Assembly: GCA_023701005.1 (NCBI GenBank)
Contig: JAMPXW010000002.1
Span: 45,347 to 109,346, forward strand
Reading direction: 5' to 3'
Length of the DNA: 64,000 nucleotides
DNA from: Burkholderiales bacterium
Lineage (GTDB): Bacteria; Patescibacteriota; Minisyncoccia; Phycocordibacterales; UBA9973
Below, piece by piece: positions 1 to 64,000 of the stretch. Made by a program: the position numbers and the translations under genes. How positions within the stretch are numbered: position 1 is the first letter of the stretch; the number at the start of each line of letters is the position of its first letter. The notes beneath the pieces were generated by a model, which saw only the letters and a list, made by a program, of their open reading frames with translations, made no database searches and was not told the origin of the DNA.

Positions 1-798
1 AAAATAATCGACCCTTCCAAGAAAATTTTATCTACGGGGTCTATCTCTATTCCAAACCCATATTTCCCAGGACAAAATACAGTTTTTAAAGACTGGAAAG
101 CTCACGGCTGGACTGATATGCGTGAATCTATTGCTGTTTCTAGTGACGTGTATTTTTATGCCATAGGAGGAGGTTATGCAGATCAAAAAGGTTTAGGGAT
201 AGCAAATATTGAAAAATACGCAAGACTTTTTGGTATAGGTACAAAAACAGGAATAGATATTCCAGATGAAAAAGAAGGAGTGATCCCTAGCCCTGCATGG
301 AAATTGAAAAACTTTAAAGGAGAACCTTGGCGCATCGGAGATACTTATCATACAGCTATCGGCCAATATGGATTTCAAGTGACACCAATGGAAATGACAA
401 GGGCTGTGAGTGCGCTTGCAAATTATGGAACTCTAATAAATCCACATTATATTTTAGGTGATACTGAAAAAGAAAAAAATGTTTCAAAAATCAATTTAGA
501 AAAAGCATACATACAAGTAGCTCATGAAGGAATGAGGCAAAGTGTCTTGTCTGGTACATCTTCTCCTTTAAATGTTTCTTATGTTAAAGTAGCAGCTAAA
601 ACAGGTACAGCCCAAGTGGGGATAAGTAAGAGTAGGGTAAATTCTTGGATAATAGGTTTCTTTCCTTATGAAAATCCCAAATATGCCTTTACTATAATGA
701 TGGAATCAGGGCCATCCTCTAACGGTGTGGGGGCTTCCTCTATCATGCGTCAATTGTTAGATTGGATGTCTATTAATACCCCACAATATTTTAAATAA
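1..798 (+). CDS. Penicillin-binding protein transpeptidase domain (PBP2/FtsI-like), C-terminal part. The ORF is open from window position 1, so the gene is 5'-truncated by the window edge.
   Basis: Frame 1 is open from nt 1 with no stop. The protein carries a KTG motif ('AAKTGTAQV') and an SxN-like 'SSDVYFY', typical of the class B PBP transpeptidase C-terminus. Confidence 0.75.
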   Translation, partial: KIIDPSKKILSTGSISIPNPYFPGQNTVFKDWKAHGWTDMRESIAVSSDVYFYAIGGGYADQKGLGIANIEKYARLFGIGTKTGIDIPDEKEGVIPSPAWKLKNFKGEPWRIGDTYHTAIGQYGFQVTPMEMTRAVSALANYGTLINPHYILGDTEKEKNVSKINLEKAYIQVAHEGMRQSVLSGTSSPLNVSYVKVAAKTGTAQVGISKSRVNSWIIGFFPYENPKYAFTIMMESGPSSNGVGASSIMRQLLDWMSINTPQYFK

Positions 799-813
799 AT
801 CTACAAAAAATTC

Positions 814-843
814 TTGATTTTGTCTCAAGTATTACGGTATAAT
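814..843 (+). promoter_or_regulatory. Candidate sigma70-like promoter TTGATT-N18-TATAAT upstream of the small ORF and ctpA
   Basis: TTGATT at 814-819 and TATAAT at 838-843, with 18-nt spacing. The ATG at 850 is very close, which implies a leaderless or very short 5'UTR. Confidence 0.25.
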
Positions 844-849
844 AGATAG

Positions 850-1104
850 ATGAGTAAAATAAAAATACTTTTAGGATTAAGTTTTTGGGTAACAATACTT
901 CCATATTTAGGTTTCCCAATCACTTTAAAAAATCTTTTAATTTCCTTATCCGGATTAGGTTTAATTTTGATAACCTACTTAATATATAAAAAAGAAAAGG
1001 GGAGTAAGAAAGAAGGAAATAAATTCGATAATTTTTCAGAAAATCATAATTTTATTGAACGCGAAATACCAAAAGAGGAAAATATTAACCAAGCTGAATT
1101 TTAA
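850..1104 (+). CDS. Small hydrophobic hypothetical protein (84 aa, two predicted TM helices)
   Basis: ORF with a hydrophobic N-terminal half ('ILLGLSFWVTILPYLGFPITL', 'LISLSGLGLILITYLIY'). No recognisable family. Confidence 0.4.
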   Translation: MSKIKILLGLSFWVTILPYLGFPITLKNLLISLSGLGLILITYLIYKKEKGSKKEGNKFDNFSENHNFIEREIPKEENINQAEF

Positions 1105-1122
1105 TAATCATTAAACAATAAC

Positions 1123-2343
1123 ATGTTAGAATATTTTAGAATAAGGCGAGCATACGCCACCATACTACTTGTAGCCATTTTTTTTGGCTTAGGTACTTAT
1201 TTAGGATACAGTAGAAGACCAGAAATAAATAAGGTTGTCAATATATTAAATAAAGAAACCGCCGTCAAAACAGAAGCGGATTTTTCAATTTTTTGGAAAG
1301 CTTGGAATAATATAAATGAGAAATATCCAAATGCTTCAAAAATTACTGATCAAGATAAAATATATGGCGCAATTTCAGGTCTTACAAACTCATTAAATGA
1401 TCCATATAGTGTATTCTTTAATCCTGATGAAGCTAAAATGTTTGAGGATGATATTCAAGGTAATTTTGGTGGAGTTGGTATGGAGATAGGCATGAAAGAT
1501 AAGATTTTGACAGTTATTTCTCCCTTGAAAGATACTCCTGCCTATAAAGCAAATATTAAATCCGGTGATAAAATATTAAAGATTGACAATCTTGTCACCT
1601 CTAATTTATCAATAGAAAAAGCCATTAAATTGATACGCGGTGAAGCAGGTACGACAGTAAGATTAACTATATTCCGTGAAGGCGACAAAGAACCAAAAGA
1701 AATAAAAATAGTTAGAGGTATTATTAATATCCCAAACATAGACACCGAACTTACAAAAGATAATATATTTATAATTAAACTTTATAGTTTTTCTGCTAAT
1801 TCTCCAGAATTATTCCAAAATGCATTAAAAGAATTTAGTACTTCTAATTCAGACAAATTAGTATTAGATTTAAGAGGCAATCCTGGTGGATATTTAGATG
1901 CAGCTGTAAGCATGGCTAGTTGGTTTTTAGATAGTGGTAAAAATGTAGTCACAGAAGATTATGGAAATAATACGAAACCAAAAGTCTACAGAAGTCATGG
2001 ATACAATATTTTTAGTGATAATCTAAAATTTGTGATACTTATAGACAGCGGTTCAGCTTCAGCATCAGAAATATTAGCTGGTGCAATGCAAGATTACAAA
2101 AAAGCATTCTTAGTAGGAACAAAAAGCTTTGGTAAGGGTTCTGTGCAAGAAGTCGTCAAATTAACCCCAGATACGATTCTTAAAGTCACCGTAGCAAAAT
2201 GGTTAACCCCAAATGGTAATTCTATTTCTGAAAAAGGATTAAAACCTGATTACGAAGTTCCTTTTACCAAAAAAGATTTAGAGACAAATAATGACCCCCA
2301 ACTTAAAAAAGCTTTTGAATTATTAAATAATTGGCCAAAATAA
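1123..2343 (+). CDS. ctpA: Carboxy-terminal processing protease (S41 family, CtpA/Prc-like) with a PDZ domain
   Basis: N-terminal TM helix. PDZ region '[11 protein letters not shown]'. S41 signatures 'LDLRGNPGG' and '[13 protein letters not shown]...TKSFGKGS'. Confidence 0.85.
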
Positions 2344-2369
2344 CTACGAGTTTAACACCACATAAAATT

Positions 2370-2813
2370 ATGAAAGTAATATTTTTAAAAGACGTATCAA
2401 GAGTTGGTAAAAAAAATGATATAAAAGAGGTAAACGATGGATACGCTTTAAATCTTTTATTTCCCAAAAAATTAGCGACGCCAGCGACACCTAAAGCTAT
2501 AGCAGAATTAGAAAGAAGACAAAAAGAAATTAAAATTGAGAGGGAAGTACAAGAAGATCTTCTAAATAAAAATTTAGAAGAAATAAAAGGAAAAACCATC
2601 ACCATAAGAGCCAAATCTGATGATAAAGGTCATTTATTTTCTGCTATTCACCCTAAAATTTTAGTAGAATTGATGGAAAAAGAATGTCATATACAAATAG
2701 ATGAAAAATTTATTGTCTTAGAAAAACAAATTAAAGAAATAGGGGAATTTGAGATTCCAATTCTAATTAAAAATAAAAAATCTTTTTTCAAACTTATTGT
2801 AGAAAAGTTATAA
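2370..2813 (+). CDS. rplI: 50S ribosomal protein L9
   Basis: '[36 protein letters not shown]' matches the L9 N-terminal consensus. The true start is the internal ATG at 2370; the track ORF begins earlier, at 2331. Confidence 0.85.
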
Positions 2814-2815
2814 TA

Positions 2816-2850
2816 AAAAATCCCCAGTAAACAAACTGGGGATTTTTTTA
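2816..2850. terminator. Rho-independent terminator hairpin between convergent rplI and rpmA
   Basis: 'aaaaaTCCCCAGTaaacaaACTGGGGAttttttt' is a perfect 8-bp stem with A/T runs on both sides, so it is usable on both strands. Confidence 0.6.
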
Positions 2851-2867
2851 TATTTTAAATAGGGAAG

Positions 2868-3140
2868 TTAAATTACATTTACAACCTTTTTAACGACAGT
2901 TTTACCATTGAAAGATACTTTACGCTTAGAACCAAATTTAACAGTTCCAGATTTCAAAGCATAGATAGTGTGATCTTTACCCATAGATACATTATCACCA
3001 GCGGTAATAACAGTACCACGTTGACGAATTATTATTGATCCAGGTTGTGCTTTTTGACCATCAGCAAGCTTAGTACCTAGGTATTTTGGATTGGAATCTC
3101 TCAGGTTTTTCGCTGTCCCGCCAGCCTTTCTATGTGCCAT
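2868..3140 (-). CDS. rpmA: 50S ribosomal protein L27
   Basis: 'MAHRKAGGTAKNLRDSNPKYLGTK' is the canonical L27 N-terminus. Confidence 0.9.
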   Translation of the reverse strand: MAHRKAGGTAKNLRDSNPKYLGTKLADGQKAQPGSIIIRQRGTVITAGDNVSMGKDHTIYALKSGTVKFGSKRKVSFNGKTVVKKVVNVI

Positions 3141-3207
3141 ATATTTTTATACTATTTAATGTTAAAATTTACTTACAGATTAATTAGACTATAGTATATA
3201 CAACATT

Positions 3208-3603
3208 ATGCAAAAAATCAAGCTATTTATAGAAAGTGACACAGGAAAAGATATTATGATGATAATAATCATTATTTTAGTTGGTTTAGGAGCATTTGAG
3301 CTAGGTAGACTATCAAAAAATAGCCCTAAGGAAGGCATAAAAGTCGAATATGAGGGCCTAGAAGCCAATATAATAGACTCAATAAGCCAAAATGAGGCAA
3401 ATATAGCTAAAGTATCAAATAGTCTAAATAATACAAATCAAAAAATAAATTCTGAAAATTTTTTTGCATCAAACAGGGGAAGTAAATATTATTCTATAAG
3501 TTGTGGAGCTGGTAAAACAATTAAAGAAGAAAATAGAATATATTTCAAAACATCAAGAGAAGCAGAAGATGCGGGATACGAGCTTTCTTCATCGTGCAAA
3601 TAG
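3208..3603 (+). CDS. Small membrane-anchored protein with an Ada-like metal-binding ('sunset') domain at its C-terminus
   Basis: N-terminal TM helix. The C-terminus 'SKYYSISCGAGKTIKEENRIYFKTSREAEDAGYELSSSCK' fits the Ada_Zn-binding-like pattern Y..C......ENR..F.....A...GY....C. Confidence 0.45.
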   Translation: MQKIKLFIESDTGKDIMMIIIIILVGLGAFELGRLSKNSPKEGIKVEYEGLEANIIDSISQNEANIAKVSNSLNNTNQKINSENFFASNRGSKYYSISCGAGKTIKEENRIYFKTSREAEDAGYELSSSCK

Positions 3604-3686
3604 CTTTATTTTGTATATATATGTCGTAAAAGGTATATTGTGCGACGTAGTATCTTTTTTAGATATAATATAAAAAGTCCTCCCCT

Positions 3687-4034
3687 CTATCTATTAAAGG
3701 CAGGCGCAGCAGCTTCGTAATCAGTAGGCTTACCATCACGAATTCTTTCCATATTATTTATAAAAGATTTCCAAAAAATATCTACAAAAACATCATTCCA
3801 AAGATATGAAGCCGGTTGTTTTAAATACTTATTCCAAAAACTAACACTCCCTCCCCCGACATATGTTATGTTCTCTTGAGCCACAGGGCTTTCAACTACC
3901 TTTTTGACACTAATATTAAAATAACTTAAAACTAAGATCAAAATAAAACACAAAATTAAAATCCCAATCAAACTAATACCTTTATTTTCTTTTTTTGTTT
4001 TTAGCATAATATTTATATTTAACTTAGAGAACAC
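3687..4034 (-). CDS. Hypothetical membrane protein (115 aa, one TM, GTG start)
   Basis: The ORF starts with GTG. It has a hydrophobic segment 'ISLIGILILCFILILVLSYF'. No recognisable family. Confidence 0.35.
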   Translation of the reverse strand: MFSKLNINIMLKTKKENKGISLIGILILCFILILVLSYFNISVKKVVESPVAQENITYVGGGSVSFWNKYLKQPASYLWNDVFVDIFWKSFINNMERIRDGKPTDYEAAAPAFNR

Positions 4035-4167
4035 TATTAAATAAATTTTTTAGCCAATCTATTACATCTGATAAACTGATTTTAAAATATTTCATCAAAA
4101 AAAGAGCAATAACTATAAAAATAATTAATTTTAGGAATCCTCCTTTTTGATTAGTAAGATTATTCAT
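4024..4167 (-). CDS. Possible very small TM protein (47 aa), not in the ORF track
   Basis: My own translation gives ATG at 4167 and TAA at 4024-4026: MNNLTNQKGGFLKLIIFIVIALFLMKYFKISLSDVIDWLKNLFNSVL. A GGAGG-like 'aaaaggagga' sequence lies inside the ORF, not upstream. It overlaps the start of the 3687..4034 gene. Low support. Confidence 0.2.
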   Translation of the reverse strand: MNNLTNQKGGFLKLIIFIVIALFLMKYFKISLSDVIDWLKNLFNSVL

Positions 4168-4221
4168 TTTATTATTTTACCATTTTTATTTATATGTAGG
4201 CAAACCCGTCTTGACTCGTAT

Positions 4222-5514
4222 TTATAGACGAGGCAGATAATACATTGGATCTAAGTAAGCATTTATTGGAGCAATAGGCTGTGTCAAAACTCTTCCAGGG
4301 CATGATTTACTTGGTAATGTTTTTAAATTTACTGCATCTTTTGCATACATAGATACATGTAAATGTGGCCCTGTTGAATATCCAGTGTTGCCACTATAAC
4401 CTACGACGTCTCCTCTAGATACTTTTTGTCCATTATATACTTTTATCAATGACAAGTGCCCGTATGTACTAGCAAGCCCATTATCATATTTAATTAGAAT
4501 AAAACGCCCAAAAGACACCCCGGGGCATTGTTTGTCTGTGTCTCCTATCCCCGCAATCACACCATCTGCCATAGCTTTTATAGGTGTTCCTACTGGTGCA
4601 CGAAAATCTACGCCATTATGTGAACCAGAAGCATATAATCTTTTTGAATCTTTCGTCACTCCAAAAAGTTGAGTAATATAAACATAATCTACAGGCCAAC
4701 TCAAAACTCCTTTATTAGGAAGTTTCGAAGGATCAAGTATATATTTTAACTGTGACTCATAATCTCGTAATTCTTTTTCAAAAGTATCTTTTTTTGCCAA
4801 TCTATCTTTCAATAATTTTTGATAGCTTGATTCACTATTTTTTGTCTGCGCTAAAAGTTTCTTTTTTTCTGTTGTATTTTGATCAACAATCTTTTTTTGA
4901 TCAGCCAATTTACTTTTTAAAGACAAAAGCTCATTTTTAGCATCTGTCGTTTCTTTTCTTGTATCTTCTAACCCAACTTTTATTTCTTTTAATTGTAAAG
5001 TCGCTTCTCTTATTTTTTCTCCCACAGTGGCTATATTATCTATATCATTCCAAATCAAAGTAAAATCTTTTCCTGAAAGCAAAGTAGCAAGAGTGTCTTC
5101 TTGCTCAAATTCATTTACTTTTCTTATTTGCAAAGAAAGAGATTCTAAATTATTAGAAATAACACTTTGCTTATCATTAATTTGTAAACTTAATTCTTTT
5201 ATTTTTAAATTTGTCTTTTCTATTTTACTTTGTGTTATAGATATATCTGCTATCAATTTCTTTCTAGTTAGATCTAACTGCTTGATGGATGTGTTTAATG
5301 AGCTTTTTTGTTTACCCAAGCTATCTATTTCATTCTGATATTGTTTTATTTCTTGTTCTAATTTAGCTATATCTGTATTCTTTTGACTTATTTTCGCATT
5401 CAATTCCCCTATCGTTTGAGCATAAGAAAAAACCACAGGAACTACAATAAAAATTCCTAAAAATAATATAATTAAATATTTAAACAGCTTTTTGTAATCG
5501 TGATAAAGTTTCAT
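4222..5514 (-). CDS. M23 family metallopeptidase with an N-terminal coiled-coil (EnvC/LytM-like peptidoglycan hydrolase)
   Basis: Signal/TM helix, then a long coiled-coil (Q/K/E-rich heptads), then an M23 domain 'HNGVDFRAPVGTPIKAMADGVI...GYSGNTGYSTGPHLH'. Confidence 0.85.
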   Translation of the reverse strand: MKLYHDYKKLFKYLIILFLGIFIVVPVVFSYAQTIGELNAKISQKNTDIAKLEQEIKQYQNEIDSLGKQKSSLNTSIKQLDLTRKKLIADISITQSKIEKTNLKIKELSLQINDKQSVISNNLESLSLQIRKVNEFEQEDTLATLLSGKDFTLIWNDIDNIATVGEKIREATLQLKEIKVGLEDTRKETTDAKNELLSLKSKLADQKKIVDQNTTEKKKLLAQTKNSESSYQKLLKDRLAKKDTFEKELRDYESQLKYILDPSKLPNKGVLSWPVDYVYITQLFGVTKDSKRLYASGSHNGVDFRAPVGTPIKAMADGVIAGIGDTDKQCPGVSFGRFILIKYDNGLASTYGHLSLIKVYNGQKVSRGDVVGYSGNTGYSTGPHLHVSMYAKDAVNLKTLPSKSCPGRVLTQPIAPINAYLDPMYYLPRL

Positions 5515-6925
5515 TTTTACCTAAAATGTCTGCAATGACAAAAGGATCTGGCGACTTATCAAGCCCTGAAAGTGCGTATCTTATAGGATGCAAAAGCTCC
5601 CCCCTACTTTCTAAACTATTTGCTATCTGCATCAAAACATTTTTCACATTATCGGTTGTAAAATCTTTTTCATTTATTTTTTCTAATTCAAATATAGCTT
5701 TTGATATATTTTCAGAAACTTTTTCCAAAGAAGAATTTTTATAAATTAATTTCTCTTTTTCATATTCAGGTTCTTTATAAAAGAAATCCAACTCTCCTTT
5801 TTCTAACATATCATTTATATCACTCCATTTAGATACTCTTTCTCGAACTATAGAAATAATTTTTTCTGATTTTAATTCTTCTGGAAGATATTTAAAAATC
5901 TCTTCTTTCATATCTTCTAACGACAATTTTTTAATATGTTCTTTATTCATCCAATCAAGCTTCTCATCATTCCATTGCGCACCAGAATGTCCTATACGAG
6001 AAATATCAAAAACTTTTATAAGTTCTTCCATGGTAAATATCTCTCTATCATCTCCCGGATTCCAACCCAAAAGAGCCATAAAATTAATCATTGCTCCCGG
6101 CAAATATCCTTCATTTCTATATTCTAAAACATCTTTTGCCCCATCTCTCTTGCCAAGCTTCTTCTTTCCATCTTTGCCCATGATGGGAGGCAATGTAGCA
6201 TATAGAGGAGGTTTAATATCTAAAGCTTCATATATCGATAAAAATTTGGGAGTAGAAGAAATAAATTCTTGTCCTCTCATGACATGTGTCACCCCCATTT
6301 CTATATCATCTACAATGTGAGCAAAATTATAAGTAGGATAACCATCACTTTTTATTAAAATAAAATCATCTAACGCTTCAGGCCCTGCTGATAAATCTCC
6401 ATATACTAAATCATTCCAATGATAACTTTTAATTTCTGGTACTTTAAAACGAAGAGGCTTGCTGCCGTCCCATTTTTCAAAATTTTCAGGCCCGCCTAGA
6501 CTCACGCCAGTCGAGGCTGGCCTATGATCTCTAAATAAAAATGGTCTTTTCTCTGATTCTGCTTTAGTTCTAAAAGAATCTACTTCTTCTTCTGTATAAG
6601 GGTCAGGGTATGCTAAACCTTTATCAATTAAAATTTGAGCGTATTTTTTATATAAATCTAATCTTTGTGATTGTAAATATGGTTCATGAGAACCTCCAAT
6701 ATTTGGGCCTTCATCCCAATTAATATTTAACCATTTTAAAGATTCTATTATATGATCTATTGAACCTTCTACTTCCCTTTCTTTGTCAGTATCTTCTATA
6801 CGTAATATAAAAGTTCCGTTATTTTTCTTTGCCCATAAATATGCATATAAAGCTGTACGAATACCACCAACATGCATAAAACCTGTAGGTGAAGGGGCAA
6901 ATCTTGTAACTACTTTATTATCCAT
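5480..6925 (-). CDS. gltX: Glutamyl-tRNA synthetase
   Basis: HIGH-region 'RFAPSPTGFMHVGGIRTAL' and KMSKS-like 'KLGKRDG' (class I GluRS). Confidence 0.9.
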   Translation of the reverse strand: MDNKVVTRFAPSPTGFMHVGGIRTALYAYLWAKKNNGTFILRIEDTDKEREVEGSIDHIIESLKWLNINWDEGPNIGGSHEPYLQSQRLDLYKKYAQILIDKGLAYPDPYTEEEVDSFRTKAESEKRPFLFRDHRPASTGVSLGGPENFEKWDGSKPLRFKVPEIKSYHWNDLVYGDLSAGPEALDDFILIKSDGYPTYNFAHIVDDIEMGVTHVMRGQEFISSTPKFLSIYEALDIKPPLYATLPPIMGKDGKKKLGKRDGAKDVLEYRNEGYLPGAMINFMALLGWNPGDDREIFTMEELIKVFDISRIGHSGAQWNDEKLDWMNKEHIKKLSLEDMKEEIFKYLPEELKSEKIISIVRERVSKWSDINDMLEKGELDFFYKEPEYEKEKLIYKNSSLEKVSENISKAIFELEKINEKDFTTDNVKNVLMQIANSLESRGELLHPIRYALSGLDKSPDPFVIADILGKNETLSRLQKAV

Positions 6926-6958
6926 ATATCTATATTAACATTTTTTACCAAAAATAAG

Positions 6959-6986
6959 AAAAGCCCGACAATATTGTCAGGCTTTC
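6959..6986 (-). terminator. Probable terminator hairpin downstream of the cytidylyltransferase gene
   Basis: 'AAGCCCGACAAtatTTGTCAGGCTT' has one mismatch and is followed, on the minus strand, by a weak T-run. Confidence 0.4.
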
Positions 6987-6999
6987 TGTAAAAACATTT

Positions 7000-7500
7000 T
7001 TATCCTTCTTTTCTTATTAAATCAGTAGTATGAAATTCTGATTGAGCTGGTAATATCGTTATCTTTTTGATTAAACCATTCAAACATTTAACCACTGCTT
7101 TGGGAGAATAATCTTTGTCGGTTGTTGTCTCTGATAATACTAATATATCAGGATTCAATTTTTTTATGATGTTGTAATAAGACTTCTTATCTTTTATTTC
7201 AACAACATAATCTACATCTTGAAGAGCAGAAATTATTTTGACTCTTCCTTTGAATGGAATTAATGGACGATCTTTACCTTTTCTTTCTTTAGTAAGTTCA
7301 TCCGAATGAATTCCTACTATTAGTATATCTCCTTTCTGTGCAGCAATATGTATATAATCTACATGCCCAGGGTGAAGTGTATCAAAGACTCCATCAGTAT
7401 AAACAATTTTTCTTCCTCTTCTTTCTTTTAGATATAAAACTCTTAAAAATAACCATGGAATGGTTTTAAGTTTATTACTAATTTTTTTCTTCATTTTCAA
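7000..7500 (-). CDS. Cytidylyl/adenylyltransferase-like nucleotidyltransferase (HxGH family, RfaE-domain-II/TagD-like)
   Basis: 'YTDGVFDTLHPGHVDYIHIAAQKGDILIVGIHSDE' is the (T/H)xGH nucleotidyltransferase motif. Confidence 0.7.
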   Translation of the reverse strand: MKMKKKISNKLKTIPWLFLRVLYLKERRGRKIVYTDGVFDTLHPGHVDYIHIAAQKGDILIVGIHSDELTKERKGKDRPLIPFKGRVKIISALQDVDYVVEIKDKKSYYNIIKKLNPDILVLSETTTDKDYSPKAVVKCLNGLIKKITILPAQSEFHTTDLIRKEG

Positions 7501-7584
7501 CCTCTTAGTATTGTTTTTTAAATGAGCCTTTAGTTAAAAATATTATATCACATTTATCTTTTATGAGCAATAGCAAAAAATAAG

Positions 7585-7613
7585 AAAAGCCCAATATGTT
7601 TTTGGGCTTTTTA
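7585..7613 (-). terminator. Rho-independent terminator downstream of the 7631..7885 small gene
   Basis: 'AAAAGCCCAAtatgtttTTGGGCTTTTT' is a 9-bp stem. Its reverse complement is followed by a T-run. Confidence 0.55.
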
Positions 7614-7630
7614 TAAAAAAAAATTCATAC

Positions 7631-7885
7631 CTAAATTAATTCTGGAATTAGAATATCAAAAACTTCTTTTTCTGCCTTATCTTCAATCCAGACTAATTGG
7701 AACTCATTGTAATATTCAGGATTTCCATAAACTTCTACCGCTTCTTTTTTTAATTCAATGACTTTGTCTTGAGCTTTTTTTTTAGCTTCTTCTTTTTTAT
7801 CTTTATTCTCTTCAACGTCTAAAGAAAAAAAGTTATGTAATGAATTAAAATTATACTGCCCCGAAACATATTTTAATTTCCACAT
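7631..7885 (-). CDS. Small K/E-rich hypothetical protein (84 aa)
   Basis: Strong RBS: GGAGG lies 9 nt upstream of the ATG. No family recognised. Confidence 0.45.
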   Translation of the reverse strand: MWKLKYVSGQYNFNSLHNFFSLDVEENKDKKEEAKKKAQDKVIELKKEAVEVYGNPEYYNEFQLVWIEDKAEKEVFDILIPELI

Positions 7886-7926
7886 ACCTTGGTTCCTCCT
7901 TTTCTATTTATAAATTTTGGTTTCAA

Positions 7927-8121
7927 CTAGATATTACGATATTCTTTCCAAACTATCATAGCACCTGATGGCACTAATTCTTTTTGTTTTTCATTAATTT
8001 TTTTCATCTCTTTTTTTGCTTTTTCTCTAGCAATTTCATGGTCTTGCTGCCTAGGTATTTCTAAAAATAGAGAATGCAACCCAAGAGTAGTAAAATATTC
8101 TAGATGCCAACCATTTTTCAT
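7927..8121 (-). CDS. Small K/E-rich hypothetical protein (64 aa)
   Basis: Strong RBS: GGAGG lies about 8 nt upstream of the ATG. Similar in composition to the neighbouring 84-aa ORF. Confidence 0.45.
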   Translation of the reverse strand: MKNGWHLEYFTTLGLHSLFLEIPRQQDHEIAREKAKKEMKKINEKQKELVPSGAMIVWKEYRNI

Positions 8122-8204
8122 GGTAAGTTCCTCCTTTTTGAATAAAGAATTTAAAAAAAATTAGTTTTATCAATGAGCTAAATATTAACTATATTATATC
8201 ACAT

Positions 8205-9335
8205 TTATTTCTCGTGAGCAAGAGCTATATCAACTAACTCTTTTGCTATCTTCATAGCTGCGTCAGGTTTATTGTAAGCCTTTGCATTTTTAGACATAAA
8301 ATCCCAAACATTTTTATCATTCACTATTCTATCAATTTCTGAAATCAAGATATTGGCAGTCATATTTATTTCCACTATCACATTACAACCTCCCACATGA
8401 GCATAGCTAAATGCATTTTTCTTTTGATGATCTCCGTTAGAATTTGTTATTGGAACAAGAATAGAAGGCACGCCCCATGAAGATATTTCAAATAAAGCAG
8501 AGCCTGCCCTAGATACGATGATAGACGCCACTCCAGCTGCCATTTTCATCGCCAATGGATTAAGAAAAGGATATGGCATATACCTTGCTTTTTCTTCTTT
8601 ATCTCCCAAAACAACTTTAGATTGTGCTTCCACATTTTTAAAATTATTTACTCCTGTTTGGTGTATGATTTGATAATTATTTACGAGCCTAGGCAAAGCA
8701 TCCAAAACTACATTATTTATTAATTCTGCTCCCTGAGAGCCTCCTAGTATTAAAATAACTGGCAAATTAGATTCTAACTTAAAATATTCCAAAGCTTCTC
8801 CTCTCGGTGCTGATTTTTGTATTTCTTCTCTTATTGGATGTCCTGTCCAAGCTATTTTATCTAAAGGAAAATAATCTGCTGCTTCTTTAAAAGATATAGC
8901 AACTTTATTTGCAAATCTACCTGCCCATTTATTTACTCTACCTGGAACAGAATCAGATTCATGAATAATTACAGGAATTCTTAAAATTCTAGCAGCCAAT
9001 ATCGTAGGAAATGAAGCATAACCACCTTTCCCAAAAACAACATCTGGATAAATAGAAAACAATTTATATAATGCATTCAGAACACCAAAAAACATTTTAA
9101 AAATGTCAGTAAAATTTTTAAAAGAAAAATAAGTACGCATCTTGCCTGCTTTTACTTCTTCAAACAATAATCCATTTTCCACCAACATCTCTTTATCGTA
9201 TGGACTATCAGAAAAATAATAGAGCTTCGCTCCTAAAATATTATCTTTGTCTATTATTTCATTAACTTTTTGTACTACAGCGATTATTGGATAAAAATGA
9301 CCGCCTGTTCCCCCTCCAGTAAATACTATTTTCAT
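8205..9335 (-). CDS. murG: UDP-GlcNAc:lipid I N-acetylglucosaminyltransferase MurG
   Basis: 'KIVFTGGGTGGHFYPIIAV' is the MurG G-loop. The gene sits in ftsW-murG order. Confidence 0.9.
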   Translation of the reverse strand: MKIVFTGGGTGGHFYPIIAVVQKVNEIIDKDNILGAKLYYFSDSPYDKEMLVENGLLFEEVKAGKMRTYFSFKNFTDIFKMFFGVLNALYKLFSIYPDVVFGKGGYASFPTILAARILRIPVIIHESDSVPGRVNKWAGRFANKVAISFKEAADYFPLDKIAWTGHPIREEIQKSAPRGEALEYFKLESNLPVILILGGSQGAELINNVVLDALPRLVNNYQIIHQTGVNNFKNVEAQSKVVLGDKEEKARYMPYPFLNPLAMKMAAGVASIIVSRAGSALFEISSWGVPSILVPITNSNGDHQKKNAFSYAHVGGCNVIVEINMTANILISEIDRIVNDKNVWDFMSKNAKAYNKPDAAMKIAKELVDIALAHEK

Positions 9336-9368
9336 TTTTTTCTTTATGACTTTATAAACCTTATAACT

Positions 9369-10472
9369 TTATGAACTTTTTTGTTGGTATTTTGATATTT
9401 GGAAAATTATACCTATCGCTATCAGATCTATCATGAGTGAAGTCCCTCCATGACTCATAAAAACTAGAGGCACGCCAGTAAGTGGAAATACTCCAGTCAC
9501 AGAAGCTATATTCATGAAAGATTGAGCTGCAATCAGTATAACAATTCCAGAAACCAAAAGTCTACTAAATAAATCTGGAGAATTGTTGGCTATACGAAGA
9601 CCCCTCAATACAAAAAGCAAATATAATACTATTATGATGACTAAGCCCACAAAACCTAATTCTTCTCCCATAACAGCAAAGATAGAATCTCCTTGTGGTT
9701 CTGGTAAATAGCTAAATTTCTGGATACTTTGGCCATACCCTCTACCGAAAACACCCCCGGACCCTATAGCTATCATGGATTGTTGAATCTGATAAGAAGA
9801 ACCCTGAGGATCTTGAGATGGATCTAAAAAGGTCTTTACTCTTTCTTGTAGATATGGAGTAAAGAAAACGAGGAACCCTAACACGACAACAGCCCCAACT
9901 CCAACGACAGAAATCCATTTCATAGACGCACCAGATATAAAAAGCATGCACATTCCCGTAATCGCGATAAGAATGAAACTTTTTGTATCTGGCTGGTTAA
10001 ATAATATGACAGCTATCAAAGCCAGCAAAATTCCAAAAGGTAATATTCCAAATCTAAAATCTTCAACCTTATTTTTTGCCCATGAAAGCCAAGCTGCAAA
10101 ATATATTACAAAGCCAAATTTCAAAAGTTCTACTGGCTGAAATCTCATAAATACCAAATCTATCCATCTCGTTGCACCCAACCTACTCCAACCAATTCCA
10201 GGAATAAAAACAGCTGCAGTCAATAATATAGAACCAAGGAAAATATAAAAAGAATATTTCCTTAAAATTTTATAATTTGTTTTATAAGAAAAATACATCC
10301 CGACGAAACCCATCCCGAAACCAAGAATCAATTGACTAAAAAGTACAGAATAAAAAACAGATTCATTTCTAGCTAAAATACCTAAAGATGCAGACACAAA
10401 CATAGCTGCCCCTATGGCAATCATAATAAAAACTATTATCAAAAAAAATTTATCTATTTTTTTACCTTTCAT
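9369..10472 (-). CDS. ftsW: SEDS-family peptidoglycan polymerase FtsW/RodA
   Basis: Ten-TM SEDS protein with 'SQSFMNIASVTGVFPLTGVPLVFMSHGGTSL'. It lies between mraY and murG. Confidence 0.8.
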   Translation of the reverse strand: MKGKKIDKFFLIIVFIMIAIGAAMFVSASLGILARNESVFYSVLFSQLILGFGMGFVGMYFSYKTNYKILRKYSFYIFLGSILLTAAVFIPGIGWSRLGATRWIDLVFMRFQPVELLKFGFVIYFAAWLSWAKNKVEDFRFGILPFGILLALIAVILFNQPDTKSFILIAITGMCMLFISGASMKWISVVGVGAVVVLGFLVFFTPYLQERVKTFLDPSQDPQGSSYQIQQSMIAIGSGGVFGRGYGQSIQKFSYLPEPQGDSIFAVMGEELGFVGLVIIIVLYLLFVLRGLRIANNSPDLFSRLLVSGIVILIAAQSFMNIASVTGVFPLTGVPLVFMSHGGTSLMIDLIAIGIIFQISKYQQKSS

Positions 10473-10480
10473 TAAATTTA

Positions 10481-11533
10481 CTACCTACTTATAACCGCTA
10501 AAATTATTCCTATAATAGAAAAAGCGATAGAAAATACCCAGAAACGCATAACGACTTTATAAGAAGGCCAACCAAGAGCTTCAAAATGATGGTGTATGGG
10601 TGCTAAACGAAATACTTTTTTACCATTTCTAAATTTCTTTGACAAAATTTGCAAAATAACTGACCCAGAACTCACAACAAGTGGCATGGCTATTATTGGT
10701 AGAATAAAAATAGTATCAGTCAAAAAAGATACAGTAGCTAATGTGATAGTGAGACCTATCATTCCTGTCTCTCCCATATAAAATCTTGCTGGAGGAATAT
10801 TAAACCAAAGAAAAGCCAAAACAGCTCCCGCTGTTACTCCACAAAAAGTAGCTATGTCTATCTGATTATTTATAAATGCTATGACAGCATAAGCAGAAAA
10901 TATTGATGCCAAAACTCCTCCTGAAAGTCCATCCAATCCATCGATGACTCCTCCTGAGAAAGTAGCCAAAGCAACTAAAATAAAAAATGGGATAATCAAA
11001 ATTCCTAAATATAATTCTCCTCCAAATGGTATCTGAATCGAAACCATCCCCAATTTATAATAAAAATAAAGTCCTATTAAAAAAGATATTAATAAAACAA
11101 GAAAAGCTTTCCACTTACGCCAAGAATTATCATCATGAGCTATCTTTCCTTTCCCATATATTTGAATCAAATCATCCCATAAACCCAAGAAAGATCCAAA
11201 AAGTAAAACCAAAAGAGGTATTAATGTTTGATTTTTACTTAAGAAATTCATCTTTTCTGAAATATCTGATGGAAAAAATATAGATATAAAATAAAAAATA
11301 AATACAGAAAATAAAATAGAAACCCAAACTATAATTCCTCCGACACGTGGAGTCTTCAGCTCTTCTTCTTGATTATGAATCTTTTGAAATTCTGAAAATG
11401 TGGCTTCATTCCTAGAATATTTCTTCCACATTTTATATTTATAAAAAAAATGTGTAGCCAAAGGGGTAATAAATAAACCCACCAAAAAAGCTACAACTGT
11501 AGGCAAAAATATTTTAACTAAATTTAAAAGCAT
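10481..11533 (-). CDS. mraY: Phospho-N-acetylmuramoyl-pentapeptide transferase MraY
   Basis: 'LKTPRVGGIIVW', 'GLWDDLIQI', and the canonical 'APIHHHFE' motif. Confidence 0.9.
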   Translation of the reverse strand: MLLNLVKIFLPTVVAFLVGLFITPLATHFFYKYKMWKKYSRNEATFSEFQKIHNQEEELKTPRVGGIIVWVSILFSVFIFYFISIFFPSDISEKMNFLSKNQTLIPLLVLLFGSFLGLWDDLIQIYGKGKIAHDDNSWRKWKAFLVLLISFLIGLYFYYKLGMVSIQIPFGGELYLGILIIPFFILVALATFSGGVIDGLDGLSGGVLASIFSAYAVIAFINNQIDIATFCGVTAGAVLAFLWFNIPPARFYMGETGMIGLTITLATVSFLTDTIFILPIIAMPLVVSSGSVILQILSKKFRNGKKVFRLAPIHHHFEALGWPSYKVVMRFWVFSIAFSIIGIILAVISR

Positions 11534-11551
11534 ATAAACATTATAACATAT

Positions 11552-13270
11552 TTAATAAACCTCCCCATTATAACATTTCTCACAATACACAATTTCAAGT
11601 CGATCAGGAGAATAGGAAGTTTCAAATTCATTGGTACAACCTTCTTTCATGCATTTCCTATGCCATAAATCAACTGGATTTCGTGATTCAAACAATTCAA
11701 AATTTCTGGTATTAGGACATTTTCTTGGTAAAGGAATATTCCATCTTTTATAAACTTCAAGTTCATTTTTTGTAATTCTAAATGCTTTTGTACATTTATG
11801 TTCCTGTGCTTTATTTTTATTTTTATCCCATGCTTCGCAAAGAATTATTTCGTTTAATATTGAATCATCTACATTTTTTATTTCTACTAAATCTTTCCAA
11901 TCTTTTGTTGGAGTATAACTTTTATCTTCATTTTCAATCCATGGATAATTATTTTTACATGCTTCTTCTTTTGTAATTGGCAAATATTCTTGAGCAAGTG
12001 TTTCATTGTAAGCAAAAGGCGAATTTTCAATCGGAAATAATTCTCCGTAAAAATATTTTCTTCCACTCTTATCAATGAAAGGCATCTCTTTCATTTGTTG
12101 TTTTATTTTCTGTACTAATTCTTCATACTCTTCTTTTGTATATTGTTTATTTAAAATGCAATATTCTTTTTTACGTAAAGATATAGAACCAAATATATTT
12201 TTTACGTTAAATGAATCAGCGACATATTCTGTATTAAAATTATTTTCACCATTAACACTAAAAAAAATATCTGACGAAAAATCAACATTGTTTGAATCAT
12301 AGGCTAATTGTCCAGCGTTTACTCCAAAAATATCCATAGAATCTCTTTGTTTGAAACCCCTAACTACATATTTTGTATTTTCACCTTCGTAGGCAAGAAA
12401 AGAGTTATGTACATTTTTGCAATTATAAATAAAATTTCCAGAAACATTATAATTCTGTTCTCCGGCCATAAACTTATGAAAGGCTTTTTGTAAAATTATT
12501 TCTTTAAAAGTTTTTACAGCTTTTTTGAATAATTCATATGAACTAAAAGTTTCATTTTTTATTTTCTCATATTCTTCTTTAGATACTTGTTTGTTAAAAA
12601 CATAAAAATTTTTATTTCTAAGATTATAACTAAACATACAATTCTGACAATTGCGACAATCATACAAAAACATAGAACTGAGACAATTGGTACATTCTTG
12701 ACTGAAATGTACTTCATTACAATTTGTGCAATCTGTAGACGAAAAACAAAATTCACATTTTTTTATAAAAATACTATCCCAACAATCTTTACATTCTGAA
12801 AGAGTTTGCCCATAACCACAATTTTCTGAAAACCAACTACCAAATATTAAATAACTATCTTTCATATGGGCAGTATGATTGCAATATTCACTATTTGTAT
12901 TTGCAGATTCATACAAAGCAGGCTTGGGGACTATTTCTTGTAAAGACTTAAATTGTTGAAAGAATGATTTAGAAAAATCATAATCTCTACCATATTCTGT
13001 CGCATCCCACTTATCACTCCACCAACATTCATGACAATACACAGGAAAAACTGTATTTGGTTTATACATTGAAATTATATTATCTTTACATAAATCACAA
13101 TTCCTTTTATATAAAGATCTTTCATTTCTCCATGCAAGTCTACGAGCAAATCTACATTTCCAGCAAAATGTCGGTGGAGGGACTTTTATCTTTTCATAAA
13201 AATTAAAATCTTCTGGCTCTATGGTGAAGTCACATTTACAATTCTGACAATTTTTAGTTTCTTTTTGCAT
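11552..13270 (-). CDS. Cys-rich zinc-ribbon paralog family protein, copy A (572 aa), function unknown
   Basis: N-terminal 'CQNCKCDFTIEPEDFNFYEKIKVPPPTFCWKCR'. Two internal '...NKQ.SKEEYE' modules. C-terminal 'LWHRKCMKEGCTNEFETSYSPDRLEIVYCEKCY'. It is a paralog of the nine ORFs at 32393-58597. Confidence 0.85.
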   Translation of the reverse strand: MQKETKNCQNCKCDFTIEPEDFNFYEKIKVPPPTFCWKCRFARRLAWRNERSLYKRNCDLCKDNIISMYKPNTVFPVYCHECWWSDKWDATEYGRDYDFSKSFFQQFKSLQEIVPKPALYESANTNSEYCNHTAHMKDSYLIFGSWFSENCGYGQTLSECKDCWDSIFIKKCEFCFSSTDCTNCNEVHFSQECTNCLSSMFLYDCRNCQNCMFSYNLRNKNFYVFNKQVSKEEYEKIKNETFSSYELFKKAVKTFKEIILQKAFHKFMAGEQNYNVSGNFIYNCKNVHNSFLAYEGENTKYVVRGFKQRDSMDIFGVNAGQLAYDSNNVDFSSDIFFSVNGENNFNTEYVADSFNVKNIFGSISLRKKEYCILNKQYTKEEYEELVQKIKQQMKEMPFIDKSGRKYFYGELFPIENSPFAYNETLAQEYLPITKEEACKNNYPWIENEDKSYTPTKDWKDLVEIKNVDDSILNEIILCEAWDKNKNKAQEHKCTKAFRITKNELEVYKRWNIPLPRKCPNTRNFELFESRNPVDLWHRKCMKEGCTNEFETSYSPDRLEIVYCEKCYNGEVY

Positions 13271-13302
13271 TTTTTTAAAAGCTACAAGCTAAAACCTATA
13301 AG

Positions 13303-13863
13303 CTATCCCTCTTCTGCTTCTTTTACTAATTCTTCTTCCAAATTTTGAGAGGCGGATTCGATAGAATTATTAACTAAAGCATAATCTGGTAATTCTTCGA
13401 CAGAATTAACTCCCATATAAGAAAGCAATTCAAATGTAGGTTTATAAATATATCTTCTATTATCTGTAGGATCTATGCTTTTCTCTACCAAGCCACGGAT
13501 AGAAAGAGCTCTCAAAGTAAAACTAGAATTAACTCCTCTTATATAATCAATTAATGATCGGCTCACTCCATTTTTATATAAAACAATAGACAAAACTTCT
13601 AAACTAGCTTTTGAAAGTTCTTTATTTAATTCTTCTTTTTGTAATTTTTCTATTAATTCTGAAATTTCTTTATTTGCACCTAAGGTAATATCATTATCTT
13701 TTTCTTGCAATACTATTCCCCTATCTTTCAAATTTTCTTTTAATTTTTCTATTGCTTCATTCATTTCATTTTGACCAACTGCCAAAAATTCAGAAAGTTT
13801 CTTTCTAGACATTGGTTCTCCTTTAAAGAAAAGTATTGCTTCTATTTTTTGTTCTAAATTCAT
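13303..13863 (-). CDS. scpB: Segregation and condensation protein B
   Basis: 'IEAILFFKGEPMSRKKLSEFL' plus tandem winged-helix ScpB architecture, adjacent to scpA. Confidence 0.85.
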   Translation of the reverse strand: MNLEQKIEAILFFKGEPMSRKKLSEFLAVGQNEMNEAIEKLKENLKDRGIVLQEKDNDITLGANKEISELIEKLQKEELNKELSKASLEVLSIVLYKNGVSRSLIDYIRGVNSSFTLRALSIRGLVEKSIDPTDNRRYIYKPTFELLSYMGVNSVEELPDYALVNNSIESASQNLEEELVKEAEEG

Positions 13864-13923
13864 TGTTTTTTATCTTAAATTATGGAAATTAAAAATTTTA
13901 AGAGTCGTGTTGGTCCCCTGCCC

Positions 13924-14685
13924 TTATGACTCCGAGGGCGAAGGCTCAAAAATTTTTGAATTTTCATAATTTTGTTTTTCTATTATAATATCATCAAAGT
14001 TATTATCTTGCACCACATTAAGTATTCCTTGCCTTATGAGCTCGAGCATTGCAAGGAAGCCTATAATCACAACTACTTTTTCTTCTTTAGTTTTAGCAGT
14101 TCCGGTAAAGTCTCTAAAATTCATTTTGAGTGCTCCCTCTATTCTTTCAGTCAATTTATCTATCATTTCTTCTATACTTATAACTTTTTTTACTTCTACC
14201 TCTGGCAAGAAAGTTTTCTTTGGAATTTTATCTAAAGCACCATGAGCAAAAGACCTCATGCTTTCTTTTGTGATCTGTTCATCAGGCAAAAAAACCAAAA
14301 ACTCATTTTTCCTTTCAAGAGGAGCAAAGATTATTTTATCTCCAAATCTATCTTTGATATGTCCTGCTAATTTATTATAAAGTTCAAAAAGTTTTAATCT
14401 TTCTTCTAAATTATGAATATCGCTTTCTTCTTCTCCTGTTAAATTTAAATTTGGTAAAAGAGATTTTGATTTTATTAAAATAAGTGTAGCTGCAACTATT
14501 ATAAAACTAGATATTTCTGAATGATTTACTTTTTCTAAGTTATTTAAATATTTTAAATAATCTTCTGTGACTTGAGTAAGAGAAATCTCATTTATAAAAA
14601 GTTTACGCTCTTCAATCAAATTTAAAAGAACCCCAAATGGTCCTTCAAAATTGGCTGTTTTTACTTTATAGGCTTCATTTTCCAC
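13924..14685 (-). CDS. scpA: Segregation and condensation protein A (kleisin)
   Basis: 'FEGPFGVLLNLIEERKLFINEISLTQVTEDYLKYL' is the ScpA N-terminal consensus. Confidence 0.85.
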   Translation of the reverse strand: MENEAYKVKTANFEGPFGVLLNLIEERKLFINEISLTQVTEDYLKYLNNLEKVNHSEISSFIIVAATLILIKSKSLLPNLNLTGEEESDIHNLEERLKLFELYNKLAGHIKDRFGDKIIFAPLERKNEFLVFLPDEQITKESMRSFAHGALDKIPKKTFLPEVEVKKVISIEEMIDKLTERIEGALKMNFRDFTGTAKTKEEKVVVIIGFLAMLELIRQGILNVVQDNNFDDIIIEKQNYENSKIFEPSPSES

Positions 14686-14703
14686 CTATATATTATATCA
14701 TAT

Positions 14704-15639
14704 TTACTCCCAATTAAAACCCCTTCCAAAATGTCCCCAAGTGCATGTATCTTTATATTTTACTTCATTTAATTTTAGATTCTCATATATTCCCTTTGGG
14801 GTAAGATCATAACCAACAATTTCCATCTCTTTACCATCAACAACAGCGACAGCCATCACAGGATCTTTTTTCCCTATAGCATAAGCAAGCTTTGTATGCA
14901 CTTCTTTTGCATTATTTTTTTTCAAAAGATCTACCGCTATTTTGCGAGCCATATAAGCACCAGATCTATCTACTTTTGTATAATCTTTACCAGAAAAAGA
15001 ACCTCCACCTATTGTAATTTCTGGACCGTAATTATCTACTATCAATTTTCTTCCTGACAACCCTGTATCTGCATCAAAACCACCCAAGATCCATTCACCG
15101 GCAGGATTAATCAAATATTCTTCAGCTTCTATTATATTTTTTACAAGTTTTAATAAATCTTCGTTTTTTGTATTTTGAAAACTAGCAACAACTGTCAAAA
15201 TTTTATCACCATCTATCGTCACTTGAGTTTTGCCATCGTATGGATAAATTTCAAAAATCTTTTGACATAAATCTCTAGCCAATAAATATTCTAAAGGTAA
15301 AAATTCTCTAGTCTCATTTGTAGCGTAACCTTTCATAATACCCTGATCTCCAGCACCTCCTGTATCCACACCTTGAGCTATCTCAGAGCTTTGTAAAACA
15401 ATATTAGTAATCACTTTATAATCGTCTCCGACGATGTCCTGAACGATTTTCTCTATGTTTGGATTTGATTTTGATGTTACTTCTCCGTTTATTGTTATCA
15501 ATTTATGCCCTCCCATAACTTCGATAGCGACACGGCTTTCTTTATCATTATCAAGATAAGCATCCAAAATACTATCTGCTATAAAATCACAAATTTTATC
15601 TGGATGTTTCGGGCTTACAAATTCGGCTGTTCTTTTCAT
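14704..15639 (-). CDS. metK: S-adenosylmethionine synthetase, short form (311 aa)
   Basis: 'KHPDKICDFIADSILD', 'GAGDQGIMKGYATNET' and 'GGGSFSGKDYTKVDRSGAYMARKIA' are all MetK signature blocks. Confidence 0.8.
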   Translation of the reverse strand: MKRTAEFVSPKHPDKICDFIADSILDAYLDNDKESRVAIEVMGGHKLITINGEVTSKSNPNIEKIVQDIVGDDYKVITNIVLQSSEIAQGVDTGGAGDQGIMKGYATNETREFLPLEYLLARDLCQKIFEIYPYDGKTQVTIDGDKILTVVASFQNTKNEDLLKLVKNIIEAEEYLINPAGEWILGGFDADTGLSGRKLIVDNYGPEITIGGGSFSGKDYTKVDRSGAYMARKIAVDLLKKNNAKEVHTKLAYAIGKKDPVMAVAVVDGKEMEIVGYDLTPKGIYENLKLNEVKYKDTCTWGHFGRGFNWE

Positions 15640-15686
15640 ATAAAAATATATACTAATTTAGTAGTAAGAATACATTAACATATATT

Positions 15687-16085
15687 CTATTTATTTAAAA
15701 ATGTTATGGTAAATTGCAAAACAGTAGCAAACATAACCCATAATAAATAAGGTATGTTAATTAGAGCTACCCATTTCATATGTGGATATATAGCTATCAT
15801 AGCCCATGCCAATGTGATCAAAACAAAACTTATATCAATAGCTGCCAATATATTATTTTGCAAACCAAATTGAATTGGAGAAAAAGAAAAATTAAATATC
15901 AAATTTAAAGCAAAAGGTAATGCGATGATGGCTGGTAATTGTTTTGTAAAAACTTTTTGAAAAACTGATACGAAAGAGACAGCAATAATAAAATATAAAA
16001 CAGTCCAAACCGGACCAAAAAGATAAGAAGGAGGGGCCCACTCAGGCTTAACAAGTTCTTGATACCATGTAGTTTGTGTATTCAT
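15687..16085 (-). CDS. TspO/MBR (tryptophan-rich sensory protein) family membrane protein
   Basis: 'WYQELVKPEWAPPSYLFGPVWTVLYFIIAV' and W-rich TM helices. Confidence 0.7.
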   Translation of the reverse strand: MNTQTTWYQELVKPEWAPPSYLFGPVWTVLYFIIAVSFVSVFQKVFTKQLPAIIALPFALNLIFNFSFSPIQFGLQNNILAAIDISFVLITLAWAMIAIYPHMKWVALINIPYLLWVMFATVLQFTITFLNK

Positions 16086-16103
16086 ATATTTATTATACTA
16101 CTT

Positions 16104-16832
16104 TTATTTTAAAGTAATACTTTTTATCACTACAGGGTCTACGGGCCTATCTCCCGCAGCAGTTGGTACATTGTTGATGGCTTTTGCCACATCAGCACCT
16201 GACACTATTTTACCAAAAACTGTATGCTTGGAATCTAAATAATTGTTATCAGCTGCATTTATAAAAAATTGGCTACCATTAGAATTTGGCCCTGCATTAG
16301 CCATTGATATTGTATTTATATCATTTTTATTATCAGAAGTTATTTCATCATCAAACTTATATCCCGGACCACCCGTCCCCCAAGAAGACATTTTTGTATC
16401 ATCTTTTGAAAAAGGATCACCTCCCTGACTCATAAAACCTTTTATCACTCGATGAAATTTAGTCCCATCATAAAAACCATCTTTAGCTAATTTAACAAAA
16501 TTTGCCACTGTATTTGGTGTATTAGGATTAAATTCTATCATTATATCTCCTTTATTTGTATGTAATGTTGCTGTCATAATTTTTTTATTATCTTCTTCAT
16601 TATTAATAATTTTATTTTCATTCTGTGTTTGTATTTGTGTTTCTTGTTGCATCTGTTGTTCTGTTTGATTTTGTGTTTGATCTGTTTTTCCTTGTGAATT
16701 TTCTTCTTTAGAAAAAATATTTAAATTTTCTATCTCAGGACTTTTTTGTTGCTCATCAAATTTAGCGACAGACAACCAATAGCCCAAACCTAAAGTAGCC
16801 AATATTAATATTGTAATTCCAATTTTATTCAT
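16104..16832 (-). CDS. Cyclophilin-type peptidyl-prolyl cis-trans isomerase, membrane-anchored, with a Q/T-rich linker
   Basis: N-terminal TM helix and a low-complexity 'QTQNQTEQQMQQETQIQTQNENK' linker. Cyclophilin core 'GFYDGTKFHRVIKGFMSQGGDP...GSQFFI'. Confidence 0.85.
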   Translation of the reverse strand: MNKIGITILILATLGLGYWLSVAKFDEQQKSPEIENLNIFSKEENSQGKTDQTQNQTEQQMQQETQIQTQNENKIINNEEDNKKIMTATLHTNKGDIMIEFNPNTPNTVANFVKLAKDGFYDGTKFHRVIKGFMSQGGDPFSKDDTKMSSWGTGGPGYKFDDEITSDNKNDINTISMANAGPNSNGSQFFINAADNNYLDSKHTVFGKIVSGADVAKAINNVPTAAGDRPVDPVVIKSITLK

Positions 16833-16880
16833 AAATAAATTATATCAAACAAAAAATAATTTTACAAAATAAAAGATCAA

Positions 16881-16913
16881 AAAAAGGCCGACAAATAGTC
16901 GGTCTTTTTTTTT
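16881..16913. terminator. Bidirectional rho-independent terminator
   Basis: 'aaaaaaaGGCCGACaaataGTCGGTCttttttttt' is a stem flanked by A/T runs. It lies between the PPIase gene and the Cys-rich peptide gene. Confidence 0.5.
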
Positions 16914-16937
16914 GATCTAACATTTTTAAATAAATTT

Positions 16938-17270
16938 TTAACGATAAAGACCACATCCTGCATATCTATCTCCCCACTCATTGCCTGAACCAACATCATA
17001 ACCATAACCATTATCACACCATGTCCCCGCTCTTACTGCATCATTGGTTGGAAGACTTCCTCCATTCCAATACAAAACTGAATCAGTGTAACATGCATAA
17101 TCATGACAACCACAAGTACCTATTGAATAACGATTATAATCAAAACATCTTTCAGCTGCAAGCGCTGCTGAAGTTTCTTTTGGACTAAAAGATATTTGAG
17201 AAAAGATAGCTAATGCTATCAACCCCAATGAAAATGATAATGCTCCTAAAATTGACACTTTGCCTTTCAT
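16938..17270 (-). CDS. Small secreted Cys-rich protein (110 aa; signal peptide plus 8 Cys)
   Basis: Signal peptide 'MKGKVSILGALSFSLGLIALAIFS'. The mature part is G/Y/C/D/W-rich ('CGCHDYACYTD...WCDNGYGYDVGSGNEWGDRYAGCGLYR'). Confidence 0.5.
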   Translation of the reverse strand: MKGKVSILGALSFSLGLIALAIFSQISFSPKETSAALAAERCFDYNRYSIGTCGCHDYACYTDSVLYWNGGSLPTNDAVRAGTWCDNGYGYDVGSGNEWGDRYAGCGLYR

Positions 17271-17430
17271 AACGTATTTTTAATAAATTAAATTTATAAT
17301 AAAATTAAACTAACTAATTTTATATCCCAACAATTAGAGGGGGCCGACCTCTTGTAAAATTAGAAAAATTAACTTTTAAAAAGGTTATCAAAAGATAAAA
17401 AAATGTCAAGAAAACCTATTTTACAATATT

Positions 17431-18252
17431 TTATTTCTTTATAAACCCTTCAAGTGCTTTTAGAGCTTCCACAGGAACCATATAAACCACTGTATTACTC
17501 TGATCAGAAGACATATCATTTATAGATTGCAATGTTCTCAAATGCAAAGCTCCTGGTGTAGTCGCAAGCATCTCAGCTGCCTTTGCAATATTTTGAGAAG
17601 CAGCAAGTTCTCCTTCAGAATTTATTATGACAGCTCTCTTCTCTCTTTCTGCTTCTGCTTGTTTACCAATGGTTCTTTCCATTTCTGCAGGCAAACTAAC
17701 ATCTTTCAATTCTACATTTTGAACTTTCAAGCCCCAAGCGTCTGTTTCTTTATCAACTATTTCTCTTATTCTTTCTGCTATTTTATCTCTGCTAGAAAGT
17801 AATTCATCAAGAGTTACTTCTCCAACGATATTTCTCATAGTCGTCTGTGCATATTGAGAGATAGCATATCTAAAGTCTTCAACTTCAATAACAGCTTTAT
17901 CTGCATCAATCACTTTATAATAAATAACAGCATTGACTTTCACTGTGACGTTGTCTCTGGTGATTGCGTTTTGATCTGGAACATCTACAGCTTTAATACG
18001 AACATCTACTTTCTCATAAGTTTGAAAAACAGGCCAAACTATTCTCCAACCTGGAAGCATAATAGAAGAAAATTTACCAAGAGTAAATTTGACCCCCCTT
18101 TCATATTGATTTATCTGACGAATACTACTAAGCACCAAAACTACTAAAAAAATAACAACTATTTGATAAATTTCCATAAAATTATTTATTAAATTGATAA
18201 TATATTTACTATTATACCTCGTAATAAAAATCAAATCAAAAACCCTACTCAA
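17431..18252 (-). CDS. SPFH/Band-7 (stomatin/HflC-like) membrane protein
   Basis: N-terminal TM helix and an SPFH domain ('VFQTYEKVDVRIKAVDVPDQNAITRDNVTVKVNAVIYYKV', with a coiled-coil tail). Confidence 0.85.
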   Translation of the reverse strand: MSRVFDLIFITRYNSKYIINLINNFMEIYQIVVIFLVVLVLSSIRQINQYERGVKFTLGKFSSIMLPGWRIVWPVFQTYEKVDVRIKAVDVPDQNAITRDNVTVKVNAVIYYKVIDADKAVIEVEDFRYAISQYAQTTMRNIVGEVTLDELLSSRDKIAERIREIVDKETDAWGLKVQNVELKDVSLPAEMERTIGKQAEAEREKRAVIINSEGELAASQNIAKAAEMLATTPGALHLRTLQSINDMSSDQSNTVVYMVPVEALKALEGFIKK

Positions 18253-18288
18253 GGTAGGGTTTTTGATTTTTACTCAATAATCATTAAA

Positions 18289-18990
18289 TTATTGTAAACA
18301 AGTTGCTCTTGCTGTTGCAAAAGTAGTATCAGCTAGTGTTTTAGCATCTTTCATTGTTTTCAACGCTGCCTCTTTAGCAGTTTTACGTGCAGTTAAAGCT
18401 GTGTCTTTCACATCCTTACGAGCTTTCAAAGCTTCATTACTACCTGTTTTACGAGCTACTAATGCTGCATCCTTTGCGGTCTTACGTACAGTCAAAGCTG
18501 CATCTTTAGCCGTCTTGCGAGCTGTTAAAGCTGCATCCTTGGCAGACTTTTTCGCTGCAAGATCAGTCAAGGCATTGGCTGCGGTGATAGCTGTAGTATA
18601 AGTATCATTTGCTGTTTTCACTGAAGCTGCATATGTATCATTTGCTGTTTTAACAGCAGTCGCATATGTATCTCTTACAGTTTTTGTAGAAGTTGCATAT
18701 GTATCATTTGCAGTTTTGACAGTCGAAGCATAATTTTCATTAGCAACTTTTACAGCTGCAGCATAAGTTTCGTTTGCAGTTTTGACTGAAGCTTTCTTAA
18801 TTGCAGTCGCATCAGCAATACATTTCTTTTGTGTATCTGTTAATTTTACTTTTGAAGTAGTGGCTGTAGTAGATGTCACCACAGGCACGACTGTGGTATT
18901 TGTTGTATTTGTCTCTTCAGCTAAAGCAAAAGAAGATATAAACAACATACCAAACAACATAAAACCAGTTATTATTTTTGATTTTGTCAT
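18289..18990 (-). CDS. Secreted Ala/Thr/Lys-rich protein made of 11-residue tandem repeats
   Basis: Signal peptide, then about 8 copies of 'VKTANDTYA..' followed by about 6 copies of 'LTARKTAKDAA' (11-mer periodicity). Confidence 0.6.
   Translation of the reverse strand: MTKSKIITGFMLFGMLFISSFALAEETNTTNTTVVPVVTSTTATTSKVKLTDTQKKCIADATAIKKASVKTANETYAAAVKVANENYASTVKTANDTYATSTKTVRDTYATAVKTANDTYAASVKTANDTYTTAITAANALTDLAAKKSAKDAALTARKTAKDAALTVRKTAKDAALVARKTGSNEALKARKDVKDTALTARKTAKEAALKTMKDAKTLADTTFATARATCLQ
18401..18780. repeat. 33-nt-period tandem coding repeats inside the 18289..18990 gene
   Basis: Reiterated 'gctgcatc(t/c)ttagc(c/a)gt(c/t)ttacg...' units are visible in the nucleotide sequence. 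Confidence 0.5.
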
Positions 18991-19057
18991 ATTTTATATT
19001 TATTTTATTTAATAATCTCGACCCACGTCTTAATTATAGCATTTTTATCTCAAAAAT

Positions 19058-20458
19058 TTATTTATACTCTTCTATGAATTTATATAGAAGTCTAACAGGG
19101 GTGCCTAACGCACCACTTGCAAGATTTTCTCCTGCCATAGATGTCATACGAGGAGCCATATCAATATGGGCCCATTTTAATACTTTTCCATTTTTATCTT
19201 TTATAAATTGTTTTAAGAAAATAGCTCCGTGGGTGGCGCCACCATAACGAGAATCTTTATTGTGAACGTTTGTCCAGTCTCCCAAAGAACCTTTTATTTC
19301 ACTTTCATGTTCTTCCCACATTGGTAAACGCCAAAGATATTCTCCTGTTATTTCACCAGCTTTTTCTAAATCTTTTACAAGATTATCATCATCTGAAAAA
19401 ACAGCAGACATTCTCTCTCCTAACGCTACACATGCAGCTCCAGTCAAAGTAGCCACATCTATAATTACTTCAGGATTGTATTTTTGTGAATAAGTTAAAG
19501 CATCTGCCAAAATTACTCTACCTTCTGCGTCAGTATTTAAAATTTCGATAGTTTTACCAGACATCGAACGTACAACATCTCCCGGACGATAACTTTTACC
19601 AGATGCCATATTCTCAACTGATGGAATCAATGCTATTACATTTTTCTTTAATTTCATTTTTGCGACTAAGGCTATCGTATGCATGACGGCTGCACCACCA
19701 GACATGTCCATATTCATCCCAAGCAAACTATTTGAAGGTTTCAAATTTATACCACCTGTATCGAATGTGACTCCTTTGCCTACCAATACGATCGGTTTTT
19801 CATTTTTGGATGTACCCCAATATTCCATAATGATAAATTTTGATTCTTCATCAGAACCTTTACCTACTGAAAGTATCGCTTGCATTTTCTGTTTCTCCAT
19901 CTCCTTCTCACCTAAAATTGTCACTTTTACTGACAAATTCTTTACTGCTTCTTTTGCTTTATTGGCCAAAATGCTTGGTGTCATATCTCCGCCTGGAGTA
20001 TTGGAAAGTGTTCTAGTCTTATTTACTTCCGTGGCAATAGCATCACCCTTCAATATAAATTTTTCTAATTCTTTTTTAATATTCAAAATAAAAACTTCTT
20101 TTACAAAAGAAAAATCTTCTTTTGTACTTTTGTATTCTGTAAATTCATAATTTGCAAAAGAAAGCTGTGTCCCTATAATTTCAGCCAATTCTTCATCTGA
20201 AATAGCTACTTTGGAAAATTTAAAATCATTAAAATCAAAACAAATTTTTTCTGCTTTTATCCCTTTAGCACTCATTATCATTTTACGTATAAGTAAAAAT
20301 AGTTTTCTCAAAGTCATCTTTTCCTTTTCATCGCATTTCAAAAATAAAGTTTTTACACCATTTTCTTTGATAACTTCATCCTTATTTTTTGAATTGATAG
20401 AAACAAAAAGAACTTCTCCTTTTATATCTTTTATATTATTTTTGAATATTATTTTCAT
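19058..20458 (-). CDS. pepA: Leucyl aminopeptidase (M17 family)
   Basis: 'NTDAEGRVILADALTY' is the M17 signature, with the surrounding catalytic-domain blocks. Confidence 0.85.
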   Translation of the reverse strand: MKIIFKNNIKDIKGEVLFVSINSKNKDEVIKENGVKTLFLKCDEKEKMTLRKLFLLIRKMIMSAKGIKAEKICFDFNDFKFSKVAISDEELAEIIGTQLSFANYEFTEYKSTKEDFSFVKEVFILNIKKELEKFILKGDAIATEVNKTRTLSNTPGGDMTPSILANKAKEAVKNLSVKVTILGEKEMEKQKMQAILSVGKGSDEESKFIIMEYWGTSKNEKPIVLVGKGVTFDTGGINLKPSNSLLGMNMDMSGGAAVMHTIALVAKMKLKKNVIALIPSVENMASGKSYRPGDVVRSMSGKTIEILNTDAEGRVILADALTYSQKYNPEVIIDVATLTGAACVALGERMSAVFSDDDNLVKDLEKAGEITGEYLWRLPMWEEHESEIKGSLGDWTNVHNKDSRYGGATHGAIFLKQFIKDKNGKVLKWAHIDMAPRMTSMAGENLASGALGTPVRLLYKFIEEYK

Positions 20459-20461
20459 AAA

Positions 20462-21880
20462 TTATTTTTCTAACTTTATCCCTAATTCTTTTAGTTGTTT
20501 ACTGCCCAATTCTGAAGGAGAATTCATCATTAAATCTTTACCCTCCCCATTTTTGGGAAATGCCATAACTTCTCTTATGTTTGGTTCATTTTCTAATAAC
20601 ATCATCAATCTATCAAAACCCCAAGCTATTCCACCATGTGGAGGAGTTCCAGATCTAAATGCTTCAAGCATATAAAACAAATTCTTTTCTACTTCTTCCT
20701 TCTTCACTCCCATTATTTCATAAACAGCGAGTAATGCTTCGGGTTGATGATTTCTTATAGAACCGCCACCTATCTCATAACCATTCAAAACAATATCGTA
20801 TTGATTTGTTAAAATGTTTGGAATATTTTTTTTATTCAAAAGATCTTCGTGATATTCAGGCTGAGCAGCAGAAAAAGGATTATGAGTAAAAGTCCATTCT
20901 CCTTCTGCCCCTACATTATTATCTTTATCTGTTTTTTCAAAAAATGGAAAATCTATTATCCAACAAAAAGCTAAAAGATTTTTATCATCTTTGTCTTTTC
21001 TTAAATCAGGACGATCATTGCCATATTTTTCCATTGCATCTTTGTATGTAATCCTAGGAAATGGAATCTCTTGAATCGTCTTTTCAGGATAAAGTTTTTG
21101 AACAATTTCTATAAGTAAATTTTCATTAAGAGACATAACATCTTCTCTATCTACAAAACTCATTTCCATATCCAATTGTGTAAATTCTGGCTGACGGTCT
21201 CCTCTCAAATCTTCATCTCGCATACATTTTGCCATTTGAAAATATTTTTCCATACCAGAAGCCATCAATAATTGTTTATATTGTTGAGGAGCTTGAGGTA
21301 AAGCATAAAATTTACCTTGATCCAACCTTGAAGGAACAATAAAATCTCTAGCTCCTTCTGCTGTAGATTTAGAAAGTATTGGTGTCTCTATTTCTATAAA
21401 ATTTTCTTTTTCTATTAAATAATCACGAATCAATTTTGCAACCTTATTTCTGTTGCGAATATTTTTCTGCATTCTGGTACGACGAAGATCAAGATATCTG
21501 TATTTCAATCTATGTTCTTCTCCTATCTCATAACCTTCTGTAGTTAAATCAATTGGTGATGTCTCGGCTTTATTAAATACATCTATACCTGTAACTTCAA
21601 GTTCTACTTCTCCATTCAATACTCCTTCTTTTATATTTTTATCTGGACGTTTATTCACAATGCCAGAAATTTTTAAAACCCATTCAGGGCGAATTTCTTT
21701 CGCTTTTTCTATTACTTCTGTTTTGTTGGGTAAAGCTACAGCTTGAACCTTGCCTGTCATGTCTCTCATATCAAAAAACACCATTTTGCCTTGATCTCGA
21801 CGAACATCCACCCATCCAGCGATAATGACTTCTTTACCTATATTTTCTTTTAAATCTTTAATATAAATTCTATTTTTCAT
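20462..21880 (-). CDS. aspS: Aspartyl-tRNA synthetase (class II, short archaeal/bacterial type)
   Basis: OB-fold 'VFFDMRDMTGKVQAV'. Class II motifs 'FYALPQAPQQYKQLLMASGMEKYFQMAKCMRDEDLRGDRQPEFTQLDMEMSF' and 'GGGSIR'. The start is taken as ATG 21880; the track ORF starts at GTG 21988. Confidence 0.85.
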   Translation of the reverse strand: MKNRIYIKDLKENIGKEVIIAGWVDVRRDQGKMVFFDMRDMTGKVQAVALPNKTEVIEKAKEIRPEWVLKISGIVNKRPDKNIKEGVLNGEVELEVTGIDVFNKAETSPIDLTTEGYEIGEEHRLKYRYLDLRRTRMQKNIRNRNKVAKLIRDYLIEKENFIEIETPILSKSTAEGARDFIVPSRLDQGKFYALPQAPQQYKQLLMASGMEKYFQMAKCMRDEDLRGDRQPEFTQLDMEMSFVDREDVMSLNENLLIEIVQKLYPEKTIQEIPFPRITYKDAMEKYGNDRPDLRKDKDDKNLLAFCWIIDFPFFEKTDKDNNVGAEGEWTFTHNPFSAAQPEYHEDLLNKKNIPNILTNQYDIVLNGYEIGGGSIRNHQPEALLAVYEIMGVKKEEVEKNLFYMLEAFRSGTPPHGGIAWGFDRLMMLLENEPNIREVMAFPKNGEGKDLMMNSPSELGSKQLKELGIKLEK

Positions 21881-22053
21881 ATTGAAATATTTTACCACAA
21901 AATAAATAAAAAAACAGCGAAGAATTTTGTTCTCCACTGTTATATTTTGTCTTCCTTTTATGAGGAAAACAAAGTAAATATTTACCACTCATCGTCTCCG
22001 ACGGTGGTCCATGCTCCTCTCACTTTAACCACCTCCTTAAAAAAGAAAAATAT

Positions 22054-22260
22054 TTAACAAAAATGATCAACTAATTTGTTTGGCCTATCAATAGGACCAG
22101 CAAATTGTGGAATTTTATGATTTGAATTTTTAACTTCTTCTTTCTTCTCTTCTCCTGCCTTAGAGGGAGTAATAGGAAGAAAAATAATTTCATCATTTTC
22201 TGAGAAGAGAACAGGAAAACCATCTCCCCCAAAAAAATCACTTTTTGTTGTTTTTCTCAT
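22054..22260 (-). CDS. Small hypothetical protein (68 aa)
   Basis: GGAGG RBS about 9 nt upstream of the ATG. No family recognised. Confidence 0.35.
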   Translation of the reverse strand: MRKTTKSDFFGGDGFPVLFSENDEIIFLPITPSKAGEEKKEEVKNSNHKIPQFAGPIDRPNKLVDHFC

Positions 22261-22385
22261 AAAAAACCTCCTTAAATAATGTTAGCTATAGAAAGAACCA
22301 CCCACCCCTCAAAACATTTATTTGAGGCTGGTGTGTAAATTTTTAATAATTTAAAATTCACACACCAAACTCAAATCTTAGCTAA

Positions 22386-22432
22386 AACAAAAACTAGCTC
22401 CGTTTTTATTTCGGAGCTAGTTTTTGTTTTTT
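22386..22432. terminator. Strong bidirectional rho-independent terminator downstream of trpS
   Basis: 'CAAAAACTAGCTCCGtttttatttCGGAGCTAGTTTTTGttttttt' is a perfect 15-bp stem with T-runs on both strands. Confidence 0.65.
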
Positions 22433-22602
22433 TATATATTTTGGTTTGTATTGCCGTATTTTATATAAAAACAAATAGCTCCCTCTTAATCCAGAAGATA
22501 ATACCGAGAAGACTATTAATTTTTATATTATTTTGACCTTTCATGTTGAACTTTTATTATAGCACACAAAAACAAAACAACAATAATACCTGTGGAAAAC
22601 TA

Positions 22603-23559
22603 TTACAAAATAACCCCTATCTGAGCTTTCACCTCTTTCATTTTTTCTTCTGCTATTTTCTTTGCCTTAATTCCACCATCTTTCAATATCTTTAAAGCAG
22701 CTGGAATATCTTTCTCAAATTCTTTTCTTTTTTCTCGAAGTGGAGCAATAAAATTTTCTATATCTTCTATTAATAATTCTTTCAATTCTTTATACTTCCC
22801 TTCTTTCTCTTTATAAATTTTTTCTAATTCTTTTTCATTTCTAAAAAGTTTGTGTATTGCAAAAACATTCTGAGGCACTCCACCACTAGAATCAGTGACA
22901 ATACTCATAACACATTTCTTTATTTCTTCTTCAGTTGCAAAAAGAGGAATGTGATTGTTGTAGCTCTTTGACATTTTTTTACCATCGGTGCCAGGAACAA
23001 TAGCAACATTTTCTAATATCATAGGTTCTGGTAATTTAAAAATTTGATTTCCTTTACCAAATATTCTATTAAACTTTTCTGCTGTATCTCGAGCTATCTC
23101 TACATGCTGTTTTTGATCTTGGCCGACAGGGACTATGTCTGGGCTGTAAAGCAAAATATCTGCAGCCATGAGCATCGGATAATTAAAGGTACCTATACTT
23201 ATTTCTTTATTTTTTGCTTCTGCATCTTTAAAAGCATGAGCTCTCATAAGATATGGCATAGTGGTCAAAGTATCAAATATCCAAGCCAATTCTGTGTGCT
23301 CACTTATATCTGATTGTTTAAAAATAGTTATTTTGTTTGAATCTAAGCCTATCGCCAAATAATCCAATAAAACTCCGACGATATTTTTCTCCATTTCTTC
23401 TTTATTTTGGATAAAATTCAAAGCATGGTAATCAGCTATAAAAATATAACCTTCATGGTCTTTTTGTAATTCTACAAATTGCTTCATAGCACCAAAATAA
23501 TTGCCTATATGTGGTGAACCTGTTGGTTTTACGCCTGATAATAATATCTTTTTTGACAT
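22603..23559 (-). CDS. trpS: Tryptophanyl-tRNA synthetase
   Basis: 'LSGVKPTGSPHIGNYFGA' (HIGH region) and 'KMSKS'. Confidence 0.9.
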   Translation of the reverse strand: MSKKILLSGVKPTGSPHIGNYFGAMKQFVELQKDHEGYIFIADYHALNFIQNKEEMEKNIVGVLLDYLAIGLDSNKITIFKQSDISEHTELAWIFDTLTTMPYLMRAHAFKDAEAKNKEISIGTFNYPMLMAADILLYSPDIVPVGQDQKQHVEIARDTAEKFNRIFGKGNQIFKLPEPMILENVAIVPGTDGKKMSKSYNNHIPLFATEEEIKKCVMSIVTDSSGGVPQNVFAIHKLFRNEKELEKIYKEKEGKYKELKELLIEDIENFIAPLREKRKEFEKDIPAALKILKDGGIKAKKIAEEKMKEVKAQIGVIL

Positions 23560-23665
23560 AATAATATATTATCACACTTCAATTGTTTCAGCACAAGTAT
23601 TTCTCCACATTTTAATAACAGTTTTAATAACTTTCCTGCTTTGACTATTTTTTTACTATGCTAGA

Positions 23666-25066
23666 ATGACTTTAATGATAAAACAAAATAAAAATAATAT
23701 ACGCATTCCTCCCCAAAGTATTCCTTCAGAACAAGCTGTTTTGGGTTCTATAATGCTCAGAAAAGATGCTATACATGAAGTCGAAGATATAGTAAATTCA
23801 GATTCATTTTATGTAGAAAAACACAAAATTATTTTTCAAGCGATGCTCGATCTTTTCTTAAAGAATGAACCCATCGATATGCTTTCTCTTTCTACAAAAT
23901 TAAGTGAACAAAAAGTAATAGACGCAGTCGGTGGCAATCAATATTTAGCAGAAATAGTAAATACTGTTCCCTCTTCTACAAACATAAAACATTACGCTGA
24001 TATAGTTCAAAAAAAATATATATTAAGAAGTCTCATTGAAGCTGCTGATTATGTATCAGAACTCGCTTTCGAAGAAGGCGACGACCATATGGATGATATT
24101 TTAGATTTAGCAGAAAAGAAAATCTTTAGCGTTGTTTCTTCTCCTAAAAGTCAAAAATATACAAATCTAAAAGATGCTCTACCTGAAGCTTGGGAACGTC
24201 TAGAAAAATTACATGAACACAAAGGTGCACTAAGAGGCTTACCTACAGGATTCAAAGAATTAGACAACACACTCTCGGGATTACAAAAATCTGACTTAAT
24301 AATACTTGCAGCTCGTCCATCTATGGGTAAGACTACCCTAGCTCTAGACATAGCCCGCATGTCTTCTGTTACTCATGATAAATCAGTATTGATATTCTCT
24401 CTCGAGATGTCTTCTCAACAATTAGTAGATAGAATGTTGTCTGCTCAATCAAGAGTCAACGCTTGGAATTTACGCACAGGACATCTTTCTTCCGATAGAG
24501 ATTTTTCTCATTTACGAGATTCTTTAGATCGATTATCAAAAGCTAAAATTTATATAGATGATCAACCTGGAAATTCCATAGTGAGAATGAAAGCTCTTGC
24601 CCGCAGGCTTAAAGCAGAAAAAGGTCTTGATCTTATCGTAGTAGACTACTTACAACTTATGACAACCTCAAAGACTTATGATTCTATGGTTAATCAAGTG
24701 ACAGAGATATCTAGATCATTAAAAAGTTTAGCAAAAGAATTAGACGTTCCAGTATTAGCCCTATCACAGCTCTCTCGTGCCGTAGAATCTAGAGGAGGCA
24801 GACCAAGACTTTCCGATCTTCGTGATTCAGGATCTATCGAACAGGATGCCGATGTCGTTATGTTTATTCACAGAGAAGATAAAGGCAAGGACGAGTCAGA
24901 AAAAACAAATATCGCAGAAATATTAATTGAAAAACACAGAAATGGTCCTACGGGAAAAGTTGATTTGTATTTTGATGAGAAAACTACAACATTCTTAAAT
25001 CTTGAAAAGAGCAGTCTTAGTGATTTCAGTCCGGCAAAAGTAAGTGGTGAATTAGATGAATTTTAA
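23666..25066 (+). CDS. dnaB: Replicative DNA helicase DnaB
   Basis: N-terminal 'PPQSIPSEQAVLGSIML'. Walker A 'ARPSMGKTTLALD'. 'IVVDYLQLM' and 'ALSQLSRAVESR' (RecA-like helicase motifs). Confidence 0.9.
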   Translation: MTLMIKQNKNNIRIPPQSIPSEQAVLGSIMLRKDAIHEVEDIVNSDSFYVEKHKIIFQAMLDLFLKNEPIDMLSLSTKLSEQKVIDAVGGNQYLAEIVNTVPSSTNIKHYADIVQKKYILRSLIEAADYVSELAFEEGDDHMDDILDLAEKKIFSVVSSPKSQKYTNLKDALPEAWERLEKLHEHKGALRGLPTGFKELDNTLSGLQKSDLIILAARPSMGKTTLALDIARMSSVTHDKSVLIFSLEMSSQQLVDRMLSAQSRVNAWNLRTGHLSSDRDFSHLRDSLDRLSKAKIYIDDQPGNSIVRMKALARRLKAEKGLDLIVVDYLQLMTTSKTYDSMVNQVTEISRSLKSLAKELDVPVLALSQLSRAVESRGGRPRLSDLRDSGSIEQDADVVMFIHREDKGKDESEKTNIAEILIEKHRNGPTGKVDLYFDEKTTTFLNLEKSSLSDFSPAKVSGELDEF

Positions 25067-25682
25067 AATGAATACAGTAGAAAAATTAACAGAAGTATTT
25101 AAAGAATTCCCAGGTATAGGAGAAAGACAAGCAAAACGTTTTGTATATTTTTTAATGTCCAAAAATCCTGCTTATGCTGAGAATCTTTCTCTTTTGATAA
25201 AGGAATTAAAAAAAGATACTTCTCAATGTGAAGAATGTTTTAGATATTTCATTTCCGAATCTAAAAAAGAAAAAAGATGTGATATTTGTTTGAGTCAAAA
25301 CATAGATTCTTCGGAACTCATGATAATAGAAAAAGATTCAGATCTAGAAAGCATGCACAAAAGTAAAATTTATAATGGTAAATATTTTATTTTAGGAGGT
25401 TTAGTTCCAATTGTAGAAAAAAGCACTATCTCCAGAGTCAGAATAAATGAATTAGTAGAAAATATTAAAAGAAATAGTAATACTTTAAAAGAAATAATAC
25501 TCGCCTTCTCGTTAAATCCTCAAGGTAATCACACAGATTTATATATACGTAATCAATTGAAACCCATCACAGATCCTTTGAATATAAAAATATCTTCTTT
25601 GGGCAGAGGCCTTTCTACAGGCACAGAACTTGAATATTCAGACAACGACACTCTTAAAAACGCTCTAAAAAATAGACAATAA
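25056..25682 (+). CDS. recR: Recombination protein RecR
   Basis: HhH 'FPGIGERQAKRFVYFL'. C4 zinc finger 'CEEC...CDIC'. Toprim block 'MIIEKDSDLESM' and 'YFILGGLVPI'. Confidence 0.8.
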   Translation: MNFKMNTVEKLTEVFKEFPGIGERQAKRFVYFLMSKNPAYAENLSLLIKELKKDTSQCEECFRYFISESKKEKRCDICLSQNIDSSELMIIEKDSDLESMHKSKIYNGKYFILGGLVPIVEKSTISRVRINELVENIKRNSNTLKEIILAFSLNPQGNHTDLYIRNQLKPITDPLNIKISSLGRGLSTGTELEYSDNDTLKNALKNRQ

Positions 25683-25708
25683 AAAAACCACCTTGCGGTG
25701 GTTTTTTA
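25683..25708. terminator. Bidirectional terminator between recR and rplU
   Basis: 'aaaaaACCACCttgcGGTGGTttttt'. Confidence 0.6.
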
Positions 25709-25713
25709 GTTTA

Positions 25714-26031
25714 TTATTTTATATCTAAAACTTTTACTTTAAAGAATGGTTGACGGTGGCCGTTTCTCTTTAAATATCTGGATTTTTGTTTATATTTAAC
25801 AACCATGACTTTTCTAGTACGTCCTATTTGCATTAATTCTGCCTCTACAGTAGCTCCTTTTATATAAGGAGTTCCAATAGTAGTATTCTTTCCATCGTCT
25901 ACCAAAAGGACTTTATCAAAAGAGATCTTGTCTCCAACCTTGTATTCCCCTTTCAATATCTCAATAGAAACCAAGGTATCTTTTGATACTTTGTATTGTT
26001 TCCCGCCTGTTTGTATTACTGCAAATTTCAT
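25714..26031 (-). CDS. rplU: 50S ribosomal protein L21
   Basis: 'MKFAVIQTGGKQYKVSKDTL...KRNGHRQPFFKVKVLDI' matches L21. The start is taken at the internal ATG 26031; the track ORF extends to 26067. Confidence 0.85.
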   Translation of the reverse strand: MKFAVIQTGGKQYKVSKDTLVSIEILKGEYKVGDKISFDKVLLVDDGKNTTIGTPYIKGATVEAELMQIGRTRKVMVVKYKQKSRYLKRNGHRQPFFKVKVLDIK

Positions 26032-26146
26032 ATACCCCATATTATATGAAAAGAGCTTAAAAAGCAAGCTCTGGACATTTTAGACCTATTTAAGAACCTT
26101 AAATTATCTTGGTTCTGGGCTTTATTTCTGTTATAATTACACCTAT

Positions 26147-27163
26147 ATGCAAACAAAAATTATTGAAAGATATTTTTTCTTTATTTTATTATTTATAACT
26201 TTTGTCTTTTCTTTTTTAATTTTTAGACCTTTTTGGATGGTTTTAGTATTAGGTGGATCTTTCTCAGTTGTCTTATACCCCATCTACGAATGGCTAACTA
26301 ACAAAAAAGTCCCCAATTGGCTATCTGCTCTTTTGACTGTTTTATTTTTTGTAATAATAATAGGTATTCCACTTTTCGGAATCGGTGCGATAGTTTTCAA
26401 TCAAAGCCAGAATGCTTATGAAATGATAGTTTCAAATCAAAATTCTATATCTTTCATAGATTCAATAAATACTTCTATAAACAAAATATTACCGGAAGGA
26501 ATTTCTTTCGATTTGTACGGCAAGATTTCTGATTTGATTTCTTTAGTAACAAACAATATCGCAAGCATATTCTCTACGACTGTTTCTACTATACTTTCTC
26601 TAGTGTTAACATTACTTTCTATTTTCTATTTCCTAAAAGATGGAGCGCGTTTCAGAAAAGCCCTCATCATATTGAGTCCTCTCTCAGATGTTGATGATCA
26701 AAAGATAATAGCTCGTCTTGCTGTTTCAATAAATGGAATAATAAAAGGATATCTTTTTGTTGCCCTCATTCAAGGCATATTGATGGGTATCGGTCTCACT
26801 TTATTCGGCGTTCCAAATGCTGCATTATGGGCTGTTATAACAGTGATAACAGCATTGATACCTACGATAGGTACAGCTCTCATCTCTGTACCTGCAATAA
26901 TATTTCTTTTAGTTACAGGAAATACTGTACAAGCTATCGGTATGCTTTGTTGGGCTGTAGCAGTGGTTGGTATGATAGACAATTTATTAAGCCCTCTTAT
27001 TGTCGGCAGTAAAACAAAATTACCACCTTTCTTAATACTATTTTCTGTACTTGGTGGTATTTCCTTAGTGGGGCCTTTAGGTATATTAGTCGGTCCTTTA
27101 ACGATAAGTTTGCTTTACACTTTGATTTCTCTTTACAGAGATGAATTTCAAAATAATAATTAA
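26147..27163 (+). CDS. AI-2E family transporter (UPF0118/PerM-like permease)
   Basis: About 8 TM helices with 'VPNAALWAVITVITALIPTIGTALISVPAIIFLL' and 'MIDNLLSPLIVGSKTKLPPF', typical of AI-2E permeases. Confidence 0.8.
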   Translation: MQTKIIERYFFFILLFITFVFSFLIFRPFWMVLVLGGSFSVVLYPIYEWLTNKKVPNWLSALLTVLFFVIIIGIPLFGIGAIVFNQSQNAYEMIVSNQNSISFIDSINTSINKILPEGISFDLYGKISDLISLVTNNIASIFSTTVSTILSLVLTLLSIFYFLKDGARFRKALIILSPLSDVDDQKIIARLAVSINGIIKGYLFVALIQGILMGIGLTLFGVPNAALWAVITVITALIPTIGTALISVPAIIFLLVTGNTVQAIGMLCWAVAVVGMIDNLLSPLIVGSKTKLPPFLILFSVLGGISLVGPLGILVGPLTISLLYTLISLYRDEFQNNN

Positions 27164-27166
27164 TTT

Positions 27167-28546
27167 ATGTCATTAAAATTTTATAATACTCTCACAAAAC
27201 AGAAAGAAGAATTTACACCCATAGATAAAAATGATATCCGCATGTATACCTGCGGACCTACTGTATATTATTATGCTCATATAGCAAATCTACGTTCTTA
27301 TTTATTTGCTGATATATTACGTCGTACTCTTAAATACAGTGGACTAAAAGTAAAACAAGTTATGAATATTACCGACATTGGGCATCTTTCTAGTGATGGA
27401 GATTCTGGTGAAGATAAAATGACAAAAGGATTATTACGAGAAGGAAAAGAGCTTAGTCTCAAGAGTATGAGAGAGCTCGCTGAATTTTATACAGAAAGTT
27501 TTAAAAAAGATCTCACAACATTAAACATAGAAATGCCAGATGGAATGTATTTTGCTAGTGACTATATAAAAGAAGATGTGGAACTTATAAAAAAACTAGA
27601 AGATAAAGGCTATACTTATAAAACAAAAGATGGAATTTACTTTGATATATCAAAAATTTCTGATTATGGAGCACTTTGGGGTGGCAAAAGAGAATGGAAC
27701 AAAGAAGGTGCCAGAGTAGCTGAAAATTCTGAGAAGAAAAATCCAGAAGATTTTGCATTGTGGAAATTCAACGACAAAATAGGATTCGAATCCCCTTTCA
27801 GAAAAGGTTTTCCTGGTTGGCACATAGAATGTTCTGCATTAGGTATAAAATTTCTAGGAGAACAATTTGATATTCATACAGGAGGAATAGATTTGATACC
27901 TACTCATCATACAAATGAAATAGTTCAATCAGAATGTGCTACAGGCAAAAAACCCTTCGTCAAATTTTGGATGCATAGCGAGCATGTAGATATTGGTGGA
28001 GAAAAAATGGCAAAATCCTCTGGAAATTTTTTAAGAGTTGAAAATTTATTAGAAAAAAGAATAAATCCTTTAGCCTATCGTTTTTGGCTTTTAATGGCTA
28101 GTTATCGCACAAAAATAAACTTTAACTGGGATGCCCTAGAAGGGGCTGAAATAGCCCTAAAACGCCTTTATAAACTTTATATTGAGCTCGGAGACGAGAT
28201 AGGTGTACCAAACAAAGAATACCAACAAAGATTTAAAGACTACATAGAAGATGATCTAGATACACCGAGGGCTTTGCCTCTTTTGTGGGATTTAATGAAA
28301 GATAATGAAATATCCCCTGCCGACAAAAAAGCAACAATTTTAGATTTTGATAAAGTATTTGGACTTGGTTTTGAAAATATAAAAGAAGAAGAAATTCCAG
28401 AAGAAATTCAAAAATTATCAGAAGAAAGAGAGCAAGTTCGTAAAAATAAAGATTTCAAAAAATCAGATGAATTGAGAGATAAAATAATATCTCTAGGTTA
28501 TGAAATAAAAGATTCCTCAGAAGGTCCGATAATCCATAAAATTTAA
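27167..28546 (+). CDS. cysS: Cysteinyl-tRNA synthetase
   Basis: 'MYTCGPTVYYYAHIANLRSYL' (HIGH-like) and 'KMAKSSGNF' (KMSKS). Confidence 0.9.
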   Translation: MSLKFYNTLTKQKEEFTPIDKNDIRMYTCGPTVYYYAHIANLRSYLFADILRRTLKYSGLKVKQVMNITDIGHLSSDGDSGEDKMTKGLLREGKELSLKSMRELAEFYTESFKKDLTTLNIEMPDGMYFASDYIKEDVELIKKLEDKGYTYKTKDGIYFDISKISDYGALWGGKREWNKEGARVAENSEKKNPEDFALWKFNDKIGFESPFRKGFPGWHIECSALGIKFLGEQFDIHTGGIDLIPTHHTNEIVQSECATGKKPFVKFWMHSEHVDIGGEKMAKSSGNFLRVENLLEKRINPLAYRFWLLMASYRTKINFNWDALEGAEIALKRLYKLYIELGDEIGVPNKEYQQRFKDYIEDDLDTPRALPLLWDLMKDNEISPADKKATILDFDKVFGLGFENIKEEEIPEEIQKLSEEREQVRKNKDFKKSDELRDKIISLGYEIKDSSEGPIIHKI

Positions 28547-28657
28547 AATTACCGATACCTCTTGTTTTTTTATTTATTTGTTGTAATCTAAAAATAGATA
28601 AACAAAAGTCAAGGTGGCTTTTAATTAACTTCATTGAAATAATAAAGGGAGTGTTTT

Positions 28658-30151
28658 ATGGTACCAAGATATGAAAATCTAGATATTAAAAAGGTTTTCT
28701 CTGATAAGAGCAAACTAGATCTCTGGCAAAAAACGGAATTAGCTGTAATTGAAGCCATGGCTAAATTGGGATTGATTGATGTTATTTATTATAACGAAAT
28801 TAAAAATACGTTAATCAATATCCCAATTGATATCGAATGGTGTGAAAAAGAAGATAAAAAAATCCATCATGATTTGAATGCTTTTCTTCATGAGAGACTA
28901 AAAAATCTTGATTCAAGATTGCATCAATATTTTCACAAAAACATCACTTCATACGACACAGAAGAACCTGCTTTCGCTCGTTCTTTGTCTGACGCCAGTG
29001 AAATAATAAAGTTGTTAAATATAACTTTAGAAAATACACTGAAAAATCTGGCCGTTAAATACCGTTACGTTATAATGAACGCCAGAACGCATGGACAAGA
29101 AGCAGAAATGCAAAGTTTTGGTTCACGCGTTCTAACATGGCTATGCGATTACAAAATTGCCTATAATGCATTTCTGTATTCTTTAGATAATTTGAAATAC
29201 TCAAAATTATCTGGGGCAATTGGAAAGTATGGTAGCCTTGATCCAAAAATAGAAGAAGAGGCTTTAAGTATTTTAGGTTTTGTTCCATTTTATGGTTCTA
29301 CTCAAATAATGCCTAGAATTCTCTATGCACCAATTGCTCAAAGTTTATGTAATCTTCTATTAGTTATTCAAAAAATTGGATTAGATATACGTCTAGCTTC
29401 TAGAAGTGGTAAACCATTGATGCAAGAACCTTTCAAAAAGAAACAAACTGGTTCTTCTGCTATGCCTCATAAAAAAAATACAATCCGTACAGAACAATTG
29501 GAAGGCATGGCAAGAATGGCGAAAGGATATATGATTATGATTACAGATAACATTTCTACTTGGGAAGAAAGAGCAATAGAACAATCTTCTGTAGAAAGAG
29601 TTGCTTGGCAAGATCTTTTTCATGTAACTGCTCAATCTTTAAAAGTATTAAATGGTGTCTTGAATGGATTACAAGTTTATCAAGACAACATGTTACAAGA
29701 AATAGTTGAATCACGTGGAGTTTATGCTTCAAGTGAAGTAAAAGAATTCTTAAAAGAAAAACTTTCAGAAACTGGTTTAAGTTATGAAGATGTATATAAA
29801 ATTGTACAACTTGCTAGTTTTAACGTCTTTGAACCTAGTTCAAAGAAAAAAACAATAAGAGAAGCTAATTTTCTTAATCATGTTGAAAGCTATGCTTTTC
29901 TTATGCAAGTAGAAAATATGGAACCTCAAAAATATGTTTCAATTAGGGATCATATTTTTCAAGCAAAATTGCACATATCTGAAAACCTTGAAATAACTCA
30001 AGAAAAAATTGATATTTATAATGAAGCTTTAGTAAAATTGTTTTATAGTGGAACAAACAAGAATATCATAAATGAATGGGACAAATTATTTGATCCTACA
30101 TTCTTATTAAAAAATGAAAATTTCTTGTTTGAAAAAATTCTAAATATGTAA
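28658..30151 (+). CDS. purB: Adenylosuccinate lyase-like protein (fumarate lyase superfamily)
   Basis: N-terminal 'MVPRYENLDIKKVFSDKSKLDLWQKTELAVIEAMAKLG' resembles PurB. The superfamily signature 'GSSAMPHKKNTIRTE' is present. The C-terminus is longer than a typical PurB. Confidence 0.7.
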   Translation: MVPRYENLDIKKVFSDKSKLDLWQKTELAVIEAMAKLGLIDVIYYNEIKNTLINIPIDIEWCEKEDKKIHHDLNAFLHERLKNLDSRLHQYFHKNITSYDTEEPAFARSLSDASEIIKLLNITLENTLKNLAVKYRYVIMNARTHGQEAEMQSFGSRVLTWLCDYKIAYNAFLYSLDNLKYSKLSGAIGKYGSLDPKIEEEALSILGFVPFYGSTQIMPRILYAPIAQSLCNLLLVIQKIGLDIRLASRSGKPLMQEPFKKKQTGSSAMPHKKNTIRTEQLEGMARMAKGYMIMITDNISTWEERAIEQSSVERVAWQDLFHVTAQSLKVLNGVLNGLQVYQDNMLQEIVESRGVYASSEVKEFLKEKLSETGLSYEDVYKIVQLASFNVFEPSSKKKTIREANFLNHVESYAFLMQVENMEPQKYVSIRDHIFQAKLHISENLEITQEKIDIYNEALVKLFYSGTNKNIINEWDKLFDPTFLLKNENFLFEKILNM

Positions 30152-30163
30152 ATTAACAAAATT

Positions 30164-30200
30164 ATAGGCCTGTCGAATAATCGACAGGCCTATTTTTATT
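30164..30200. terminator. Rho-independent terminator after purB, shared with the convergent 30196 gene
   Basis: 'ATAGGCCTGTCGAataaTCGACAGGCCTATttttatt' is a 13-bp perfect stem. Confidence 0.65.
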
Positions 30201-30729
30201 CTGGAACTTCAAACGCAAATCCAATTTTATCAGTTCTTTGAGTCCATTCTTTTTCCATGCTTGCATTTAAAAAAAGATCTTCTCCGTGAGCATTTACAAC
30301 AAAACGCATTCTATCTTCTTCACTATCAACAATCGAAGAATGCATAATATAAACAACATCAAACCCCATTTGTCTAATATCTTTGCTCGTAAAATTTTGA
30401 CAAATTAAACAAGCAATCTCAGGATTTGGATGAATTAATCCGCGCTTAGATGCTCCAACAAGAATTTTCCAAACACTAATTTTATTACCTACTCCGCAAA
30501 GCTGAGAACCTCTTAGTAAAATAATTTTACTTTTTATTCCCTTTTTGCCTTCTGTAGAAAATAATTTTTTTGGAACTAATAAATCATAAGCACTTTCACC
30601 AACACCGATATCTCTTTTTTTAAGAGAATCAACCCATTCTTTTCCTTCTAACACCTTAAAAGTAACTCTAAAAAATACCTCATCATAGAATTCCTTCCAA
30701 GGATATGATACCGAAGATTGCATATCCAT
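30196..30729 (-). CDS. Hypothetical protein (177 aa)
   Basis: Long ORF with coding-like composition. No family recognised. Confidence 0.45.
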   Translation of the reverse strand: MDMQSSVSYPWKEFYDEVFFRVTFKVLEGKEWVDSLKKRDIGVGESAYDLLVPKKLFSTEGKKGIKSKIILLRGSQLCGVGNKISVWKILVGASKRGLIHPNPEIACLICQNFTSKDIRQMGFDVVYIMHSSIVDSEEDRMRFVVNAHGEDLFLNASMEKEWTQRTDKIGFAFEVPE

Positions 30730-30891
30730 TTTTTGTTCCTCCAGATTGTTTATTTAACAAAGTTATTTACTTTGAATGTACATATTTATTATAAAAACAT
30801 AATACCTAAAATAACGATATTGTCAATAAAATTATAAATTAACAATGTTAGTAATTTTGCAAAAAGGTTCACAATTTAGTACTATTAAAAA

Positions 30892-31779
30892 ATGATTGAT
30901 AGAATAATAAATACAAAAAATACAAAAGATGCAGAGGTAGTAATATTGAATGCTCCTTATGAGCACAGTGTTTCTTTTGGAGGTGGGACAATAAAAGGTC
31001 CACAAAAAATAATAGAATGCTTAGATAATTATCTAGAACTTTTTGATACTGAATTAAAATGTGAACCAGCTAAAAAAATTAAAACTGCAAAAAAAGAAAT
31101 AACTGGTTTAAAAAATATAAATGGAGAAAAAGCTTCAAAAAAAATAAGCACCGAATATCAAAAATTGTTTAACGATGACAAATTTATAATTATGCTCGGA
31201 GGAGAACATACAGTTTCCTACGGAGCATTAGAAGCTATATCTAAAAAAGAAAATCCTAAAGATATTACAATATTACAAATAGACGCTCACCAAGATTTAA
31301 GAAATGATAGTGGAGATTATAGCGAAAAAAAAGATAAATTTGCTCATTCTTGTGTCATGCGCAGAGCTCATGAACTAGGCTTCCCTATTGTTCAAGTAGG
31401 AATAAGAACATATTCCAAATACGAATACGAATATTGGCAAAATAATAAACAAACTATTACAGTTTTTGGTTGGAATGGAAAAGAAATACCTATAAATAAA
31501 ATTTTAGAATCAATTAAAACTAAAAAGGTTTATCTTACTTTAGATGTTGATGGCTTTGATCCTGCTTTTATGCCAGGCACAGGGACACCAGTGCAAGGTG
31601 GATTAGATTGGTATTATGGATTAAATTTAATAAATAAAATTGTAGATACTAAAAATTTGATTGGCGCAGATATTGTAGAAGTATCACCTCAAAAAGAATC
31701 AGCTCTAACAGAATTTGGAGCAGCTCTTATTTGTTATAAAATAATGGCTCACAAATTTAAAAATAAACTTATCTCTTAA
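30892..31779 (+). CDS. Arginase/agmatinase-family ureohydrolase
   Basis: 'GGEHTVSYGA', 'LQIDAHQDLR' and 'LDVDGFDPAFMPGTGTPVQGGL' are the Mn-binding ureohydrolase motifs. Confidence 0.8.
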   Translation: MIDRIINTKNTKDAEVVILNAPYEHSVSFGGGTIKGPQKIIECLDNYLELFDTELKCEPAKKIKTAKKEITGLKNINGEKASKKISTEYQKLFNDDKFIIMLGGEHTVSYGALEAISKKENPKDITILQIDAHQDLRNDSGDYSEKKDKFAHSCVMRRAHELGFPIVQVGIRTYSKYEYEYWQNNKQTITVFGWNGKEIPINKILESIKTKKVYLTLDVDGFDPAFMPGTGTPVQGGLDWYYGLNLINKIVDTKNLIGADIVEVSPQKESALTEFGAALICYKIMAHKFKNKLIS

Positions 31780-32359
31780 AAATTTTTTTGTGTAAGATAG
31801 AAAAGCTAATAATTGTATTAATTAATACAAAATATATACCCAAAGAGTAAATAGAAAAACTCCATTCTTTTATTATAAACAATCCTAAAATATTATTTAT
31901 AATTGCAAAAGCATAAATATAGACAGATTCTGTCTCTGGGAATTTCCAAGATTTAACAATAGTTGGAATAGCTGCCAATCCATCACTTAAAATAACAAAC
32001 AAAATAGATATCTCTAAATTATGTGTAAATATATAAAGTATTAATGCTAAAAAAGAAACAACTCCACAAATTGAATCAAAAAAAGTTATTTTCCAATAAG
32101 CATTTTTTTTGAATAAAGAATATATAATAACCAAAAATGGCCCAAACCCCGCCATAAAAACAGGCAGAACAGAAAGCCCTGCTCCTGCTTTTAGTTGGAA
32201 AAATACTCCAAGAAAAGGAGCCAACATCCAAATGAACCAAGAAACTAAATTTGGTTTTGTATGTCCTAAAAACATACTTCTTAAATAAAAGAATTCTCCT
32301 ATCAAATTAATCAAAACACCTATATAAATTATATTTTCTGACAACATAAATTTAATCAT
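31769..32359 (-). CDS. Polytopic membrane protein (196 aa, 'HTKP' motif), terminal gene of module 2
   Basis: About 6 TM helices. 'LGHTKPNLVSWFIWMLAPFLG' resembles 'LTHTKPRLGWMLFILAHLG' in the 46397..46945 protein. Confidence 0.5.
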   Translation of the reverse strand: MIKFMLSENIIYIGVLINLIGEFFYLRSMFLGHTKPNLVSWFIWMLAPFLGVFFQLKAGAGLSVLPVFMAGFGPFLVIIYSLFKKNAYWKITFFDSICGVVSFLALILYIFTHNLEISILFVILSDGLAAIPTIVKSWKFPETESVYIYAFAIINNILGLFIIKEWSFSIYSLGIYFVLINTIISFSILHKKIFKR

Positions 32360-32392
32360 CCCTGTGCATAACTAGAAAAGGTCGGACCTTTT

Positions 32393-34108
32393 CTAATACA
32401 CCTCCCCATTATAACATTTCTCACAATACACAATTTCAGGTCGATCAGGAGAATAAGAAGTTTCAAATTCATTAGTGCAGTTTTCTTTCATACATTTCCT
32501 ATGCCAGAGCTTAAGAGGGTTTCTTTGGGATAGTCTATTGTAATGTCTACAGTTAGGACATAAGTGTGGAATGGGTAGATTCATTCTTTTGTAGAATTGA
32601 AGTTCATTTGGAATGATTTTGAAGGCTTCAGTACATTGGTGGTTACATTCTTTATGTTCACATTCTATTACTTTGTTTAATATACTGTCATCTACATCTT
32701 TTATATCATTTGGTATATCTTCTGTTTTAATGTCTATATTGTAGTTTCTTTCTTCTTTGTCTTTCCACTTATATCCTTCCTTTATGGCTTCTTCTTTTGT
32801 TAATGGGAAGTATTCTTGAGCTATGGTTTCATTGTAGGCAAAGGGACTTAATTCTGGTGGGAAGAATTCTCCGTATCTGTATATTCTTCCTTTACTATCT
32901 ATATATGGCATATCATTCATGTGTTGTATTATCTTTGGTATTAGTTCTTCATATTCTTCTTTTGTGTATTGTTTGTTGAGGATGCAGTATTGTTTGTTGC
33001 GGAGAGCGACACAGCCGAAGAGATCATGAGAAGAAATAGAAAGAAACGAATATTTTATATCGTGAGAAGCACGATTTGTCATACCAAACAAAGATCCAGA
33101 TCCTTTAAAAGATGGAGCTACCCCTTCATAAGATGACTCTGTTTGAACTCCACCAAACATGTCCATCGTATCTTTGTTGCCTGCTGAACGAATCACATAT
33201 TTTACATCTTGAGAATTATTAACATTAAAAGAAAAAAGAGCATTCTTTGAATTCTCTATATTATTACCTGAATAATTTACACTATTTAAGGTTTGTATAT
33301 ATTTATGTAGAGTATTTTCTTTTTTTATTTTATTAAATTCTTTCAATAACGTACTTAACGATCTGAAATCACCTATTATAAAATTAGATTTCTTTTCTTC
33401 GTATTCTCCTTTAGAATATTGGACATTACGAATCATGTATTTTTTATTTCTTAAATTTGAAGATAAAAAACAATCTTGGCAATTTGAACAATCAAACAAA
33501 AAAGCTGAATCAATACAACCATTACAATTTTCAAGAAATATACTATTATAATTATTTACTGAATCAGTGTTCTCGTAACACCAAATTAATTTATTACAAA
33601 ATAAGGAATCTAAAACATTTTGACTTTTATCTAAAGCATAAGAATAATCAACATTTTCACAATCCAAAATAGAAGAAGAAAGATAACAATTTTTATCATC
33701 TGTAGAGAAATTAATATAATCAGAATTAATATTATTAAATTTCCAAAGTTGTATTAGTGGAACTTTTTTTACTAAACTTATCCATTGTTCAAAGAAAGGC
33801 TTGTTCCAATCATATTCTAAAAAATAATCTTGGGCATTCCAATCATCTCCCCACCAACATTTATCACAATAAATCTTTGCCTCAAAATCTTGACGATACA
33901 TTGATATAATACCCTTACCACATAAAGCACATTTATTTTTATGAAAGACTCTTTCATTTCTAAAGGTCATTCTCCTTATCATTCTACATTCCGGACAAAA
34001 AGTAGGTGGAGGGACTTTTATTTTCTCATAAAATTTAAAATCTTCAGGCTCTATGGTAAAGTCGCATTTACAATTCTGGCATATTCTTTTTTCATTTTTA
34101 TATTCCAT
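32393..34108 (-). CDS. Cys-rich zinc-ribbon paralog family protein, copy B (571 aa)
   Basis: 'CQNCKCDFTIEPEDFKFYEKIKVPPPTFCPECR' ... 'LRNKQYCILNKQYTKEEYEEL' ... 'LWHRKCMKENCTNEFETSYSPDRPEIVYCEKCYNGEVY'. Confidence 0.85.
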   Translation of the reverse strand: MEYKNEKRICQNCKCDFTIEPEDFKFYEKIKVPPPTFCPECRMIRRMTFRNERVFHKNKCALCGKGIISMYRQDFEAKIYCDKCWWGDDWNAQDYFLEYDWNKPFFEQWISLVKKVPLIQLWKFNNINSDYINFSTDDKNCYLSSSILDCENVDYSYALDKSQNVLDSLFCNKLIWCYENTDSVNNYNSIFLENCNGCIDSAFLFDCSNCQDCFLSSNLRNKKYMIRNVQYSKGEYEEKKSNFIIGDFRSLSTLLKEFNKIKKENTLHKYIQTLNSVNYSGNNIENSKNALFSFNVNNSQDVKYVIRSAGNKDTMDMFGGVQTESSYEGVAPSFKGSGSLFGMTNRASHDIKYSFLSISSHDLFGCVALRNKQYCILNKQYTKEEYEELIPKIIQHMNDMPYIDSKGRIYRYGEFFPPELSPFAYNETIAQEYFPLTKEEAIKEGYKWKDKEERNYNIDIKTEDIPNDIKDVDDSILNKVIECEHKECNHQCTEAFKIIPNELQFYKRMNLPIPHLCPNCRHYNRLSQRNPLKLWHRKCMKENCTNEFETSYSPDRPEIVYCEKCYNGEVY

Positions 34109-34148
34109 ATTTAATATTTACATATGTACACCATGGTTGATATGTGTA

Positions 34149-35867
34149 CTAATACACCTCCTGCTGATAACATTTCTCACAATATATTATTTCTAACCTT
34201 TCTGGAGAATAAGTTGTCTCAAATTCATTATTACATCCATTCTTCATACACTTGCGATGCCAAAGTTTTAATGGATTTCTTAAATTAATACGTTTATAAT
34301 GTCTACAGTTAGGACAAAGTCTAGGGAGAGGTAGATTCATCCTTTTGTAAAATTTTAACTCTTCTGAAACAATCTTAAAAGCTTCTGTGCATTGATCTTT
34401 GCATTTTCCGCCATGCTCACATGCTATAACTTTATTTAATATATCTTCTGAAATATTTTCTACATCGTTTGGTATATCTTCTGTTTTAATATTAATATCA
34501 TAATTTCTAATCTCAGATTCCTTCCAAATATACCCATGTTCTAAAATTTCTTCCTTACTCAAAGGAAAATATTCTTGAGCAATACTTTCATTATAAGCAA
34601 ATGGTGATGCTTCCTTAGGGAAAAATTCACCATACTTATAAACACATCCTTTATTATCAACAAAAGGAACTTCATTCATGTGTTTAATAATTTTAGGTAC
34701 TAATTTTTCATATTCTTCTTTTGTATACTGCCTATTTAAAATACAATATTCTTTCTTATATAAACCTTCACAACCAAAAATATTTAAACAATCATGGCAT
34801 TCTTCTGTATAACGTACGTTTTGATTCGAAAAATTTCTAACACCAAATGCACTATTTGATCCACCAAAACCATGAGCTATTTCATATAAAAATTCAGCAT
34901 TAAAACCCTGGAAAGATGTATCATAACTATCTTTTGTATTATTTCTACTAAAAAATAAATACTTTGAATTTTCAGCTTGTCTAGAACTAAAAGAATTATG
35001 TGTATTTCTAACTTCATACAAGTCATCTCCATCCGAATTAATAGATTTATAAATGTAAGCATATCTATGTGGAATACTAAGTTTTATTTTCTCGAGTTTA
35101 TTCAAAAACTCTTGATGTTTTTCAAAATTATCTAAACTACTTAATTTTATAAATTTTTCATATTCTTCTTTTGTTTTTTGCTCATTAAAAATACAATAAG
35201 ATTTATTAACAAGGCCTACACAACAAAAACAGTTAATACAATTTCTACAATCTATAAGATAACGACTTTCTACACAATCATTGCAATTACGACTAAAAAA
35301 TAAAAGATTTGATCTTGCACATTCAAAAAGTTCATAACTAAATTGAACTTTTTCAGAAAAAGCAACATCTAAAGAATCTTGTGAATCAAAAATTTGATTA
35401 CCAAAATAAACTCTTTCATTATTTATGCCACCAAACAAAAGATAGCACTCTTTCAAATCGAGCCCATAATTACAATACTCACTAGAAATAAAATTCGTTT
35501 GATAAAGATTAGATCTAGGAACTTTTAACTGCAAAGATTTAAATTGTTCAAAAAATGATTTAGAAAAATCATAATCTGTTCCATAATCTAATGGATTCCA
35601 CTTATCTGAAAGCCAACATTCTTTACAATAAACAATAAAAGGTTTTTCTTTGCTATATACGCTAAGTATATTTTTTTTACACAAAAAACACTCACGTCTA
35701 TAAAAAACACGATTATTCCTGAAAAGTAATCTCCTTTGGAATCTACATTCCGGACAAAATGTAGGTGGAGGGACTTTTATTTTCTCATAAAAATTAAAAT
35801 CTTCAGGCTCTATGGTAAAGTCACATTTACAATTCTGACAGTTTTTAATTTCTTGTTTATATTCCAT
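34149..35867 (-). CDS. Cys-rich zinc-ribbon paralog family protein, copy C (572 aa)
   Basis: Same N- and C-terminal modules as copies A and B. Internal 'CVGLVNKSYCIFNEQKTKEEYEK' and 'LYKKEYCILNRQYTKEEYEKL'. Confidence 0.85.
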   Translation of the reverse strand: MEYKQEIKNCQNCKCDFTIEPEDFNFYEKIKVPPPTFCPECRFQRRLLFRNNRVFYRRECFLCKKNILSVYSKEKPFIVYCKECWLSDKWNPLDYGTDYDFSKSFFEQFKSLQLKVPRSNLYQTNFISSEYCNYGLDLKECYLLFGGINNERVYFGNQIFDSQDSLDVAFSEKVQFSYELFECARSNLLFFSRNCNDCVESRYLIDCRNCINCFCCVGLVNKSYCIFNEQKTKEEYEKFIKLSSLDNFEKHQEFLNKLEKIKLSIPHRYAYIYKSINSDGDDLYEVRNTHNSFSSRQAENSKYLFFSRNNTKDSYDTSFQGFNAEFLYEIAHGFGGSNSAFGVRNFSNQNVRYTEECHDCLNIFGCEGLYKKEYCILNRQYTKEEYEKLVPKIIKHMNEVPFVDNKGCVYKYGEFFPKEASPFAYNESIAQEYFPLSKEEILEHGYIWKESEIRNYDINIKTEDIPNDVENISEDILNKVIACEHGGKCKDQCTEAFKIVSEELKFYKRMNLPLPRLCPNCRHYKRINLRNPLKLWHRKCMKNGCNNEFETTYSPERLEIIYCEKCYQQEVY

Positions 35868-35910
35868 TTATTACTTTATACTTTAGGAACTTTATAAACT
35901 TTCTACTATA

Positions 35911-36774
35911 TTATATCCCTTCCTTTTTAAGTTCTTCTAGAAGTTCTCGGGCTTTTTTGGAAATCTTAGTAGGTATCTTGATATTTATTTTTATATACAA
36001 ATCCCCCGTCTTGCCATTCTTAATAGCCTCGCCATACCCAGACATTTTTAAAGTTTGTCCATTCTGTATACCAGCTGGAACATTTATAGACACTTCTTCT
36101 TCCTGACGCAAGACTCCTTTGCCTTTACAATTTTCACATTTTTCTTTTGGAACAGAACCAGAACCTAAACATTCTTCGCAGATTCTTGTATTAGATATAT
36201 TTCCTAAAATCGTCCTTTTTATTTCGCGAATTTTTCCTTGACCATTACAATACCTACAAGTATCCATCTTTGTACCTGGCTTAGCGCCTGAATTATGACA
36301 AACAGAACAGCTCGAAGTCTTGGTGATTGCTAATTTCCTTGTCACACCTAAAACAGAATCAGACAAAGTTATTTGTATTTCTGTACTTATATCTCGTCCG
36401 CGTCTTTGTTTTACTCCACCACCTCCTCTGTTTCCTGTAAAAAAATCACTAAAAATATCATTCAAATTGCCAAAATCAAAATCACCTCCCTGGAATCCTC
36501 CAGAAAAACCACCAAAATCAAAACCTTCAAAGCCACCACGCCCTCCATAGCCCTGATTCATATTTTCAAAACCAGCCCCAAATTGATCATATTTTGCTCG
36601 TTTTCCGTCATCAGAAAGAACTTGGTAAGCTTCATTTACTTCTTTAAATTTCTTTTCATCCCCTTCTTTTTTGTCAGGATGATATTTATGAGCCAATTTA
36701 TAAAAGGCTTTTTTTATTTCGTCTTTAGATGCATTCTTAGCAACACCTAAAATGTCATAATAATCTTTATTCAT
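35911..36774 (-). CDS. dnaJ: Chaperone DnaJ, short form (287 aa; J-domain, G/F region, CxxCxGxG zinc fingers; lacks most of CTD-II and the dimerisation tail)
   Basis: '[33 protein letters not shown]'. G/F-rich '[21 protein letters not shown]'. Four CxxC(x)GxG motifs. The protein ends soon after 'GDLYIKINI'. Confidence 0.85.
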
Positions 36775-36790
36775 AAGGTTTATATAGCCA

Positions 36791-38260
36791 TTATATCATA
36801 GGTTCCGCTTCTTGAGAAGTTGTATTTTTTGAGCTTTCTTCTGCTAAAGATCCTTTACCTTTTCCTTCAATGATTGCTTTTTCTTCCGCGCTTCTTATGA
36901 TAGTAGCTTCTTCTTCTGCAATAAGTTTCTGAGCATCATCTTTTGAAATAGAATATTTCCTACGAGAAGCTTCTATTATTTCTTTGCGATAAGAAGGATG
37001 TGTAGGGGGCAAAACTCTTAATGTTTCAGCAGAAAATGGATCATAAGATTCACCATCAATCGTCATTTTAATATAAAATTCAGCTACAGCTAAATTAATC
37101 ATATCTTTAACTCCGAAAAGTGGTTCAAATTCTGGTTTTAATTTTACTGCATCTTCTCCACCAACTCTAAAACAAATTATACTTCCCGTGTTTCCAAGCA
37201 CAGCATGTTGAACTTGGGGTAATAATTGTCCTATATATTGATGAGCAATGGTTAAGTTCAGTGCATATTTTCTAGCCTCTGACAAAATGTTTTCAAAAGT
37301 ATGTGTGACTATGTTTTGAAACTCATCTATGTATAAATAAAAATCTCTACGATCTTTTTCTGGTATTGCTGCTCTTTCCATTCCAGCTTGTTTTATTTTT
37401 GTTAAGAACATTGAACCAAAGAAACTTGAATTTTCTTCTCCAATGCGTCCTTTTGAAAGATTAATAAAAATAATTTTACCTTCATTCATTAATTTACTAA
37501 TATCAATTTTATTTTGCTTTTGTCCAAATATATTTCGTAGAAGTGGATCAGACAAAAACTGTCCCAATTTGTTAACAAGAGGAATGATAGCATCTGTATC
37601 GAACTTTTCAGACCAATCAGCAAATTCGATAGCGAAGAATCTTTTAACCATGTCGTCAGTAATATATTCGACTACTTTCTGTCTATAATTTCTATCAGTC
37701 AACATCGATATCATTCCACGCATTGTGGCATGAGGATAATCCAAAAGTGCCAAACAAGTAAAACGAAAAACGTGTTCAAGGCGTGGTGTCCAGTTTGCCC
37801 CGAATTGTTTTTGCAAAACCTCAATCAAGCCTTGGGTCAATTGAAATTTGAAAAGCGGATCGACGTTGGCAAGAGGGTTGAAAGAAGCTGGAAAATCTAC
37901 ATCTCCAGGGTCAATAACACAAACATCTTCTATTCTCTCTTTTGGAATATAATCCAGCATCGCGTCGATAACATCTCCGTGTGGATCAATAAGACAAAGG
38001 CCATGATTGTATGTGACGTCTTGGCGAATAAACAATTCCATTAATTTAGTTTTACCAACACCAGACTTACCAACAATATACAAATGTCTTCTTCTATCTA
38101 TTCTTTTTAGACCAAAAATAAATTTCTTTTCTTCAAGTGAAGCTACATAATTTGTACGCCCGATGAAAGAAACCTCTTCGGGATCTACTTTTCCAAAAAC
38201 AGGAAGTTCTGGTGGAGGTGGCCCATATTTTATTATTTGCACTCGATTTGGCTTCGGCAT
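36791..38260 (-). CDS. VirD4/TraD/HerA-like P-loop ATPase (coupling-protein-like, no TM anchor), copy 1 (489 aa)
   Basis: Walker A '[14 protein letters not shown]'. 'LIDPHGD'. Walker B '[10 protein letters not shown]'. 'LNLTIAHQY'. Paralogous to the 42501..44579 protein. Confidence 0.8.
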
Positions 38261-38323
38261 ATATAGCTTAATATTACTACTAATTTATTGATTATTCAAT
38301 GGTAAAAGTATATTATAATAAAC

Positions 38324-39040
38324 ATGAAAATACATAGATTTATAGATAAATTTGATTTTTCAAAAAATAAAATAGAAATAACAAACCCTGAAATAATCAA
38401 CCAAATAAAGCTTGTTTTAAGGCTAAAAAAGGGAGAAATTATAATTTTATCTGACGGTAAAGGTAAAAGTATAGAAGTAACCCTAGATACAATAAATCCA
38501 AATAAAATTATATGTATTCCAAACAAAGGAAACTCTACTGTAAAGAATGATACTGAAAATAAAAAAGTAAATTTATATTTAGCTATATTGAAAAAAGAAA
38601 ATTTTGAATTATCTGTACAGAAAGCAGTAGAAGTCGGTGTATCAAAAATAATACCTGTAATAACAGAAAGAACTATTAAAACGGGTTTAAATGTAATTCG
38701 TTTAGAAAAAATAATCAAAGAAGCTAGTGAACAATGCGGAAGAGATATATTACCTACACTATCTAATATCTCTAAATTTGAAGACGCCCTAAAAGATGGA
38801 GAAAATTCTGAAGAGAAAATTATTTTTCATATAGACAAAAATATTAATAACAATTTCTATACTCCAAATAAAAAAGCAAAAACTTCAAGCATTTTTATAG
38901 GACCAGAAGGTGGTTTTACGGAGAATGAAATAAAACTAGCTAAAAATTTAAATTATAAAATCAGTTCTCTTGGCTCTCTAACCTTGCGTGGAGAAACAGC
39001 CGCCATAGTAGCTACTTATCGTGCAGTCGAAGGAATTTAA
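38324..39040 (+). CDS. rsmE: 16S rRNA (uracil1498-N3)-methyltransferase RsmE
   Basis: C-terminal SPOUT block 'FIGPEGGFTENEIKLAKNLNYKISSLGSLTLRGETAAIVA'. Confidence 0.8.
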   Translation: MKIHRFIDKFDFSKNKIEITNPEIINQIKLVLRLKKGEIIILSDGKGKSIEVTLDTINPNKIICIPNKGNSTVKNDTENKKVNLYLAILKKENFELSVQKAVEVGVSKIIPVITERTIKTGLNVIRLEKIIKEASEQCGRDILPTLSNISKFEDALKDGENSEEKIIFHIDKNINNNFYTPNKKAKTSSIFIGPEGGFTENEIKLAKNLNYKISSLGSLTLRGETAAIVATYRAVEGI

Positions 39041-40740
39041 TAGACCTCTTTGTTATAACAATTTTCACAATATACTATTTCAGGTCTGTCAGGGGCGTAA
39101 GAAGTTTCAAATTCATTATTACAACCTTCTTTCATGCATTTACGATGCCAGAGGTTACGTGGATTTCTCAACATAAATCTATCAGTACGACGACAAGCAA
39201 AACATTTTTCAGGTATGGGTAAATTTAATATTTTATATAAAGATAATTCTAAAGAAGTAATTTTAAAAGCTGTCGTGCATAGAGGATATTCATCTTTATA
39301 ATCATTTAATTTTTGAGATGAACATTGTATTGCTTCTTCTAAAATATTTTCTTTAATTTCTGAAAAAGTTTTGGGTATTTTTTCTGCAGGGATAAAAATC
39401 TTGTAATCTCTTTCTGGTCTATCGTACCATTTATAGCCCTTTCTTTTAGCTTCTTCTTTATTTAAAGGAAAATAATCTTGAGCCATAGATTCATTGTATG
39501 CAAATGGTGAAAAATTAGCTGGAAAATATTCACCCCACTCTTCTATGTCTATCATATGTTTGATTATTTTTTCTTTTAAAGAAAAATAATCTGATTTAGA
39601 ATATTGTTTATTTAAAATACAATAACTTTTTTTCTTTAAGCCAAAACATCCAAAACAATTTTCTACACCAAAACACATATCACAATAATACGAATCAGTA
39701 ATGGTACCAAAACAACTTCTAATAATCATAGATCTATGTGGTGCTTCAACACCTTGAGCTTCATAAGCTAGCTGTCCAGTAATTATTTCTGTACAATCGC
39801 GGCAATCTTCAGAATCCCATGCATCTTGCATATAAGCAGTATCTTTATTTTTATGACAATTAAAACCAAGTTTCATTCTTTGAGTATTTTCTATATAATC
39901 ACCATTAGACTGTTGAACTTGTACACCATGATAAAATTTTATAGGCATGCTAAGTCTTAATTTAAAAGCTTCTTCTTGTGATTTTTTTATAAAATCTCTA
40001 TCCCATTCAAAATTTTTAACTTTTTTTTCATATTCATCTTTTCCTATATTTTTATTAAAATAAAAATACTGTTTATTTCGAAGACCAACACAACCGAAAC
40101 AATCAGTGCATCCCTTGCAATCATTAGAAAAATAGACATTAACACAGTCAGAACAATCAGAAGACCAAAGACAATGAGAACACTTTTTAATATTAATACA
40201 CTCATAACAGTATTCGCTCTTTTCTGCTAAATAACAATCACTTAAAAAATAACAGCCCCACTGACACCAGCTTCCATACATACATTTTTCATTTGAACCA
40301 CTTGTAACAAGCATATAACAATCTTTATTGTTTTGAGATTGATTTGTATATTCGCTATTTACACTACTAGCATTAACCATAGCCAAATGTGGGACTATAT
40401 CGCGCAACTCTTCGTATTGTTCAAAAAAAGATTTATTAAAATCAAAATCTCTTCCATATTTTACAGCATCAAATTTATCTGATTTCCAATATTCTTGTTT
40501 ATAAACAGGGAAAGAAACATTTTCTCTGTAAATTGAAATTATACTTTCTCCAGTAGCATCACATTTTCTTTTATAAAAGTTATATTCATTTCTATCTAAA
40601 AGCCTACGAATATATCTGCATTCCGGGCAAAATGTCGGTGGAGGGACTTTTATTTTCTCATAAAAAGAGAAGTCATCAGGCTCTATAATAAAGTCACATT
40701 TGCAATTTTTACATATTTTGTTTTCACTTTTGTATTCCAT
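39037..40740 (-). CDS. Cys-rich zinc-ribbon paralog family protein, copy D (567 aa)
   Basis: 'CKNCKCDFIIEPDDFSFYEKIKVPPPTFCPECR' ... 'CVGLRNKQYFYFNKNIGKDEYEK' ... 'LWHRKCMKEGCNNEFETSYAPDRPEIVYCENCYNKEVY'. Confidence 0.85.
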   Translation of the reverse strand: MEYKSENKICKNCKCDFIIEPDDFSFYEKIKVPPPTFCPECRYIRRLLDRNEYNFYKRKCDATGESIISIYRENVSFPVYKQEYWKSDKFDAVKYGRDFDFNKSFFEQYEELRDIVPHLAMVNASSVNSEYTNQSQNNKDCYMLVTSGSNEKCMYGSWCQWGCYFLSDCYLAEKSEYCYECINIKKCSHCLWSSDCSDCVNVYFSNDCKGCTDCFGCVGLRNKQYFYFNKNIGKDEYEKKVKNFEWDRDFIKKSQEEAFKLRLSMPIKFYHGVQVQQSNGDYIENTQRMKLGFNCHKNKDTAYMQDAWDSEDCRDCTEIITGQLAYEAQGVEAPHRSMIIRSCFGTITDSYYCDMCFGVENCFGCFGLKKKSYCILNKQYSKSDYFSLKEKIIKHMIDIEEWGEYFPANFSPFAYNESMAQDYFPLNKEEAKRKGYKWYDRPERDYKIFIPAEKIPKTFSEIKENILEEAIQCSSQKLNDYKDEYPLCTTAFKITSLELSLYKILNLPIPEKCFACRRTDRFMLRNPRNLWHRKCMKEGCNNEFETSYAPDRPEIVYCENCYNKEVY

Positions 40741-40742
40741 GT

Positions 40743-42497
40743 TTAATACACTTCTTTATTATAACAATTTTCACAATATACTATTTCAGGTCTGTCGGGA
40801 GCGTAAGGCGTTTTGAAAGTAGCCAAACATTTACCTTGATGTCCATGACCCTCATTTTCACACATACATTCTCTACGCCAAAGTTTCATTGGATTACGTT
40901 TCTTCAACCTATTCTCATGACGACAATTAAAACAAAATCTCGGTAAAGGAACTCCTAATTTTCTATATAAATTAAATTCATCTAAGATTATTTTATAAGC
41001 TCCCCTACAATATCCACTTTCTGTATCTTTATTTTTACAACCAATAATTTCATTCAAAATTGATTCATCAACATCTCTTAAATCATCAGGCAAATCTACT
41101 GATTCAATAGTCGTCACATATTCACTCACCTTCTTGTCTCTCCACCTATAACCATTTTTTATAGCTTCTTCTTTATTTAAAGGAAAATAATCTTGAGCTT
41201 GAGTTTCGTTGTAACAAAAAGTAGACATTTCTGCAGGGAAAAATTCACCATATTTATAAATTAGACCCCTCTTGTCTATATATGGCATATCGTTCATGTG
41301 TTGTTTTATTTTTGGTATTAATTCTTCATATTCTTCTTTTGTGTATTGTTTATTTAAAATACAATATTTCTTCGTTCGAAGACCTATACATCCAAATATA
41401 TTGTCACAACCATGACAATTGAAAGAATATTCTACATTATTAGAACTATAAACAACACTAGTAAATAAATTACGAAAATTCCCTATTCCTGTATCAAAAG
41501 ACTCATACAATAATTCACCATCTCCAACTCCGGGGCCAGAATCATATGCATCTTTTAAGAAATAAGCTGCCCAATGAATAAATTTACAATCTTCTATTCT
41601 ATTTCCAACTGCATCAAAAGAATATCTACAATTTTTTACACCTTCTAAATTATCCCCCGTTGAATTCATTACTTTATTTTGGTTTGAAAAACGATGCAAA
41701 GATTTTGAATGAATTTCTTTAAATTTTTCTTTCAATTCTTCAACAACTTTATAACTTTTTAAATTTATTTCTGACAATCGGCTTAAATATTCATCCCTAG
41801 AAAGTTGCTCATTCCACATACAATACGATTTATTACGTAAATTTGTGCAACCAAAACAATTTATACAACCATGACAATCATATAGAAAATAAGAATCTAC
41901 ACAACTTTTACAATTGGTAGAGTACAAAGTCTGATAACAATCTGAACAAAATAAGTTTTCATAACAGAGTTCACATCTGTGTGCTACATAAACATCTGAG
42001 CATTCTTTTGTCATTGTTATTCTATTAGAATATAAAGTCCTATCTATTTGCCATGAACCAGAACACAAATAACTATCTTTGCTGCCCTCCGCCACATTAC
42101 AATAATCACTATTAGTGGCTTTTATATTAGAAAGACTTTGTAATGGAATTTTATCTCTCAATTCTTTCCATTGTGTAAAAAATGTTTTAGAAAAATCATA
42201 TTCTTTTCCAAAAGAAACTGCATTCCATTCATCTCCCCACCAATACTTACTATCACAAACGACAACCTCTTCAGAAGGATGAATAAAAGAAACAAGCATC
42301 TCGTTGTGACCTGGAGCATCACATTTTCTTTTAAATAGAGACATTTCATTTCTCCAGCACAGCCTTCTAATAGTCCTACATTCTGGGCAAAATGTCGGAG
42401 GAGGAACCTTTATTTTTTCATAAAATTTAAAATCTTCTGGCTTTAATACAAAGTCTATTTTACAATTCTGGCAAATAATTTTGACTTCGTTTTCCAT
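40743..42497 (-). CDS. Cys-rich zinc-ribbon paralog family protein, copy E (584 aa)
   Basis: 'CQNCKIDFVLKPEDFKFYEKIKVPPPTFCPECR' ... 'CTNLRNKSYCMWNEQLSRDEY' ... 'CIGLRTKKYCILNKQYTKEEYEEL' ... 'PEIVYCENCYNKEVY'. Confidence 0.85.
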   Translation of the reverse strand: MENEVKIICQNCKIDFVLKPEDFKFYEKIKVPPPTFCPECRTIRRLCWRNEMSLFKRKCDAPGHNEMLVSFIHPSEEVVVCDSKYWWGDEWNAVSFGKEYDFSKTFFTQWKELRDKIPLQSLSNIKATNSDYCNVAEGSKDSYLCSGSWQIDRTLYSNRITMTKECSDVYVAHRCELCYENLFCSDCYQTLYSTNCKSCVDSYFLYDCHGCINCFGCTNLRNKSYCMWNEQLSRDEYLSRLSEINLKSYKVVEELKEKFKEIHSKSLHRFSNQNKVMNSTGDNLEGVKNCRYSFDAVGNRIEDCKFIHWAAYFLKDAYDSGPGVGDGELLYESFDTGIGNFRNLFTSVVYSSNNVEYSFNCHGCDNIFGCIGLRTKKYCILNKQYTKEEYEELIPKIKQHMNDMPYIDKRGLIYKYGEFFPAEMSTFCYNETQAQDYFPLNKEEAIKNGYRWRDKKVSEYVTTIESVDLPDDLRDVDESILNEIIGCKNKDTESGYCRGAYKIILDEFNLYRKLGVPLPRFCFNCRHENRLKKRNPMKLWRRECMCENEGHGHQGKCLATFKTPYAPDRPEIVYCENCYNKEVY

Positions 42498-42500
42498 TTT

Positions 42501-44579
42501 TTATTCCAAAATCTTTTTTAAAACATCTTCAGAAACTTCTTTTGTCTCAGTTTTAGGAATATTTTTTACTAAATCATCAAGATTAGAAGGCTCAGGAACT
42601 TTTTCTTCAGAAATTTTGACTTCTTCTTTAATTACTTTATCAGATATAAAATTCTTTAATTTATTCATTTCATCTACACTGGCTGATCTGTCTTTTGTGG
42701 ATGTTGGATGAGTATTTGATTGAGTATTTTTTAATTCACTTAAAGATATCTGTTTTACTTGTACTGGTTTTTCTTTTACTATCTCCTTTTTTATAGCCTC
42801 TGGTTCTTTTTTAGCTAAAGTCTTGTCTAATATTTCTCTTAAAGCTAAATTCTCTTTTGGTTTTTCTTTTGTAAATACCTTCTTAAAAGCAGAAAATATT
42901 TTTGGCTTTACCGGAATAAATGGTTTCTGAATATTGGGCACATTAACATTTTTGATTTCTGCTTCATTGTGTATATTTTTATCTATCCTTTCTGGATACC
43001 TTTCAGCACTATTATTCATTCCATCTTTTTGTTTAAATTCTATACCCAGATCAGCCAATGGTTTATAAAATTTAGATTCATCTTGTTTTATTTGATTTAA
43101 TGAACCTTTTATAGGTTTAACTTCTCCTGATTTTATCTTTGCTATACAATCTCTACAATAGACAGCTCTACCTGCTTCTGGTTTAAAAGGAACAAAAGTA
43201 TCTTTTTTACAAACAGAACATTGTGCGGGAAATTTCTCTACTCCAAGGCCATTGGTATCATCACCCAAAGACATTCCACTCCAATTGTTTATTTCTCTTT
43301 CTACGACTTCTCTCGATCTACAATAAAGTTCACGTGATGATTTGATAACTTCCTCTTCGACTTCTTTATTACCAGATTTTGCCATAGGAGGTAAGGTTTT
43401 TGCCGAAAAAGGACGAGATGTTATACCGTCAATCATTAATTTCAAATAAATTTTAAAGTTAGGCAAACTGACAATATCTTGAGGTGTAAATTCTGGTTCA
43501 AATTCTTTTTCTAAAAATTCTGCATCGTCAGCACCTACTCTAAATATAATCATCGTTCCAACGTTACCAAAAATAGAATCTCTCACACTTGAATTTTTGT
43601 CTGAAACTAATTGTGCAGTATACTGATGCGCCACAGTAAGATTCAATCTGTATTTTCTAGCTTCAGATAATATAGAAGCGAAAGAATCTGTAACGAAATT
43701 TTGGAATTCGTCGACATATAAATAAAAATCTTTTCTTTCATCTTCGGGTATACGGACACGTTCCATGGCAGCAAGTTGAATTTTAGTGATGAGCATACCT
43801 CCCAACAAAGAAGAGTTATCTTCACCGATACGTCCCTTAGAAACATTCACAAGGAATATCTTCCCTTCGTTCATTATGTCAAAGACATTTATTGTACTTT
43901 TTGATTGCCCAACGACATTTCTTATGATTGAAGTAGACAAGAATTGTCCAACTTTATTTTGTATAGGAGCAATAGCTTCATTTCTAAACTTATCTTGCCA
44001 AGCTTCATATTCATGAACCCAAAAAGATTTGATGACTGGATCTTTTAAATTAGAAATTATTTTCTGACGATAGTCTTTATCTACCAACATTCTAGGAATA
44101 CCGAGCATTGTGGTGCCTGGAGTATCAAGTAAAGCCAAAATGGCATTATTCAAAATATATTCCATCCTGGCAGACCAAGCATTGGCCCATATCTTCGTAA
44201 AGATCCCCATAAGTCCAGACGCCACTAAGTGTTTATATTTTGGATCAACTAATTCAAGAACATTAAATCCAATATGATAATCAGGGTCACTAGGATTAAA
44301 ATAGACAACATCTTTCATTCGATGAGGAGGAATAGCACCTAAAACACTTTCGACTAATTCTCCATGCGGGTCGACAACACAAACACCAGAACCATTTTCA
44401 ATATTCTGAACTATCATATTAAACATCAATACAGACTTACCTGTACCAGATTTTCCAAGTATATAAACATGCTGACGTCTATCTTTGCGTTTTATGCCAA
44501 AAAGCTGATTTTTATCTCTATAAGTAGTGAGCCCAATGTATGTAAGATCCTTATTTTTTGGTATCTCTTTGATATCCAT
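42501..44579 (-). CDS. VirD4/TraD/HerA-like P-loop ATPase, copy 2 (692 aa), with a C-terminal zinc ribbon and a K/E-rich low-complexity tail
   Basis: Walker A 'YILGKSGTGKSVLM'. 'VVDPHGE'. Walker B 'FYLYVDEFQN'. 'LNLTVAHQY'. C-terminal 'CSVCKKDTFVPFKPEAGRAVYCRDC', then a K/E/P-rich tail. Confidence 0.8.
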   Translation of the reverse strand: MDIKEIPKNKDLTYIGLTTYRDKNQLFGIKRKDRRQHVYILGKSGTGKSVLMFNMIVQNIENGSGVCVVDPHGELVESVLGAIPPHRMKDVVYFNPSDPDYHIGFNVLELVDPKYKHLVASGLMGIFTKIWANAWSARMEYILNNAILALLDTPGTTMLGIPRMLVDKDYRQKIISNLKDPVIKSFWVHEYEAWQDKFRNEAIAPIQNKVGQFLSTSIIRNVVGQSKSTINVFDIMNEGKIFLVNVSKGRIGEDNSSLLGGMLITKIQLAAMERVRIPEDERKDFYLYVDEFQNFVTDSFASILSEARKYRLNLTVAHQYTAQLVSDKNSSVRDSIFGNVGTMIIFRVGADDAEFLEKEFEPEFTPQDIVSLPNFKIYLKLMIDGITSRPFSAKTLPPMAKSGNKEVEEEVIKSSRELYCRSREVVEREINNWSGMSLGDDTNGLGVEKFPAQCSVCKKDTFVPFKPEAGRAVYCRDCIAKIKSGEVKPIKGSLNQIKQDESKFYKPLADLGIEFKQKDGMNNSAERYPERIDKNIHNEAEIKNVNVPNIQKPFIPVKPKIFSAFKKVFTKEKPKENLALREILDKTLAKKEPEAIKKEIVKEKPVQVKQISLSELKNTQSNTHPTSTKDRSASVDEMNKLKNFISDKVIKEEVKISEEKVPEPSNLDDLVKNIPKTETKEVSEDVLKKILE

Positions 44580-44612
44580 ATATAATATTATACAAGAAAA
44601 AAAACGTTTTTA

Positions 44613-46301
44613 CTAATATATTTCTTTCTGATAACAAGCCTCACAATAAACTATCTCTGGTCTTTCGGGAGCATAAGAAGTCTCAAATTCATTATTACAA
44701 CCCTCTTTCATACATTTACGATGCCAAAGTCTTGGTGGATTACGTTTTTCTACTCTCTCAAAATATCTACAATTTGGACAAAGATGTGGGATAGGAATAT
44801 TTAATTTTTTATACAATCCCAATTCATTTTGCAAGACCCTAAAAGCAGTAGTGCAATTATGATTACATTTTCCATTGTGTCCACAGCTTATTATTTCTTG
44901 TATTATATTATCTTTTATATCATTTATATCCTCTGGTAATTGATCTATCGGTAAAGTAACTTTATAATCTCTTAAATCTGCATCACGCCAACAATATCCT
45001 TTATCTTCAACTTCTTTCTTTGTCAGTGGAAAAAGTTCCTGTGCCTCAGATTCATTGTAAGCAAAAGGGCTAATCCAATATGGGAAAAATTCTCCAAATT
45101 CCTTTGTCTTTTTCATATGTTCAATTATTTTTTCTTTCAAATTCTCATATTCTTCTTTGTTGTATTTCTTATTTAAAATTGAATAAGAACCTTTCTTCAT
45201 TCCGACACAACCAAAACAATTTTCAGCAGAAGGAGAAAACAAAGAATAGTAAATATCTCGACATTGAAAACAAAAAACTGAAAAATAATTTCTCTGAGAA
45301 TTATCTGCTACAACTACTTCATAACACTGCTCTGCTTTTCCACTCATTAAACTATCATAAGTGTCTTTTGTCGTATCGCTACCAAAAATAAATCTCTGAT
45401 TTTCTCCGTTAATTACCTGGAAAGCATATTTTACATTTTTACAATTTATCAAAAAATCACCAGTAGAAATTACGGATTTTTTGATATAAGAATATTTATG
45501 AGGGAAATTAGAACAAAAATCTTTAAATTCTTTTTTATATTTTTCTACAGAATAAAAATTACTTAAATTCATCTTTTTTAATTTTATTTCATATTCTTCT
45601 TTTGTATATTGTTTATTTTTTATACAATAGCTTTTATTTCTTAAGCCAATACACATAATACAATTCAAACATCCACTCAAATCATAACCCAAAAAACAAT
45701 CCTGGCATTCTGAACAATAGGTACAATACTTAGAACGTGCTATCTTATAGCACTGCAGACATTCATAAGCGAGCTCCGCTTCTCTCATGTGCATACAGTC
45801 AAGCATATCTTTGTTGTGTTCAATATGAAAAGAATATAAAACATTTTCCGCGTGCCAACCGGAAACACACATATAACAATTTTTACTAAAAAACCAATCA
45901 TATGTATATTCACAATTTACACTTGCTACTTCATTATCATTTGTAATCGAGAGAGCAGGAACTATTAATGACAACTCTTTTAGTTGCTCAAAAAAGTTTT
46001 TAGAAAAATCAAATTCTATCCCATATTGACATGGATCCCAATTATCACTCCACCAACATTTTTGACAATAAACTGGGAATGGTGCATTTGTTGGATAAAT
46101 AGAAATTATATTTTTCTTACACAAGTCACATTCTCTTTTATATAAGGTATGGCCATTTCGAAACATCATTCGTCTCTGCATTCTACATTCCGGGCAAAAA
46201 GTTGGTGGTGGAACAACTATTTTCTCATAAAAACCAAAATCATCCGGCTCTATTGTGAAGTCTTTTTTACAGTTTTGACAATTTTTAATTTCAGATTGCA
46301 T
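44613..46301 (-). CDS. Cys-rich zinc-ribbon paralog family protein, copy F (562 aa)
   Basis: 'CQNCKKDFTIEPDDFGFYEKIVVPPPTFCPECR' ... 'CIGLRNKSYCIKNKQYTKEEYE' ... 'LWHRKCMKEGCNNEFETSYAPERPEIVYCEACYQKEIY'. Confidence 0.85.
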   Translation of the reverse strand: MQSEIKNCQNCKKDFTIEPDDFGFYEKIVVPPPTFCPECRMQRRMMFRNGHTLYKRECDLCKKNIISIYPTNAPFPVYCQKCWWSDNWDPCQYGIEFDFSKNFFEQLKELSLIVPALSITNDNEVASVNCEYTYDWFFSKNCYMCVSGWHAENVLYSFHIEHNKDMLDCMHMREAELAYECLQCYKIARSKYCTYCSECQDCFLGYDLSGCLNCIMCIGLRNKSYCIKNKQYTKEEYEIKLKKMNLSNFYSVEKYKKEFKDFCSNFPHKYSYIKKSVISTGDFLINCKNVKYAFQVINGENQRFIFGSDTTKDTYDSLMSGKAEQCYEVVVADNSQRNYFSVFCFQCRDIYYSLFSPSAENCFGCVGMKKGSYSILNKKYNKEEYENLKEKIIEHMKKTKEFGEFFPYWISPFAYNESEAQELFPLTKKEVEDKGYCWRDADLRDYKVTLPIDQLPEDINDIKDNIIQEIISCGHNGKCNHNCTTAFRVLQNELGLYKKLNIPIPHLCPNCRYFERVEKRNPPRLWHRKCMKEGCNNEFETSYAPERPEIVYCEACYQKEIY

Positions 46302-46396
46302 AACTATATAATATGCTTTTTTACCTCCAAAATCAAAAGAATTATAAAACTTAATTTTATATCAAAAAAGAGTCTTTCAATGAAGAAAAACTCTTT

Positions 46397-46945
46397 TTAC
46401 TTTTGTTTTGGAAATAAAAATCCAACTATTGCAATGATACCTGAAGCAATTTGGAAAATTCCAAAAAAAATCTCTCCTTTTTTAAAACCAAGATAAGTAC
46501 TTCCCAAATGAGCTAATATAAACAACATCCATCCCAACCTGGGTTTTGTGTGAGTTAAATAATAAGTACCTAAAAGAAATGTCACAGAACTGAAAAATTC
46601 AATTACTGTTAAAATTCCATTAAACACAAAATACATAAAAACACACAACAGCCCAATTATAAAAAAATTAATAACTAGCTCTGTTTTAGGATTCTTCTGA
46701 CTATCATTCTTTTTGACAAGAAAACCATAAAACATTAATACAAAAACTCCAAATTCCATTATTACATAAATATGGAGCCCTATTATAAGAAAATAAAAAA
46801 TTGCCAAAAAACCAGCAAAGGAACCCACCAACCAAGCATATCTTTCTATACTTTTTTCTTTACCAATAAAAAGAAGTATTTTATTAATAAAAAAAATGAT
46901 AGAAACACTTACTCGTAAAAATGTTAAAAACATTTTTATCTCCAA
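46397..46945 (-). CDS. Polytopic membrane protein (182 aa, 'HTKP' motif), first gene of module 1
   Basis: About 6 TM helices. 'YLTHTKPRLGWMLFILAHLGSTYLG' shares the HTKP block with the 31769..32359 protein. Confidence 0.5.
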   Translation of the reverse strand: MEIKMFLTFLRVSVSIIFFINKILLFIGKEKSIERYAWLVGSFAGFLAIFYFLIIGLHIYVIMEFGVFVLMFYGFLVKKNDSQKNPKTELVINFFIIGLLCVFMYFVFNGILTVIEFFSSVTFLLGTYYLTHTKPRLGWMLFILAHLGSTYLGFKKGEIFFGIFQIASGIIAIVGFLFPKQK

Positions 46946-47025
46946 ATTTTATTTTAGAAACAATGAACTTTACTTTTTTATAATACTATTTAATTTAAAT
47001 TAAGTCAATATCTTAAATAATTAAC

Positions 47026-47057
47026 AAAAAGACGGAAGCAAGGCTTCCGTCTTTTTG
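47026..47057 (-). terminator. Rho-independent terminator of dnaK
   Basis: 'aaaaaGACGGAAGCaaggCTTCCGTCtttttg'. On the minus strand the stem is followed by a T-run immediately downstream of the dnaK stop. Confidence 0.6.
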
Positions 47058-47092
47058 TCTTCACCTACAAAATAAGTCTAAGGAGGCTATGT

Positions 47093-48985
47093 TTATTCTT
47101 TTGGCACTTCTCCTTCTTTATTATCCGCATCTCGAACTTCTGCATTTTGTTCTTCTGGTGCAGAAGCTGGAGGAGTTTCGGCTCCGGCTTTATTTAAAGC
47201 TTCACCTATTTTAGACATTTCATTTGAAAGTTCTTCTGTAGCTTTTTTAATAGCTTCAGAATCATTTCCATCTTTTACTCCACGTAATGCTGTTATTTTT
47301 GTATTAACGCCTTCTTTCACATCAGCTGGAATCTTGTCTTCATTATCCTTCAAAGCTTTCTCGGCTGTATAAATAATCATTTCTGCTGTATTTTTTATAT
47401 CAACCATCTCTCTTTTCTTTTTATCTTCTTCAGCATGAACTTCTGCATCTTGTTGCATCTTTTTGATATCTTCTTCCTTGAGTCCAGAACTTGCTTCGAT
47501 TTTAATTGATTGTGCTTTTCCTGAAGCTTTATCCATTGCTTTCACATTCAATATTCCATTAACATCAATATCAAAAGTCACTTCAACTTGAGGCATACCC
47601 CTAGGTGCTGGTGGAATTCCATCCAAAATAAATCTACCCAAAGATTTATTGTCAGAAGCCATTGGACGTTCTCCTTGCACTATATGGATTTCTACAGAAG
47701 TTTGATTATCAGCAGCAGTAGAAAATACTTGAGATTTTGAAGCTGGAATAGTAGTATTTCTTTCTATCAATTTTGTAGCTACTCCTCCTAATGTTTCAAT
47801 ACCAAGAGAAAGTGGAATGACATCCAAAAGCAAAACATCACGAACATCTCCAGCCAATACTCCTGCTTGCACAGCAGCACCCAAGGCTACAACTTCATCA
47901 GGATTAATAGACATATTTGGAGTTTTTCCGAAAAGATTCTTTACAGCCTCCACTATTGCTGGCATTCTAGTCTGACCTCCTACCATTATTATTTCATTTA
48001 TTTCATTCATTTTAAATGGAGAAGCTTCTAGGGCTCTTTTTGTAATAGCAATAGAACGATCTATGTATTCTTTTGCCAAAGATTCTAAAGTGGCACGAGA
48101 CATTTTCAAAAGTAAATGCTTAGGGCCATCTGAATCAGAAGTAATAAATGGAATATTTATCTCTGCTTCCATTGTTGTAGAAAGTTCATGTTTTGCTTTT
48201 TCTGCAGCTTCTTTTAATCTTTGGTGCGCCAATGGATCTTTCCTCACATCTACTCCAGATTCTTTTTTATATTCTTCGGCGATCCAAGTGATTATTTTTC
48301 TATCTATATCTCCACCACCCATATGACTATCTCCATCTGTAGATTTAACTTCTATGACATCATCACCTATCTCTAAAACAGAAACATCAAAAGTTCCTCC
48401 CCCAAAGTCATACACAACTATCTTTTCATTTTTCTTTTTATTAAATCCATAAGCGAGAGCTGCTGCGGTAGGTTCATTTATAATTCTTTTTACATCAAGT
48501 CCAGCTATTTGTCCTGCATCTTTTGTGGCTTTTCTTTGAGCATCATTAAAATAAGCTGGAACAGTGATCACTGCTTCTGTTATTTTTTCTCCGAGCTTTG
48601 CTTCTACGTCTGTTTTTATTTTTTGTAATATCATCGCAGATATTTCTTCTGGACGATAAAACTTTTCAGACATTTTTACTTTTACTCCACCATCTTCTCC
48701 CGTCTCTATTTTAAATGGAGCTGTAGTTTTATCTTTCTGAACTTCTGGATCATCAAATCTATGACCCATATATCTTTTTATTTCAGAAATTGTATTTTCT
48801 GGATTTGTCACAGCTTGTCTTTTAGCCAACAAACCTACAATGCGATCACCGTTTTTTGCTGTTGCTATGACAGAAGGAGTCGTACGATTTCCTTCTACGT
48901 TTTCAATAATCTTTGGTGCCCCTCCCTCTACGAAAGCGACTGCAGAATTTGTTGTACCCAAATCTATACCTATTATTTTTGACAT
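47093..48985 (-). CDS. dnaK: Chaperone DnaK (Hsp70)
   Basis: '[13 protein letters not shown]', '[10 protein letters not shown]' and 'VGGQTRMP' with a full Hsp70 architecture. Confidence 0.95.
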
Positions 48986-49055
48986 ATATTTTATTTAAAT
49001 TAAGCTTATAATGTTTTTGTTAATTATATCTATATTATATATAGATTTTATCTTT

Positions 49056-49089
49056 TTGCAAGTATTTTGTGGTCACGAAATACTTGCAA
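49056..49089. promoter_or_regulatory. Perfect 12-bp inverted repeat TTGCAAGTATTT-N10-AAATACTTGCAA in the divergent dnaK / PaaX-like intergenic region (candidate operator)
   Basis: Read directly from the sequence. It lies about 70 bp upstream of the dnaK start and about 30 bp upstream of the + strand regulator gene. It is not a CIRCE, HAIR or CtsR consensus. Confidence 0.4.
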
Positions 49090-49117
49090 AATACAGTATA
49101 TAGTATAATATATAAGT

Positions 49118-49630
49118 ATGTCAAGCAAACAAGAATATTCCAATAAAATACTTAAAATATTAGCTGAAAAACCAGCTGTACCTTTAGAGGCAATAAAGGA
49201 AAATAAGGATTCAAAGACAGGATATGCCCTTAATCGTTCAATAAAAAATCTTATAGAGTCTGGCTGTATCGAAATATTAAAATCAGATAATAGAGATTAT
49301 CTCAAATTAACAAAAAAAGGTAAAAATAAATTGAATTCTTTAAAACTTGAGGCCGATGGAGTACTAGTCTCTACTCATTGGGATGGATTATGGAGAATAA
49401 TTATTCTAGATATCCCAGAACAAAGAAAAAGTGAGCGAGAGGCTTTGAGATACCTACTAAAAAAAGCAAATTTCGTTTGTGTAAAAAACACTGTATGGAT
49501 ATCCCCTTTCCCTTATGAAAATCTTTTCACTAATATTAAAAAAGATTTAAACTTAGGCACAGAATTAATGATAATCGTCACAAATAAATTAGACGAAGAA
49601 ACAGCAAAAGCATTTAAATCAAGTTTTTAA
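49118..49630 (+). CDS. PaaX-like winged-helix transcriptional regulator (170 aa)
   Basis: 'HWDGLWRIIILDIPEQRKSEREALRYLLKKANFVCVKNTVWISPFP' fits the PaaX C-domain pattern WdGxW..V...iPE..R..R..LR..L...gF..l...vWisP. The N-terminus is wHTH-like. Confidence 0.55.
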   Translation: MSSKQEYSNKILKILAEKPAVPLEAIKENKDSKTGYALNRSIKNLIESGCIEILKSDNRDYLKLTKKGKNKLNSLKLEADGVLVSTHWDGLWRIIILDIPEQRKSEREALRYLLKKANFVCVKNTVWISPFPYENLFTNIKKDLNLGTELMIIVTNKLDEETAKAFKSSF

Positions 49631-51395
49631 AACCACCAGCTTGAAGATCCCAAAGTTTTTTATACAAACCATTTTCTTTCTTAGAAAGTTCTTCATGTTT
49701 TCCATCTTCTATTATTTTTCCTTTATCTAAAACAATTATTCTGTCCATCTGTCTTATCGTGGAAAGTCTATGAGCTATGACTATCGTCGTCTTCCCTTCT
49801 ATTAATTTATGCAACGCATCTTGAATCAAAGATTCTGAATGTGAATCCAAAGATGAAGTAGCCTCATCTAAAATGAGAATCGGTGCATCCTTTAATATCG
49901 CACGAGCTATAGCTACACGTTGTCTTTCTCCACCAGAAAGTTTTATTCCTCTTTCTCCGACATATGTCTCATAACCTTGTGGTAATTTATCTATAAAATC
50001 ATCACAATGGGCTAAGTGAGCGGCTTTTAAGACTTCTTCGTCAGTCGCATCTCTTCTTCCATAACGAATATTCTCCATCAAAGTACGATGAAATAAAACA
50101 GGATCTTGCGGTACGAAAGCAATCTGTTCTCTTAAATTCTCTTGAGATATTTTACTTATATCTACTCCATCGATTGTTATCTCTCCTTCTGTAAGATTAA
50201 ATAATCTCATTAAAAGACGTACGAAAGTCGTTTTACCTGCCCCTGAAGAGCCTACAATAGCTATCTTTTGTCCAGCTGGAACAATAAGCGAAAAATCATC
50301 CAACACCTTACTATTGTTATTTTTATAAACATAAGTGACTTTATTAAAAATCACTTCTCCTTTTGCATTGCTAATTTTTTTCTCAGTATTGTCTATTATT
50401 TCATAAGGAGTGCCTAAGATCAGAGCCATCTCTTGAGCATCTGCAAAACTATCGTAAAAAGTACGGACGATCATACCAAAGCTCCATAAATTTTCCAACA
50501 AACGAAGTAAATAGCTTTGTAATAAAACCATAACTGGCAAAGTAATCAAACCTAGTTTCCAGTCTCCAATAGCCAGCCAAAAAACTATAAACTCAATTAT
50601 TATCGAATAAAAACTTTGAATGGCGCCCAAGCCCTCCCATAAATACCAATTAAAAACTGTAGCTTTTCTTTGTTTTTCTATTGTTTCTCCTGTACGCTTT
50701 TCTTCAAATCTATGCCCTGTAAATATCTGGATAGAAGAGTGATTTGTAATAGCATCAGCCAATACTCCATTGGTCTTTGTATCAGCAAGAGCTGCTATGA
50801 CATCATATTTTAATTTATATCTAATATAAATAAAAGCTGTCAATAAAAATATTACACAAAAAATAGCTAACACAAGAGAATATTTAGGAAACAAAGTATA
50901 TATAGCCACCACCGTACCTACTCCTCTTATTAACAAAGGTAAACCATCCGCTATCATTCTGTCTGTTAATTTTTCAAAAGCTACTGCATATTTACTTATT
51001 TTTCTAGTTAAAGAACCACTAAAATTATTTGCAAAAAAAGAATTTGAATGCCCAATCATATAAGAAAAAGCCTGTTGCCTGAGTCCTGCCATAACCCCAG
51101 ATTCAAAATATGAAAGAGAAAACCCAGACAATCTCCTTACTCCCCAGCGAATTAAATTTAAAACTAAAATAAATATAATAATAGATTTAGCTACAGGAAC
51201 AACAGTAAAATCATTAACGCTTAAAACGTTCCATAACTTTAAAAATTGCAAAGGAATATATACATCTAAAATAGATGAAATCGTGGTAAATATGACTACA
51301 GAGAAAAAAGACACCTTAAAGTGTTTTATTACCTTCCAAAAATATTTAAGCACCAAACTTATGTGCAAATTTGAATAGTCTTTTTCCTTTTCCAT
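49614..51395 (-). CDS. ABC transporter permease/ATP-binding fusion protein (type I exporter, MsbA-like)
   Basis: Six-TM N-terminal domain. Walker A 'GSSGAGKTT'. Signature 'LSGGERQRVAIARA'. Walker B 'ILILDEATSSLD'. Confidence 0.85.
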   Translation of the reverse strand: MEKEKDYSNLHISLVLKYFWKVIKHFKVSFFSVVIFTTISSILDVYIPLQFLKLWNVLSVNDFTVVPVAKSIIIFILVLNLIRWGVRRLSGFSLSYFESGVMAGLRQQAFSYMIGHSNSFFANNFSGSLTRKISKYAVAFEKLTDRMIADGLPLLIRGVGTVVAIYTLFPKYSLVLAIFCVIFLLTAFIYIRYKLKYDVIAALADTKTNGVLADAITNHSSIQIFTGHRFEEKRTGETIEKQRKATVFNWYLWEGLGAIQSFYSIIIEFIVFWLAIGDWKLGLITLPVMVLLQSYLLRLLENLWSFGMIVRTFYDSFADAQEMALILGTPYEIIDNTEKKISNAKGEVIFNKVTYVYKNNNSKVLDDFSLIVPAGQKIAIVGSSGAGKTTFVRLLMRLFNLTEGEITIDGVDISKISQENLREQIAFVPQDPVLFHRTLMENIRYGRRDATDEEVLKAAHLAHCDDFIDKLPQGYETYVGERGIKLSGGERQRVAIARAILKDAPILILDEATSSLDSHSESLIQDALHKLIEGKTTIVIAHRLSTIRQMDRIIVLDKGKIIEDGKHEELSKKENGLYKKLWDLQAGGFKNLI

Positions 51396-51455
51396 AAAAA
51401 CAAAAATTCGGCATTTTCTGCCTTATTTTTACTATACCATATTAAATTATATTTT

Positions 51456-51492
51456 CCACTTTTCCCGGGCACCTGGTGTCCGGGAAAAGTGG
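51456..51492. other. GC-rich near-perfect 18-bp hairpin (CCACTTTTCCCGGGCACC-t-GGTGTCCGGGAAAAGTGG) between paralog copy G and the ABC exporter gene
   Basis: Seen in the sequence, with one mismatch. There is no flanking T-run on either strand, so it is not a canonical intrinsic terminator. Confidence 0.4.
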
Positions 51493-51532
51493 TGTGTTAT
51501 AATAAATACAAAACTAGTATCCTATCTAAGAG

Positions 51533-53275
51533 TTAATAAACTTCTTGTTGATAACAACGTTCACAATAGACTATTTCTTTTCTCTCGGGGGCATAAGAAG
51601 TCTCAAATTCATTATCACATCCCTCTTTCATGCATTTTCTTTTATATAATTTGATTCCATTTCGCATTTTTATGCGTTCGAAATGCCTACAATTAGGACA
51701 AAGTCTAGGAATTGGTATATTCATTCTTTTATAAAAAGAAAGTTCTGTCTCAGTTATTTTAAAAGCTTCTGTACAAGAACCATCACAATTCGATTCAAAA
51801 TGATTATTTTTACTATGATGTAAGCATTCAATGACCTTTCCTATTATACTAGAATCAATGCTTAAAATATCATCAGCTATATCTTCCTGTTTTATATCTA
51901 TTAAATAATTTCTTTTTTCTTCTTCTCTCCATTTATAACCCTTTTCTAAAATCTCACCTTTCATTAAAGGAAAATAATCCTGAGCCAAAGATTCATTGTA
52001 ACAAAAAGGAGACAAGTCAGATGGTAAAAACTCACCATATTTATAAATTACTCCTCTCTTATCTACATACGGAAGATCATTCATATGCTGTTTTATTTTT
52101 GGCAATAATTCTTCATATGCTTCTTTTGTATATTGTTTATTTAAAATACAATATTGTTTATTTCTAAGTCCAGAACAACCAAAAATGTTTGTACATCCAG
52201 TACAACTAAATGAATATTCACAATTTTGACAACCTTTGCTGCAACGATAGTTAAATTTATTATTAAAACAATCAGAACCTACAGAAGAACATTCATAACA
52301 TAATTCAGAATTCTCCCCCCATAAAGTACAATCATAACAATCTTTAAAATTTCGTGTAAAAAAAACTTGTATATATTTACTATCTTCTCCCCCAATTACA
52401 TAATAACTTTGATGAACATTTTTAGAATTATTTATGTATTCACCAGAAACATTATTATTATATCGACCTTCTAAAAATTTTCTTATATTTTTATTTAAAA
52501 TAATATCAGTCTTCCGCTTTGTTTTTTCTAATGCTTCATAAGAACCTAAATTGAAATCCCTAATAAATTTTTCATACTCTCCCTTAGAATATTGTTTATT
52601 AAAAACAAAATACTGCTTATTTCTTAAATTAGTACAACCAAAACAAGAATTACAACCAATTAAATCTCTGGAAAACCACACATCCATGCAGTTTTCACAG
52701 TGAGAAGAAAATAAAGTTCTATAACATTTAGTAAGGGCAAAGGATTGATAACATAATTCAGATGATTCAATTCTAGTTACATCTATTGAATTTTTTGTTC
52801 TATTAATTTCAGCACTATACATTGAATCTTCTGAAATCGCTGCAACAAACACTAAATAACAATTTTTTAAATCATGAGCCCCACTACAATAATCGCTGTT
52901 AACCATATCCCAAGAAGTTTGGCTAGGAATAGGAACATCTAAAAATAATTCTTTTAATTGGATAAAAAAATTTTTATTAAAGTCATATTCTCTACCATAA
53001 TCCAAGCTATTTAATTCATCAGACCACCAAATATCTCTCTCCCAAACTTTAAAGGGTGATTCTTGTGGAACGATAGAAAAAATAGTTTTTCCTGTTTTAT
53101 CACTTATTCTCTTATATAAAACACGATAATCACGAAAAGCCATTCTCCTAATCATCCTACACTCCGGGCAAAATGTAGGTGGAGGAACCTTTATTTTTTC
53201 ATAAAATTTAAAATCTTCTTGCTCGATTATGAAGTCTTTTTTACAATTCTGACATTGTCGGGTTTCGTTTTTCAT
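51533..53275 (-). CDS. Cys-rich zinc-ribbon paralog family protein, copy G (580 aa)
   Basis: 'CQNCKKDFIIEQEDFKFYEKIKVPPPTFCPECR' ... 'CTNLRNKQYFVFNKQYSKGEYEK' ... 'CSGLRNKQYCILNKQYTKEAYEEL' ... 'EIVYCERCYQQEVY'. Confidence 0.85.
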   Translation of the reverse strand: MKNETRQCQNCKKDFIIEQEDFKFYEKIKVPPPTFCPECRMIRRMAFRDYRVLYKRISDKTGKTIFSIVPQESPFKVWERDIWWSDELNSLDYGREYDFNKNFFIQLKELFLDVPIPSQTSWDMVNSDYCSGAHDLKNCYLVFVAAISEDSMYSAEINRTKNSIDVTRIESSELCYQSFALTKCYRTLFSSHCENCMDVWFSRDLIGCNSCFGCTNLRNKQYFVFNKQYSKGEYEKFIRDFNLGSYEALEKTKRKTDIILNKNIRKFLEGRYNNNVSGEYINNSKNVHQSYYVIGGEDSKYIQVFFTRNFKDCYDCTLWGENSELCYECSSVGSDCFNNKFNYRCSKGCQNCEYSFSCTGCTNIFGCSGLRNKQYCILNKQYTKEAYEELLPKIKQHMNDLPYVDKRGVIYKYGEFLPSDLSPFCYNESLAQDYFPLMKGEILEKGYKWREEEKRNYLIDIKQEDIADDILSIDSSIIGKVIECLHHSKNNHFESNCDGSCTEAFKITETELSFYKRMNIPIPRLCPNCRHFERIKMRNGIKLYKRKCMKEGCDNEFETSYAPERKEIVYCERCYQQEVY

Positions 53276-53276
53276 A

Positions 53277-54974
53277 TTAATAAACTTCTTGCTGATAACA
53301 CTTCTCGCAATAAACTATCTCAGGGCGTTCGGGGGCATAAGAAGTCTCAAATTCGTTATCACATCCCTCTTTCATGCATTTCCTATGCCAAAGCTTCATT
53401 GGGTTTTTAAGACTAAGCCTCATTTTATATCTTTCATCTTGATGAATTCTAGGTAATGGAATATCCATACGACGATAAAATTCTAATTCAAAAGGAGTAA
53501 TTTTAAAAGCTTTTTTTGTTATCAAACATTCTATAACTTCATTTAGAATAGAATGATCTACATCTTTTATATCATCTGGAATTTCTTCAGCTTTTTTTGT
53601 TATCACATATTTATTGTCGATCTTCTCTTTATATGAATATCCATTTTTTAATATTTCTTCTTTTGTAAGCAAAAAATGATCATTTGCAACTGTTTCATTA
53701 TATCCAAATGGAGAAAACTCAAAAGGAAAAAATTCACCATATTTATAAATATTACCAATACTATCTATGTAAGGCATCTCATCCATTTGTTTTTTTATTT
53801 TTCCTACTAATTCAAAGTATTCTTCCTTTGTATATTCTTTATTTAAAATACAATATTCTTTATTTCTTAAACCAACACAACCGAAAATATAACTAGAAGA
53901 TCCACAATAATCACTATATTCAACATGGCTTAAAGCTGGATAACCAGTAGTTATAAATTTTAAATTTTGACTATTTGTTGCACCACCAGAACTAAACTCA
54001 TAGACCAATTCTCCACTTAAATGACAAGTATCCATTACATCTTTTGAATTAACATCCCTATATGTATATTTTGAATTTTCAGTACCATAAGAATTAAAAA
54101 TGAAATTAGAAGATTTACAATTTCTTATATCATCCCCTTTTGAATTTATACAATTTGTTGTTCTAGCATATTTTCTTGGAAATTTTAATGAAAAATCCCA
54201 AAATTTATCAAAATTTTCTTTAAAAAATTTATAACTTCCAATATTTAAATTTTTTATTTTTTCAAAATATTCGTCTTTATCATATTCTTTATTCCAAATA
54301 CAATATTTTTTATTTCGTAAATTTACACAACCAAAACAATTCTGACAATTGACACAATCTAAAACGAAATTGGAATCAATACACGAAGAAGACCAATAAC
54401 AATATTTACAATTATAATTTTTTGTACATCCAATATTTTGATATATTAATTCACTTTCAGTTATATTATAAGAATCTACTACTAATTTTGAATTATCGAT
54501 ATTGCTTGAATAATAAACATTTTCTGAGCCAAATATAACAGAATATGAGAGATAAGCATTTTTTGCACCATCAACAAAATTAGCATATTCTACATTCAAA
54601 CAATTGCCAACTTGCCTAATAGCTGGACGAGGCACCTTATTAAACAATTCTCTCCATTGCACAAAAAAAGATTTTTTAAAATCATATTCTTGACTATATT
54701 TTAATGAATCCCAATCATCACTTTTCCAACATTCTGCACAATATACTGGGAAAACAACATTGGCATCATATACTGCAATTATTTTCTTATTACATAGGTC
54801 ACAACTGCGTTTATATAGAGAGCGCTCATTTCTCCAAATTAATCTACGAACAAGTCGACACTCCGGGCAAAATGTAGGTGGAGGAACCTTTATTTTTTCA
54901 TAAAATTTAAAATCTTCTTGCTCTATCTGAAAGTCTTTTTTACAATTCTGACATTGTCTTATCTCATTTTTCAT
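53277..54974 (-). CDS. Cys-rich zinc-ribbon paralog family protein, copy H (565 aa)
   Basis: 'CQNCKKDFQIEQEDFKFYEKIKVPPPTFCPECR' ... 'CVNLRNKKYCIWNKEYDKDEY' ... 'CVGLRNKEYCILNKEYTKEEYFEL' ... 'LWHRKCMKEGCDNEFETSYAPERPEIVYCEKCYQQEVY'. It lies 1 nt from copy G. Confidence 0.85.
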   Translation of the reverse strand: MKNEIRQCQNCKKDFQIEQEDFKFYEKIKVPPPTFCPECRLVRRLIWRNERSLYKRSCDLCNKKIIAVYDANVVFPVYCAECWKSDDWDSLKYSQEYDFKKSFFVQWRELFNKVPRPAIRQVGNCLNVEYANFVDGAKNAYLSYSVIFGSENVYYSSNIDNSKLVVDSYNITESELIYQNIGCTKNYNCKYCYWSSSCIDSNFVLDCVNCQNCFGCVNLRNKKYCIWNKEYDKDEYFEKIKNLNIGSYKFFKENFDKFWDFSLKFPRKYARTTNCINSKGDDIRNCKSSNFIFNSYGTENSKYTYRDVNSKDVMDTCHLSGELVYEFSSGGATNSQNLKFITTGYPALSHVEYSDYCGSSSYIFGCVGLRNKEYCILNKEYTKEEYFELVGKIKKQMDEMPYIDSIGNIYKYGEFFPFEFSPFGYNETVANDHFLLTKEEILKNGYSYKEKIDNKYVITKKAEEIPDDIKDVDHSILNEVIECLITKKAFKITPFELEFYRRMDIPLPRIHQDERYKMRLSLKNPMKLWHRKCMKEGCDNEFETSYAPERPEIVYCEKCYQQEVY

Positions 54975-55087
54975 ATAATTTAAAAATTCTTATGAAACCA
55001 TATTTTTACCCTAAATTTAATAGTCTGAAAAATCATCGGTAATATTTGTTTCAAATATTCTATTTTATTTTTAAATTTTTTCATCTT

Positions 55088-56869
55088 TTATATAAATTCT
55101 GCTTGATAACATTTTTCACAATATACTATTTCTTTTCTCTCGTCACTTATCGCTGTTTTAAATTCATTCTGACATGGGTTATCTCCATGGTCATGTTTTA
55201 TTGTATTTTTATATTCTTTATTACTTGATTCTACACCATTACACATACATTTTCTATACCAAAGTTTGGGTGGATTCTTTATCTTTAAACGCTCTCCGTA
55301 ACGACAATTTGGGCACAATCTTGAAAGAGCTACTTTCATTTGTCGATGAAAAGATAACTCATTTGGTAAAATACGAAATGCATTTGTGCATTGTTGATTA
55401 CATTCTCCTTTATGTGCGCACTCAAAAACCTCATTTAATATATCATCAGACACAATATCTATATCATCTGGCATGTCTTCTGATTTTTTGGTTATTTTAT
55501 AATCTCTTTCTTTTTCATCATACCATTTAAAACCTTTCTTAATTGCTTCTTCTTTCGTCAATGGAAAATAATTTTGAGCCTGCGTCTCATTATAAGACCA
55601 AGAGGATAATTCATAAGGAAAAAATTCTCCGTATTTATATACTCTTCCTTTACTATCTATATATGGCATATCATTCATATGCTTTGTTATCTTAAAGACT
55701 AGCTCTTCATATTCTTCTTTTGTGTATTGTTTATTCAAAATACAATAAGATTTATTTCTTAATTTAGTACAACCAAAAAGATTATTACAAAAATAAACTC
55801 TATCGGAATAAATGATATCTGTTGATTCATTACAACCACGACTTAAAAAACATCTTTGCGAATGTTCAACCCCATTAACTTCATATAATAAATTCGAAAC
55901 GTCTCCTCCAAAAGTAACATCAATACTATCTTTTAAGAGCAAACCTCCTAAAAAAATAAATTTACAATCTTCTACTCCTCTTAAAACAGAAAAACAATTC
56001 TTACAATTCTTAGTATTTTGAATATCATCACCAGATATATTTACAGAATTTTTTATATAAGCAAATTTCCTTGGAATTTGATAATAAAATTTCCAAAACT
56101 CTTCTTTTGCTTTTTGTAAAATCTTGTAATTACCCAAGTTCCATCTTTCTATCTCTTTTTTATATTCTTCTTTTGTATATTGTTTGTTAAAAATACAATA
56201 TTTTTGATTTCTTAAGTTCACACAACCGAAACAGTTAGAACAACCTACACAATTAAAAAGAAAGGCTGAATCAATACATTCATCTGAAAAATAAATAAAT
56301 TTTGTATTATATCCAGAATTAGAATTCAAATTTTCGTATACATGATCTACATTTAAAACACCATCCGAATCTATTGAATCCTTAGAAAAAACAGGAACCT
56401 GGCAATTATAACAATTTATAGATTCATACCCATCAAAACAAAGTACACAATTTTTAGATCGTGTGTTCCCATTAGAATAGAAACAGTCAATAGACCCTTT
56501 TTGAAAAATCGACTGAAAAGGTACAACCTTTAATAAGTCTTTAAATTGTTCAAAAAATGACCTAGAGAAATCATAATCCCTGCCATAATCCGTAGCATCC
56601 CAAGAATCTTTCCACCAACAATCTGAACAATAAACTAAAAAAGAATTTTCCTTGTTATATATACTTATTATTTCTTTTTTACAACTATCACAATTTATTT
56701 TATACAGAGATCTATTCTCTCTATAACATAAACGTCTCACGAGTCTGCACTCTGGACACCAAGTTGGCGGAGGGACTTTTATTTTTTCATAAAATTTAAA
56801 ATCTTCTGGCTCGATTATGAAGTCTTGTTTACAATTTTGGCATATCTTGTTTTCACTTTTATATTCCAT
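55088..56869 (-). CDS. Cys-rich zinc-ribbon paralog family protein, copy I (593 aa)
   Basis: 'CQNCKQDFIIEPEDFKFYEKIKVPPPTWCPECR' ... 'CVNLRNQKYCIFNKQYTKEEYKKE' ... 'CTKLRNKSYCILNKQYTKEEYEEL'. There is a C-terminal insertion before 'EIVYCEKCYQAEFI'. Confidence 0.85.
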   Translation of the reverse strand: MEYKSENKICQNCKQDFIIEPEDFKFYEKIKVPPPTWCPECRLVRRLCYRENRSLYKINCDSCKKEIISIYNKENSFLVYCSDCWWKDSWDATDYGRDYDFSRSFFEQFKDLLKVVPFQSIFQKGSIDCFYSNGNTRSKNCVLCFDGYESINCYNCQVPVFSKDSIDSDGVLNVDHVYENLNSNSGYNTKFIYFSDECIDSAFLFNCVGCSNCFGCVNLRNQKYCIFNKQYTKEEYKKEIERWNLGNYKILQKAKEEFWKFYYQIPRKFAYIKNSVNISGDDIQNTKNCKNCFSVLRGVEDCKFIFLGGLLLKDSIDVTFGGDVSNLLYEVNGVEHSQRCFLSRGCNESTDIIYSDRVYFCNNLFGCTKLRNKSYCILNKQYTKEEYEELVFKITKHMNDMPYIDSKGRVYKYGEFFPYELSSWSYNETQAQNYFPLTKEEAIKKGFKWYDEKERDYKITKKSEDMPDDIDIVSDDILNEVFECAHKGECNQQCTNAFRILPNELSFHRQMKVALSRLCPNCRYGERLKIKNPPKLWYRKCMCNGVESSNKEYKNTIKHDHGDNPCQNEFKTAISDERKEIVYCEKCYQAEFI

Positions 56870-56914
56870 AATTTTTTCTTAACACTTTTGGACGACCGTC
56901 TGAACCTGATAACA

Positions 56915-58597
56915 TCAATTTATGTTTTGTTTATAACATTCTTCACAAGCAATTTTCTTGTAATTCCACTCTGGTAAATAATAAGCCTTTCTATCTTTTT
57001 TACAATAACAACAAACATAATCATATGATTGAAGTACCGTTAGAGTCTTCAGGCTTTCTTTGATTCGTACATCAAAATGATATCTAGGAAGTGGGATTCC
57101 ATTTTCTCTGTAAAAAGAAAGTTCATTTCTGGCAATATTAAAACGCCAACCAGTCAAAGGACATATTAAAGCTTGGGTAATAATAGTATCGGGAACATCT
57201 TTTATATCATCAGGTAATTTGTCTGTGCTCATTCCTTCGATATTGCTTTCATTTATATCTTCCCAATAACCACCAAATTTTAAAATATCTTCTTTTTTAG
57301 TATCTGGAAAATATGTAAAACTAGTAGAAAAATTAAAAGGCCCAGCGCTCATAGAATATGGTAAAAATTTACCATACTCTCCTCTTTTTTTCATATCAGA
57401 AATTATTTTATTTTTTAGTTCTTCGTATTCAACTTTTCCATATTTTTTATTTAAAATACAATATTTTTTCTTTTTTAAACCCACACAACCAAAACAATAT
57501 TCACATTCAATACATAGATCTAAATATTCAGAGTATCTAGAAGACGACCAAGAAGAATATTTCAAAGCATAACCATTAACACAGCAACTACAGTTACCTA
57601 ATAATTCAGTATACCAACAACCATCTGCATCAATATCTGATTTATGTCTCATTCCTCTAATACAATTGAAACAATCTTCTGATTCACTGATCGTATTGCA
57701 ATTATGACAATTTTTACAATCTAAAAGATAATCACCGTCAGAATCATATATTTTAAGGTTAAAATTAAGCCTATGAACAACTTCATCTTCCATAATTTCC
57801 TCAAAACGTTTTTTAAAAGATTGAATGGCTTGATATGAACCTAAATTATAAGATTTTATTTTTTCTAGATATTCTTCCCTGCTATATTCTACATTTTCGA
57901 TACAATAAGATTTGCCTCTTAAATTCCAGCACATAAAACAATTTTGACAATTTCGACAGTCATAAAGAAAATAAGAATCGATACAATCACGAGAATGTTT
58001 TGAATAAAATAACTTATAAGAATGATGGCACTCTGCAGAGTCGTAACATTTTTCTGAATTATAACAAATAGCTACATCAATAGAATTTTTAACTTTCAAA
58101 TTCCTGTATGAATACATTAAATCTTCACATTCTTCCATTGATCGTGCTAAATAACAATTTTTAGAATTCCAAACATCATCACAATAATCGCAATTAGTGT
58201 TCTTTATACCATTCTGGTGTGGACGAGGAACTTTTTTTTGAAGTTTTTGTAATTGTTCAAAAAATGGTTTATTTTCATCATAATCTTGACCATAATTCAT
58301 AGCATCCCATTTATCGCTATACCATTCTGTAGATGTATAAATAGGGTAACGATTTTTCTCTGGTAATACTGTAATCAAATTCTCTCCAGATAAATCTGAC
58401 TTACCTTTGCGAAATTTTCCAAACATCCAAAAAGATAGATGTTGTTTTATACGACAAAAATTACAAATAGTTGGTAATTCTATATCAACTTTTTTATACA
58501 AAGAAAGTTCTCCATCCGTAATGGTAAATTCATTTTTGCAGTGCTCACATTCTCTATTTCTCTGTAATCGATTCTGATTCATTATATTCAAAAACAT
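56915..58597 (-). CDS. Cys-rich zinc-ribbon paralog family protein, copy J (560 aa), the most divergent member
   Basis: 'CEHCKNEFTITDGELSLYKKVDIELPTICNFCR' ... 'CWNLRGKSYCIENVEYSREEYLEK' ... 'CVGLKKKKYCILNKKYGKVEYEEL' ... C-terminal 'ACEECYKQNIN'. Its start overlaps the end of grpE. Confidence 0.8.
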   Translation of the reverse strand: MFLNIMNQNRLQRNRECEHCKNEFTITDGELSLYKKVDIELPTICNFCRIKQHLSFWMFGKFRKGKSDLSGENLITVLPEKNRYPIYTSTEWYSDKWDAMNYGQDYDENKPFFEQLQKLQKKVPRPHQNGIKNTNCDYCDDVWNSKNCYLARSMEECEDLMYSYRNLKVKNSIDVAICYNSEKCYDSAECHHSYKLFYSKHSRDCIDSYFLYDCRNCQNCFMCWNLRGKSYCIENVEYSREEYLEKIKSYNLGSYQAIQSFKKRFEEIMEDEVVHRLNFNLKIYDSDGDYLLDCKNCHNCNTISESEDCFNCIRGMRHKSDIDADGCWYTELLGNCSCCVNGYALKYSSWSSSRYSEYLDLCIECEYCFGCVGLKKKKYCILNKKYGKVEYEELKNKIISDMKKRGEYGKFLPYSMSAGPFNFSTSFTYFPDTKKEDILKFGGYWEDINESNIEGMSTDKLPDDIKDVPDTIITQALICPLTGWRFNIARNELSFYRENGIPLPRYHFDVRIKESLKTLTVLQSYDYVCCYCKKDRKAYYLPEWNYKKIACEECYKQNIN

Positions 58598-59165
58598 TAA
58601 CCCTGGCAGCTCGTATTACTCTATCGCCTAATTTATATCCCTTTTGAATAACCTCAGATATTTTATGATTATTTTCTTTCACATCCGTCTTTGTCATATC
58701 GATAGACTGATGAATATTTGGGTCAAAATCTTCTCCTTCTTCCCCGACCTCTTTTACATCATATTCTTCAAATATTGTATTGAGTTGAGCATAAATATAT
58801 TCTACTCCTTTTCTCCAATTTTCATCCACCTTATTCCAAGATTCTTTATTTGCAAAGGCCATATTAAAACTATCTAATACCGTCAAAAATCTAGTGAGAA
58901 TGCGTTCACGTACTGATTCTGAGAAATTAGATCTTCTATCGTCTTCTTGTTTACGATAATTAACGAAGTCAGCTCTTTCTTTCTGCCAACCATTTAAATA
59001 TTCTTCTTTTTCTTTTTTGCAAATTTTTAAATCAGCTCTTAATTTCTTAATAGTTTTCTTTAAATCTTCTTCTCCATCTTCGTTAAATTCAAATTCAAGA
59101 ACTTCCGACTCAGTAGAGTCGTCCCGAGTAGAGTCGATAGATATTTCTTTTTCTTCATCTTTCAT
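58554..59165 (-). CDS. grpE: Nucleotide exchange factor GrpE
   Basis: 'ERADFVNYRKQ', 'ILTRFLTVLDSFNMA', 'DFDPNIHQSI' and 'QKGYKLGDRVIRAARVNVFEY' are the GrpE blocks. Confidence 0.8.
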   Translation of the reverse strand: MKDEEKEISIDSTRDDSTESEVLEFEFNEDGEEDLKKTIKKLRADLKICKKEKEEYLNGWQKERADFVNYRKQEDDRRSNFSESVRERILTRFLTVLDSFNMAFANKESWNKVDENWRKGVEYIYAQLNTIFEEYDVKEVGEEGEDFDPNIHQSIDMTKTDVKENNHKISEVIQKGYKLGDRVIRAARVNVFEYNESESITEK

Positions 59166-59181
59166 ATTTCCATAATAACAA

Positions 59182-59210
59182 AAAATACCCCTATTTTCAA
59201 GGGGTATTTT
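59182..59210. terminator. Palindromic hairpin AAAATACCCCT-attttca-AGGGGTATTTT, a terminator downstream of fic. An identical copy lies at 60396..60424.
   Basis: An 11-bp perfect stem with T-runs on both strands. A sigma70-like TTGAAA-N17-TATTAT can be read through it on the minus strand just upstream of grpE. Confidence 0.55.
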
Positions 59211-59229
59211 AATTACTATCTATTCATTT

Positions 59230-60414
59230 TTACTTAAGAAGTTTTATTAGTTCTGGGTTATAAAAAAGTACTTCTTTCTTAACTTTATCTTTCTTTAACA
59301 TACCATCTTTTGCAAGTAAGTTTAGATACTTTTGCGCTGTATTAAGATGAATTCCAGTACTATTCGCTAAATCTTTGTAAGTATAATAAGATTTTGAAAA
59401 AAGATAATCAATAAATCTAGCCTCAGATGGTAACTTAGTCCCTTTAATTTTAAATTTATAATCAAGTATTAATTGTCTTATACTTAGAATAATTTTATTT
59501 GTTTCATTTGCCTGTTTTATTACTCCATTTAAAACATAAATTATCCAATCTTTCCATTTTTCTTTTTCAGTTACTTCTCTTAAGAGCTTATAATAGATAT
59601 CTTTTGAACCTAAAATATATCCACTCATAAACAAAAAAGGTAAATCTAATCTTTTAACAAGGACAAGATAAAGAACCATCAAAATTCTACCTGTTCTACC
59701 ATTGCCATCCCTAAATGGATGAATAGCCTCAAATTGATAATGTAAAATTGCCATTTTTACAAGAAGGTCTGGCTCTTGTGAATCATTGTCATTATAAAAA
59801 TCTTCAAAATTTTTAAGAAAAACCCTAATAAGTTCTTCTCCTTCTGGAGGGGTATAAATCACTTCATGGGTAATACCATTTTCTATTCTAACAGGTTCTT
59901 TTGTTTGTGAAATATTTCTAATACCTGATTTTTCAGGTTCTAATATTTTCTGAAGAATTATAAAATCATTTGTATTTAAAAATCCTCGGTCTAAAATTAA
60001 TTTAACACCTTTCCATAATGCTTCTTTATAATGAAGTGTTTCTTTTCTTGGATCAGTAAAAGATAAAGTCTCTTTATTAAGCACATCTGCTTTAAAAACT
60101 TCTGCTACTGTGGTGTGAATATTTTCTACACCACTACTAGCAACAGCTTCTCTTATTGCTAAAGGATTAAAAACTAAATCTCTATTTGGTAATGTTCTTG
60201 CTGTTCCATTTAATTCTGAAAGAGCTATATTTGCTCTATTAGTTAACTTTAATATATCTATATCATCAAAATTAAAATCTGGAGGCAAAATTGGCAAGTT
60301 ATTATAAGGTTTTTGGGGGTCATTCTTCATACACAAAATTGTATCAAATTTGTGTTTATTAAGCAAGTCAGACACAACCGGTGTATTTAACCAAAAAAAT
60401 ACCCCTATTTTCAA
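59230..60414 (-). CDS. Fic/Doc family protein (probable AMPylase) with a C-terminal wHTH
   Basis: Canonical Fic motif 'HPFRDGNGRTGRILM'. The start is either TTG 60414 (SD 'AAGAGGA' upstream, inside the hairpin) or the internal ATG at 60330. Confidence 0.75.
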   Translation of the reverse strand: MKIGVFFWLNTPVVSDLLNKHKFDTILCMKNDPQKPYNNLPILPPDFNFDDIDILKLTNRANIALSELNGTARTLPNRDLVFNPLAIREAVASSGVENIHTTVAEVFKADVLNKETLSFTDPRKETLHYKEALWKGVKLILDRGFLNTNDFIILQKILEPEKSGIRNISQTKEPVRIENGITHEVIYTPPEGEELIRVFLKNFEDFYNDNDSQEPDLLVKMAILHYQFEAIHPFRDGNGRTGRILMVLYLVLVKRLDLPFLFMSGYILGSKDIYYKLLREVTEKEKWKDWIIYVLNGVIKQANETNKIILSIRQLILDYKFKIKGTKLPSEARFIDYLFSKSYYTYKDLANSTGIHLNTAQKYLNLLAKDGMLKKDKVKKEVLFYNPELIKLLK

Positions 60415-60424
60415 GGGGTATTTT
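60396..60424. terminator. Second identical copy of the AAAATACCCCTattttcaAGGGGTATTTT hairpin, a terminator after rpsI
   Basis: Identical 29-nt palindrome, with about 33 nt of identical flanking context ('caaaaaaatacccctattttcaaggggtatttt'). Confidence 0.55.
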
Positions 60425-60434
60425 CCTCTTTATT

Positions 60435-60857
60435 TTAACGTTTTGACCATTGTGGAGCTTTACGAGCCTTCTTGAGTCCGAATTTTCTTCTTTCTTTAGC
60501 TCTAGGGTCACGTTTAAGATATCCTAAAGTTTTCATTTTGCCACGTAATTCTTTATCAAATAAAACCAAAGCGCGAGCGAGTCCATGACGCACTGCCTCT
60601 GCTTGAGAATGCACTCCGCCTCCAGAAACCTTGGCTTCTACCTTCCATTTGTTATCTTTATTTTCTCCTTCTATTCCTTTTATAAATGGATCTGAAATCA
60701 AACGACGTTCTTCTTCTGTTTGAAAGTATTCTTTAGCATCTTTATCGTTAACTACAAAACTATTCTTACCTGCTTCCCAGATACGCACTCTGGCTGTTGA
60801 AGTTTTTCTTCTTCCTATAGCTTCGATATATGTTTCTTTTGTTATTTTCTTTTCCAT
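60435..60857 (-). CDS. rpsI: 30S ribosomal protein S9
   Basis: 'GGGVHSQAEAVRHGLARAL' and the C-terminal '...QWSKR'. Confidence 0.9.
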   Translation of the reverse strand: MEKKITKETYIEAIGRRKTSTARVRIWEAGKNSFVVNDKDAKEYFQTEEERRLISDPFIKGIEGENKDNKWKVEAKVSGGGVHSQAEAVRHGLARALVLFDKELRGKMKTLGYLKRDPRAKERRKFGLKKARKAPQWSKR

Positions 60858-60865
60858 ATTATTTA

Positions 60866-61222
60866 TTAATCTTCAACTACTAAATTTTTCATCATATCTC
60901 TTCTTAATTTATTACCTGGAAGCATTTGATACACAGCTAATTTAACTAATTCTTTCATTCCTCTTTTTTCTTTCGTTTCTGTGCCTTTCAATATTCTAAG
61001 ACCTCCTCTGTAGCCTGAATATCTAGTGTGATAAATCTCGTCTAATTTTTTAGCAGTAATTTTAATTTTTGAAGCATTTTTTACTGTAACTTTAGAACCA
61101 GAGTAAATATTCCTAACATAAGAAGCATCTGTCTTGCCCATGAGTGCATAAGCCGCTTCACTAGATACTCTTCCTAATGTTCTTCCTTCTGCATTTATTA
61201 TTTTTGGTTCATTTTTTTTCAT
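60866..61222 (-). CDS. rplM: 50S ribosomal protein L13 (short form)
   Basis: 'HTRYSGYRGGLRI' and 'MLPGNKLRRDMMKNLVV' are L13 signatures. It is adjacent to rpsI. Confidence 0.8.
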   Translation of the reverse strand: MKKNEPKIINAEGRTLGRVSSEAAYALMGKTDASYVRNIYSGSKVTVKNASKIKITAKKLDEIYHTRYSGYRGGLRILKGTETKEKRGMKELVKLAVYQMLPGNKLRRDMMKNLVVED

Positions 61223-61259
61223 ATTTTTTATACTAAATCATTTACTAAAATAACACAAA

Positions 61260-61613
61260 TTATACCAATTCTATTTGAGCCATCTTAGCTCCATCTGATT
61301 TTCTAACTCCTAATTTCAAAACTCTTGTATATCCTCCTTTCTTATCAGTATATTTAGGAGCGATAACTTCAAAAAGTTTCTTTACTTCCTTTCTACGATT
61401 AGATAACTTTGAAATAACGACTCTTCTCGTAGCCATATCTCCCTTTTTTGCTTTAGTGATCAATTTCTCCATGAAAGGACGCAATTCTTTTGCCTTAGGT
61501 TCTGTCGTCTTTATCTTTTCTCTAACAATAAGGTTTAAAGCTAAAGAATTCAACAAAGCTTTTCTTTGATTCTTGTCTCTTCCAAATTTTCTTTTACTAT
61601 TATGGTGTCGCAT
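61260..61613 (-). CDS. rplQ: 50S ribosomal protein L17
   Basis: 'MRHHNSKRKFGRDKNQRKALLNSLALNLIVREKIKTTEPKAKELRPFMEKLIT' is the L17 consensus. Confidence 0.9.
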   Translation of the reverse strand: MRHHNSKRKFGRDKNQRKALLNSLALNLIVREKIKTTEPKAKELRPFMEKLITKAKKGDMATRRVVISKLSNRRKEVKKLFEVIAPKYTDKKGGYTRVLKLGVRKSDGAKMAQIELV

Positions 61614-61632
61614 ATAATTATTCTGAATTATC

Positions 61633-62616
61633 TTATTCTTTTAAATTCAAACCAAACTTGCCTAAAACTTTTTTAATTTCATTGATACCTTTTTCTCCTA
61701 TTCCTTCAACTTCCAACAAATCTTCTCTTTTCTTTCTTGCAAGTCCTCCAAGAGTTCTGATATTTGCTGCAGTGAGAGCATTCAAGGTTCTTGTAGAAAG
61801 ATCTAGAGTATCAGTACGGGTCTTCAAAACATCAGTAAAATCATCTGAGGTTTTATTTTCCTCTTCTTTGTCTTCTTTTGAAACTGGAGCTTTCGCTTTC
61901 TTTTCTTCTTTTATTTCTTCTTCTGGCTCTTTAAAATCAATAACTGACTTTAATTGATTAATCATTATTTCAATAGATTTTAAGAAAGCTTCTCTTGGTG
62001 TAAGAGTTCCGTCTGTCTCAATTGAAATCCTCAATCTGTTATAATTTGTATTATCTCCTACGCGCATATTTTCAACTTCATAAGCCACTCTACGAATAGG
62101 TGTAAATATGCCATCCACTGCGATGGTTCCGATATCTACTTTATCTTTTTGTAAAACTTCTTTAGAAATAAATCCTAAACCTTTTTCTATCTTTAATTCT
62201 ATATCTAAATTAACTTTACCTGTAACTTCTGCTATGTATGAATCAGGATTTAATATTTCCACTTGTCCTCCTGTCTTTATGTCTTTAGCTAATACTTCTT
62301 TTGGGCCTTTTACAGAAAGAGTCACTGTTTGTGGTTCGTCAGAAAGCATTTTGAAACGTATCTTTTTTAAATTTAAAATCATTACAATGACATCTTCTTT
62401 GATGCCATCCATTGTCTGAAATTCATGAGAAATGCCATCTATTTTTATAGATACGATACTAGCACCTGGTAAAGAGGAGAGAATTATTCTTCTCAAACTA
62501 TTGCCTAGAGTGTGGCCATATCCAGGATAAAGACCATCTATTTCAAATACTCCTTTATTATTTTCTTCTAAAACGATACGAGGCTTAGAAGGCATAATTA
62601 TTTTATATTCAGGCAT
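61633..62616 (-). CDS. rpoA: DNA-directed RNA polymerase alpha subunit
   Basis: N-terminal domain 'GHTLGNSLRRIILSSLPGASI' and C-terminal alphaCTD 'LDLSTRTLNALTAANIRTLGGLA'. Confidence 0.9.
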   Translation of the reverse strand: MPEYKIIMPSKPRIVLEENNKGVFEIDGLYPGYGHTLGNSLRRIILSSLPGASIVSIKIDGISHEFQTMDGIKEDVIVMILNLKKIRFKMLSDEPQTVTLSVKGPKEVLAKDIKTGGQVEILNPDSYIAEVTGKVNLDIELKIEKGLGFISKEVLQKDKVDIGTIAVDGIFTPIRRVAYEVENMRVGDNTNYNRLRISIETDGTLTPREAFLKSIEIMINQLKSVIDFKEPEEEIKEEKKAKAPVSKEDKEEENKTSDDFTDVLKTRTDTLDLSTRTLNALTAANIRTLGGLARKKREDLLEVEGIGEKGINEIKKVLGKFGLNLKE

Positions 62617-62684
62617 AATTTTTTATAAAAAGTTATTTTTAAATCTAATAATGTTCATCCGCTTTAAAAGCGGCAAAAAATAAA

Positions 62685-63290
62685 TTAACGACTGTAGAAC
62701 TCAAGAACGGCATTTAAGTCTAAGAAGGTTTCTACATTTTTAGGCTTAGCTAGCATCTTGCCTTCCATTTTACTTGCATCAAAAGACAACCATGCTGGAC
62801 AATTATATTCTTTCAATCTGTCTATCAAATTATCAAAAATTTTCTTTGTTTTAGACCCTTCACGGATTTTGATCACATCTCCTACTTTTACTTCATAAGA
62901 AGGAATAGTAACTTTGTGATTATTTACTATAAAATGTCCATGAGAAACCATTTGTCTAGCGGCTCTTCTACTATTAGTCAAACCCATTCTATATACAATA
63001 TTATCCAAACGAGATTCTAAATTCTCATAAAACTTTTCTGCAGTACCAGAACCCTTCACCAAAGAAGCTTTCTTAACATAGTTTGAAAGTTGACGTTCTG
63101 TAATACCATAAGAAAAACGAATCTTCTGCTTTTCGATAAGCTGTGCTCCATATTCTGTAAGAGCTTTAGGGCGACGTGCGTTTGGTCCTGCAAATTTACC
63201 AGAAGAAGCAGAAAATTTGGCAGTCTGACATTTATCATAAACTCCAGCTCCTAATCTTCTTCCTATTTTAAATTTTGGTTTTGATATCAT
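62685..63290 (-). CDS. rpsD: 30S ribosomal protein S4
   Basis: 'MISKPKFKIGRRLGAGVYDKC...', an S4 domain near the C-terminus, and the rpsK-rpsD-rpoA gene order. Confidence 0.9.
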   Translation of the reverse strand: MISKPKFKIGRRLGAGVYDKCQTAKFSASSGKFAGPNARRPKALTEYGAQLIEKQKIRFSYGITERQLSNYVKKASLVKGSGTAEKFYENLESRLDNIVYRMGLTNSRRAARQMVSHGHFIVNNHKVTIPSYEVKVGDVIKIREGSKTKKIFDNLIDRLKEYNCPAWLSFDASKMEGKMLAKPKNVETFLDLNAVLEFYSR

Positions 63291-63325
63291 AATTTTTAAC
63301 TTTACGAACTTTATAACTTTTTACT

Positions 63326-63766
63326 TTATACTCTACGAGGCTTCTTAGCTTTTGGACCATTGTGTGGAACAGGAGTAGCGTCTTTGATAGAAGTTATATC
63401 TATACCATGAGCCATAAAAGCTCTGATAGCAGGCTCACGCCCAGAACCAACTCCTCTCACTACTACATCTGAATCTTTTACACCTAAAACAGCAGCTTTT
63501 TCGCCAATAAGATCTCCTACCTTAGAAGCTGCAAATGGTGTACCCTTTTTTGCTCCTCTAAAACCTAAAGATCCTGCACTTGACCAAAATAAAGTATTAC
63601 CCAACTTATCACCAAAAAGAACCTTAGTGTTGTTAAAAGTAGCATCAATAAACAAAATACCAGAAGTTATTTTCTTTTTTGGAGTCTTCGCAGTAGAAAT
63701 CTTAGCTTCCACTTCTTGTGTATCTTTTTCTTCTACTATTTCTTTTTCGTTTTTTGTCTTTACCAT
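63326..63766 (-). CDS. rpsK: 30S ribosomal protein S11 (with a K/E-rich N-terminal extension)
   Basis: 'FNNTKVLFGDKLGNTLFWSSAGSLGFRGAKKGTPFAA...TPVPHNGPKAKKPRRV'. Confidence 0.9.
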   Translation of the reverse strand: MVKTKNEKEIVEEKDTQEVEAKISTAKTPKKKITSGILFIDATFNNTKVLFGDKLGNTLFWSSAGSLGFRGAKKGTPFAASKVGDLIGEKAAVLGVKDSDVVVRGVGSGREPAIRAFMAHGIDITSIKDATPVPHNGPKAKKPRRV

Positions 63767-63777
63767 GTTTTTATTAA

Positions 63778-64000
63778 TTATGTTTTACTTTCTTTTCTTT
63801 TACCTGAAGCCATCGTTCTTCTGACATTTCCTCTGACTGTACGAGAGTTTGTCTTTGTTCTTTGTCCTCTCACAGGCAATCTCTTTATGTGTCTGATGCC
63901 TCTGTATGTTTTGATATCTTTTAATCTTTTTATATTTCCAGAAATTTCTCTTTTTAGATTACCTTCTATCTTCATACCTTCTATTATTGAACGAATTTTA
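63778..64000 (-). CDS. rpsM: 30S ribosomal protein S13, C-terminal part. The N-terminus lies beyond the window end.
   Basis: '[43 protein letters not shown]'. The reading frame stays open through nt 64000. Confidence 0.85.

Follow-up and report, generated by a model that had tools for sequence, protein, structure and literature searches.

Mirror order of predicted paired zinc fingers and duplicated repeat domains in a multicopy protein family of Paceibacteria

Ten paralogs in one window

Paceibacteria genomes are very small, yet at least 11 copies of one protein family, old and individually conserved, are found on a single contig. How such a protein is built and what it might do are the questions raised by copy A, an open reading frame (ORF) of 572 amino acids (aa) present at positions 11552 to 13270 on the minus strand of the 64-kb stretch of DNA analyzed here (the window). 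Nine paralogs of copy A lie in the window, all on its strand, and the ten copies together span about 17 kb, or 27% of its length. They are listed below, with N1, N2, C1, and C2 denoting the terminal fingers and M2 a middle domain of the layout given in the next section.

11552..13270, minus strand: copy A, the gene under study, 572 aa; NCBI MCM2339181.1 / NDI62_01865, "hypothetical protein"
32393..34108, minus strand: copy B, 571 aa; NDI62_01975
34149..35867, minus strand: copy C, 572 aa; NDI62_01980
39037..40740, minus strand: copy D, 567 aa; N2 cysteines lost
40743..42497, minus strand: copy E, 584 aa; N2 lost, His-rich insertion in the first knuckle of C2
44613..46301, minus strand: copy F, 562 aa; NDI62_02015
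51533..53275, minus strand: copy G, 580 aa; N2 lost, Cys-rich M2
53277..54974, minus strand: copy H, 565 aa; C1 lost at both knuckles
55088..56869, minus strand: copy I, 593 aa; 20-residue insertion in the first knuckle of C2
56915..58597, minus strand: copy J, 560 aa as an ORF and 555 aa in NCBI (NDI62_02055); N2 and C1 both lost

Pairwise identity among the ten window paralogs is 29 to 52%, whereas orthologs elsewhere reach 64 to 90%, and by this comparison the paralogs are judged to be old. Copy J, the ORF of which overlaps the end of grpE, is the most divergent, as the original prediction had it; the insertions it described in copies E and I do lie within the C-terminal module, and the loss of the CPNC cysteines it saw in copy H is real.

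The family comprises at least 2,265 clusters at 50% identity and, among the best matches, is apparently confined to Paceibacteria, which belong to the candidate phyla radiation (CPR). Its members are almost always annotated as hypothetical proteins, as is every copy on this contig, and literature searches found no description of the family. The proteins are about 570 residues long and have neither a hydrophobic segment nor a signal peptide, features that predict a soluble, cytoplasmic protein.

Domain layout of copy A

A fixed layout was found in all 170 complete family ORFs from 85 related loci: an N-terminal zinc module (Zn, fingers N1 and N2), two M domains, a linker (L), and a C-terminal zinc module (Zn', fingers C1 and C2). 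This constancy agrees with the original view that the internal duplication is ancient. The elements of copy A, from its N terminus, are as follows.

13121..13258, minus strand: finger N1, zf_Tbcl type (residues 5-50; ligands C8, C11, C36, C39)
13001..13120, minus strand: finger N2, zf_Tbcl_2 type, exact CxxC-x17-CxxC (residues 51-90; ligands C58, C61, C79, C82)
12548..12967, minus strand: domain M1 (residues 102-241), made up of a head helix, a beta-rich body of repeats (124-229), and a "KEEYE" tail helix
12566..12622, minus strand: first "KEEYE" motif, LRNKNFYVFNKQVSKEEYE (residues 217-235)
12101..12523, minus strand: domain M2, homolog of M1 (residues 250-390)
12122..12178, minus strand: second "KEEYE" motif, LRKKEYCILNKQYTKEEYE (residues 365-383)
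11840..12100, minus strand: linker L, conserved and acidic, YGEFFP...SPFAYNET.AQ.YFP (residues 391-477), with no counterpart elsewhere in the protein
11666..11839, minus strand: finger C1, homolog of N1 (residues 478-535; ligands C478, C493, C518, and T521 in CPNTR)
11555..11665, minus strand: finger C2, homolog of N2 (residues 536-572; ligands C540, C545, C563, C566)

AlphaFold models of two family proteins had pLDDT values of 83 and 87 and pTM values of 0.85 and 0.88. Searches of Pfam, NCBIfam, PADLOC, and PDB returned no homolog of known function. When full-length copies were compared to Pfam, NCBIfam, PADLOC, and PHROGs, the only matches above threshold were to the finger models and to a single PHROG, phrog_15341, a family of unknown function, which weakly matched the M region of copies F and J (E values of 1.2e-5 and 3e-5). 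There was no match to PADLOC anti-phage defense families, and sequence-profile searches of PDB gave LIM-like matches alone (E >= 0.01). As for phage relatives, full-length copy B had no tblastn match in GenBank phages, and none was found in IMG/VR.

Homology of the terminal modules

The central claim of the original prediction, homology between the N-terminal and the C-terminal module, is upheld. Profiles from a 100-sequence alignment matched each other with an hhalign probability of 98.9% and an E value of 1.1e-17 over 74 columns, and with every cysteine masked to X the match retained an E value of 9.8e-10 over 71 columns, compared to a best value of 8e-4 and a median of 0.14 among 20 column-shuffled templates. 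The relationship is also visible within a single protein, since BLASTP aligned the N module of copy B with its own C module at an E value of 5e-14 (30% identity over 82 residues). An N-module HMM detected the C module in 10 of 10 copies, with domain E values of 1e-15 to 1e-7 except for copy J, at 1.4e-3, and a C-module HMM detected the N module at E values of 1e-12 to 4e-6. Motifs outside the cysteines are common to both modules (F-x-I, E-x2-FY-x-K, P-x-P, R-x3-RN, and VYC). Control comparisons of zinc modules with M domains or the linker (N/M1, N/M2, C/M1, C/M2, N/L, and C/L) all gave hhalign E values of at least 0.036.

Both modules are Cys-rich and are weakly matched by generic models such as LIM and Zn_ribbon, as would be the case if unrelated small fingers merely shared a cysteine spacing. 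We looked with hhalign for such a coincidence, in which one half has no significant score against the other, and found the reverse: the match outlasts cysteine masking, exceeds the shuffled controls, appears in single-sequence BLASTP, and extends to motifs that contain no zinc ligands. Coincidental spacing is ruled out on this evidence, with a vanishingly small chance of being correct. The match is collinear, as N1 aligned with C1 (E value of 1e-15) and N2 with C2 (E value of 7e-6) and all four cross pairs had E values of 0.017 or higher. These alignments indicate that the modules are homologous and that the finger pair was duplicated as one collinear unit.

Type and number of zinc fingers

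In the AlphaFold models, each of the four terminal sites combines one ligand pair on a beta-hairpin knuckle with another pair in the first helical turn that follows. For example, in the copy A model, C8 and C11 lie between strands 4-7 and 14-17, with C36 and C39 at the start of helix 37-45, and finger C1 is arranged alike. The modules had originally been called zinc ribbons. A classical zinc ribbon carries both ligand pairs on the knuckles of two beta-hairpins, an arrangement seen in neither model; in both, every site has its second pair at the N terminus of an alpha-helix, as in a treble clef, and Pfam zinc-ribbon models matched the family modules at E values of 0.39 to 1.2 only. According to the models, each terminal module joins two putative treble-clef fingers of the Cys4 kind, first one of zf_Tbcl type and then a zf_Tbcl_2 finger.

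Pfam profiles support this typing in part of the family. PF13451 (zf_Tbcl) matched 9 of 68 members at E < 0.1, with a best E value of 8.4e-6, and precomputed Pfam domains list it for two members (P0061 and P0103). In copy F it matched N1 at residues 7 to 44 with 17.5 bits and an E value of 0.004 (gathering cutoff, 24 bits), and in copy A hmmscan gave no match to it. PF23477 (zf_Tbcl_2) matched 17 of 68 members with a best E value of 8e-10; copy A scored 15.3 bits at full length and 19.3 bits as an isolated module (cutoff, 27 bits) and reached 12.6 bits with NCBIfam TIGR04272 (cutoff, 36 bits).

A census of 249 members separated outer from inner sites. All four cysteines were present in 242 of 249 members at N1 and likewise in 242 of 249 at C2, making these outermost fingers nearly invariant. 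N2 retained all four in 180 of 249 and was otherwise lost as a block; C1 read CCCC in 154 members, CCCT in 70, and CCCS in 8 and was lost in about 13. Both inner sites were lost as blocks in some clades, and this disappearance of whole ligand sets indirectly supports zinc binding at N2-type fingers. Small CxxC-x17-CxxC proteins of Methanosarcina mazei have been purified, and zinc binding was found by ICP-MS for two proteins (PMC12704099).

Repeats and cysteine phase in the M domains

The original prediction noted a "KEEYE" module that occurs twice. It does occur twice, but "KEEYE" is just the tail of a duplicated domain of about 140 residues: M1 and M2 matched each other with an hhalign probability of 99.8% and an E value of 1.2e-27 over 139 columns, or 5e-25 with cysteines masked. 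Sequence autocorrelation of the M body peaks at every multiple of 3 and is maximal at 12, describing a 12-residue repeat with a small residue (Cys, Ser, Ala, Gly, or Val) at every third position, and the domain ends in a conserved last turn and the "KEEYE" helix. Cysteines keep to one phase of this pattern (98.9% in M1 and 94.9% in M2). Apart from C205, C208, and C211, the M-domain Cys columns swap freely with Ser, Val, Ile, Leu, Ala, or Gly. This exchange, together with the every-third-residue phase, is why we read these cysteines as core packing rather than as zinc ligands, and why counting conserved Cys columns, as had been proposed for estimating zinc sites, gives too high a number; the behavior of a ligand set is confined to the four terminal sites.

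The M bodies are most likely narrow beta-solenoids with cores packed by in-phase Cys and Ser. The predicted geometry is provisional, because in the AlphaFold model of copy A the Cys-phase repeats (residues 140-200 and 320-370) have pLDDT values of only 56 to 66 and the first half of M2 is modeled as long rather than short strands.

Could the in-phase cysteines instead be ligands, giving a solenoid core filled with additional metals or iron-sulfur clusters and a role in storage, buffering, or transfer of metals or electrons? The family proteins contain 24 to 43 cysteines each, CxxC pairs recur every 9 to 12 residues in the M domains, and the M1 turn C205-x2-C208-x2-C211(-x2-C214) is 91 to 99% conserved. 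The M region of copy F also weakly matches a Campylobacter phage protein in which Cys recurs at every third position (E value of 3e-3), but hhalign produced 10 low-confidence columns and no credible alignment, so that protein was rejected as a homolog and the likeness is read as compositional. Several observations argue against ligation. Outside C205/C208/C211, every Cys column shows the free exchange described above. M2 contains as few as one or two cysteines in many members, including A and B (2 in A, compared to 12 in G and 14 in J), and the M2 equivalent of the 205-214 turn has mostly Ser, Leu, or Ile at its two middle positions. A search for zinc quartets by correlating Cys presence between columns, neighboring ones included, found weak correlation and no clear quartets. 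There was no Pfam Fer4 or radical-SAM match, and in place of the 4Fe-4S motif CxxCxxCxxxCP, the M1 tail reads CxxCxxCxxC/S with no CP following. The glycine pattern of the DnaJ cysteine-rich domain (four CxxCxGxG) is absent after the family CxxC pairs, and PF00684 matched true DnaJ alone. Overall, a metal-filled core is improbable, and packing is the preferred reading of the M bodies. Metal ions could conceivably line up along an every-third-residue Cys ladder in the interior of a beta-solenoid, and the nearly invariant C205, C208, and C211 could form a fifth metal site, which would alter the packing-only reading of M1.

Duplication history

Internal duplications are in themselves commonplace in proteins. 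In this family, the order of the parts is a mirror. A single duplication of a Zn-M unit would yield Zn-M-Zn-M, so the observed Zn-M1-M2-L-Zn' implies, as far as sequence can tell, at least two ancient duplications, or one plus a relocation or permutation. The description of a duplicated two-half protein does not fit, as the order is mirrored, M1 and M2 are not separated by any vestige of a finger, and L is unmatched in the first half. A single tandem duplication to Zn-M-Zn-M followed by rearrangement would account for each kind of element being present exactly twice and for M1 and M2 being adjacent, and the present order could in principle have arisen if the second half was later circularly permuted and L became a new connector. 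However, comparisons detect no finger-like stretch between M1 and M2 (N versus M2, E value of 0.18; C versus M2, 0.33), L matches nothing in the first half, and 0 of 170 complete ORFs have an intermediate layout, leaving this history rather unlikely. Deviant layouts came from ORFs truncated at contig ends or broken by frameshifts and from one complete ORF with a C module that scored best against the N-module HMM. The weak PHROG match to the M1-M2 core hints that Zn-only and M-M-only proteins may exist separately, which would favor independent accretion.

Conserved ends, variable solenoids, and a proposed role

The "variable linkers" of the original prediction turn out to be the wrong variable part. 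Linker L is conserved, with 46% identity between window paralogs and 58 to 70% within ortholog clades; it is the solenoid bodies that vary, with 27 to 29% between paralogs and 57 to 72% within clades. N1, C2, and the M2 tail share 63 to 66% identity between paralogs. Because ends, tails, and L are shared by paralogs and solenoid surfaces are paralog specific yet conserved among orthologs, the most likely role suggested by the sequences is that of a modular scaffold or adaptor.

In the proposed working of the protein, zinc would be structural, holding the four small terminal fingers. The outermost sites, N1 and C2, would be indispensable, and the inner N2 and C1 would be dispensable, some paralog lineages having dropped the entire set of ligands at these sites. 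In-phase Cys and Ser would pack the solenoid cores without binding zinc, possibly excepting the M1 turn at C205/C208/C211. With fingers, M tails, and L common to all paralogs, and with solenoid surfaces that differ by paralog and are kept among orthologs, the shared ends may dock on a common partner, either a nucleic acid or a protein with the same finger type, and each paralog's solenoid surface may recognize its own target. Finger C1 has a mean net charge of +5.6 and a pI of 9.8 (mean charge of L, -6.2), and this strongly basic charge is weak evidence that C1 could dock on nucleic acid. We assign a probability of about 0.6 to the layout, structural zinc, solenoid, and scaffold/adaptor reading taken as a whole. 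The domain plan, which specifies the finger types at each end, the duplicated solenoid, the linker, and the essential versus optional zinc sites, offers a starting point for constructs, metal analyses, and partner screens.

Genomic neighborhood and alternative roles

Several copies in the window lie among genes for ATPases and the Hsp70 system.

42501..44579, minus strand: VirD4/TrwB-like soluble ATPase; its zf_Tbcl_2 finger (residues 449-481) exceeds the Pfam cutoff
36791..38260, minus strand: another VirD4/TrwB-like ATPase, shorter than the first and immediately upstream of dnaJ
35911-36774: DnaJ, with a PF00684 match

These neighbors raise the alternative that the family is a substrate, adaptor, or regulator partner of orphan VirD4-like ATPases, possibly together with the Hsp70 system. 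An ATPase occurs within 10 kb in 23 of 85 family-centered loci, usually directly adjacent, and those 23 loci encode DnaK in 13 cases, DnaJ in 10, and GrpE in 7, in the recurring order grpE-[J]-...-dnaK-ATPase(zf)-[family]-ATPase-dnaJ-[family]. Gaps in the window are tight (33, 3, and 2 nucleotides along copy F, the ATPase, copy E, and copy D), and the Pfam-positive finger of the neighboring ATPase (40.5 bits) is of the same type as N2 (hhalign E value of 7e-19). In the CPR, only 148 of 5,713 VirD4 homologs are near virB4, and exaptation has been suggested (10.1101/2025.01.22.634366). The synteny with orphan VirD4-like ATPases and grpE-dnaK-dnaJ holds in one clade, however, and a gene order kept in a single clade may simply be inherited and carry no functional meaning. 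The reverse test was weak: a family member was found in 10 of 80 ATPase-centered metagenome loci, all among the closest ATPase relatives, and more distant ATPases had a different neighborhood, so the association was rejected as a general rule. Many family members, including copy A, lie elsewhere, beside mraY (7 related loci) or in unrelated contexts. An ATPase partnership is unlikely, albeit with an appreciable chance of being right, and if the link is functional, it would provide a testable handle on both the family and the orphan VirD4-like ATPases of the CPR. A more specific version is more doubtful still: that the family is the missing partner of these ATPases, which Patescibacteria encode apart from their type IV secretion genes, and acts as a set of old, paralog-specific adaptors, with finger ends docking on the ATPase, the solenoid face of each paralog presenting a different client, and a tie to the grpE-dnaK-dnaJ operon.

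The surroundings of copy A suggest a different alternative. Copy A is flanked by scpB on one side and mraY-ftsW-murG on the other, at distances of 32 and 18 nucleotides, and a family member occupies the same slot by mraY in the 7 related loci. Bactofilins are cytoplasmic beta-solenoids that polymerize, and a polymer-forming cytoskeletal scaffold of this kind, acting in cell division or wall synthesis, would suit such a position. Yet, apart from the window, mraY synteny was seen in only 2 of the 8 A-clade loci, which led us to reject it as a rule for the clade, most A-clade orthologs not being beside mraY; there is no Pfam bactofilin match, and terminal fingers would cap both ends of the solenoid. 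A bactofilin-like polymer is very unlikely, and a modular scaffold or adaptor remains our preferred role for the family.

Comparison with known systems

The closest known systems each resemble one part of the protein. For the M bodies, they include the curli CsgA-type beta-solenoid (PDB 8c50 and 8enq) and the 12-residue Cys-rich beta-helix of the Tenebrio molitor antifreeze protein (PDB 1EZG; PF02420). The latter agrees with M in repeat length and phase only, being secreted and disulfide bonded, whereas the family proteins are predicted to be cytoplasmic, have no Thr ladder, and flank the repeat with helices and fingers. No copy matched PF02420 (TCTxSxxCxxAx repeat) at E <= 1, and homology was rejected when hhalign gave M1 a nonsignificant probability of 14% against the antifreeze sequence.

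For the ends, N1 and C1 resemble PF13451 zf_Tbcl in their pattern of CxxC ... F-x-I ... E-x2-FY-x-K ... P-x-P-x2-CPxCR and in their modeled knuckle and helix N terminus. Unlike that domain, most family members, copy A included, fall under the gathering score, and the zf_Tbcl finger of the family always comes joined to a zf_Tbcl_2 finger, with the pair present twice per protein. N2 shares the exact CxxC-x17-CxxC and the ...P..VYC..C signature of PF23477 and TIGR04272 but is degenerate in 28% of family members, and C2 differs in having a wider first knuckle (Cx4C-x17-CxxC), with insertions in copies E and I.

A LIM domain consists of two consecutive zinc fingers that serve as a protein-binding module, and the family modules likewise place two neighboring Cys4-type sites in one compact unit. 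Finger C2 weakly matches the Pfam LIM model (E value of 0.006) and CRP structures (E value of 0.01), but all such matches are below threshold, and spacing, ligand pattern, and length (about 75 residues in the family versus 55 in LIM) differ. The resemblance to LIM is best regarded as an analogy of design rather than membership.

The terminal modules

HMMER cross-matches link the N-terminal zinc module (Zn, fingers N1 and N2) to the C-terminal module (Zn', fingers C1 and C2) in all ten family proteins of the window, and a six-frame search with domain HMMs found exactly these ten copies and no further family fragments.

Family ORFs in the window
11552-13270 (-): copy A, 572 residues
32393-34108 (-): copy B
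34149-35867 (-): copy C
39037-40740 (-): copy D
40743-42497 (-): copy E
44613-46301 (-): copy F
51533-53275 (-): copy G
53277-54974 (-): copy H
55088-56869 (-): copy I
56915-58597 (-): copy J

As the original prediction held, the likeness exceeds a coincidence of cysteine spacing. Aligned by hhalign over 74 columns of a 100-sequence alignment, residues 1 to 90 matched residues 466 to 572 (copy A numbering) with 98.9% probability and an E value of 1.1e-17, which became 9.8e-10 when every Cys was replaced by X; the best of 20 shuffled-column control templates gave 8e-4 (median, 0.14). Even as single sequences, the two modules of copy B matched by BLASTP (E 5e-14, 30% identity over 82 residues). 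The homology spans two consecutive metal sites, more than was first described. Finger by finger, N1 matched C1 (E 1e-15) and N2 matched C2 (E 7e-6) while the four cross pairs were not significant (E ≥ 0.017), so the two-finger unit was duplicated as one whole.

A mirrored domain plan

Between the terminal modules lie two middle domains, M1 (102 to 241) and M2 (250 to 390), which matched each other over 139 columns (hhalign probability 99.8%, E 1.2e-27; with Cys masked, E 5e-25). The "KEEYE" module noticed earlier does occur twice, but the motif itself is just the tail of this larger domain. Control comparisons of the Zn modules with the M domains or the linker (L, 391 to 477) all gave E values of at least 0.036.

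The order Zn(N1,N2)-M1-M2-L-Zn'(C1,C2) was present in 170/170 complete family ORFs from 1.6 Mb of related DNA. Departures from the layout were limited to ORFs truncated by contig ends or frameshifts and to one complete ORF in which the C module was matched best by the N-module HMM. Of 5,534 representative matches, the top 150 were single full-length matches, 145 of them 523 to 612 residues long and five shorter (428 to 483 residues). Some relatives are encoded by two neighboring ORFs, the first covering N-M1-M2 and the second M2-L-C or L-C (L038:16312-18051 and L053:18824-20584), which look like frameshifts, pseudogenes, or assembly errors.

The domains stand in mirror order, A-B-B'-L-A', rather than as two tandem halves. 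The proposal of a duplicated two-half protein is therefore not supported as it stood: a single Zn-M duplication would yield Zn-M-Zn-M, no finger remnant separates M1 from M2, and nothing elsewhere in the protein corresponds to L. The minimum is two events, in which M was duplicated in tandem and the finger pair independently of it, or alternatively one duplication followed by permutation. A weak phage-family match (phrog_15341, E 1.2e-5) confined to the M1-M2 core of copy F (residues 128 to 361) hints that the double M core may also occur in proteins lacking fingers. We give this architecture a probability of about 0.9.

Finger type and zinc sites

Two Pfam finger families resemble the terminal modules. 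zf_Tbcl_2 (PF23477) matched 17/68 family members (best E 8e-10) and zf_Tbcl (PF13451) matched 9/68 (best E 8.4e-6); within the window, copy A scored 15 to 19 bits against the former and copy F 17.5 bits against the latter, both below the Pfam cutoff. The spacing of N2 is exactly CxxC-x17-CxxC, and N2 matched the finger of a neighboring ATPase (E 7e-19) that itself exceeds the Pfam and NCBIfam cutoffs. Zinc binding has been shown experimentally for CxxC-x17-CxxC proteins of Methanosarcina mazei (PMC12704099). In both AlphaFold models (pLDDT, 83 and 87; pTM, 0.85 and 0.88), each site draws two ligands from an inter-strand loop and two from the first helix turn, so the terminal fingers are modeled as treble clefs rather than the zinc ribbons named originally.

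Ligands of the terminal sites were counted in 249 non-identical family members.

Ligand census of the terminal sites
N1: all four Cys in 242/249; of 7 others, 4 lack the first pair in the alignment, 2 are CCYC, 1 is gapped
N2: all four Cys in 180/249; the other 69 lost three or four ligands together
C1: all four Cys in 154/249; CCCT in 70 (the clade of copy A), CCCS in 8, lost in about 13
C2: all four Cys in 242/249; 7 others

Such block loss should be the behavior expected of real ligand sets, and the census argues for at most four putative zinc sites, with the outermost two (N1 and C2) apparently obligatory. In the window, N2 is missing from copies D, E, G, and J and C1 from H and J. Zinc would be structural, held in up to four terminal treble-clef fingers.

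Earlier remarks on single copies were correct: insertions are present in E and I, CPNC is gone from H, and J is the most divergent. Both insertions, "EGHGHQGK" in copy E and about 20 residues in copy I (VESSNKEYKNTIKHDHGDNP), are His-rich and lie within the first knuckle of C2, between both ligand Cys; both copies have an extra Cys (CMC).

Cysteines of the middle domains

Each protein contains 24 to 43 Cys (mean, 33.8). Within M1 (residues 124 to 226), 98.9% of 2,899 Cys fall in one of three residue phases, as do 94.9% of 1,544 Cys in M2 (272 to 377), and the autocorrelation of M sequence peaks at every multiple of 3, with its maximum at 12. In-phase columns interchange Cys, Ser, Ala, Gly, Val, Ile, or Leu, the number of Cys in M2 ranges from 2 in copies A and B to 14 in J, and Cys presence at adjacent columns is only weakly correlated. 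This pattern suggests that M-domain cysteines act as small core residues of a tight repetitive coil, not as metal ligands. The exception is the last turn of M1, where C205, C208, and C211 are 91 to 99% conserved and Cys or Ser occupies position 214; this turn could be a fifth site. The M bodies would be narrow beta-solenoids packed by in-phase small residues, of tentative geometry, as AlphaFold confidence in the repeats is 56 to 66 in copy A (its lowest) and 73 to 81 in copy G.

A Campylobacter phage CPt10 protein of 141 residues (CPt10_1641, L086:1381-1806) likewise places Cys at every third position along a stretch of about 90 residues (CKDCLNCFNCVDCYKC...). It was deposited with insect-antifreeze Pfam matches and weakly matches the M1 region of copy F (tblastn, E 3e-3).

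Genomic context

The window carries housekeeping genes and is ordinary chromosomal DNA. Copy A is flanked by scpA-scpB on one side and mraY-ftsW-murG on the other, at distances of 32 and 18 nt; the scpB/mraY slot is filled by a family member in seven related loci, and most orthologs in the A clade are located elsewhere. The other nine copies are interleaved with chaperone genes and two soluble ATPases.

Genes interleaved with copies B to J
35911-36774 (-): dnaJ, chaperone gene, just 287 aa
36791-38260 (-): shorter VirD4/TrwB/HerA-like ATPase, soluble, no N-terminal membrane segment
42501-44579 (-): longer VirD4/TrwB/HerA-like ATPase, soluble, no N-terminal membrane segment
47093-48985 (-): dnaK, chaperone gene
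58554-59165 (-): grpE, chaperone gene

Many species-level genomes share the gene order grpE-[J]-...-paaX-dnaK-ATPase(finger)-[family]-ATPase-dnaJ-[family]. Of 85 family-centered loci, 23 have an ATPase within 10 kb; in reverse, only 10/80 ATPase-centered metagenome loci contain a family member, all 10 among the closest ATPase relatives. The association is real yet confined to a single clade, and it may reflect gene order passed on by descent. Exaptation has been raised as a possibility for VirD4 homologs of CPR (10.1101/2025.01.22.634366).

The longer ATPase has a zf_Tbcl_2 finger above the Pfam cutoff (residues 449 to 481) and, after it, a tail of about 200 residues rich in Lys and Glu; both ATPases match phrog_5156 (E 5e-65 and 1e-51) and the PADLOC model "mad8" (E 4e-16 and 6e-11). 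The chaperone genes are scattered over 23 kb (35911-59165, -), with family members, the ATPases, an ABC transporter, a PnuC-like gene, and a divergently oriented PaaX-like regulator between them, an interrupted arrangement also seen in many related genomes. The copy J ORF overlaps the grpE 3' end by 44 nt; its NCBI start is 5 residues later (555 aa), and in five other loci (L032, L051, L056, L059, and L075) a J-type ortholog comes immediately after grpE. Directly upstream of grpE is a Fic/DOC-family protein (59230-60414, -; Fic_N, Fic, and SoFic-like C domains). A conserved 196-residue ORF (31769-32359, -) with no Pfam match comes after the dnaJ-[family] pair, both in the window and in at least six related loci.

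The minus strand carries nearly all window genes, with GC skew negative except across a plus-strand block at 24 to 30 kb (dnaB, AI-2E transporter, cysS, and a lyase), where it is near zero or positive; no tRNA genes occur in the 64 kb. The 267,744-bp MAG contig (locus tags NDI62_*) is labeled "Burkholderiales bacterium," which looks wrong, because its gene content, its GC content of about 30%, and every close relative indicate Paceibacteria (Patescibacteria). Annotated NDI62_* proteins are identical to copies A, B, C, and F and to the ATPase, and to J from the later start codon. An eleventh member on this contig, NDI62_02115 (P0099; 572 aa, 54% identity to A), lies past the right end of the window, about 12 genes beyond copy J by locus-tag numbering.

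Family size and age

Among 90%-identity clusters, at least 7,984 of the best 8,000 candidates scored were significant, and a 50%-identity library yielded 5,534 clusters at E ≤ 1e-3 and 2,265 at E ≤ 1e-30. Species-representative genomes contained more than 559 stretches with family members; among the best 80, those with a lineage name belonged to Parcubacteria/Paceibacteria groups (Nomura-, Lipton-, Staskawicz-, Jorgensen-, and Giovannonibacteria, Minisyncoccia, and others), about one-fourth were automatically labeled "uncultured Candidatus Saccharibacteria," and others were merely "bacterium." Two to eight copies occurred within about 20 kb in 46/85 loci.

The paralogs are old, since window copies are 29 to 52% identical (J being the outlier) while orthologs in other genomes reach 64 to 90% (A, 90%; C and J, 79%; E, 72%; H, 68%; D, 64%). 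Solenoid bodies are as conserved as the rest within ortholog clades (57 to 72% identity) and are the most divergent parts between paralogs (27 to 29%), where N1, C2, and the M2 tail retain 63 to 66%.

Possible function and relation to known proteins

Hydrophobic segments and signal peptides are absent from all ten copies (the maximal Kyte-Doolittle mean over 19 residues is 1.51), and the proteins are therefore cytoplasmic. An adaptor or scaffold role, proposed mainly because a common frame is conserved against paralog-specific surfaces, is tentative and on balance doubtful. The conserved ends and L would supply a shared docking function, with nucleic acid as a candidate partner because C1 is strongly basic (net charge, +5.6; pI 9.8), and the paralog-specific solenoid faces would give each copy its own target.

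Literature searches found no paper on the family, and named members are nearly all "hypothetical protein," with one "zinc-ribbon domain containing protein." In the databases searched, the M domain, L, and the whole architecture matched no curated family or solved structure. Internal duplication is in itself ordinary; what stands out is a large, old, many-copy uncharacterized family in streamlined genomes, its every-third-residue cysteine rule, and its link to orphan VirD4-like ATPases. Against this unmatched M domain, linker, and architecture, the finger types are known Pfam domains and the beta-solenoid is a known fold class.

Follow-up and report, generated by a model that had tools for sequence, protein, structure and literature searches.

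Homologues of the type IV coupling protein (T4CP) VirD4 have been reported from 2,918 Patescibacteria genomes, 5,713 in total or about two per genome, with only 148 of them located near virB4; the authors did not rule out exaptation, and in the single cultivated species examined the T4CP homologue was reported not to be essential (PMC12102498). T4CPs without a transmembrane (TM) segment that partner small, separately encoded membrane proteins are also known (PMC7434980), and a CxxC-x17-CxxC domain is known to bind zinc in other proteins (PMC12704099). The DNA analyzed here, forward-strand positions 45,347-109,346 of contig JAMPXW010000002.1 in assembly GCA_023701005.1 (64,000 nt, hereafter the window), is listed as a Burkholderiales bacterium in NCBI and classified by GTDB as Patescibacteriota; Minisyncoccia; Phycocordibacterales; UBA9973. 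The host is an ultra-small bacterium. Within the window, two conjugation-type motor ATPases are encoded inside a heat-shock chaperone operon, with many genes for Cys-rich, zinc-binding paralogs interleaved. The explanation that we consider best overall, and moderately probable, is that of a single backbone locus whose ATPases behave like coupling proteins, working on the Cys-rich proteins or in concert with them.

Organization of the chaperone-associated locus

The genes form one conserved chromosomal locus of Nomurabacteria-like Patescibacteria and not two duplicated modules. The backbone, conserved in at least 16 related genomes, is entirely on the minus strand and consists of grpE (58554..59165; Pfam GrpE, E 8.6e-38; syntenic in L009, L012, L014 and L016), dnaK (47093..48985; assigned by translation and by the HSP70 Pfam match on an identical contig), ATPase-2 (42501..44579), ATPase-1 (36791..38260), dnaJ (35911..36774) and, as its last gene, mem196 (31769..32359), which encodes a 196-aa membrane protein. 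The dnaJ product matches Pfam DnaJ, DnaJ_CXXCXGXG and DnaJ_C but is a shortened form of 287 aa whose C-terminal domain is truncated, the DnaJ_C match covering only positions 2-78 of 152. Cys-rich genes are inserted on the strand of the backbone genes with gaps of 1-113 nt, and the related loci have from zero to four of them in varying slots (L002, L004-L016, L024, L038, L110-L112, L118 and L119). Copy number and slot use differ among the genomes via tandem duplication, gain or loss: L012 has dnaK, ATPase-2, ATPase-1, dnaJ and mem196 with zero Cys-rich genes, L014 and L016 differ from it solely by one Cys-rich gene in the grpE|dnaK slot, and L013 has the complete ATPase/chaperone backbone without any. 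Based on the backbones of L012 and L013, the ATPases need no locally encoded Cys-rich genes.

A preliminary description had divided positions 31769-46945 into two modules, each containing one ATPase, one membrane protein with an HTKP tetrapeptide (mem182 or mem196) and two to three Cys-rich paralogs, and had proposed that an ancestral unit of these genes was duplicated as a block, after which the copies diverged. Its gene-level observations were borne out, as all ten ORFs are present on the minus strand where they had been placed, the recomputed gaps in module 1 are exactly 95, 33, 3 and 2 nt (those in module 2 are 16, 43, 40 and 33 nt), and module 1 has its own upstream region past dnaK, comprising a terminator-like hairpin with a 17-bp stem (47023..47059, minus strand) and a promoter-like TTGACT-17-TATTAT (47008-46980) ahead of its first gene. 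The two ATPases are indeed paralogous (45.1% identity over 428 aa, E 2e-133), the gene content of both stretches literally fits a block duplication, the two small proteins are both polytopic in the membrane and have the HTKP tetrapeptide in common, and the AF2 model of mem196 weakly resembles 7-TM proteins from the superfamily that includes PnuC, namely the KDEL receptor and cystinosin. The modules are not complete, however: five more Cys-rich copies lie outside them without an ATPase or membrane gene of their own, and the one-ATPase, one-membrane-protein composition is for that reason selective.

Block duplication is already contradicted by the evidence, and we regard it as extremely improbable. 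In L012, L014, L016, L036, L037 and L045-L047 the two ATPase genes follow one another without any intervening gene, and their adjacency in L012, where no Cys-rich gene lies between dnaK and mem196, points to a tandem duplication of the ATPases. The relatives have a single backbone, in which mem196 follows dnaJ whether or not Cys-rich genes are present, and about 160 related loci lack any counterpart of mem182. In a neighbor-joining (NJ) tree of the Cys-rich proteins, the sister pairs (B+C, within module 2, and I+J) are tandem neighbors and none spans the modules.

The ATPases and their membrane partners

ATPase-1 and ATPase-2 belong to the TrwB/VirD4 (type IV coupling protein) superfamily of P-loop ATPases and arose long ago as tandem paralogs; their nearest relatives among solved structures are TrwB (5.9e-8) and DotL (1.1e-5). 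ATPase-2 matches Pfam TrwB_AAD_bind (1.3e-10) and zf_Tbcl_2 (2.1e-10) as well as TIGR04272 (42.9 bits, cut-off 36), and ATPase-1 matches Pfam T4SS-DNA_transf, DUF87 and TrwB_AAD_bind; the TrwB_AAD_bind and T4SS-DNA_transf matches exceed their cut-offs. No TM segment was found in either protein. The C-terminus of ATPase-2 has a CxxC-x17-CxxC zinc finger (residues 454-478) followed by a K/E-rich tail, and ATPase-1 lacks such a zinc-finger tail. ATPase-2 is the type that is spread across Patescibacteria, being 51-76% identical to ATPases from many candidate phyla and 67-76% identical to its orthologues in the related loci. ATPase-1, whose orthologues are 82-91% identical, is a derived paralog that occurs only in lineages in which the Cys-rich family is present as well. 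ATPases of this kind are near-universal in Patescibacteria and highly conserved, a relative being encoded in at least 585 of 600 scanned stretches, and their genomic context is a fixed, housekeeping one, either dnaK/dnaJ or secDF.

Elsewhere the membrane partner of the ATPase is a different protein, TM-460 (PF26449, a precomputed Pfam family). In most loci outside the Nomurabacteria its gene lies upstream of the ATPase gene, and at least 11 ORFs encode a fusion of the two. The C-terminus of TM-460 is matched by the N-terminal PPPPELP motif of ATPase-1. Operons of the form TM-460 - TM-175 - ATPase-1 - one to six Cys-rich genes were found in L027, L028, L030 and L142, and a sigma70_r4/HARE-HTH protein is encoded in the operon of other lineages. 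ATPase-2 and TM-460 are conserved together in many lineages without a Cys-rich gene nearby, which indicates that the ancestral role of the motor is independent of the Cys-rich family. TM-460, VirB4 and other channel components were all absent from the 64-kb window.

The two small membrane proteins of the window had been described as clear paralogs, a relationship that our comparisons do not bear out. Only mem182 (46397..46945, minus strand) matches Pfam NMN_transporter/PnuC, and that marginally (28.6 bits, cut-off 27.3); mem196 is a 7-TM protein with no such match, from a family without a Pfam entry whose 816 homologues are all annotated as hypothetical. BLASTP aligned the two over only 37 aa in a non-collinear manner (residues 24-60 versus 123-158, E 4e-4), a profile of mem196 built from 23 homologues matched mem182 with an hhalign probability of 0.64%, and the H of the HTKP tetrapeptide is not conserved among the 196-aa family. 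Homology of mem182 to mem196 is thus not demonstrable. Neither protein was retained as a component of an ATPase/Cys-rich unit: mem182 was not encoded in any of the approximately 160 related loci and, to judge from these, is specific to this lineage, and mem196 tracks dnaJ (L002, L006, L009, L010, L012, L015, L016, L024 and L038) even where Cys-rich genes are absent (L012 and L016) and is missing from the ATPase and Cys-rich arrays of other lineages. What stands of the functional unit in the preliminary description is its ATPase and Cys-rich part. The true start of mem182 is likely the ATG at 46933, which has a GGAG ribosome-binding site and gives 178 aa, and not the TTG at 46945; an independent contig also calls the gene as 178 aa.

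The Cys-rich family and its association with the ATPases

The Cys-rich proteins, of about 570 aa with 29-40 Cys each, are a true paralog family with pairwise identities of 38-52%, and the window contains exactly ten full-length copies, all on the minus strand. Copies B (32393..34108) and C (34149..35867) are tandem sisters in the dnaJ|mem196 slot and, at 52% identity, the top pair; D (39037..40740) and E (40743..42497) occupy the ATPase-2|ATPase-1 slot and F (44613..46301) the dnaK|ATPase-2 slot, and in the NJ tree each of F, E and D belongs to a different old subfamily. The five copies outside the proposed modules are four between grpE and dnaK (51533-58597), namely H (51533..53275), I (53277..54974, a 1-nt gap from H), J (55088..56869, the sister and tandem neighbor of I) and K (56915..58597, the most divergent, with 29-35% identity to the other copies), and copy A (11552..13270), the tenth, which lies between mraY and scpB far from any ATPase. 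The Cys-rich copies of L001 are likewise among housekeeping genes.

Subfamilies tend to stay in their slots across genomes in the NJ tree. Orthologues of C (70-79% identity) are found in its slot in L002 and L006, those of E (69-73%) in L002, L004 and L110, and those of K (54-81%) in L016, L038 and L115; a close orthologue of D was not found in the related loci. Since orthologues of C, E and K elsewhere are 66-81% identical, versus at most 52% for any within-genome paralog, the paralogs are older than these species. The family as a whole is very large, with more than 5,000 clusters when grouped at 50% identity, and neither it nor its function has been described.

The association of the T4CP-like ATPases with the Cys-rich paralogs is supported as real, non-random and conserved. 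In ATPase-1 lineages, Cys-rich genes were found in the flanks of 31 of 45 ATPase-centered loci, with the nearest on the strand of the ATPase in 30 of the 31 and no more than 500 bp away in 20, and a Cys-rich gene was the immediate neighbor of ATPase-1 in 39 of 120 flanks; in ATPase-2-only lineages, Cys-rich genes were found in just 2 of 36 loci. Conversely, in a metagenome sample of 46 Cys-rich-centered loci of at least 10 kb each, an ATPase was present in 18 (39%), 11 of them outside the dnaK context, compared with the ~3-5% that we estimate would be expected from one or two ATPase loci per ~0.7 Mb genome. In distant lineages that lack the dnaK context, arrays of 3-11 Cys-rich genes flank the ATPase and share its strand.

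It could be argued that there is no functional link, and that the Cys-rich genes are an expanding family whose tandem duplicates accumulate where a highly expressed operon tolerates insertions between its genes, the ATPases being merely neighbors. The variable copy number and slot occupancy (including their absence from L012 and L013), the tandem sister pairs, the lack of an ATPase within ~10 kb in 28 of the 46 Cys-rich-centered loci (61%), the single copy in 16 of the 46 and the many solitary copies among housekeeping genes are all consistent with this explanation. We nevertheless consider it rather unlikely given the strand agreement and mostly short gaps, the excess co-occurrence, the near absence of Cys-rich genes where ATPase-1 is missing and the retention of slots by subfamilies, as well as the recurrence of the association in unrelated contexts, both in the TM-460 - ATPase-1 - Cys-rich arrays of distant lineages and in the Abawacabacteria and Peribacteria loci L042-L044.

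Possible role and accompanying genes

The Cys-rich proteins are cytoplasmic. Each has a pair of zinc-ribbon modules at either end; the central part contains two narrow beta-solenoids, and there is also a conserved alpha/beta segment (copy C was modeled by AF2 with pLDDT 81 and pTM 0.81). Pairwise identity is 0.6-0.65 in the ends and 0.19-0.32 in the cores, and Arg-rich helices (CRxxRRLxxRNxR) come after the zinc-ribbon modules. A single CxxC-x17-CxxC finger of the kind found in the zinc-ribbon ends is also present in ATPase-2, and hhalign detected a weak similarity between this finger and the family (E 6.8e-4, probability 27%).

The mode of action that we consider most likely is that the ATPases form ring motors working on the Cys-rich proteins or in concert with them. 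The near-invariant zinc-ribbon ends would be common handles for recognition by the ATPase, and the subfamily-specific beta-solenoid cores would give each protein its own function, either as cargo or as a specificity adaptor. Across most other Patescibacteria the motor would be tethered to the membrane by TM-460 (with TM-175), encoded just upstream or fused; by analogy with that tether, the activity is probably at the membrane and might be export, presentation to a channel or assembly. That the genes lie within the DnaK/DnaJ/GrpE operon suggests clients that depend on chaperones. Several points count against this reading: tightly zinc-bound proteins are unlikely to be good substrates for translocation, no channel component is encoded in the window, 28 of the 46 Cys-rich-centered loci have no ATPase nearby, and the T4CP homologue of a cultivated species was reported as non-essential.

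Two other roles were considered. The ATPases could be FtsK/TrwB-like nucleic-acid motors (in DNA uptake, segregation or RNA handling) for which the Cys-rich proteins are zinc-ribbon nucleic-acid-binding cofactors and not clients, a proposal in keeping with the DNA-dependent ATPase TrwB being the closest solved relative, with the Arg-rich helices, with the finger and K/E-rich tail of ATPase-2 and with the sigma70_r4/HARE-HTH protein of other lineages. We think this improbable, as none of the domain libraries searched recognized a nucleic-acid-binding domain, a relaxase, ComEC or similar is absent from the locus, and it is not obvious why such a motor would need at least ten paralogs with distinct beta-solenoids. 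An anti-phage or conflict system, in which HerA/MADS-like ATPases operate with a diversified sensor or effector family, is suggested by weak PADLOC matches of both ATPases to mad8 (4e-16 and 5.7e-11) and HerA, by the strongly diversified cores and by the SoFic-type gene beside grpE. This appears very unlikely for ATPases that are near-universal and fixed in a housekeeping context, and for Cys-rich subfamilies that are kept as orthologues and are not patchy; moreover, effector domains such as nucleases were not found, and PADLOC gave no match for the Cys-rich proteins.

Several other genes accompany the locus, of which the PnuC-like mem182 gene, an ABC exporter and rsmE are most likely passengers. 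The exporter (49614..51395, minus strand; Pfam ABC_membrane and ABC_tran), which has fused membrane and ATPase domains and a 75% identical orthologue in the same place in L015, is a variable passenger. The rsmE gene (38324..39040, plus strand; NCBIfam RsmE TIGR00046, 136.9 bits) divides the two transcription units from the opposite strand, and its position is conserved in a subclade, with the same position and orientation in L005, L013, L112, L118, L119 and L131. A PaaX-like winged-helix gene (49118..49630, plus strand; Pfam PaaX_M, E 1e-18) diverges from dnaK and is found upstream of it on the opposite strand in L008, L009, L012, L014-L016 and L038 as well. The SoFic-type gene (PADLOC SoFic, 3.8e-96) directly adjoins grpE.

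Locus layout and the history of its two gene sets

The preliminary description read the locus as two similarly composed minus-strand modules, each with one coupling-protein-like ATPase, one small membrane protein and two or three Cys-rich paralogs, and attributed them to duplication and divergence of a whole functional unit. That observation is largely correct, its interpretation as a duplication is wrong, and the idea of a functional unit is partly right. All of the listed ORFs were found on the minus strand at the coordinates claimed, and recomputing the gaps in module 1 (the membrane protein mem182, copy F, ATPase-2 and copies E and D) gave the same values of 95, 33, 3 and 2 nt; those in module 2 (ATPase-1, dnaJ, copies C and B and the membrane protein mem196) are 16, 43, 40 and 33 nt. 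Also borne out was a separate upstream region for module 1 after the dnaK terminator, consisting of a hairpin with a 17-bp stem (47059-47023) and then a promoter-like TTGACT-17-TATTAT. The start of mem182 (46397-46945, minus strand) is most likely the ATG at 46933, which has GGAG in front of it, and the protein is 178 aa as called on an identical independent contig. Between the two stretches lies rsmE (38324-39040, plus strand). Its 3' terminus and the end of copy D share 4 nt, and any transcription continuing out of the upstream unit would run antisense to it. The inverted rsmE insertion between the ATPase-2 side and ATPase-1 is also kept in L005, L013, L112, L118, L119 and L131.

In order to place the locus among its relatives, an ATPase alignment was scanned against one genome per GTDB species; a relative was encoded in at least 585 of 600 stretches, and the matches listed included 80 loci from many candidate phyla. 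A Nomurabacteria-like backbone was apparent in L002, L004-L016, L024 and L038, with the order grpE, a PaaX-like gene on the opposite strand, dnaK, ATPase-2, ATPase-1, dnaJ, mem196 and agmatinase. One of these loci (L012) has the whole backbone and zero Cys-rich genes, and in L014 and L016 ATPase-1 comes directly after ATPase-2. Other relatives have 0-4 Cys-rich genes spread over four slots, those between grpE and dnaK, dnaK and ATPase-2, ATPase-2 and ATPase-1, and dnaJ and mem196. In a neighbor-joining (NJ) tree of slot-labelled copies the subfamilies were old and mostly faithful to their slots (dnaJ is followed by C and B, dnaK by F and grpE by K, and E lies between the ATPases), with B+C and I+J as tandem sisters and zero pairs linking module 1 with module 2. 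In other genomes C, E and K have orthologues with 66-81% identity, above that of any pair in this genome. Based on the backbone synteny, the tree and the orthologue identities, we conclude that the ATPases stem from an old tandem duplication and that the Cys-rich content of the locus reflects family turnover within this one locus. A block duplication is unsupported, and duplication and divergence of the whole module is contradicted by synteny in 160 related loci as well as by the tree.

The two membrane proteins (the HTKP proteins of the preliminary description) had also been taken for clear paralogs, which our comparisons did not sustain: BLASTP, Pfam at E up to 10 and an AF2 model searched with Foldseek gave no demonstrable homology between them, and the hhalign probability was 0.64%. 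The match of mem182 to PnuC/NMN_transporter (PF04973) is marginal, at 28.6 bits against a cut-off of 27.3 over profile positions 23-171 of 175, and was rated "weak" on the independent contig. No Pfam match was obtained for mem196 (31769-32359, minus strand) even at E up to 10. Its family numbers 816 proteins or more, among which none of the 120 listed has a Pfam domain and all names are "hypothetical". The AF2 model of mem196 has seven helices, and its best Foldseek matches were the KDEL receptor and cystinosin (E 0.2-0.5), with PnuC (4qtn) at rank 22 (E 4.5). At most, mem182 and mem196 share a 7-TM superfamily. There was no counterpart of mem182 in the 80 ATPase-centred loci, nor in 79 further metagenome loci. 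A cytidylyltransferase-like gene with 28-35% identity to window positions 7000-7500 was seen between ATPase-1 and ATPase-2 in L018, L019, L022, L034 and L039; together with the PnuC-like NMN-transporter gene (46397-46945) beside the ATPase locus, it could represent a link to NAD salvage, or a coincidence.

As in the canonical hrcA-grpE-dnaK-dnaJ heat-shock operon, grpE, dnaK and dnaJ are in their usual order on one strand. However, about 22 kb is interposed here, comprising the two ATPases, nine Cys-rich genes, an ABC exporter, the PnuC-like gene and antisense rsmE; a PaaX-like regulator gene is divergent from dnaK, DnaJ is truncated, and heat-shock control via a CIRCE operator was rejected as the window holds no match allowing up to 3 mismatches. 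The divergent gene (49118-49630, plus strand) encodes a PaaX_M (Cas2-like) winged-helix protein, its position is conserved in relatives, and it may be a local regulator of the dnaK/ATPase operon replacing HrcA. The window DnaJ (35911-36774) is 287 aa. Its J domain scored 89 bits and its zinc finger 53, and of the C-terminal domain it keeps just the first half, the DnaJ_C match being confined to profile positions 2-78 of 152. Given that orthologous ORFs run from 219 aa in L002 to ~365 aa in other relatives, DnaJ appears to be eroding in this clade. Directly upstream of grpE is a SoFic-type Fic/DOC adenylyltransferase gene (59230-60414; PADLOC SoFic 3.8e-96), and one of the Cys-rich genes in L001 likewise has a Fic gene adjoining it. 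At the other end, just outside the locus, a 177-aa ORF (30196-30729, minus strand) with no Pfam or NCBIfam match is convergent with 28658-30151 (plus strand), and a perfect palindrome with a 13-bp stem (30164-30193), resembling a bidirectional terminator, lies between them.

Two coupling-protein-like ATPases with no conjugation genes nearby

The paralogy of ATPase-1 (36791-38260, minus strand) and ATPase-2 (42501-44579, minus strand) was confirmed, with 45% identity over 428 aa. Both have a P-loop nucleotide-binding domain of the TrwB type (Walker A/B) and match type IV coupling protein (T4CP) models TrwB_AAD_bind, T4SS-DNA_transf, TraG-D_C and DUF87 above the Pfam cut-offs. ATPase-2 scored 41.2 bits for TrwB_AAD_bind (cut-off 20.5) and 34.8 for T4SS-DNA_transf (cut-off 20.1), and ATPase-1 scored 27.6 and 22.6 bits, respectively. 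In a PDB search with a profile of nine family members the nearest solved relatives were TrwB (5.9e-8) and DotL (1.1e-5). The similarity to T4CP models is nevertheless distant, in that curated NCBIfam equivalogs were missed far below cut-off (48.5 and 49.4 bits versus 250 for the CD1115 family) and the SXT TraD model gave 45-48 bits versus 366. The N-terminal TM anchor of T4CPs is absent, the maximum 19-residue Kyte-Doolittle mean being 0.96 in ATPase-1 and 1.06 in ATPase-2, as compared to 2.2-2.7 for true membrane proteins. ATPase-2 has a tail that ATPase-1 does not, made up of a C-terminal CxxC-x17-CxxC zinc finger (residues 448-482; TIGR04272, 42.9 bits, cut-off 36; PF23477, zf_Tbcl_2, 40.5 bits, cut-off 27) and a ~200-aa K/E-rich stretch.

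The central DUF87/HerA domain matched the two ATPases at 28.5 and 38.6 bits (cut-off 23.2), overlapping the T4CP matches, and parts of them matched PADLOC mad8 (4e-16) and HerA (2.8e-8) and, in the PDB, HerA (8e-4), which is similarity at the level of the superfamily only. With the mad8 and HerA matches of the ATPases being weak, we judged a defence system very unlikely.

No T4SS family (VirB4, VirB6 etc.) or relaxase was found among the annotated window genes, and the neighbors in the 80 ATPase-centred loci were dnaK/dnaJ, the membrane protein TM-460, secF, an HTH protein and Cys-rich genes, with no T4SS or relaxase association. The superfamily and its orphan status in Patescibacteria are already known: a 2025 survey reports 5,713 VirD4-type homologues in these bacteria, about two per genome and only 148 near virB4, and raises the possibility that exaptation for other functions has occurred (PMC12102498). 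The proteins described here are the same, with two copies in the window and no T4SS gene nearby; the passages of the survey that were consulted make no mention of ATPases embedded among dnaK and dnaJ, of TM-460 as a partner or in fusions, or of a linkage to Cys-rich genes, and the word "DnaK" is absent from the survey (PMC12102498). T4CPs that lack a TM domain work with a small, separately encoded membrane protein, as in TraJ/TraI of pIP501 and TraG-TraJ pairs (PMC7434980). The ATPases here are likewise soluble members of the TrwB superfamily, which TM-460 and a second protein, TM-175, could anchor in other Patescibacteria. Unlike in those systems, there are no plasmid, relaxase, VirB4 or mating-pair genes, the anchor gene is missing from the window, and TM-460 (~450 aa, PF26449) does not resemble TraI or TraJ in size.

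The Cys-rich family and its linkage to the ATPases

The window contains exactly ten full-length Cys-rich copies and zero fragments, with pairwise identities of 38-52% (29-35% for copy K versus the others). No Pfam, NCBIfam or PADLOC model matched the family above threshold, and no signal peptide or TM segment was found. A profile search of 1.84 billion cluster representatives retrieved 5,162 clusters, 2,257 of them at E up to 1e-30; the best 150 of the 5,162 were mostly 530-610 aa and matched end to end. Copy C gave a confident AF2 model (pLDDT 81, pTM 0.81), and its sequence has four zinc-ribbon-type sites (C10/13/38/41, C60/63/81/84, C483/493/518/521 and C540/545/563/566) flanking two narrow beta-solenoids. 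Pairwise identity across the ten paralogs is 0.6-0.65 in the conserved ends and 0.19-0.32 in the variable solenoids. From a motif alignment we infer that copy C may be internally duplicated; a BLASTP self-comparison was blank.

The second and fourth zinc modules have the CxxC-x17-CxxC spacing of the ATPase-2 tail, plus a VYCxxC signature, and the pattern C-x2(4)-C-x17-C-x2-C occurs at about residues 60-84 in six of the ten copies and 540-566 in eight. This type of domain (TIGR04272 / zf_Tbcl_2) binds zinc in small proteins of M. mazei (PMC12704099). The ATPase-2 tail is a bona fide member, whereas the Cys-rich proteins fall below the family thresholds (zf_Tbcl_2, E 0.01 in 3 of 26; zf_Tbcl, E 0.003 in 8 of 26), and hhalign of the ATPase-2 finger versus the Cys-rich family gave E 6.8e-4 with a probability of 27%. 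Foldseek found no whole-protein match in the PDB for the Cys-rich model. Relative to narrow beta-solenoids (insect and plant ice-binding proteins, left-handed beta-helix acyltransferases and gamma-carbonic anhydrases), sequence identity is 1-11%, and the family differs in being cytoplasmic, in having four flanking zinc-ribbon modules, and in having no hexapeptide-repeat Pfam match and no apparent catalytic residues. The hexapeptide signature and trimeric active site typical of left-handed beta-helix (hexapeptide-repeat) enzymes were not found.

A link between the ATPases and these paralogs is real but not obligatory. In lineages with the ATPase-1 type, Cys-rich genes were present in 31 of 45 loci (the nearest within 500 bp in 20, and on the same strand in 30 of the 31), and in ATPase-2-only lineages they were present in 2 of 36. 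Away from any dnaK/dnaJ, ATPase-1 is followed or flanked by 3-11 copies, as in L017, L020, L030, L031 and the Abawacabacteria locus L042; in L044 three copies lie 2.2 kb downstream on the opposite strand. Approached from the Cys-rich side, out of 46 metagenome loci with a length of 10 kb or more, 18 had an ATPase, 11 of the 18 outside a dnaK context, as compared to an expected co-occurrence of about 3-5%, which is our own estimate from one or two ATPase loci per ~0.7 Mb genome. The immediate-neighbor counts agree with this linkage. On the other hand, most Cys-rich loci have no ATPase. Two copies are inside a purine operon in L001, and the tenth copy of the window, copy A (11552-13270), is alone in a cell-wall/division cluster (murG, ftsW, mraY, copy A, scpB, scpA, metK), which implies that members can be expressed from housekeeping operons. 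The scattered loci are what would be expected if Cys-rich genes had simply accumulated with no functional link to the ATPases; weighed against the co-occurrence in both samples, we consider that explanation rather unlikely.

TM-460 and a candidate protein-handling pathway

The notion of a membrane protein, an ATPase and paralogs as one unit does have an actual parallel, but with TM-460/TM-175 as the membrane component rather than mem182 and mem196. Clustering of ORFs near ATPases brought out a ~450-aa protein, TM-460, that carries two TM helices at its N-terminus (e.g., L028:7989-9392, L053:8668-10005, L076:8533-9951, and L046:8033-9442, with 9446-9979 beside it). Beyond the Nomurabacteria-like group its gene nearly always comes before that of the ATPase in the same orientation, and TM-460 is a membrane tether in these lineages. 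In ATPase-1 lineages a ~175-aa single-TM protein (TM-175) follows it, and a sigma70_r4/HARE-HTH gene and secF are often further upstream. Operons of TM-460, TM-175, ATPase-1 and one or more Cys-rich genes were found in L027, L028, L030 and L142. TM-460 and the ATPase are fused in at least 11 ORFs (e.g., L042:9119-11374, L052:8891-11716 and L067:305-3502), Rosetta-stone evidence that they work together. TM-460 has the precomputed Pfam accession PF26449, with no name, and a profile search found no PDB relative. It is not encoded in the 64-kb window nor in L002-L020, and the window likewise has no TM-175, sigma70_r4/HARE-HTH gene or secF of the kind found near ATPases elsewhere. The C-terminal motif of TM-460, GPPANLPI (R..GPPANLPI), recurs at the N-terminus of the window ATPase-1 ([10 protein letters not shown]), where the repeat occupies the initial ~22 residues ([23 protein letters not shown]) and resembles the remnant of a former fusion or fission junction.

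Some motors of the FtsK/HerA superfamily have substrate families of their own, such as EssC/EccC of the T7SS with WXG100 proteins, and there too a ring ATPase gene lies beside multiple paralogous client genes sharing a conserved recognition element. In contrast to EssC, there is no sequence relation beyond the P-loop, the clients here are zinc-rich proteins of 570 aa and not helical hairpins, and no channel component was identified. Most likely the ATPases would work as coupling-protein-type ring motors, the zinc-ribbon ends, being conserved, would be common handles, the subfamily-specific beta-solenoids would carry the individual functions, and the process would take place at the membrane, aided by DnaK/DnaJ. 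We tentatively propose a Patescibacteria-specific protein-handling pathway in which a T4CP-derived ring ATPase, exapted from conjugation, tethered by TM-460 (PF26449) and duplicated to give ATPase-1, would export or install the zinc-ribbon/beta-solenoid proteins, with DnaK/DnaJ assistance, to the envelope or into the host cell; the zinc-ribbon ends would signal secretion or docking, and the variable beta-solenoids would provide the surfaces for host interaction. The family has >5,000 sequence clusters and ten or more members per genome region. Taken in full this proposal is unlikely, and a new export or assembly pathway has a minority chance. Against a simple substrate model, ATPase-2 and TM-460 are conserved where Cys-rich genes are not nearby, the backbone occurs in some genomes that lack Cys-rich genes at the locus, folded zinc-rich proteins would be awkward cargo for translocation, and the T4CP homologue is reported to be non-essential in S. 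epibionticum (PMC12102498). A further alternative, with the ATPases as a nucleic-acid motor and the Cys-rich proteins as zinc-ribbon cofactors, seems to us quite improbable.

Patescibacteria account for a large share of bacterial diversity, and are epibionts with minimal genomes in which most lineage-specific genes have no known function. About 27% of this 64-kb stretch of a tiny genome is given to the one uncharacterised Cys-rich family, and the locus ties that family to the orphan VirD4-like ATPases, the role of which the recent survey singled out as an open question (PMC12102498). Three links, of the ATPases to Cys-rich arrays, of the ATPases to TM-460 with its fusions, and of both to the DnaK/DnaJ operon, offer concrete handles, open to testing, on what these ATPases do outside conjugation. 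In the searchable literature we found no description of the Cys-rich family or its linkage to the ATPases, of an ATPase pair inside a dnaK-dnaJ operon, or of the TM-460 partner and its fusions. If the family were exported cargo or adaptors, it would define a new route of secretion or assembly with a bearing on epibiotic life; otherwise it is still among the larger unannotated bacterial protein families and deserves a family definition.

The exact protein of copy C is deposited at NCBI as NDI62_01980, and window proteins under NDI62_01970 and NDI62_01980 are labelled "Burkholderiales bacterium". All close homologues of window proteins are from Candidatus Nomurabacteria, Paceibacterota or Patescibacteria, and given these Nomurabacteria-like homologues and a window GC of ~30%, the label is probably wrong or the contig mis-binned.

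Follow-up and report, generated by a model that had tools for sequence, protein, structure and literature searches.

In the stretch of DNA analysed here (64,000 nucleotides; hereafter the window), the Hsp70 genes grpE, dnaK and dnaJ are interleaved with a second gene system as the result of a single ancient merger, dating to the ancestor from which a large, Nomurabacteria-like clade of the ultra-small Paceibacteria (CPR) descends. In this merger, the Hsp70 genes were combined with a class-wide module that comprises two soluble, TrwB/VirD4-like ATPases, paralogous to each other, and a family of Cys-rich paralogs (PARs). The backbone has been inherited vertically since, and reads rplM-rpsI-grpE-[PARs]-(ABC)-<PaaX-like, followed by dnaK-[PAR]-ATPase2-[PARs]-(<rsmE)-ATPase1-dnaJ-[PARs]-membrane protein. 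Its ATPases are constant. How many PARs occupy a slot differs, mainly because ancient paralogs have been kept in some genomes and not in others. Taken as a whole, one merger, vertical inheritance, separate transcription units and a mechanism connecting ATPases, PARs and Hsp70 probably provide the best explanation of the locus.

Anatomy of the locus

A Pfam profile search of the window located grpE, dnaK and dnaJ on the minus strand, with a span of 23,255 bp from grpE to dnaJ (Table 1), in agreement with the original prediction of three co-oriented genes spread over about 23 kb. Seven PARs, two ATPases, an ABC exporter, a PnuC-like transporter, rsmE and a PaaX-like regulator lie in between. The predicted content of the grpE-dnaK interval (PARs J, I, H and G, the ABC exporter and the divergent PaaX-like gene) agrees with the coordinates, as does the succession of PARs C and B and a membrane protein after dnaJ. 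Module 1, rsmE and ATPase-1 were also present between dnaK and dnaJ as predicted, together with a PnuC-like gene that the prediction had not mentioned. No transposase, integrase or flanking repeats were found in the window.

Table 1. Features of the interleaved locus in window coordinates, listed from grpE onwards.
Feature	Coordinates	Strand	Evidence and remarks
Promoter-like site of grpE	59200-59172
grpE	58554..59165	-	Pfam GrpE, E 8.6e-38; heads putative unit grpE-PAR J-I-H-G
PAR J	56915..58597	-	Divergent J-type paralog; start overlaps grpE 3' end
PAR I	55088-56869	-	Alignment of PAR copies; best matches in same slot of other genomes
PAR H	53277-54974	-	Alignment of PAR copies; best matches in same slot of other genomes
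PAR G	51533-53275	-	Alignment of PAR copies; best matches in same slot of other genomes
Palindromic hairpin, 17-bp stem	51456..51492		Between PAR G and ABC exporter; probable terminator of grpE-PAR unit
ABC exporter	49614..51395	-	Pfam ABC_membrane and ABC_tran (transmembrane and nucleotide-binding domains)
PaaX_M-like putative regulator, 170 aa	49118..49630	+	Pfam PaaX_M, E 1e-18; divergent from dnaK
dnaK promoter-like sites	49124-49095 and 49061-49034
Perfect palindrome TTGCAAGTATTT-N10-AAATACTTGCAA	49056..49089		Between dnaK promoter-like sites and dnaK start; candidate dnaK-specific operator
dnaK	47093..48985	-	Pfam HSP70, E 1.7e-244; putative own transcription unit
Hairpin, 17-bp stem	47023..47059	-	Directly 3' of dnaK; probable terminator
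Promoter-like site before PnuC-like gene	47008-46980
PnuC-like membrane protein (NMN transporter family)	46397..46945	-	Pfam NMN_transporter, E 1.7e-6; passenger heading the next putative unit
PAR F	44613..46301	-	Alignment of PAR copies
ATPase-2	42501..44579	-	Pfam TrwB_AAD_bind, DUF87, TraG-D_C, zf_Tbcl_2; NCBIfam TIGR04272
PAR E	40743-42497	-	Alignment of PAR copies
PAR D	39037-40740	-	Alignment of PAR copies
rsmE (16S rRNA methyltransferase)	38324..39040	+	Pfam Methyltrans_RNA, E 2.4e-39; separates the two ATPase units
ATPase-1	36791..38260	-	Pfam and NCBIfam matches
dnaJ	35911..36774	-	Pfam DnaJ (J domain), DnaJ_CXXCXGXG zinc finger, partial DnaJ_C
PAR C	34149-35867	-	Downstream of dnaJ; alignment of PAR copies
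PAR B	32393-34108	-	Downstream of dnaJ; alignment of PAR copies
Conserved membrane protein	31769..32359	-	Closes locus; preceded by dnaJ or a PAR in many loci; no match in Pfam search
PAR A, tenth paralog	11552-13270	-	Outside locus, between scpB and mraY

Several junctions are tight. The overlap between grpE and PAR J is 44 nt (29 nt counted from the second ATG), and the gap from ATPase-1 to dnaJ is exactly 16 nt, as had been predicted. ATPase-2 and PAR E are separated by 3 nt, and PAR E and PAR D by 2 nt. In the PAR-anchored genome sample described below, grpE came after rpsI in 7/7 loci and was followed by a PAR at -23 to +33 nt in all seven; grpE overlapped a J-type PAR (-23 to -2 nt) in 6/7 other genomes. 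In the same sample, dnaJ started 10-87 nt after ATPase-1 in 9/9 loci. The overlaps suggest translational coupling between grpE and the J-type PAR. In CPR genomes, which are compact, short gaps between genes are normal.

ATPase-2 is soluble and belongs to the TrwB/VirD4-like P-loop ATPases; its C-terminal part carries a CxxC-x17-CxxC finger (zf_Tbcl_2) and a Lys/Glu-rich tail. It is 45% identical to ATPase-1, which is likewise soluble and TrwB/VirD4-like and in which the motifs Walker A (GKSGVGKT) and Walker B (YIDEF) are both intact. In a Foldseek search with the AlphaFold model of ATPase-1 (pLDDT 65), the top PDB match was TrwB deltaN70 (E 7e-12), ahead of HerA and Cag-beta. As in TrwB (R388), VirD4 and Cag-beta, the nucleotide-binding P-loop domain has an inserted all-helical domain, and the ATPases match Pfam TrwB_AAD_bind, T4SS-DNA_transf and TraG-D_C. 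In contrast to type IV coupling proteins, however, they lack an N-terminal transmembrane segment, and their sequence similarity to this group is weak, far under the NCBIfam cut-offs. Furthermore, there are two paralogs, both extremely conserved, the window contains no VirB4, relaxase or other type IV secretion genes, and the membrane part in other orders consists of separate or fused DUF8128 and c69 proteins. Across orders, ATPase-1 is 79% identical to its ortholog in relative L163, whereas DnaK is only 59% identical.

In Patescibacteria, 5,713 VirD4-like homologs have been reported in 2,918 genomes (~2 per genome, only 148 of them near virB4), and their exaptation to another function was considered possible (Microb Genom 2025, PMC12102498). 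The orphan coupling-protein genes of that paper are most probably the same genes as the ATPases described here. The word chaperone does not occur in its main text, and its passages on coupling proteins name no Hsp70, DUF8128 or Cys-rich paralog neighbours.

The ten PAR copies in the window (A-J) are about 570 aa long and contain 29-40 Cys and 9-15 CxxC motifs each. Every copy combines zinc-finger-like ends with a central beta-solenoid (AlphaFold model of PAR C, pLDDT 86.6), and no Foldseek match had E < 0.1. Resemblance to Cys-rich beta-solenoids (the insect antifreeze proteins 1m8n and 1ezg, the ryegrass ice-binding protein 3ult and left-handed beta-helix acyltransferases) concerns the fold class only. 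Identity to these proteins is only 2-7%, and the PARs differ in their zinc-finger-like modules at both ends, their helical linkers, and the absence of a signal peptide and of acyltransferase motifs.

Conservation and single origin of the arrangement

Conservation was studied in 79 genome loci anchored on PARs and in 80 metagenome loci picked by DnaK similarity only (79-94% identical), some of the latter being near-duplicates of each other. The commonest families near a PAR were the ATPase (20 of the 79 loci), dnaK (13), the PaaX-like gene (12) and dnaJ (11). In the dnaK-anchored sample, 45 of 47 informative loci had an ATPase no more than 4.5 kb downstream of dnaK, the PaaX-like gene lay divergently upstream in 70 of 71, and grpE was found upstream in 31 of 35. 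Other genomes share the layout of the window. Two ATPases were present in 17/18 complete grpE-to-dnaJ loci, whereas PARs ranged from 0 to 6 per locus. Five or six complete loci were PAR-free (L099, L100, L108, L115 and L122 have no PARs in the locus), and the window, with seven PARs between grpE and dnaJ, is the most PAR-expanded case seen. It is the two ATPases, and not the PARs, that accompany Hsp70 invariably.

The gene order persists across a divergence that leaves only 60-76% identity in the ribosomal proteins L13 and S9. Conservation extends to the unrelated flanks (rplM-rpsI, the membrane protein, agmatinase). The locus tolerates insertions, since unrelated passengers occupy it (ABC exporter, PnuC, Fic, CutA, rsmE). 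The ABC exporter is a recurrent passenger of its slot (equivalent position in L081, L084, L086, L087, L115 and L121), and rsmE holds an equivalent position in many loci. Outside the locus, PAR A has equivalents at the corresponding position in L013, L053, L062 and L075.

In a neighbour-joining tree of DnaK, rooted on L163 and without support values, all interleaved loci fall in one clade. Their sister group consists of L024, L155 and L156, in which dnaK is directly followed by dnaJ, and the Liptonbacteria-like outgroup also retains dnaK beside dnaJ. The order in L163 is hrcA-grpE-dnaK-(one membrane gene)-dnaJ. The assertion of normal adjacency is therefore correct for these relatives. One interleaved clade, with adjoining dnaK and dnaJ in sister and outgroup, argues for one ancient merger and against repeated insertion.

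In other Paceibacteria orders, the module is placed as secDF-sigma-like-DUF8128-c69-ATPase-CutA-PARs. The order DUF8128-c69-ATPase1-(CutA)-PARs-(ATPase2) was found in 7/7 DUF8128-anchored loci, and also in L011, L036, L049 and L065. Beside secDF, five of the seven DUF8128-anchored loci had no Hsp70 gene within 10 kb, and one had an intact neighbouring hrcA-grpE-dnaK-dnaJ operon. Across the class, PARs track the ATPase, not Hsp70. The original prediction had named modules at unrelated loci, with an intact grpE-dnaK-dnaJ operon and no expression coupling, as evidence against a tie to Hsp70, and had proposed a comparison of synteny. This argument holds in part: such modules do occur in other orders, with an intact neighbouring operon in one of the seven loci.

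The prediction had also suggested repeated insertion into the heat-shock operon. Recent insertion or tandem amplification, with PARs as a mobile or selfish expansion and this operon as a hot spot, would fit the variation from 0 to 4 PAR copies per slot between genomes and a 72-nt stretch shared at 90% identity by the 3' ends of PARs D and E. However, the copies are only 41-52% identical as proteins (PAR J only 28-34% to the others) and 60-75% as DNA, and no recent DNA duplication among them was found in the window. The best match was in another genome for 265/266 PARs, which argues for ancient paralogs. Most of these matches were in the same slot (32/42 for the J-type slot, 42/67 for the remaining grpE-to-dnaK slot, 61/92 between the two ATPases); for example, PAR J and its positional ortholog in L082 share 82% identity, and PAR C and its same-slot counterpart in L014 share 79%. 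With the single origin in the DnaK tree, the lack of mobility genes and repeats noted above, and a search in which the family was essentially absent from viral contigs, repeated insertion is largely refuted and highly improbable.

Probable transcription units and control of dnaK

The palindrome at dnaK is unique in the window and was matched by 0/100 shuffles. Of 87 loci, 54-58 carry its core upstream of dnaK; the core was not found upstream of grpE, ATPase or PAR genes in the locus set searched. The palindrome is probably a private operator, bound by the divergent PaaX-like protein. Neither hrcA nor a canonical CIRCE is present in the window. As in the HrcA/CIRCE-controlled hrcA-grpE-dnaK-dnaJ operon (Bacillus/Firmicutes), the three genes share order and orientation, and a palindromic element lies between promoter and dnaK start; L163 retains hrcA, a CIRCE-like site and the contiguous operon. 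In contrast to that operon, the genes in the window are scattered over 23 kb in what appear to be separate units, with grpE behind rplM-rpsI and dnaJ behind an ATPase, and a different 28-bp palindrome with a PaaX_M-like divergent regulator is found at dnaK only.

From the sequence, we infer that the locus is read as separate co-directional transcription units: (1) grpE-PAR J-PARs I-G, (2) the ABC exporter, (3) dnaK alone with its own operator and terminator, (4) pnuC-PAR F-ATPase2-PAR E-PAR D, and (5) ATPase1-dnaJ-PAR C-PAR B-membrane protein. On these units, grpE and dnaJ would share mRNAs with the ATPase/PAR system, whereas dnaK would not. No heat-shock control common to dnaK and the ATPase/PAR units could be discerned.

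The dnaJ gene encodes a 287-aa form without C-terminal domain II, and its DnaJ_C match covers only profile positions 2-78 of 152. Loss of substrate-binding domains was confined to the interleaved clade; among 32 complete dnaJ copies located downstream of ATPase-1, it affects 12. The DnaJ zinc finger was lost in eight related genomes.

A possible functional tie to Hsp70

The other suggestion of the original prediction, a functional tie to Hsp70, is plausible in the interleaved clade but not demonstrated. It is plausible because the module sits at Hsp70 in this clade, with grpE overlapping a PAR and dnaJ closely following ATPase-1. The strongly conserved backbone and tight junctions are in line with the suggestion; the identity of the invariant partners, ATPases and not PARs, and the private operator and terminator of dnaK are not. 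A single origin and inheritance of the arrangement are a hint of a shared job, but no proof.

Some observations count against a tie. Within one clade, a conserved order may simply be inherited, with no selection acting on it; the operator of dnaK and the strong hairpin behind the gene are not shared by other units; and there are PAR-free loci, unrelated passengers and secDF-side modules without nearby Hsp70. Neutral hitch-hiking, in which one chance rearrangement put the module in the Hsp70 locus and inheritance and operon inertia in small, stable genomes kept the order without any functional relationship, is a serious but less likely alternative. The flanking genes are equally syntenic, passengers of unrelated function use the same slots, PAR numbers fall to zero in several loci, the ancestral context of the module is secDF-sigma-like-DUF8128 instead of Hsp70, and the dnaK control elements are private. 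Hitch-hiking accounts less well for an order held in 45/47 loci despite the divergence of L13 and S9, and for a grpE/PAR overlap and an ATPase-1-dnaJ junction that are never broken. Moreover, Hsp70 genes lie near the module in different arrangements in L163, L165 and L065, and the DnaJ domain loss is specific to the interleaved clade.

If the tie to Hsp70 is functional, the ATPases might drive the PARs as motors, with the Hsp70 set co-produced to serve the PARs, a proposal that we make tentatively and rate at somewhat below an even chance. PAR proteins would be received or translocated by the TrwB-like ATPases, working as hexameric motors, and the co-production of GrpE, DnaJ and DnaK in the interleaved clade would serve to fold these large, metal-rich proteins, to hold them or to hand them over. 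Type IV coupling proteins that cooperate with dedicated chaperones or adaptors would be a parallel; there, too, a motor ATPase gene lies beside chaperones and candidate cargo or adaptors. Known partnerships of coupling proteins are DotL-IcmS/W-LvgA and Cag-beta-CagZ, as in PDB 8dol.

Alternatively, the PARs could themselves be Hsp70 co-chaperones or redox- or zinc-switched holdases, similar to Hsp33, Ruc or DnaJ-like zinc-finger proteins, with the ATPases as incidental neighbours. Their many Cys and CxxC motifs, the likely coupling of grpE to the J-type PAR and the DnaJ proteins without a zinc finger of their own are compatible with this role, and Ruc of M. tuberculosis is reportedly a zinc-Cys protein that cooperates with DnaK. 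Yet Pfam and NCBIfam profile searches found no J domain or other known chaperone domain in the PARs, several Hsp70 loci are PAR-free, and the class-wide association is with the ATPase, which makes the role unlikely; the large, well-ordered beta-solenoid of the model would also be unlike the small or disordered known holdases. The PARs share with Hsp33 and Ruc that they are Cys-rich, presumably zinc-binding and genetically associated with Hsp70. No sequence or fold relationship to these proteins was detected, however, and the PARs are five times larger, comprise many ancient paralogs and are linked primarily to the ATPase.

Arrangement and conservation of the Hsp70 locus

Pfam searches bore out the original prediction that grpE, dnaK and dnaJ lie dispersed on the minus strand of the window. 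The intervening genes also matched the predicted list, to which we add a PnuC-like transporter. They include members of a family of ten Cys-rich paralogs (PARs A-J, of which B-J are found at this locus) and, between dnaK and dnaJ, two paralogous soluble TrwB/VirD4-like P-loop ATPases, ATPase-1 and ATPase-2. The gap between ATPase-1 and dnaJ is exactly 16 nt, as predicted, and the 5' end of the first paralog lies within grpE, with an overlap of 44 nt or, from the alternative start codon, 29 nt. Coordinates of all features are listed in the table.

Features of the window and of comparison loci (L-numbers)
Feature	Locus	Position	Remark
grpE	window	58554-59165	minus strand
dnaK	window	47093-48985	minus strand
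dnaJ	window	35911-36774	minus strand; length variation also in L014, L029, L043, L086, L087, L093, L108, L142, others
ATPase-1	window	36791-38260	
ATPase-2	window	42501-44579	
PnuC-like NMN transporter	window	46397-46945	after dnaK
Hairpin, 17-bp stem	window	47023-47059	directly after dnaK
Perfect palindrome TTGCAAGTATTT-N10-AAATACTTGCAA	window	49056-49089	between promoter-like hexamers and dnaK start
PaaX_M-like gene, 170 aa	window	49118-49630	divergent; adjoins dnaK palindrome
ABC exporter	window	49614-51395	
Second hairpin	window	51456-51492	after PAR G
fic (protein adenylyltransferase)	window	59230-60414	
Perfect 31-nt direct repeats	window	59180-59210, 60394-60424	either side of fic
fic cassette	window	59180-60424	
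PAR A	window	11552-13270	
Duplicated units of PAR C	window	34704-34790, 35154-35240	
Last 72 nt of PAR D/PAR E	window	39036-39107, 40742-40813	90% identity
CIRCE-like site	L163	749-775	
ATPase-1 equivalent	L163	11875-13317	
DUF8128-like domain fused to ATPase N-terminus	L076	3178-5550	
DUF8128-like domain fused to ATPase N-terminus	L038	13059-15824	
CutA1	L162	13420-13725	directly after ATPase-1
CutA1	L163	13485-13790	directly after ATPase-1
CutA1	L164	13484-13798	directly after ATPase-1
CutA1	L167	13499-13807	
CutA1	L033	3212-3532	
CutA1	L036	7662-7970	

The GrpE domain is present (PF01025, E 8.6e-38, profile positions 4-163 of 165), and DnaK is a full-length HSP70 with nucleotide-binding, substrate-binding and lid regions (PF00012, E 1.7e-244, profile positions 1-597 of 599). 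DnaJ has a J domain (PF00226, E 1.7e-25), a Gly/Phe-rich stretch seen in the translation and a CxxCxGxG zinc finger (PF00684, E 3.4e-14), and its C-terminal substrate-binding region is incomplete, matching the DnaJ_C profile at positions 2-78 of 152 only. Against TIGR02349 it scored 288 bits, where the cut-off is 377, over profile positions 1-272 of 354. Within the clade, DnaJ falls into three discrete length classes with a common C-terminal tail: a full form of 359-374 aa (domain II is present in relatives of 362-371 aa), the form of about 287 aa found in the window, which has no C-terminal domain II, and a form of about 217 aa with neither zinc finger nor domain II. Shortened proteins were seen solely downstream of ATPase-1, where they make up 12 of the 32 complete copies. 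The locus shows a stepwise erosion of the client-binding domains in DnaJ.

We compared gene order in two samples of relatives. The first, anchored on PARs, comprised 79 genome loci from Nomura-, Lipton-, Staskawicz-, Giovannoni- and Sungiibacteria and other Paceibacteria, in which the commonest neighbours of a PAR besides another PAR were an ATPase (20), dnaK (13), the PaaX-like gene (12) and dnaJ (11). The recurring order runs rplM-rpsI-grpE-PAR(J-type)-PARs-<PaaX-like, followed by the divergent dnaK, and continues as dnaK-ATPase2-PARs-(<rsmE)-ATPase1-dnaJ-PAR-membrane protein-agmatinase, where < marks the opposite strand. The gap between grpE and the PAR was -23 to +33 nt in 7/7 loci, and that between ATPase-1 and dnaJ 10-87 nt in 9/9 loci.

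For the second sample, loci were chosen by dnaK, so that selection through PARs could not bias the comparison. It consisted of 80 metagenome loci with the DnaK proteins closest to that of the window (79-94% identity), represents solely the clade in which DnaK shares 79% identity or more with the window protein, and contains near-duplicates (e.g. L099/L100 and L112/L113). Gene maps were made by tblastn with coverage and E-value thresholds. In 45 of the 47 informative loci, dnaK was followed by an ATPase no more than 4.5 kb downstream; the PaaX-like gene lay divergently upstream of dnaK in 70 of 71 loci, and grpE was found upstream at a distance of up to 10 kb in 31 of 35. Both ATPases were present in 17 of the 18 loci that were complete from grpE to dnaJ, whereas PARs were missing from the grpE-dnaJ interval in five of those 17 loci and numbered one to six in the remaining twelve. 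The ATPases are therefore the constant partners of the Hsp70 genes, and the PARs are the variable part. The eighteenth complete locus, L155, reads grpE-<PaaX-like, dnaK-dnaJ, without ATPase or PAR. No other locus in the comparison is as expanded as the window, which has seven PARs over 23.3 kb.

Regulation and transcription units

The palindrome in front of dnaK is perfect over 28-34 bp and occurs once in the window. Its core, CAAGTATTT-N10-AAATACTTG, precedes dnaK in 54-58 of 87 loci, grpE and ATPase-1 in none, and PARs no more often than by chance. An operator common to dnaK, PARs and ATPases was accordingly rejected, as the palindrome is dnaK-specific across 159 loci and unique in the window; it therefore provides no evidence of co-regulation of the PARs or ATPases with dnaK.

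Proteins of the PaaX family have an N-terminal winged helix, a central PaaX_M domain and a C-terminal PaaX_C domain, and are about 280-310 aa long. The divergent gene next to the palindrome encodes a PaaX_M domain (E 1e-18) and a weakly helix-turn-helix-like N-terminus. It was rejected as a PaaX ortholog because the full domain set is missing and the score against TIGR02277 is 30 bits, below the cut-off of 265. A CIRCE element (TTAGCACTC-N9-GAGTGCTAA) was not found in the window with up to four mismatches, nor was hrcA among the window's ORFs; both hrcA and a CIRCE-like site are present in L163, a Liptonbacteria-like locus. From these sites and gene contents, the pair of putative regulator and palindrome looks like a new switch at dnaK that replaced the HrcA/CIRCE heat-shock switch.

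With its own palindrome, promoter-like hexamers and 3' hairpin, dnaK appears to form its own transcription unit. Further interruptions are the second hairpin and the opposite-strand PaaX-like gene and rsmE. Five units are likely: grpE-J-I-H-G, the ABC exporter, dnaK, pnuC-F-ATPase2-E-D, and ATPase1-dnaJ-C-B-membrane protein, so that grpE would be co-transcribed with PARs and dnaJ with ATPase-1. Given separate units and a dnaK-only operator, expression coupling, if any, would therefore arise not from a common heat-shock operator but through the mRNAs that the co-chaperones share with PARs and ATPase-1.

Several other genes accompany the locus. The repeats around fic consist of terminator-like hairpin sequence, and fic was absent from the rpsI-grpE spacer in every related locus; this and the flanking direct repeats mark it as a 1.2-kb cassette that was inserted recently. 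In a subclade (L081, L084, L086, L087, L115 and L121), the ABC exporter is again found between PARs and the PaaX-like gene. Neither the exporter nor the PnuC-like transporter has an obvious link to either system.

The ATPase/PAR module and its history

In other Paceibacteria lineages, two membrane proteins are encoded ahead of the ATPase-1 type, namely c31 (DUF8128, about 450 aa) and c69 (about 175 aa, unannotated), which occur unfused with the ATPase in L161-L167, L011, L036, L049 and L065. Seven loci anchored on DUF8128 (L161-L167), from Brenner-, Jorgensen- and Liptonbacteria-like genomes and others, all had the order secD-secF-(sigma70_r4/HARE-HTH protein)-DUF8128-c69-ATPase1-(CutA1)-PARs x1-5-(ATPase2). 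The association of ATPase and PARs, as judged from gene order, is thus shown to be class-wide. A tblastn search with DUF8128 and c69 was negative for both the window and the dnaK-anchored loci, and the membrane protein after dnaK was rejected as their counterpart, since it is PnuC-like.

Hsp70 genes were present within 10 kb in only two of the seven DUF8128-anchored loci. In L163, secD is immediately preceded by an intact hrcA-grpE-dnaK-(membrane gene)-dnaJ operon with its CIRCE-like site, and L165 has dnaJ about 5 kb upstream; in L065, from the PAR-anchored genome set, dnaJ lies just upstream of DUF8128. The original prediction had taken modules at unrelated loci, together with an intact Hsp70 operon and no expression coupling, as a sign of passive insertion. 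Part of this is borne out, as the module can occur elsewhere while the operon is intact. L163, L165 and L065 also show a tendency to Hsp70 proximity that is older than the interleaved clade, in which ATPases and PARs stand amid the Hsp70 genes. Neutral hitch-hiking, by which the module would merely have travelled with the Hsp70 genes, is the main rival to a functional tie. It is a serious possibility, if short of probable: unrelated passengers are also found in the locus, gene order is just as well kept in the flanks, and the module originally stood beside secDF and not Hsp70.

We calculated a neighbour-joining tree of DnaK, without support values and rooted on the Liptonbacteria-like locus. 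Every interleaved locus fell inside one single clade, and the loci with adjacent dnaK and dnaJ, namely L024 (RAAC4_OD1_1), L155 and L156, formed its sister group. L042, which has no ATPase after dnaK and lies within the ATPase clade, was rejected as a true exception because it represents a local rearrangement with unrelated genes. The best match was in another genome for 265 of 266 PARs, and lay in the same slot (the interval between two backbone genes) for 32/42 J-type copies, 42/67 of the others between grpE and dnaK and 61/92 of those between the ATPases. DNA identity between PAR copies is 60-75% and confined to conserved segments. The PARs are thus not recent duplicates. Together, the tree and the PAR matches show a single, ancient merger of the Hsp70 locus with a module of already-diverged paralogs, leaving a stable backbone; later PAR variation is mostly differential loss.

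CutA1, a divalent-ion tolerance protein, recurs near these genes. Besides its positions in the table, directly after ATPase-1 in other orders, it is encoded within the interleaved clade a short way upstream of the PaaX-like gene and dnaK in L054, L095, L108, L122, L142 and others; it is not present in the window. Its recurrence hints at a metal-related theme.

The ATPases, the PARs and their possible function

ATPase-1 and ATPase-2 are 45% identical. Walker A (GKSGVGKT) and Walker B (YIDEF) are invariant in the ATPase alignment, within a P-loop domain of FtsK/HerA type (Pfam, NCBIfam), and profiles of VirD4, TraD, TrwB and HerA are matched weakly. The sequence of ATPase-1 gave nothing useful against the PDB. 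In type IV coupling proteins an all-alpha domain is inserted into the nucleotide-binding domain. The structural model of ATPase-1, with a pLDDT of only 65, is helical at residues 135-260 and had TrwB deltaN70 as its best fold match in the PDB (E 7e-12, TM-score 0.50-0.59), with HerA nearly equal. Type IV coupling proteins have an N-terminal transmembrane anchor, whereas both window ATPases have hydrophilic N-termini without a transmembrane segment; in other orders an anchor is provided by separate c31/DUF8128 and c69 or by a fused membrane domain. Neither the 64-kb window nor any of 167 related loci contained a type IV secretion system or a relaxase. ATPase-2 has a CxxC-x17-CxxC finger (zf_Tbcl_2, E 2e-10; TIGR04272 above cut-off). 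ATPase-1 is 79% identical to its equivalent in L163, compared to 59% for DnaK of the same pair; so far as this comparison goes, the ATPase is under exceptional constraint and more conserved than DnaK.

Such identity between Paceibacteria orders is unusual for a VirD4-like protein. The C-terminal 250 residues of ATPase-2 comprise the finger and then a long tail of low complexity in which Lys, Glu and Pro abound, and the equivalent protein in L165 has a NUDIX domain in addition.

The PARs are proteins of 560-593 aa, each with 29-40 Cys and 9-15 CxxC motifs. Pairwise identity is 41-52% among A-I and 28-34% between J and the others; the two terminal thirds are the conserved part (about 58% identity), and the middle is variable (31%). 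The family comprises 2,298 clusters at 50% identity (E <= 1e-30). The PARs could be assigned to no Pfam (E up to 10) or NCBIfam family; sequence searches of the PDB yielded only marginal LIM-domain noise, and Foldseek against the PDB nothing below E 0.1. The zf_Tbcl_2 finger (PF23477/TIGR04272) was sub-threshold in copy A (E 0.017), with precomputed matches in a few homologs. The PARs thus constitute a large uncharacterised Cys-rich family without Pfam family or solved relative.

Two other origins were considered. Phage or mobile origin was rejected, since only one marginal match was found among 2.9 million viral contigs, where the PAR family is essentially absent, and there are no long DNA repeats. 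An anti-phage defence system was likewise rejected, because PADLOC gave no specific match: its models recovered nothing for PARs, DUF8128 or c69, and only generic HerA/mad8 P-loop matches for the ATPases.

A coupling-protein-like motor would, we infer, handle PAR proteins with the help of Hsp70. One tentative and rather unlikely reading is that the ATPases and GrpE/DnaK/DnaJ would form an unknown Paceibacteria protein-handling machine, in which Hsp70 would feed or reset a hexameric motor of coupling-protein type and the PARs would act as its specific adaptors or cargo. The motor of this clade would then have lost its DUF8128/c69 membrane anchor and been integrated into the Hsp70 operon instead.

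A 2025 survey of type IV secretion systems in Patescibacteria reports 5,713 VirD4-like genes in 2,918 genomes, about two per genome, of which only 148 lie near virB4; its authors raised possible exaptation and left the role of the orphan genes open (PMC12102498). The main text of that survey does not contain the word 'chaperone', and passages in it on coupling proteins mention no Hsp70 neighbours (PMC12102498). Our literature searches for DUF8128, the PAR family and the Hsp70/ATPase/PAR association found no description. With this locus, the orphan VirD4-like motors gain a concrete conserved context, with Cys-rich PARs class-wide and Hsp70 co-chaperones in one major clade, and an 'unknown ATPase' becomes a set of testable hypotheses on its partners, its cargo and the binding of metal.

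In groundwater and soils, few bacteria are as abundant or as little understood as the Paceibacteria, almost none of which have been cultured. The window has a G+C content of about 30% and housekeeping genes typical of CPR/Paceibacteria, and close homologs of its proteins are all from Nomurabacteria, Paceibacterota or Parcubacteria. The NCBI label 'Burkholderiales bacterium' (locus tags NDI62_019xx-020xx) probably reflects mis-binning or mislabelling.

Every PAR contains an internal duplication: two CFGCxxLRNKxYCIxNKQY(T/S)KEEYE units, separated by about 150 residues, each mark the point where a beta-solenoid segment ends and a helix begins. PARs D and E have 3' ends that are 90% identical over 72 nt, and otherwise only about 42% protein identity; local gene conversion between neighbours may have occurred. 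PAR A stands alone, flanked by scpB and mraY, and a PAR at the same position in L013, L053, L062 and L075 makes this a second conserved home of the family.
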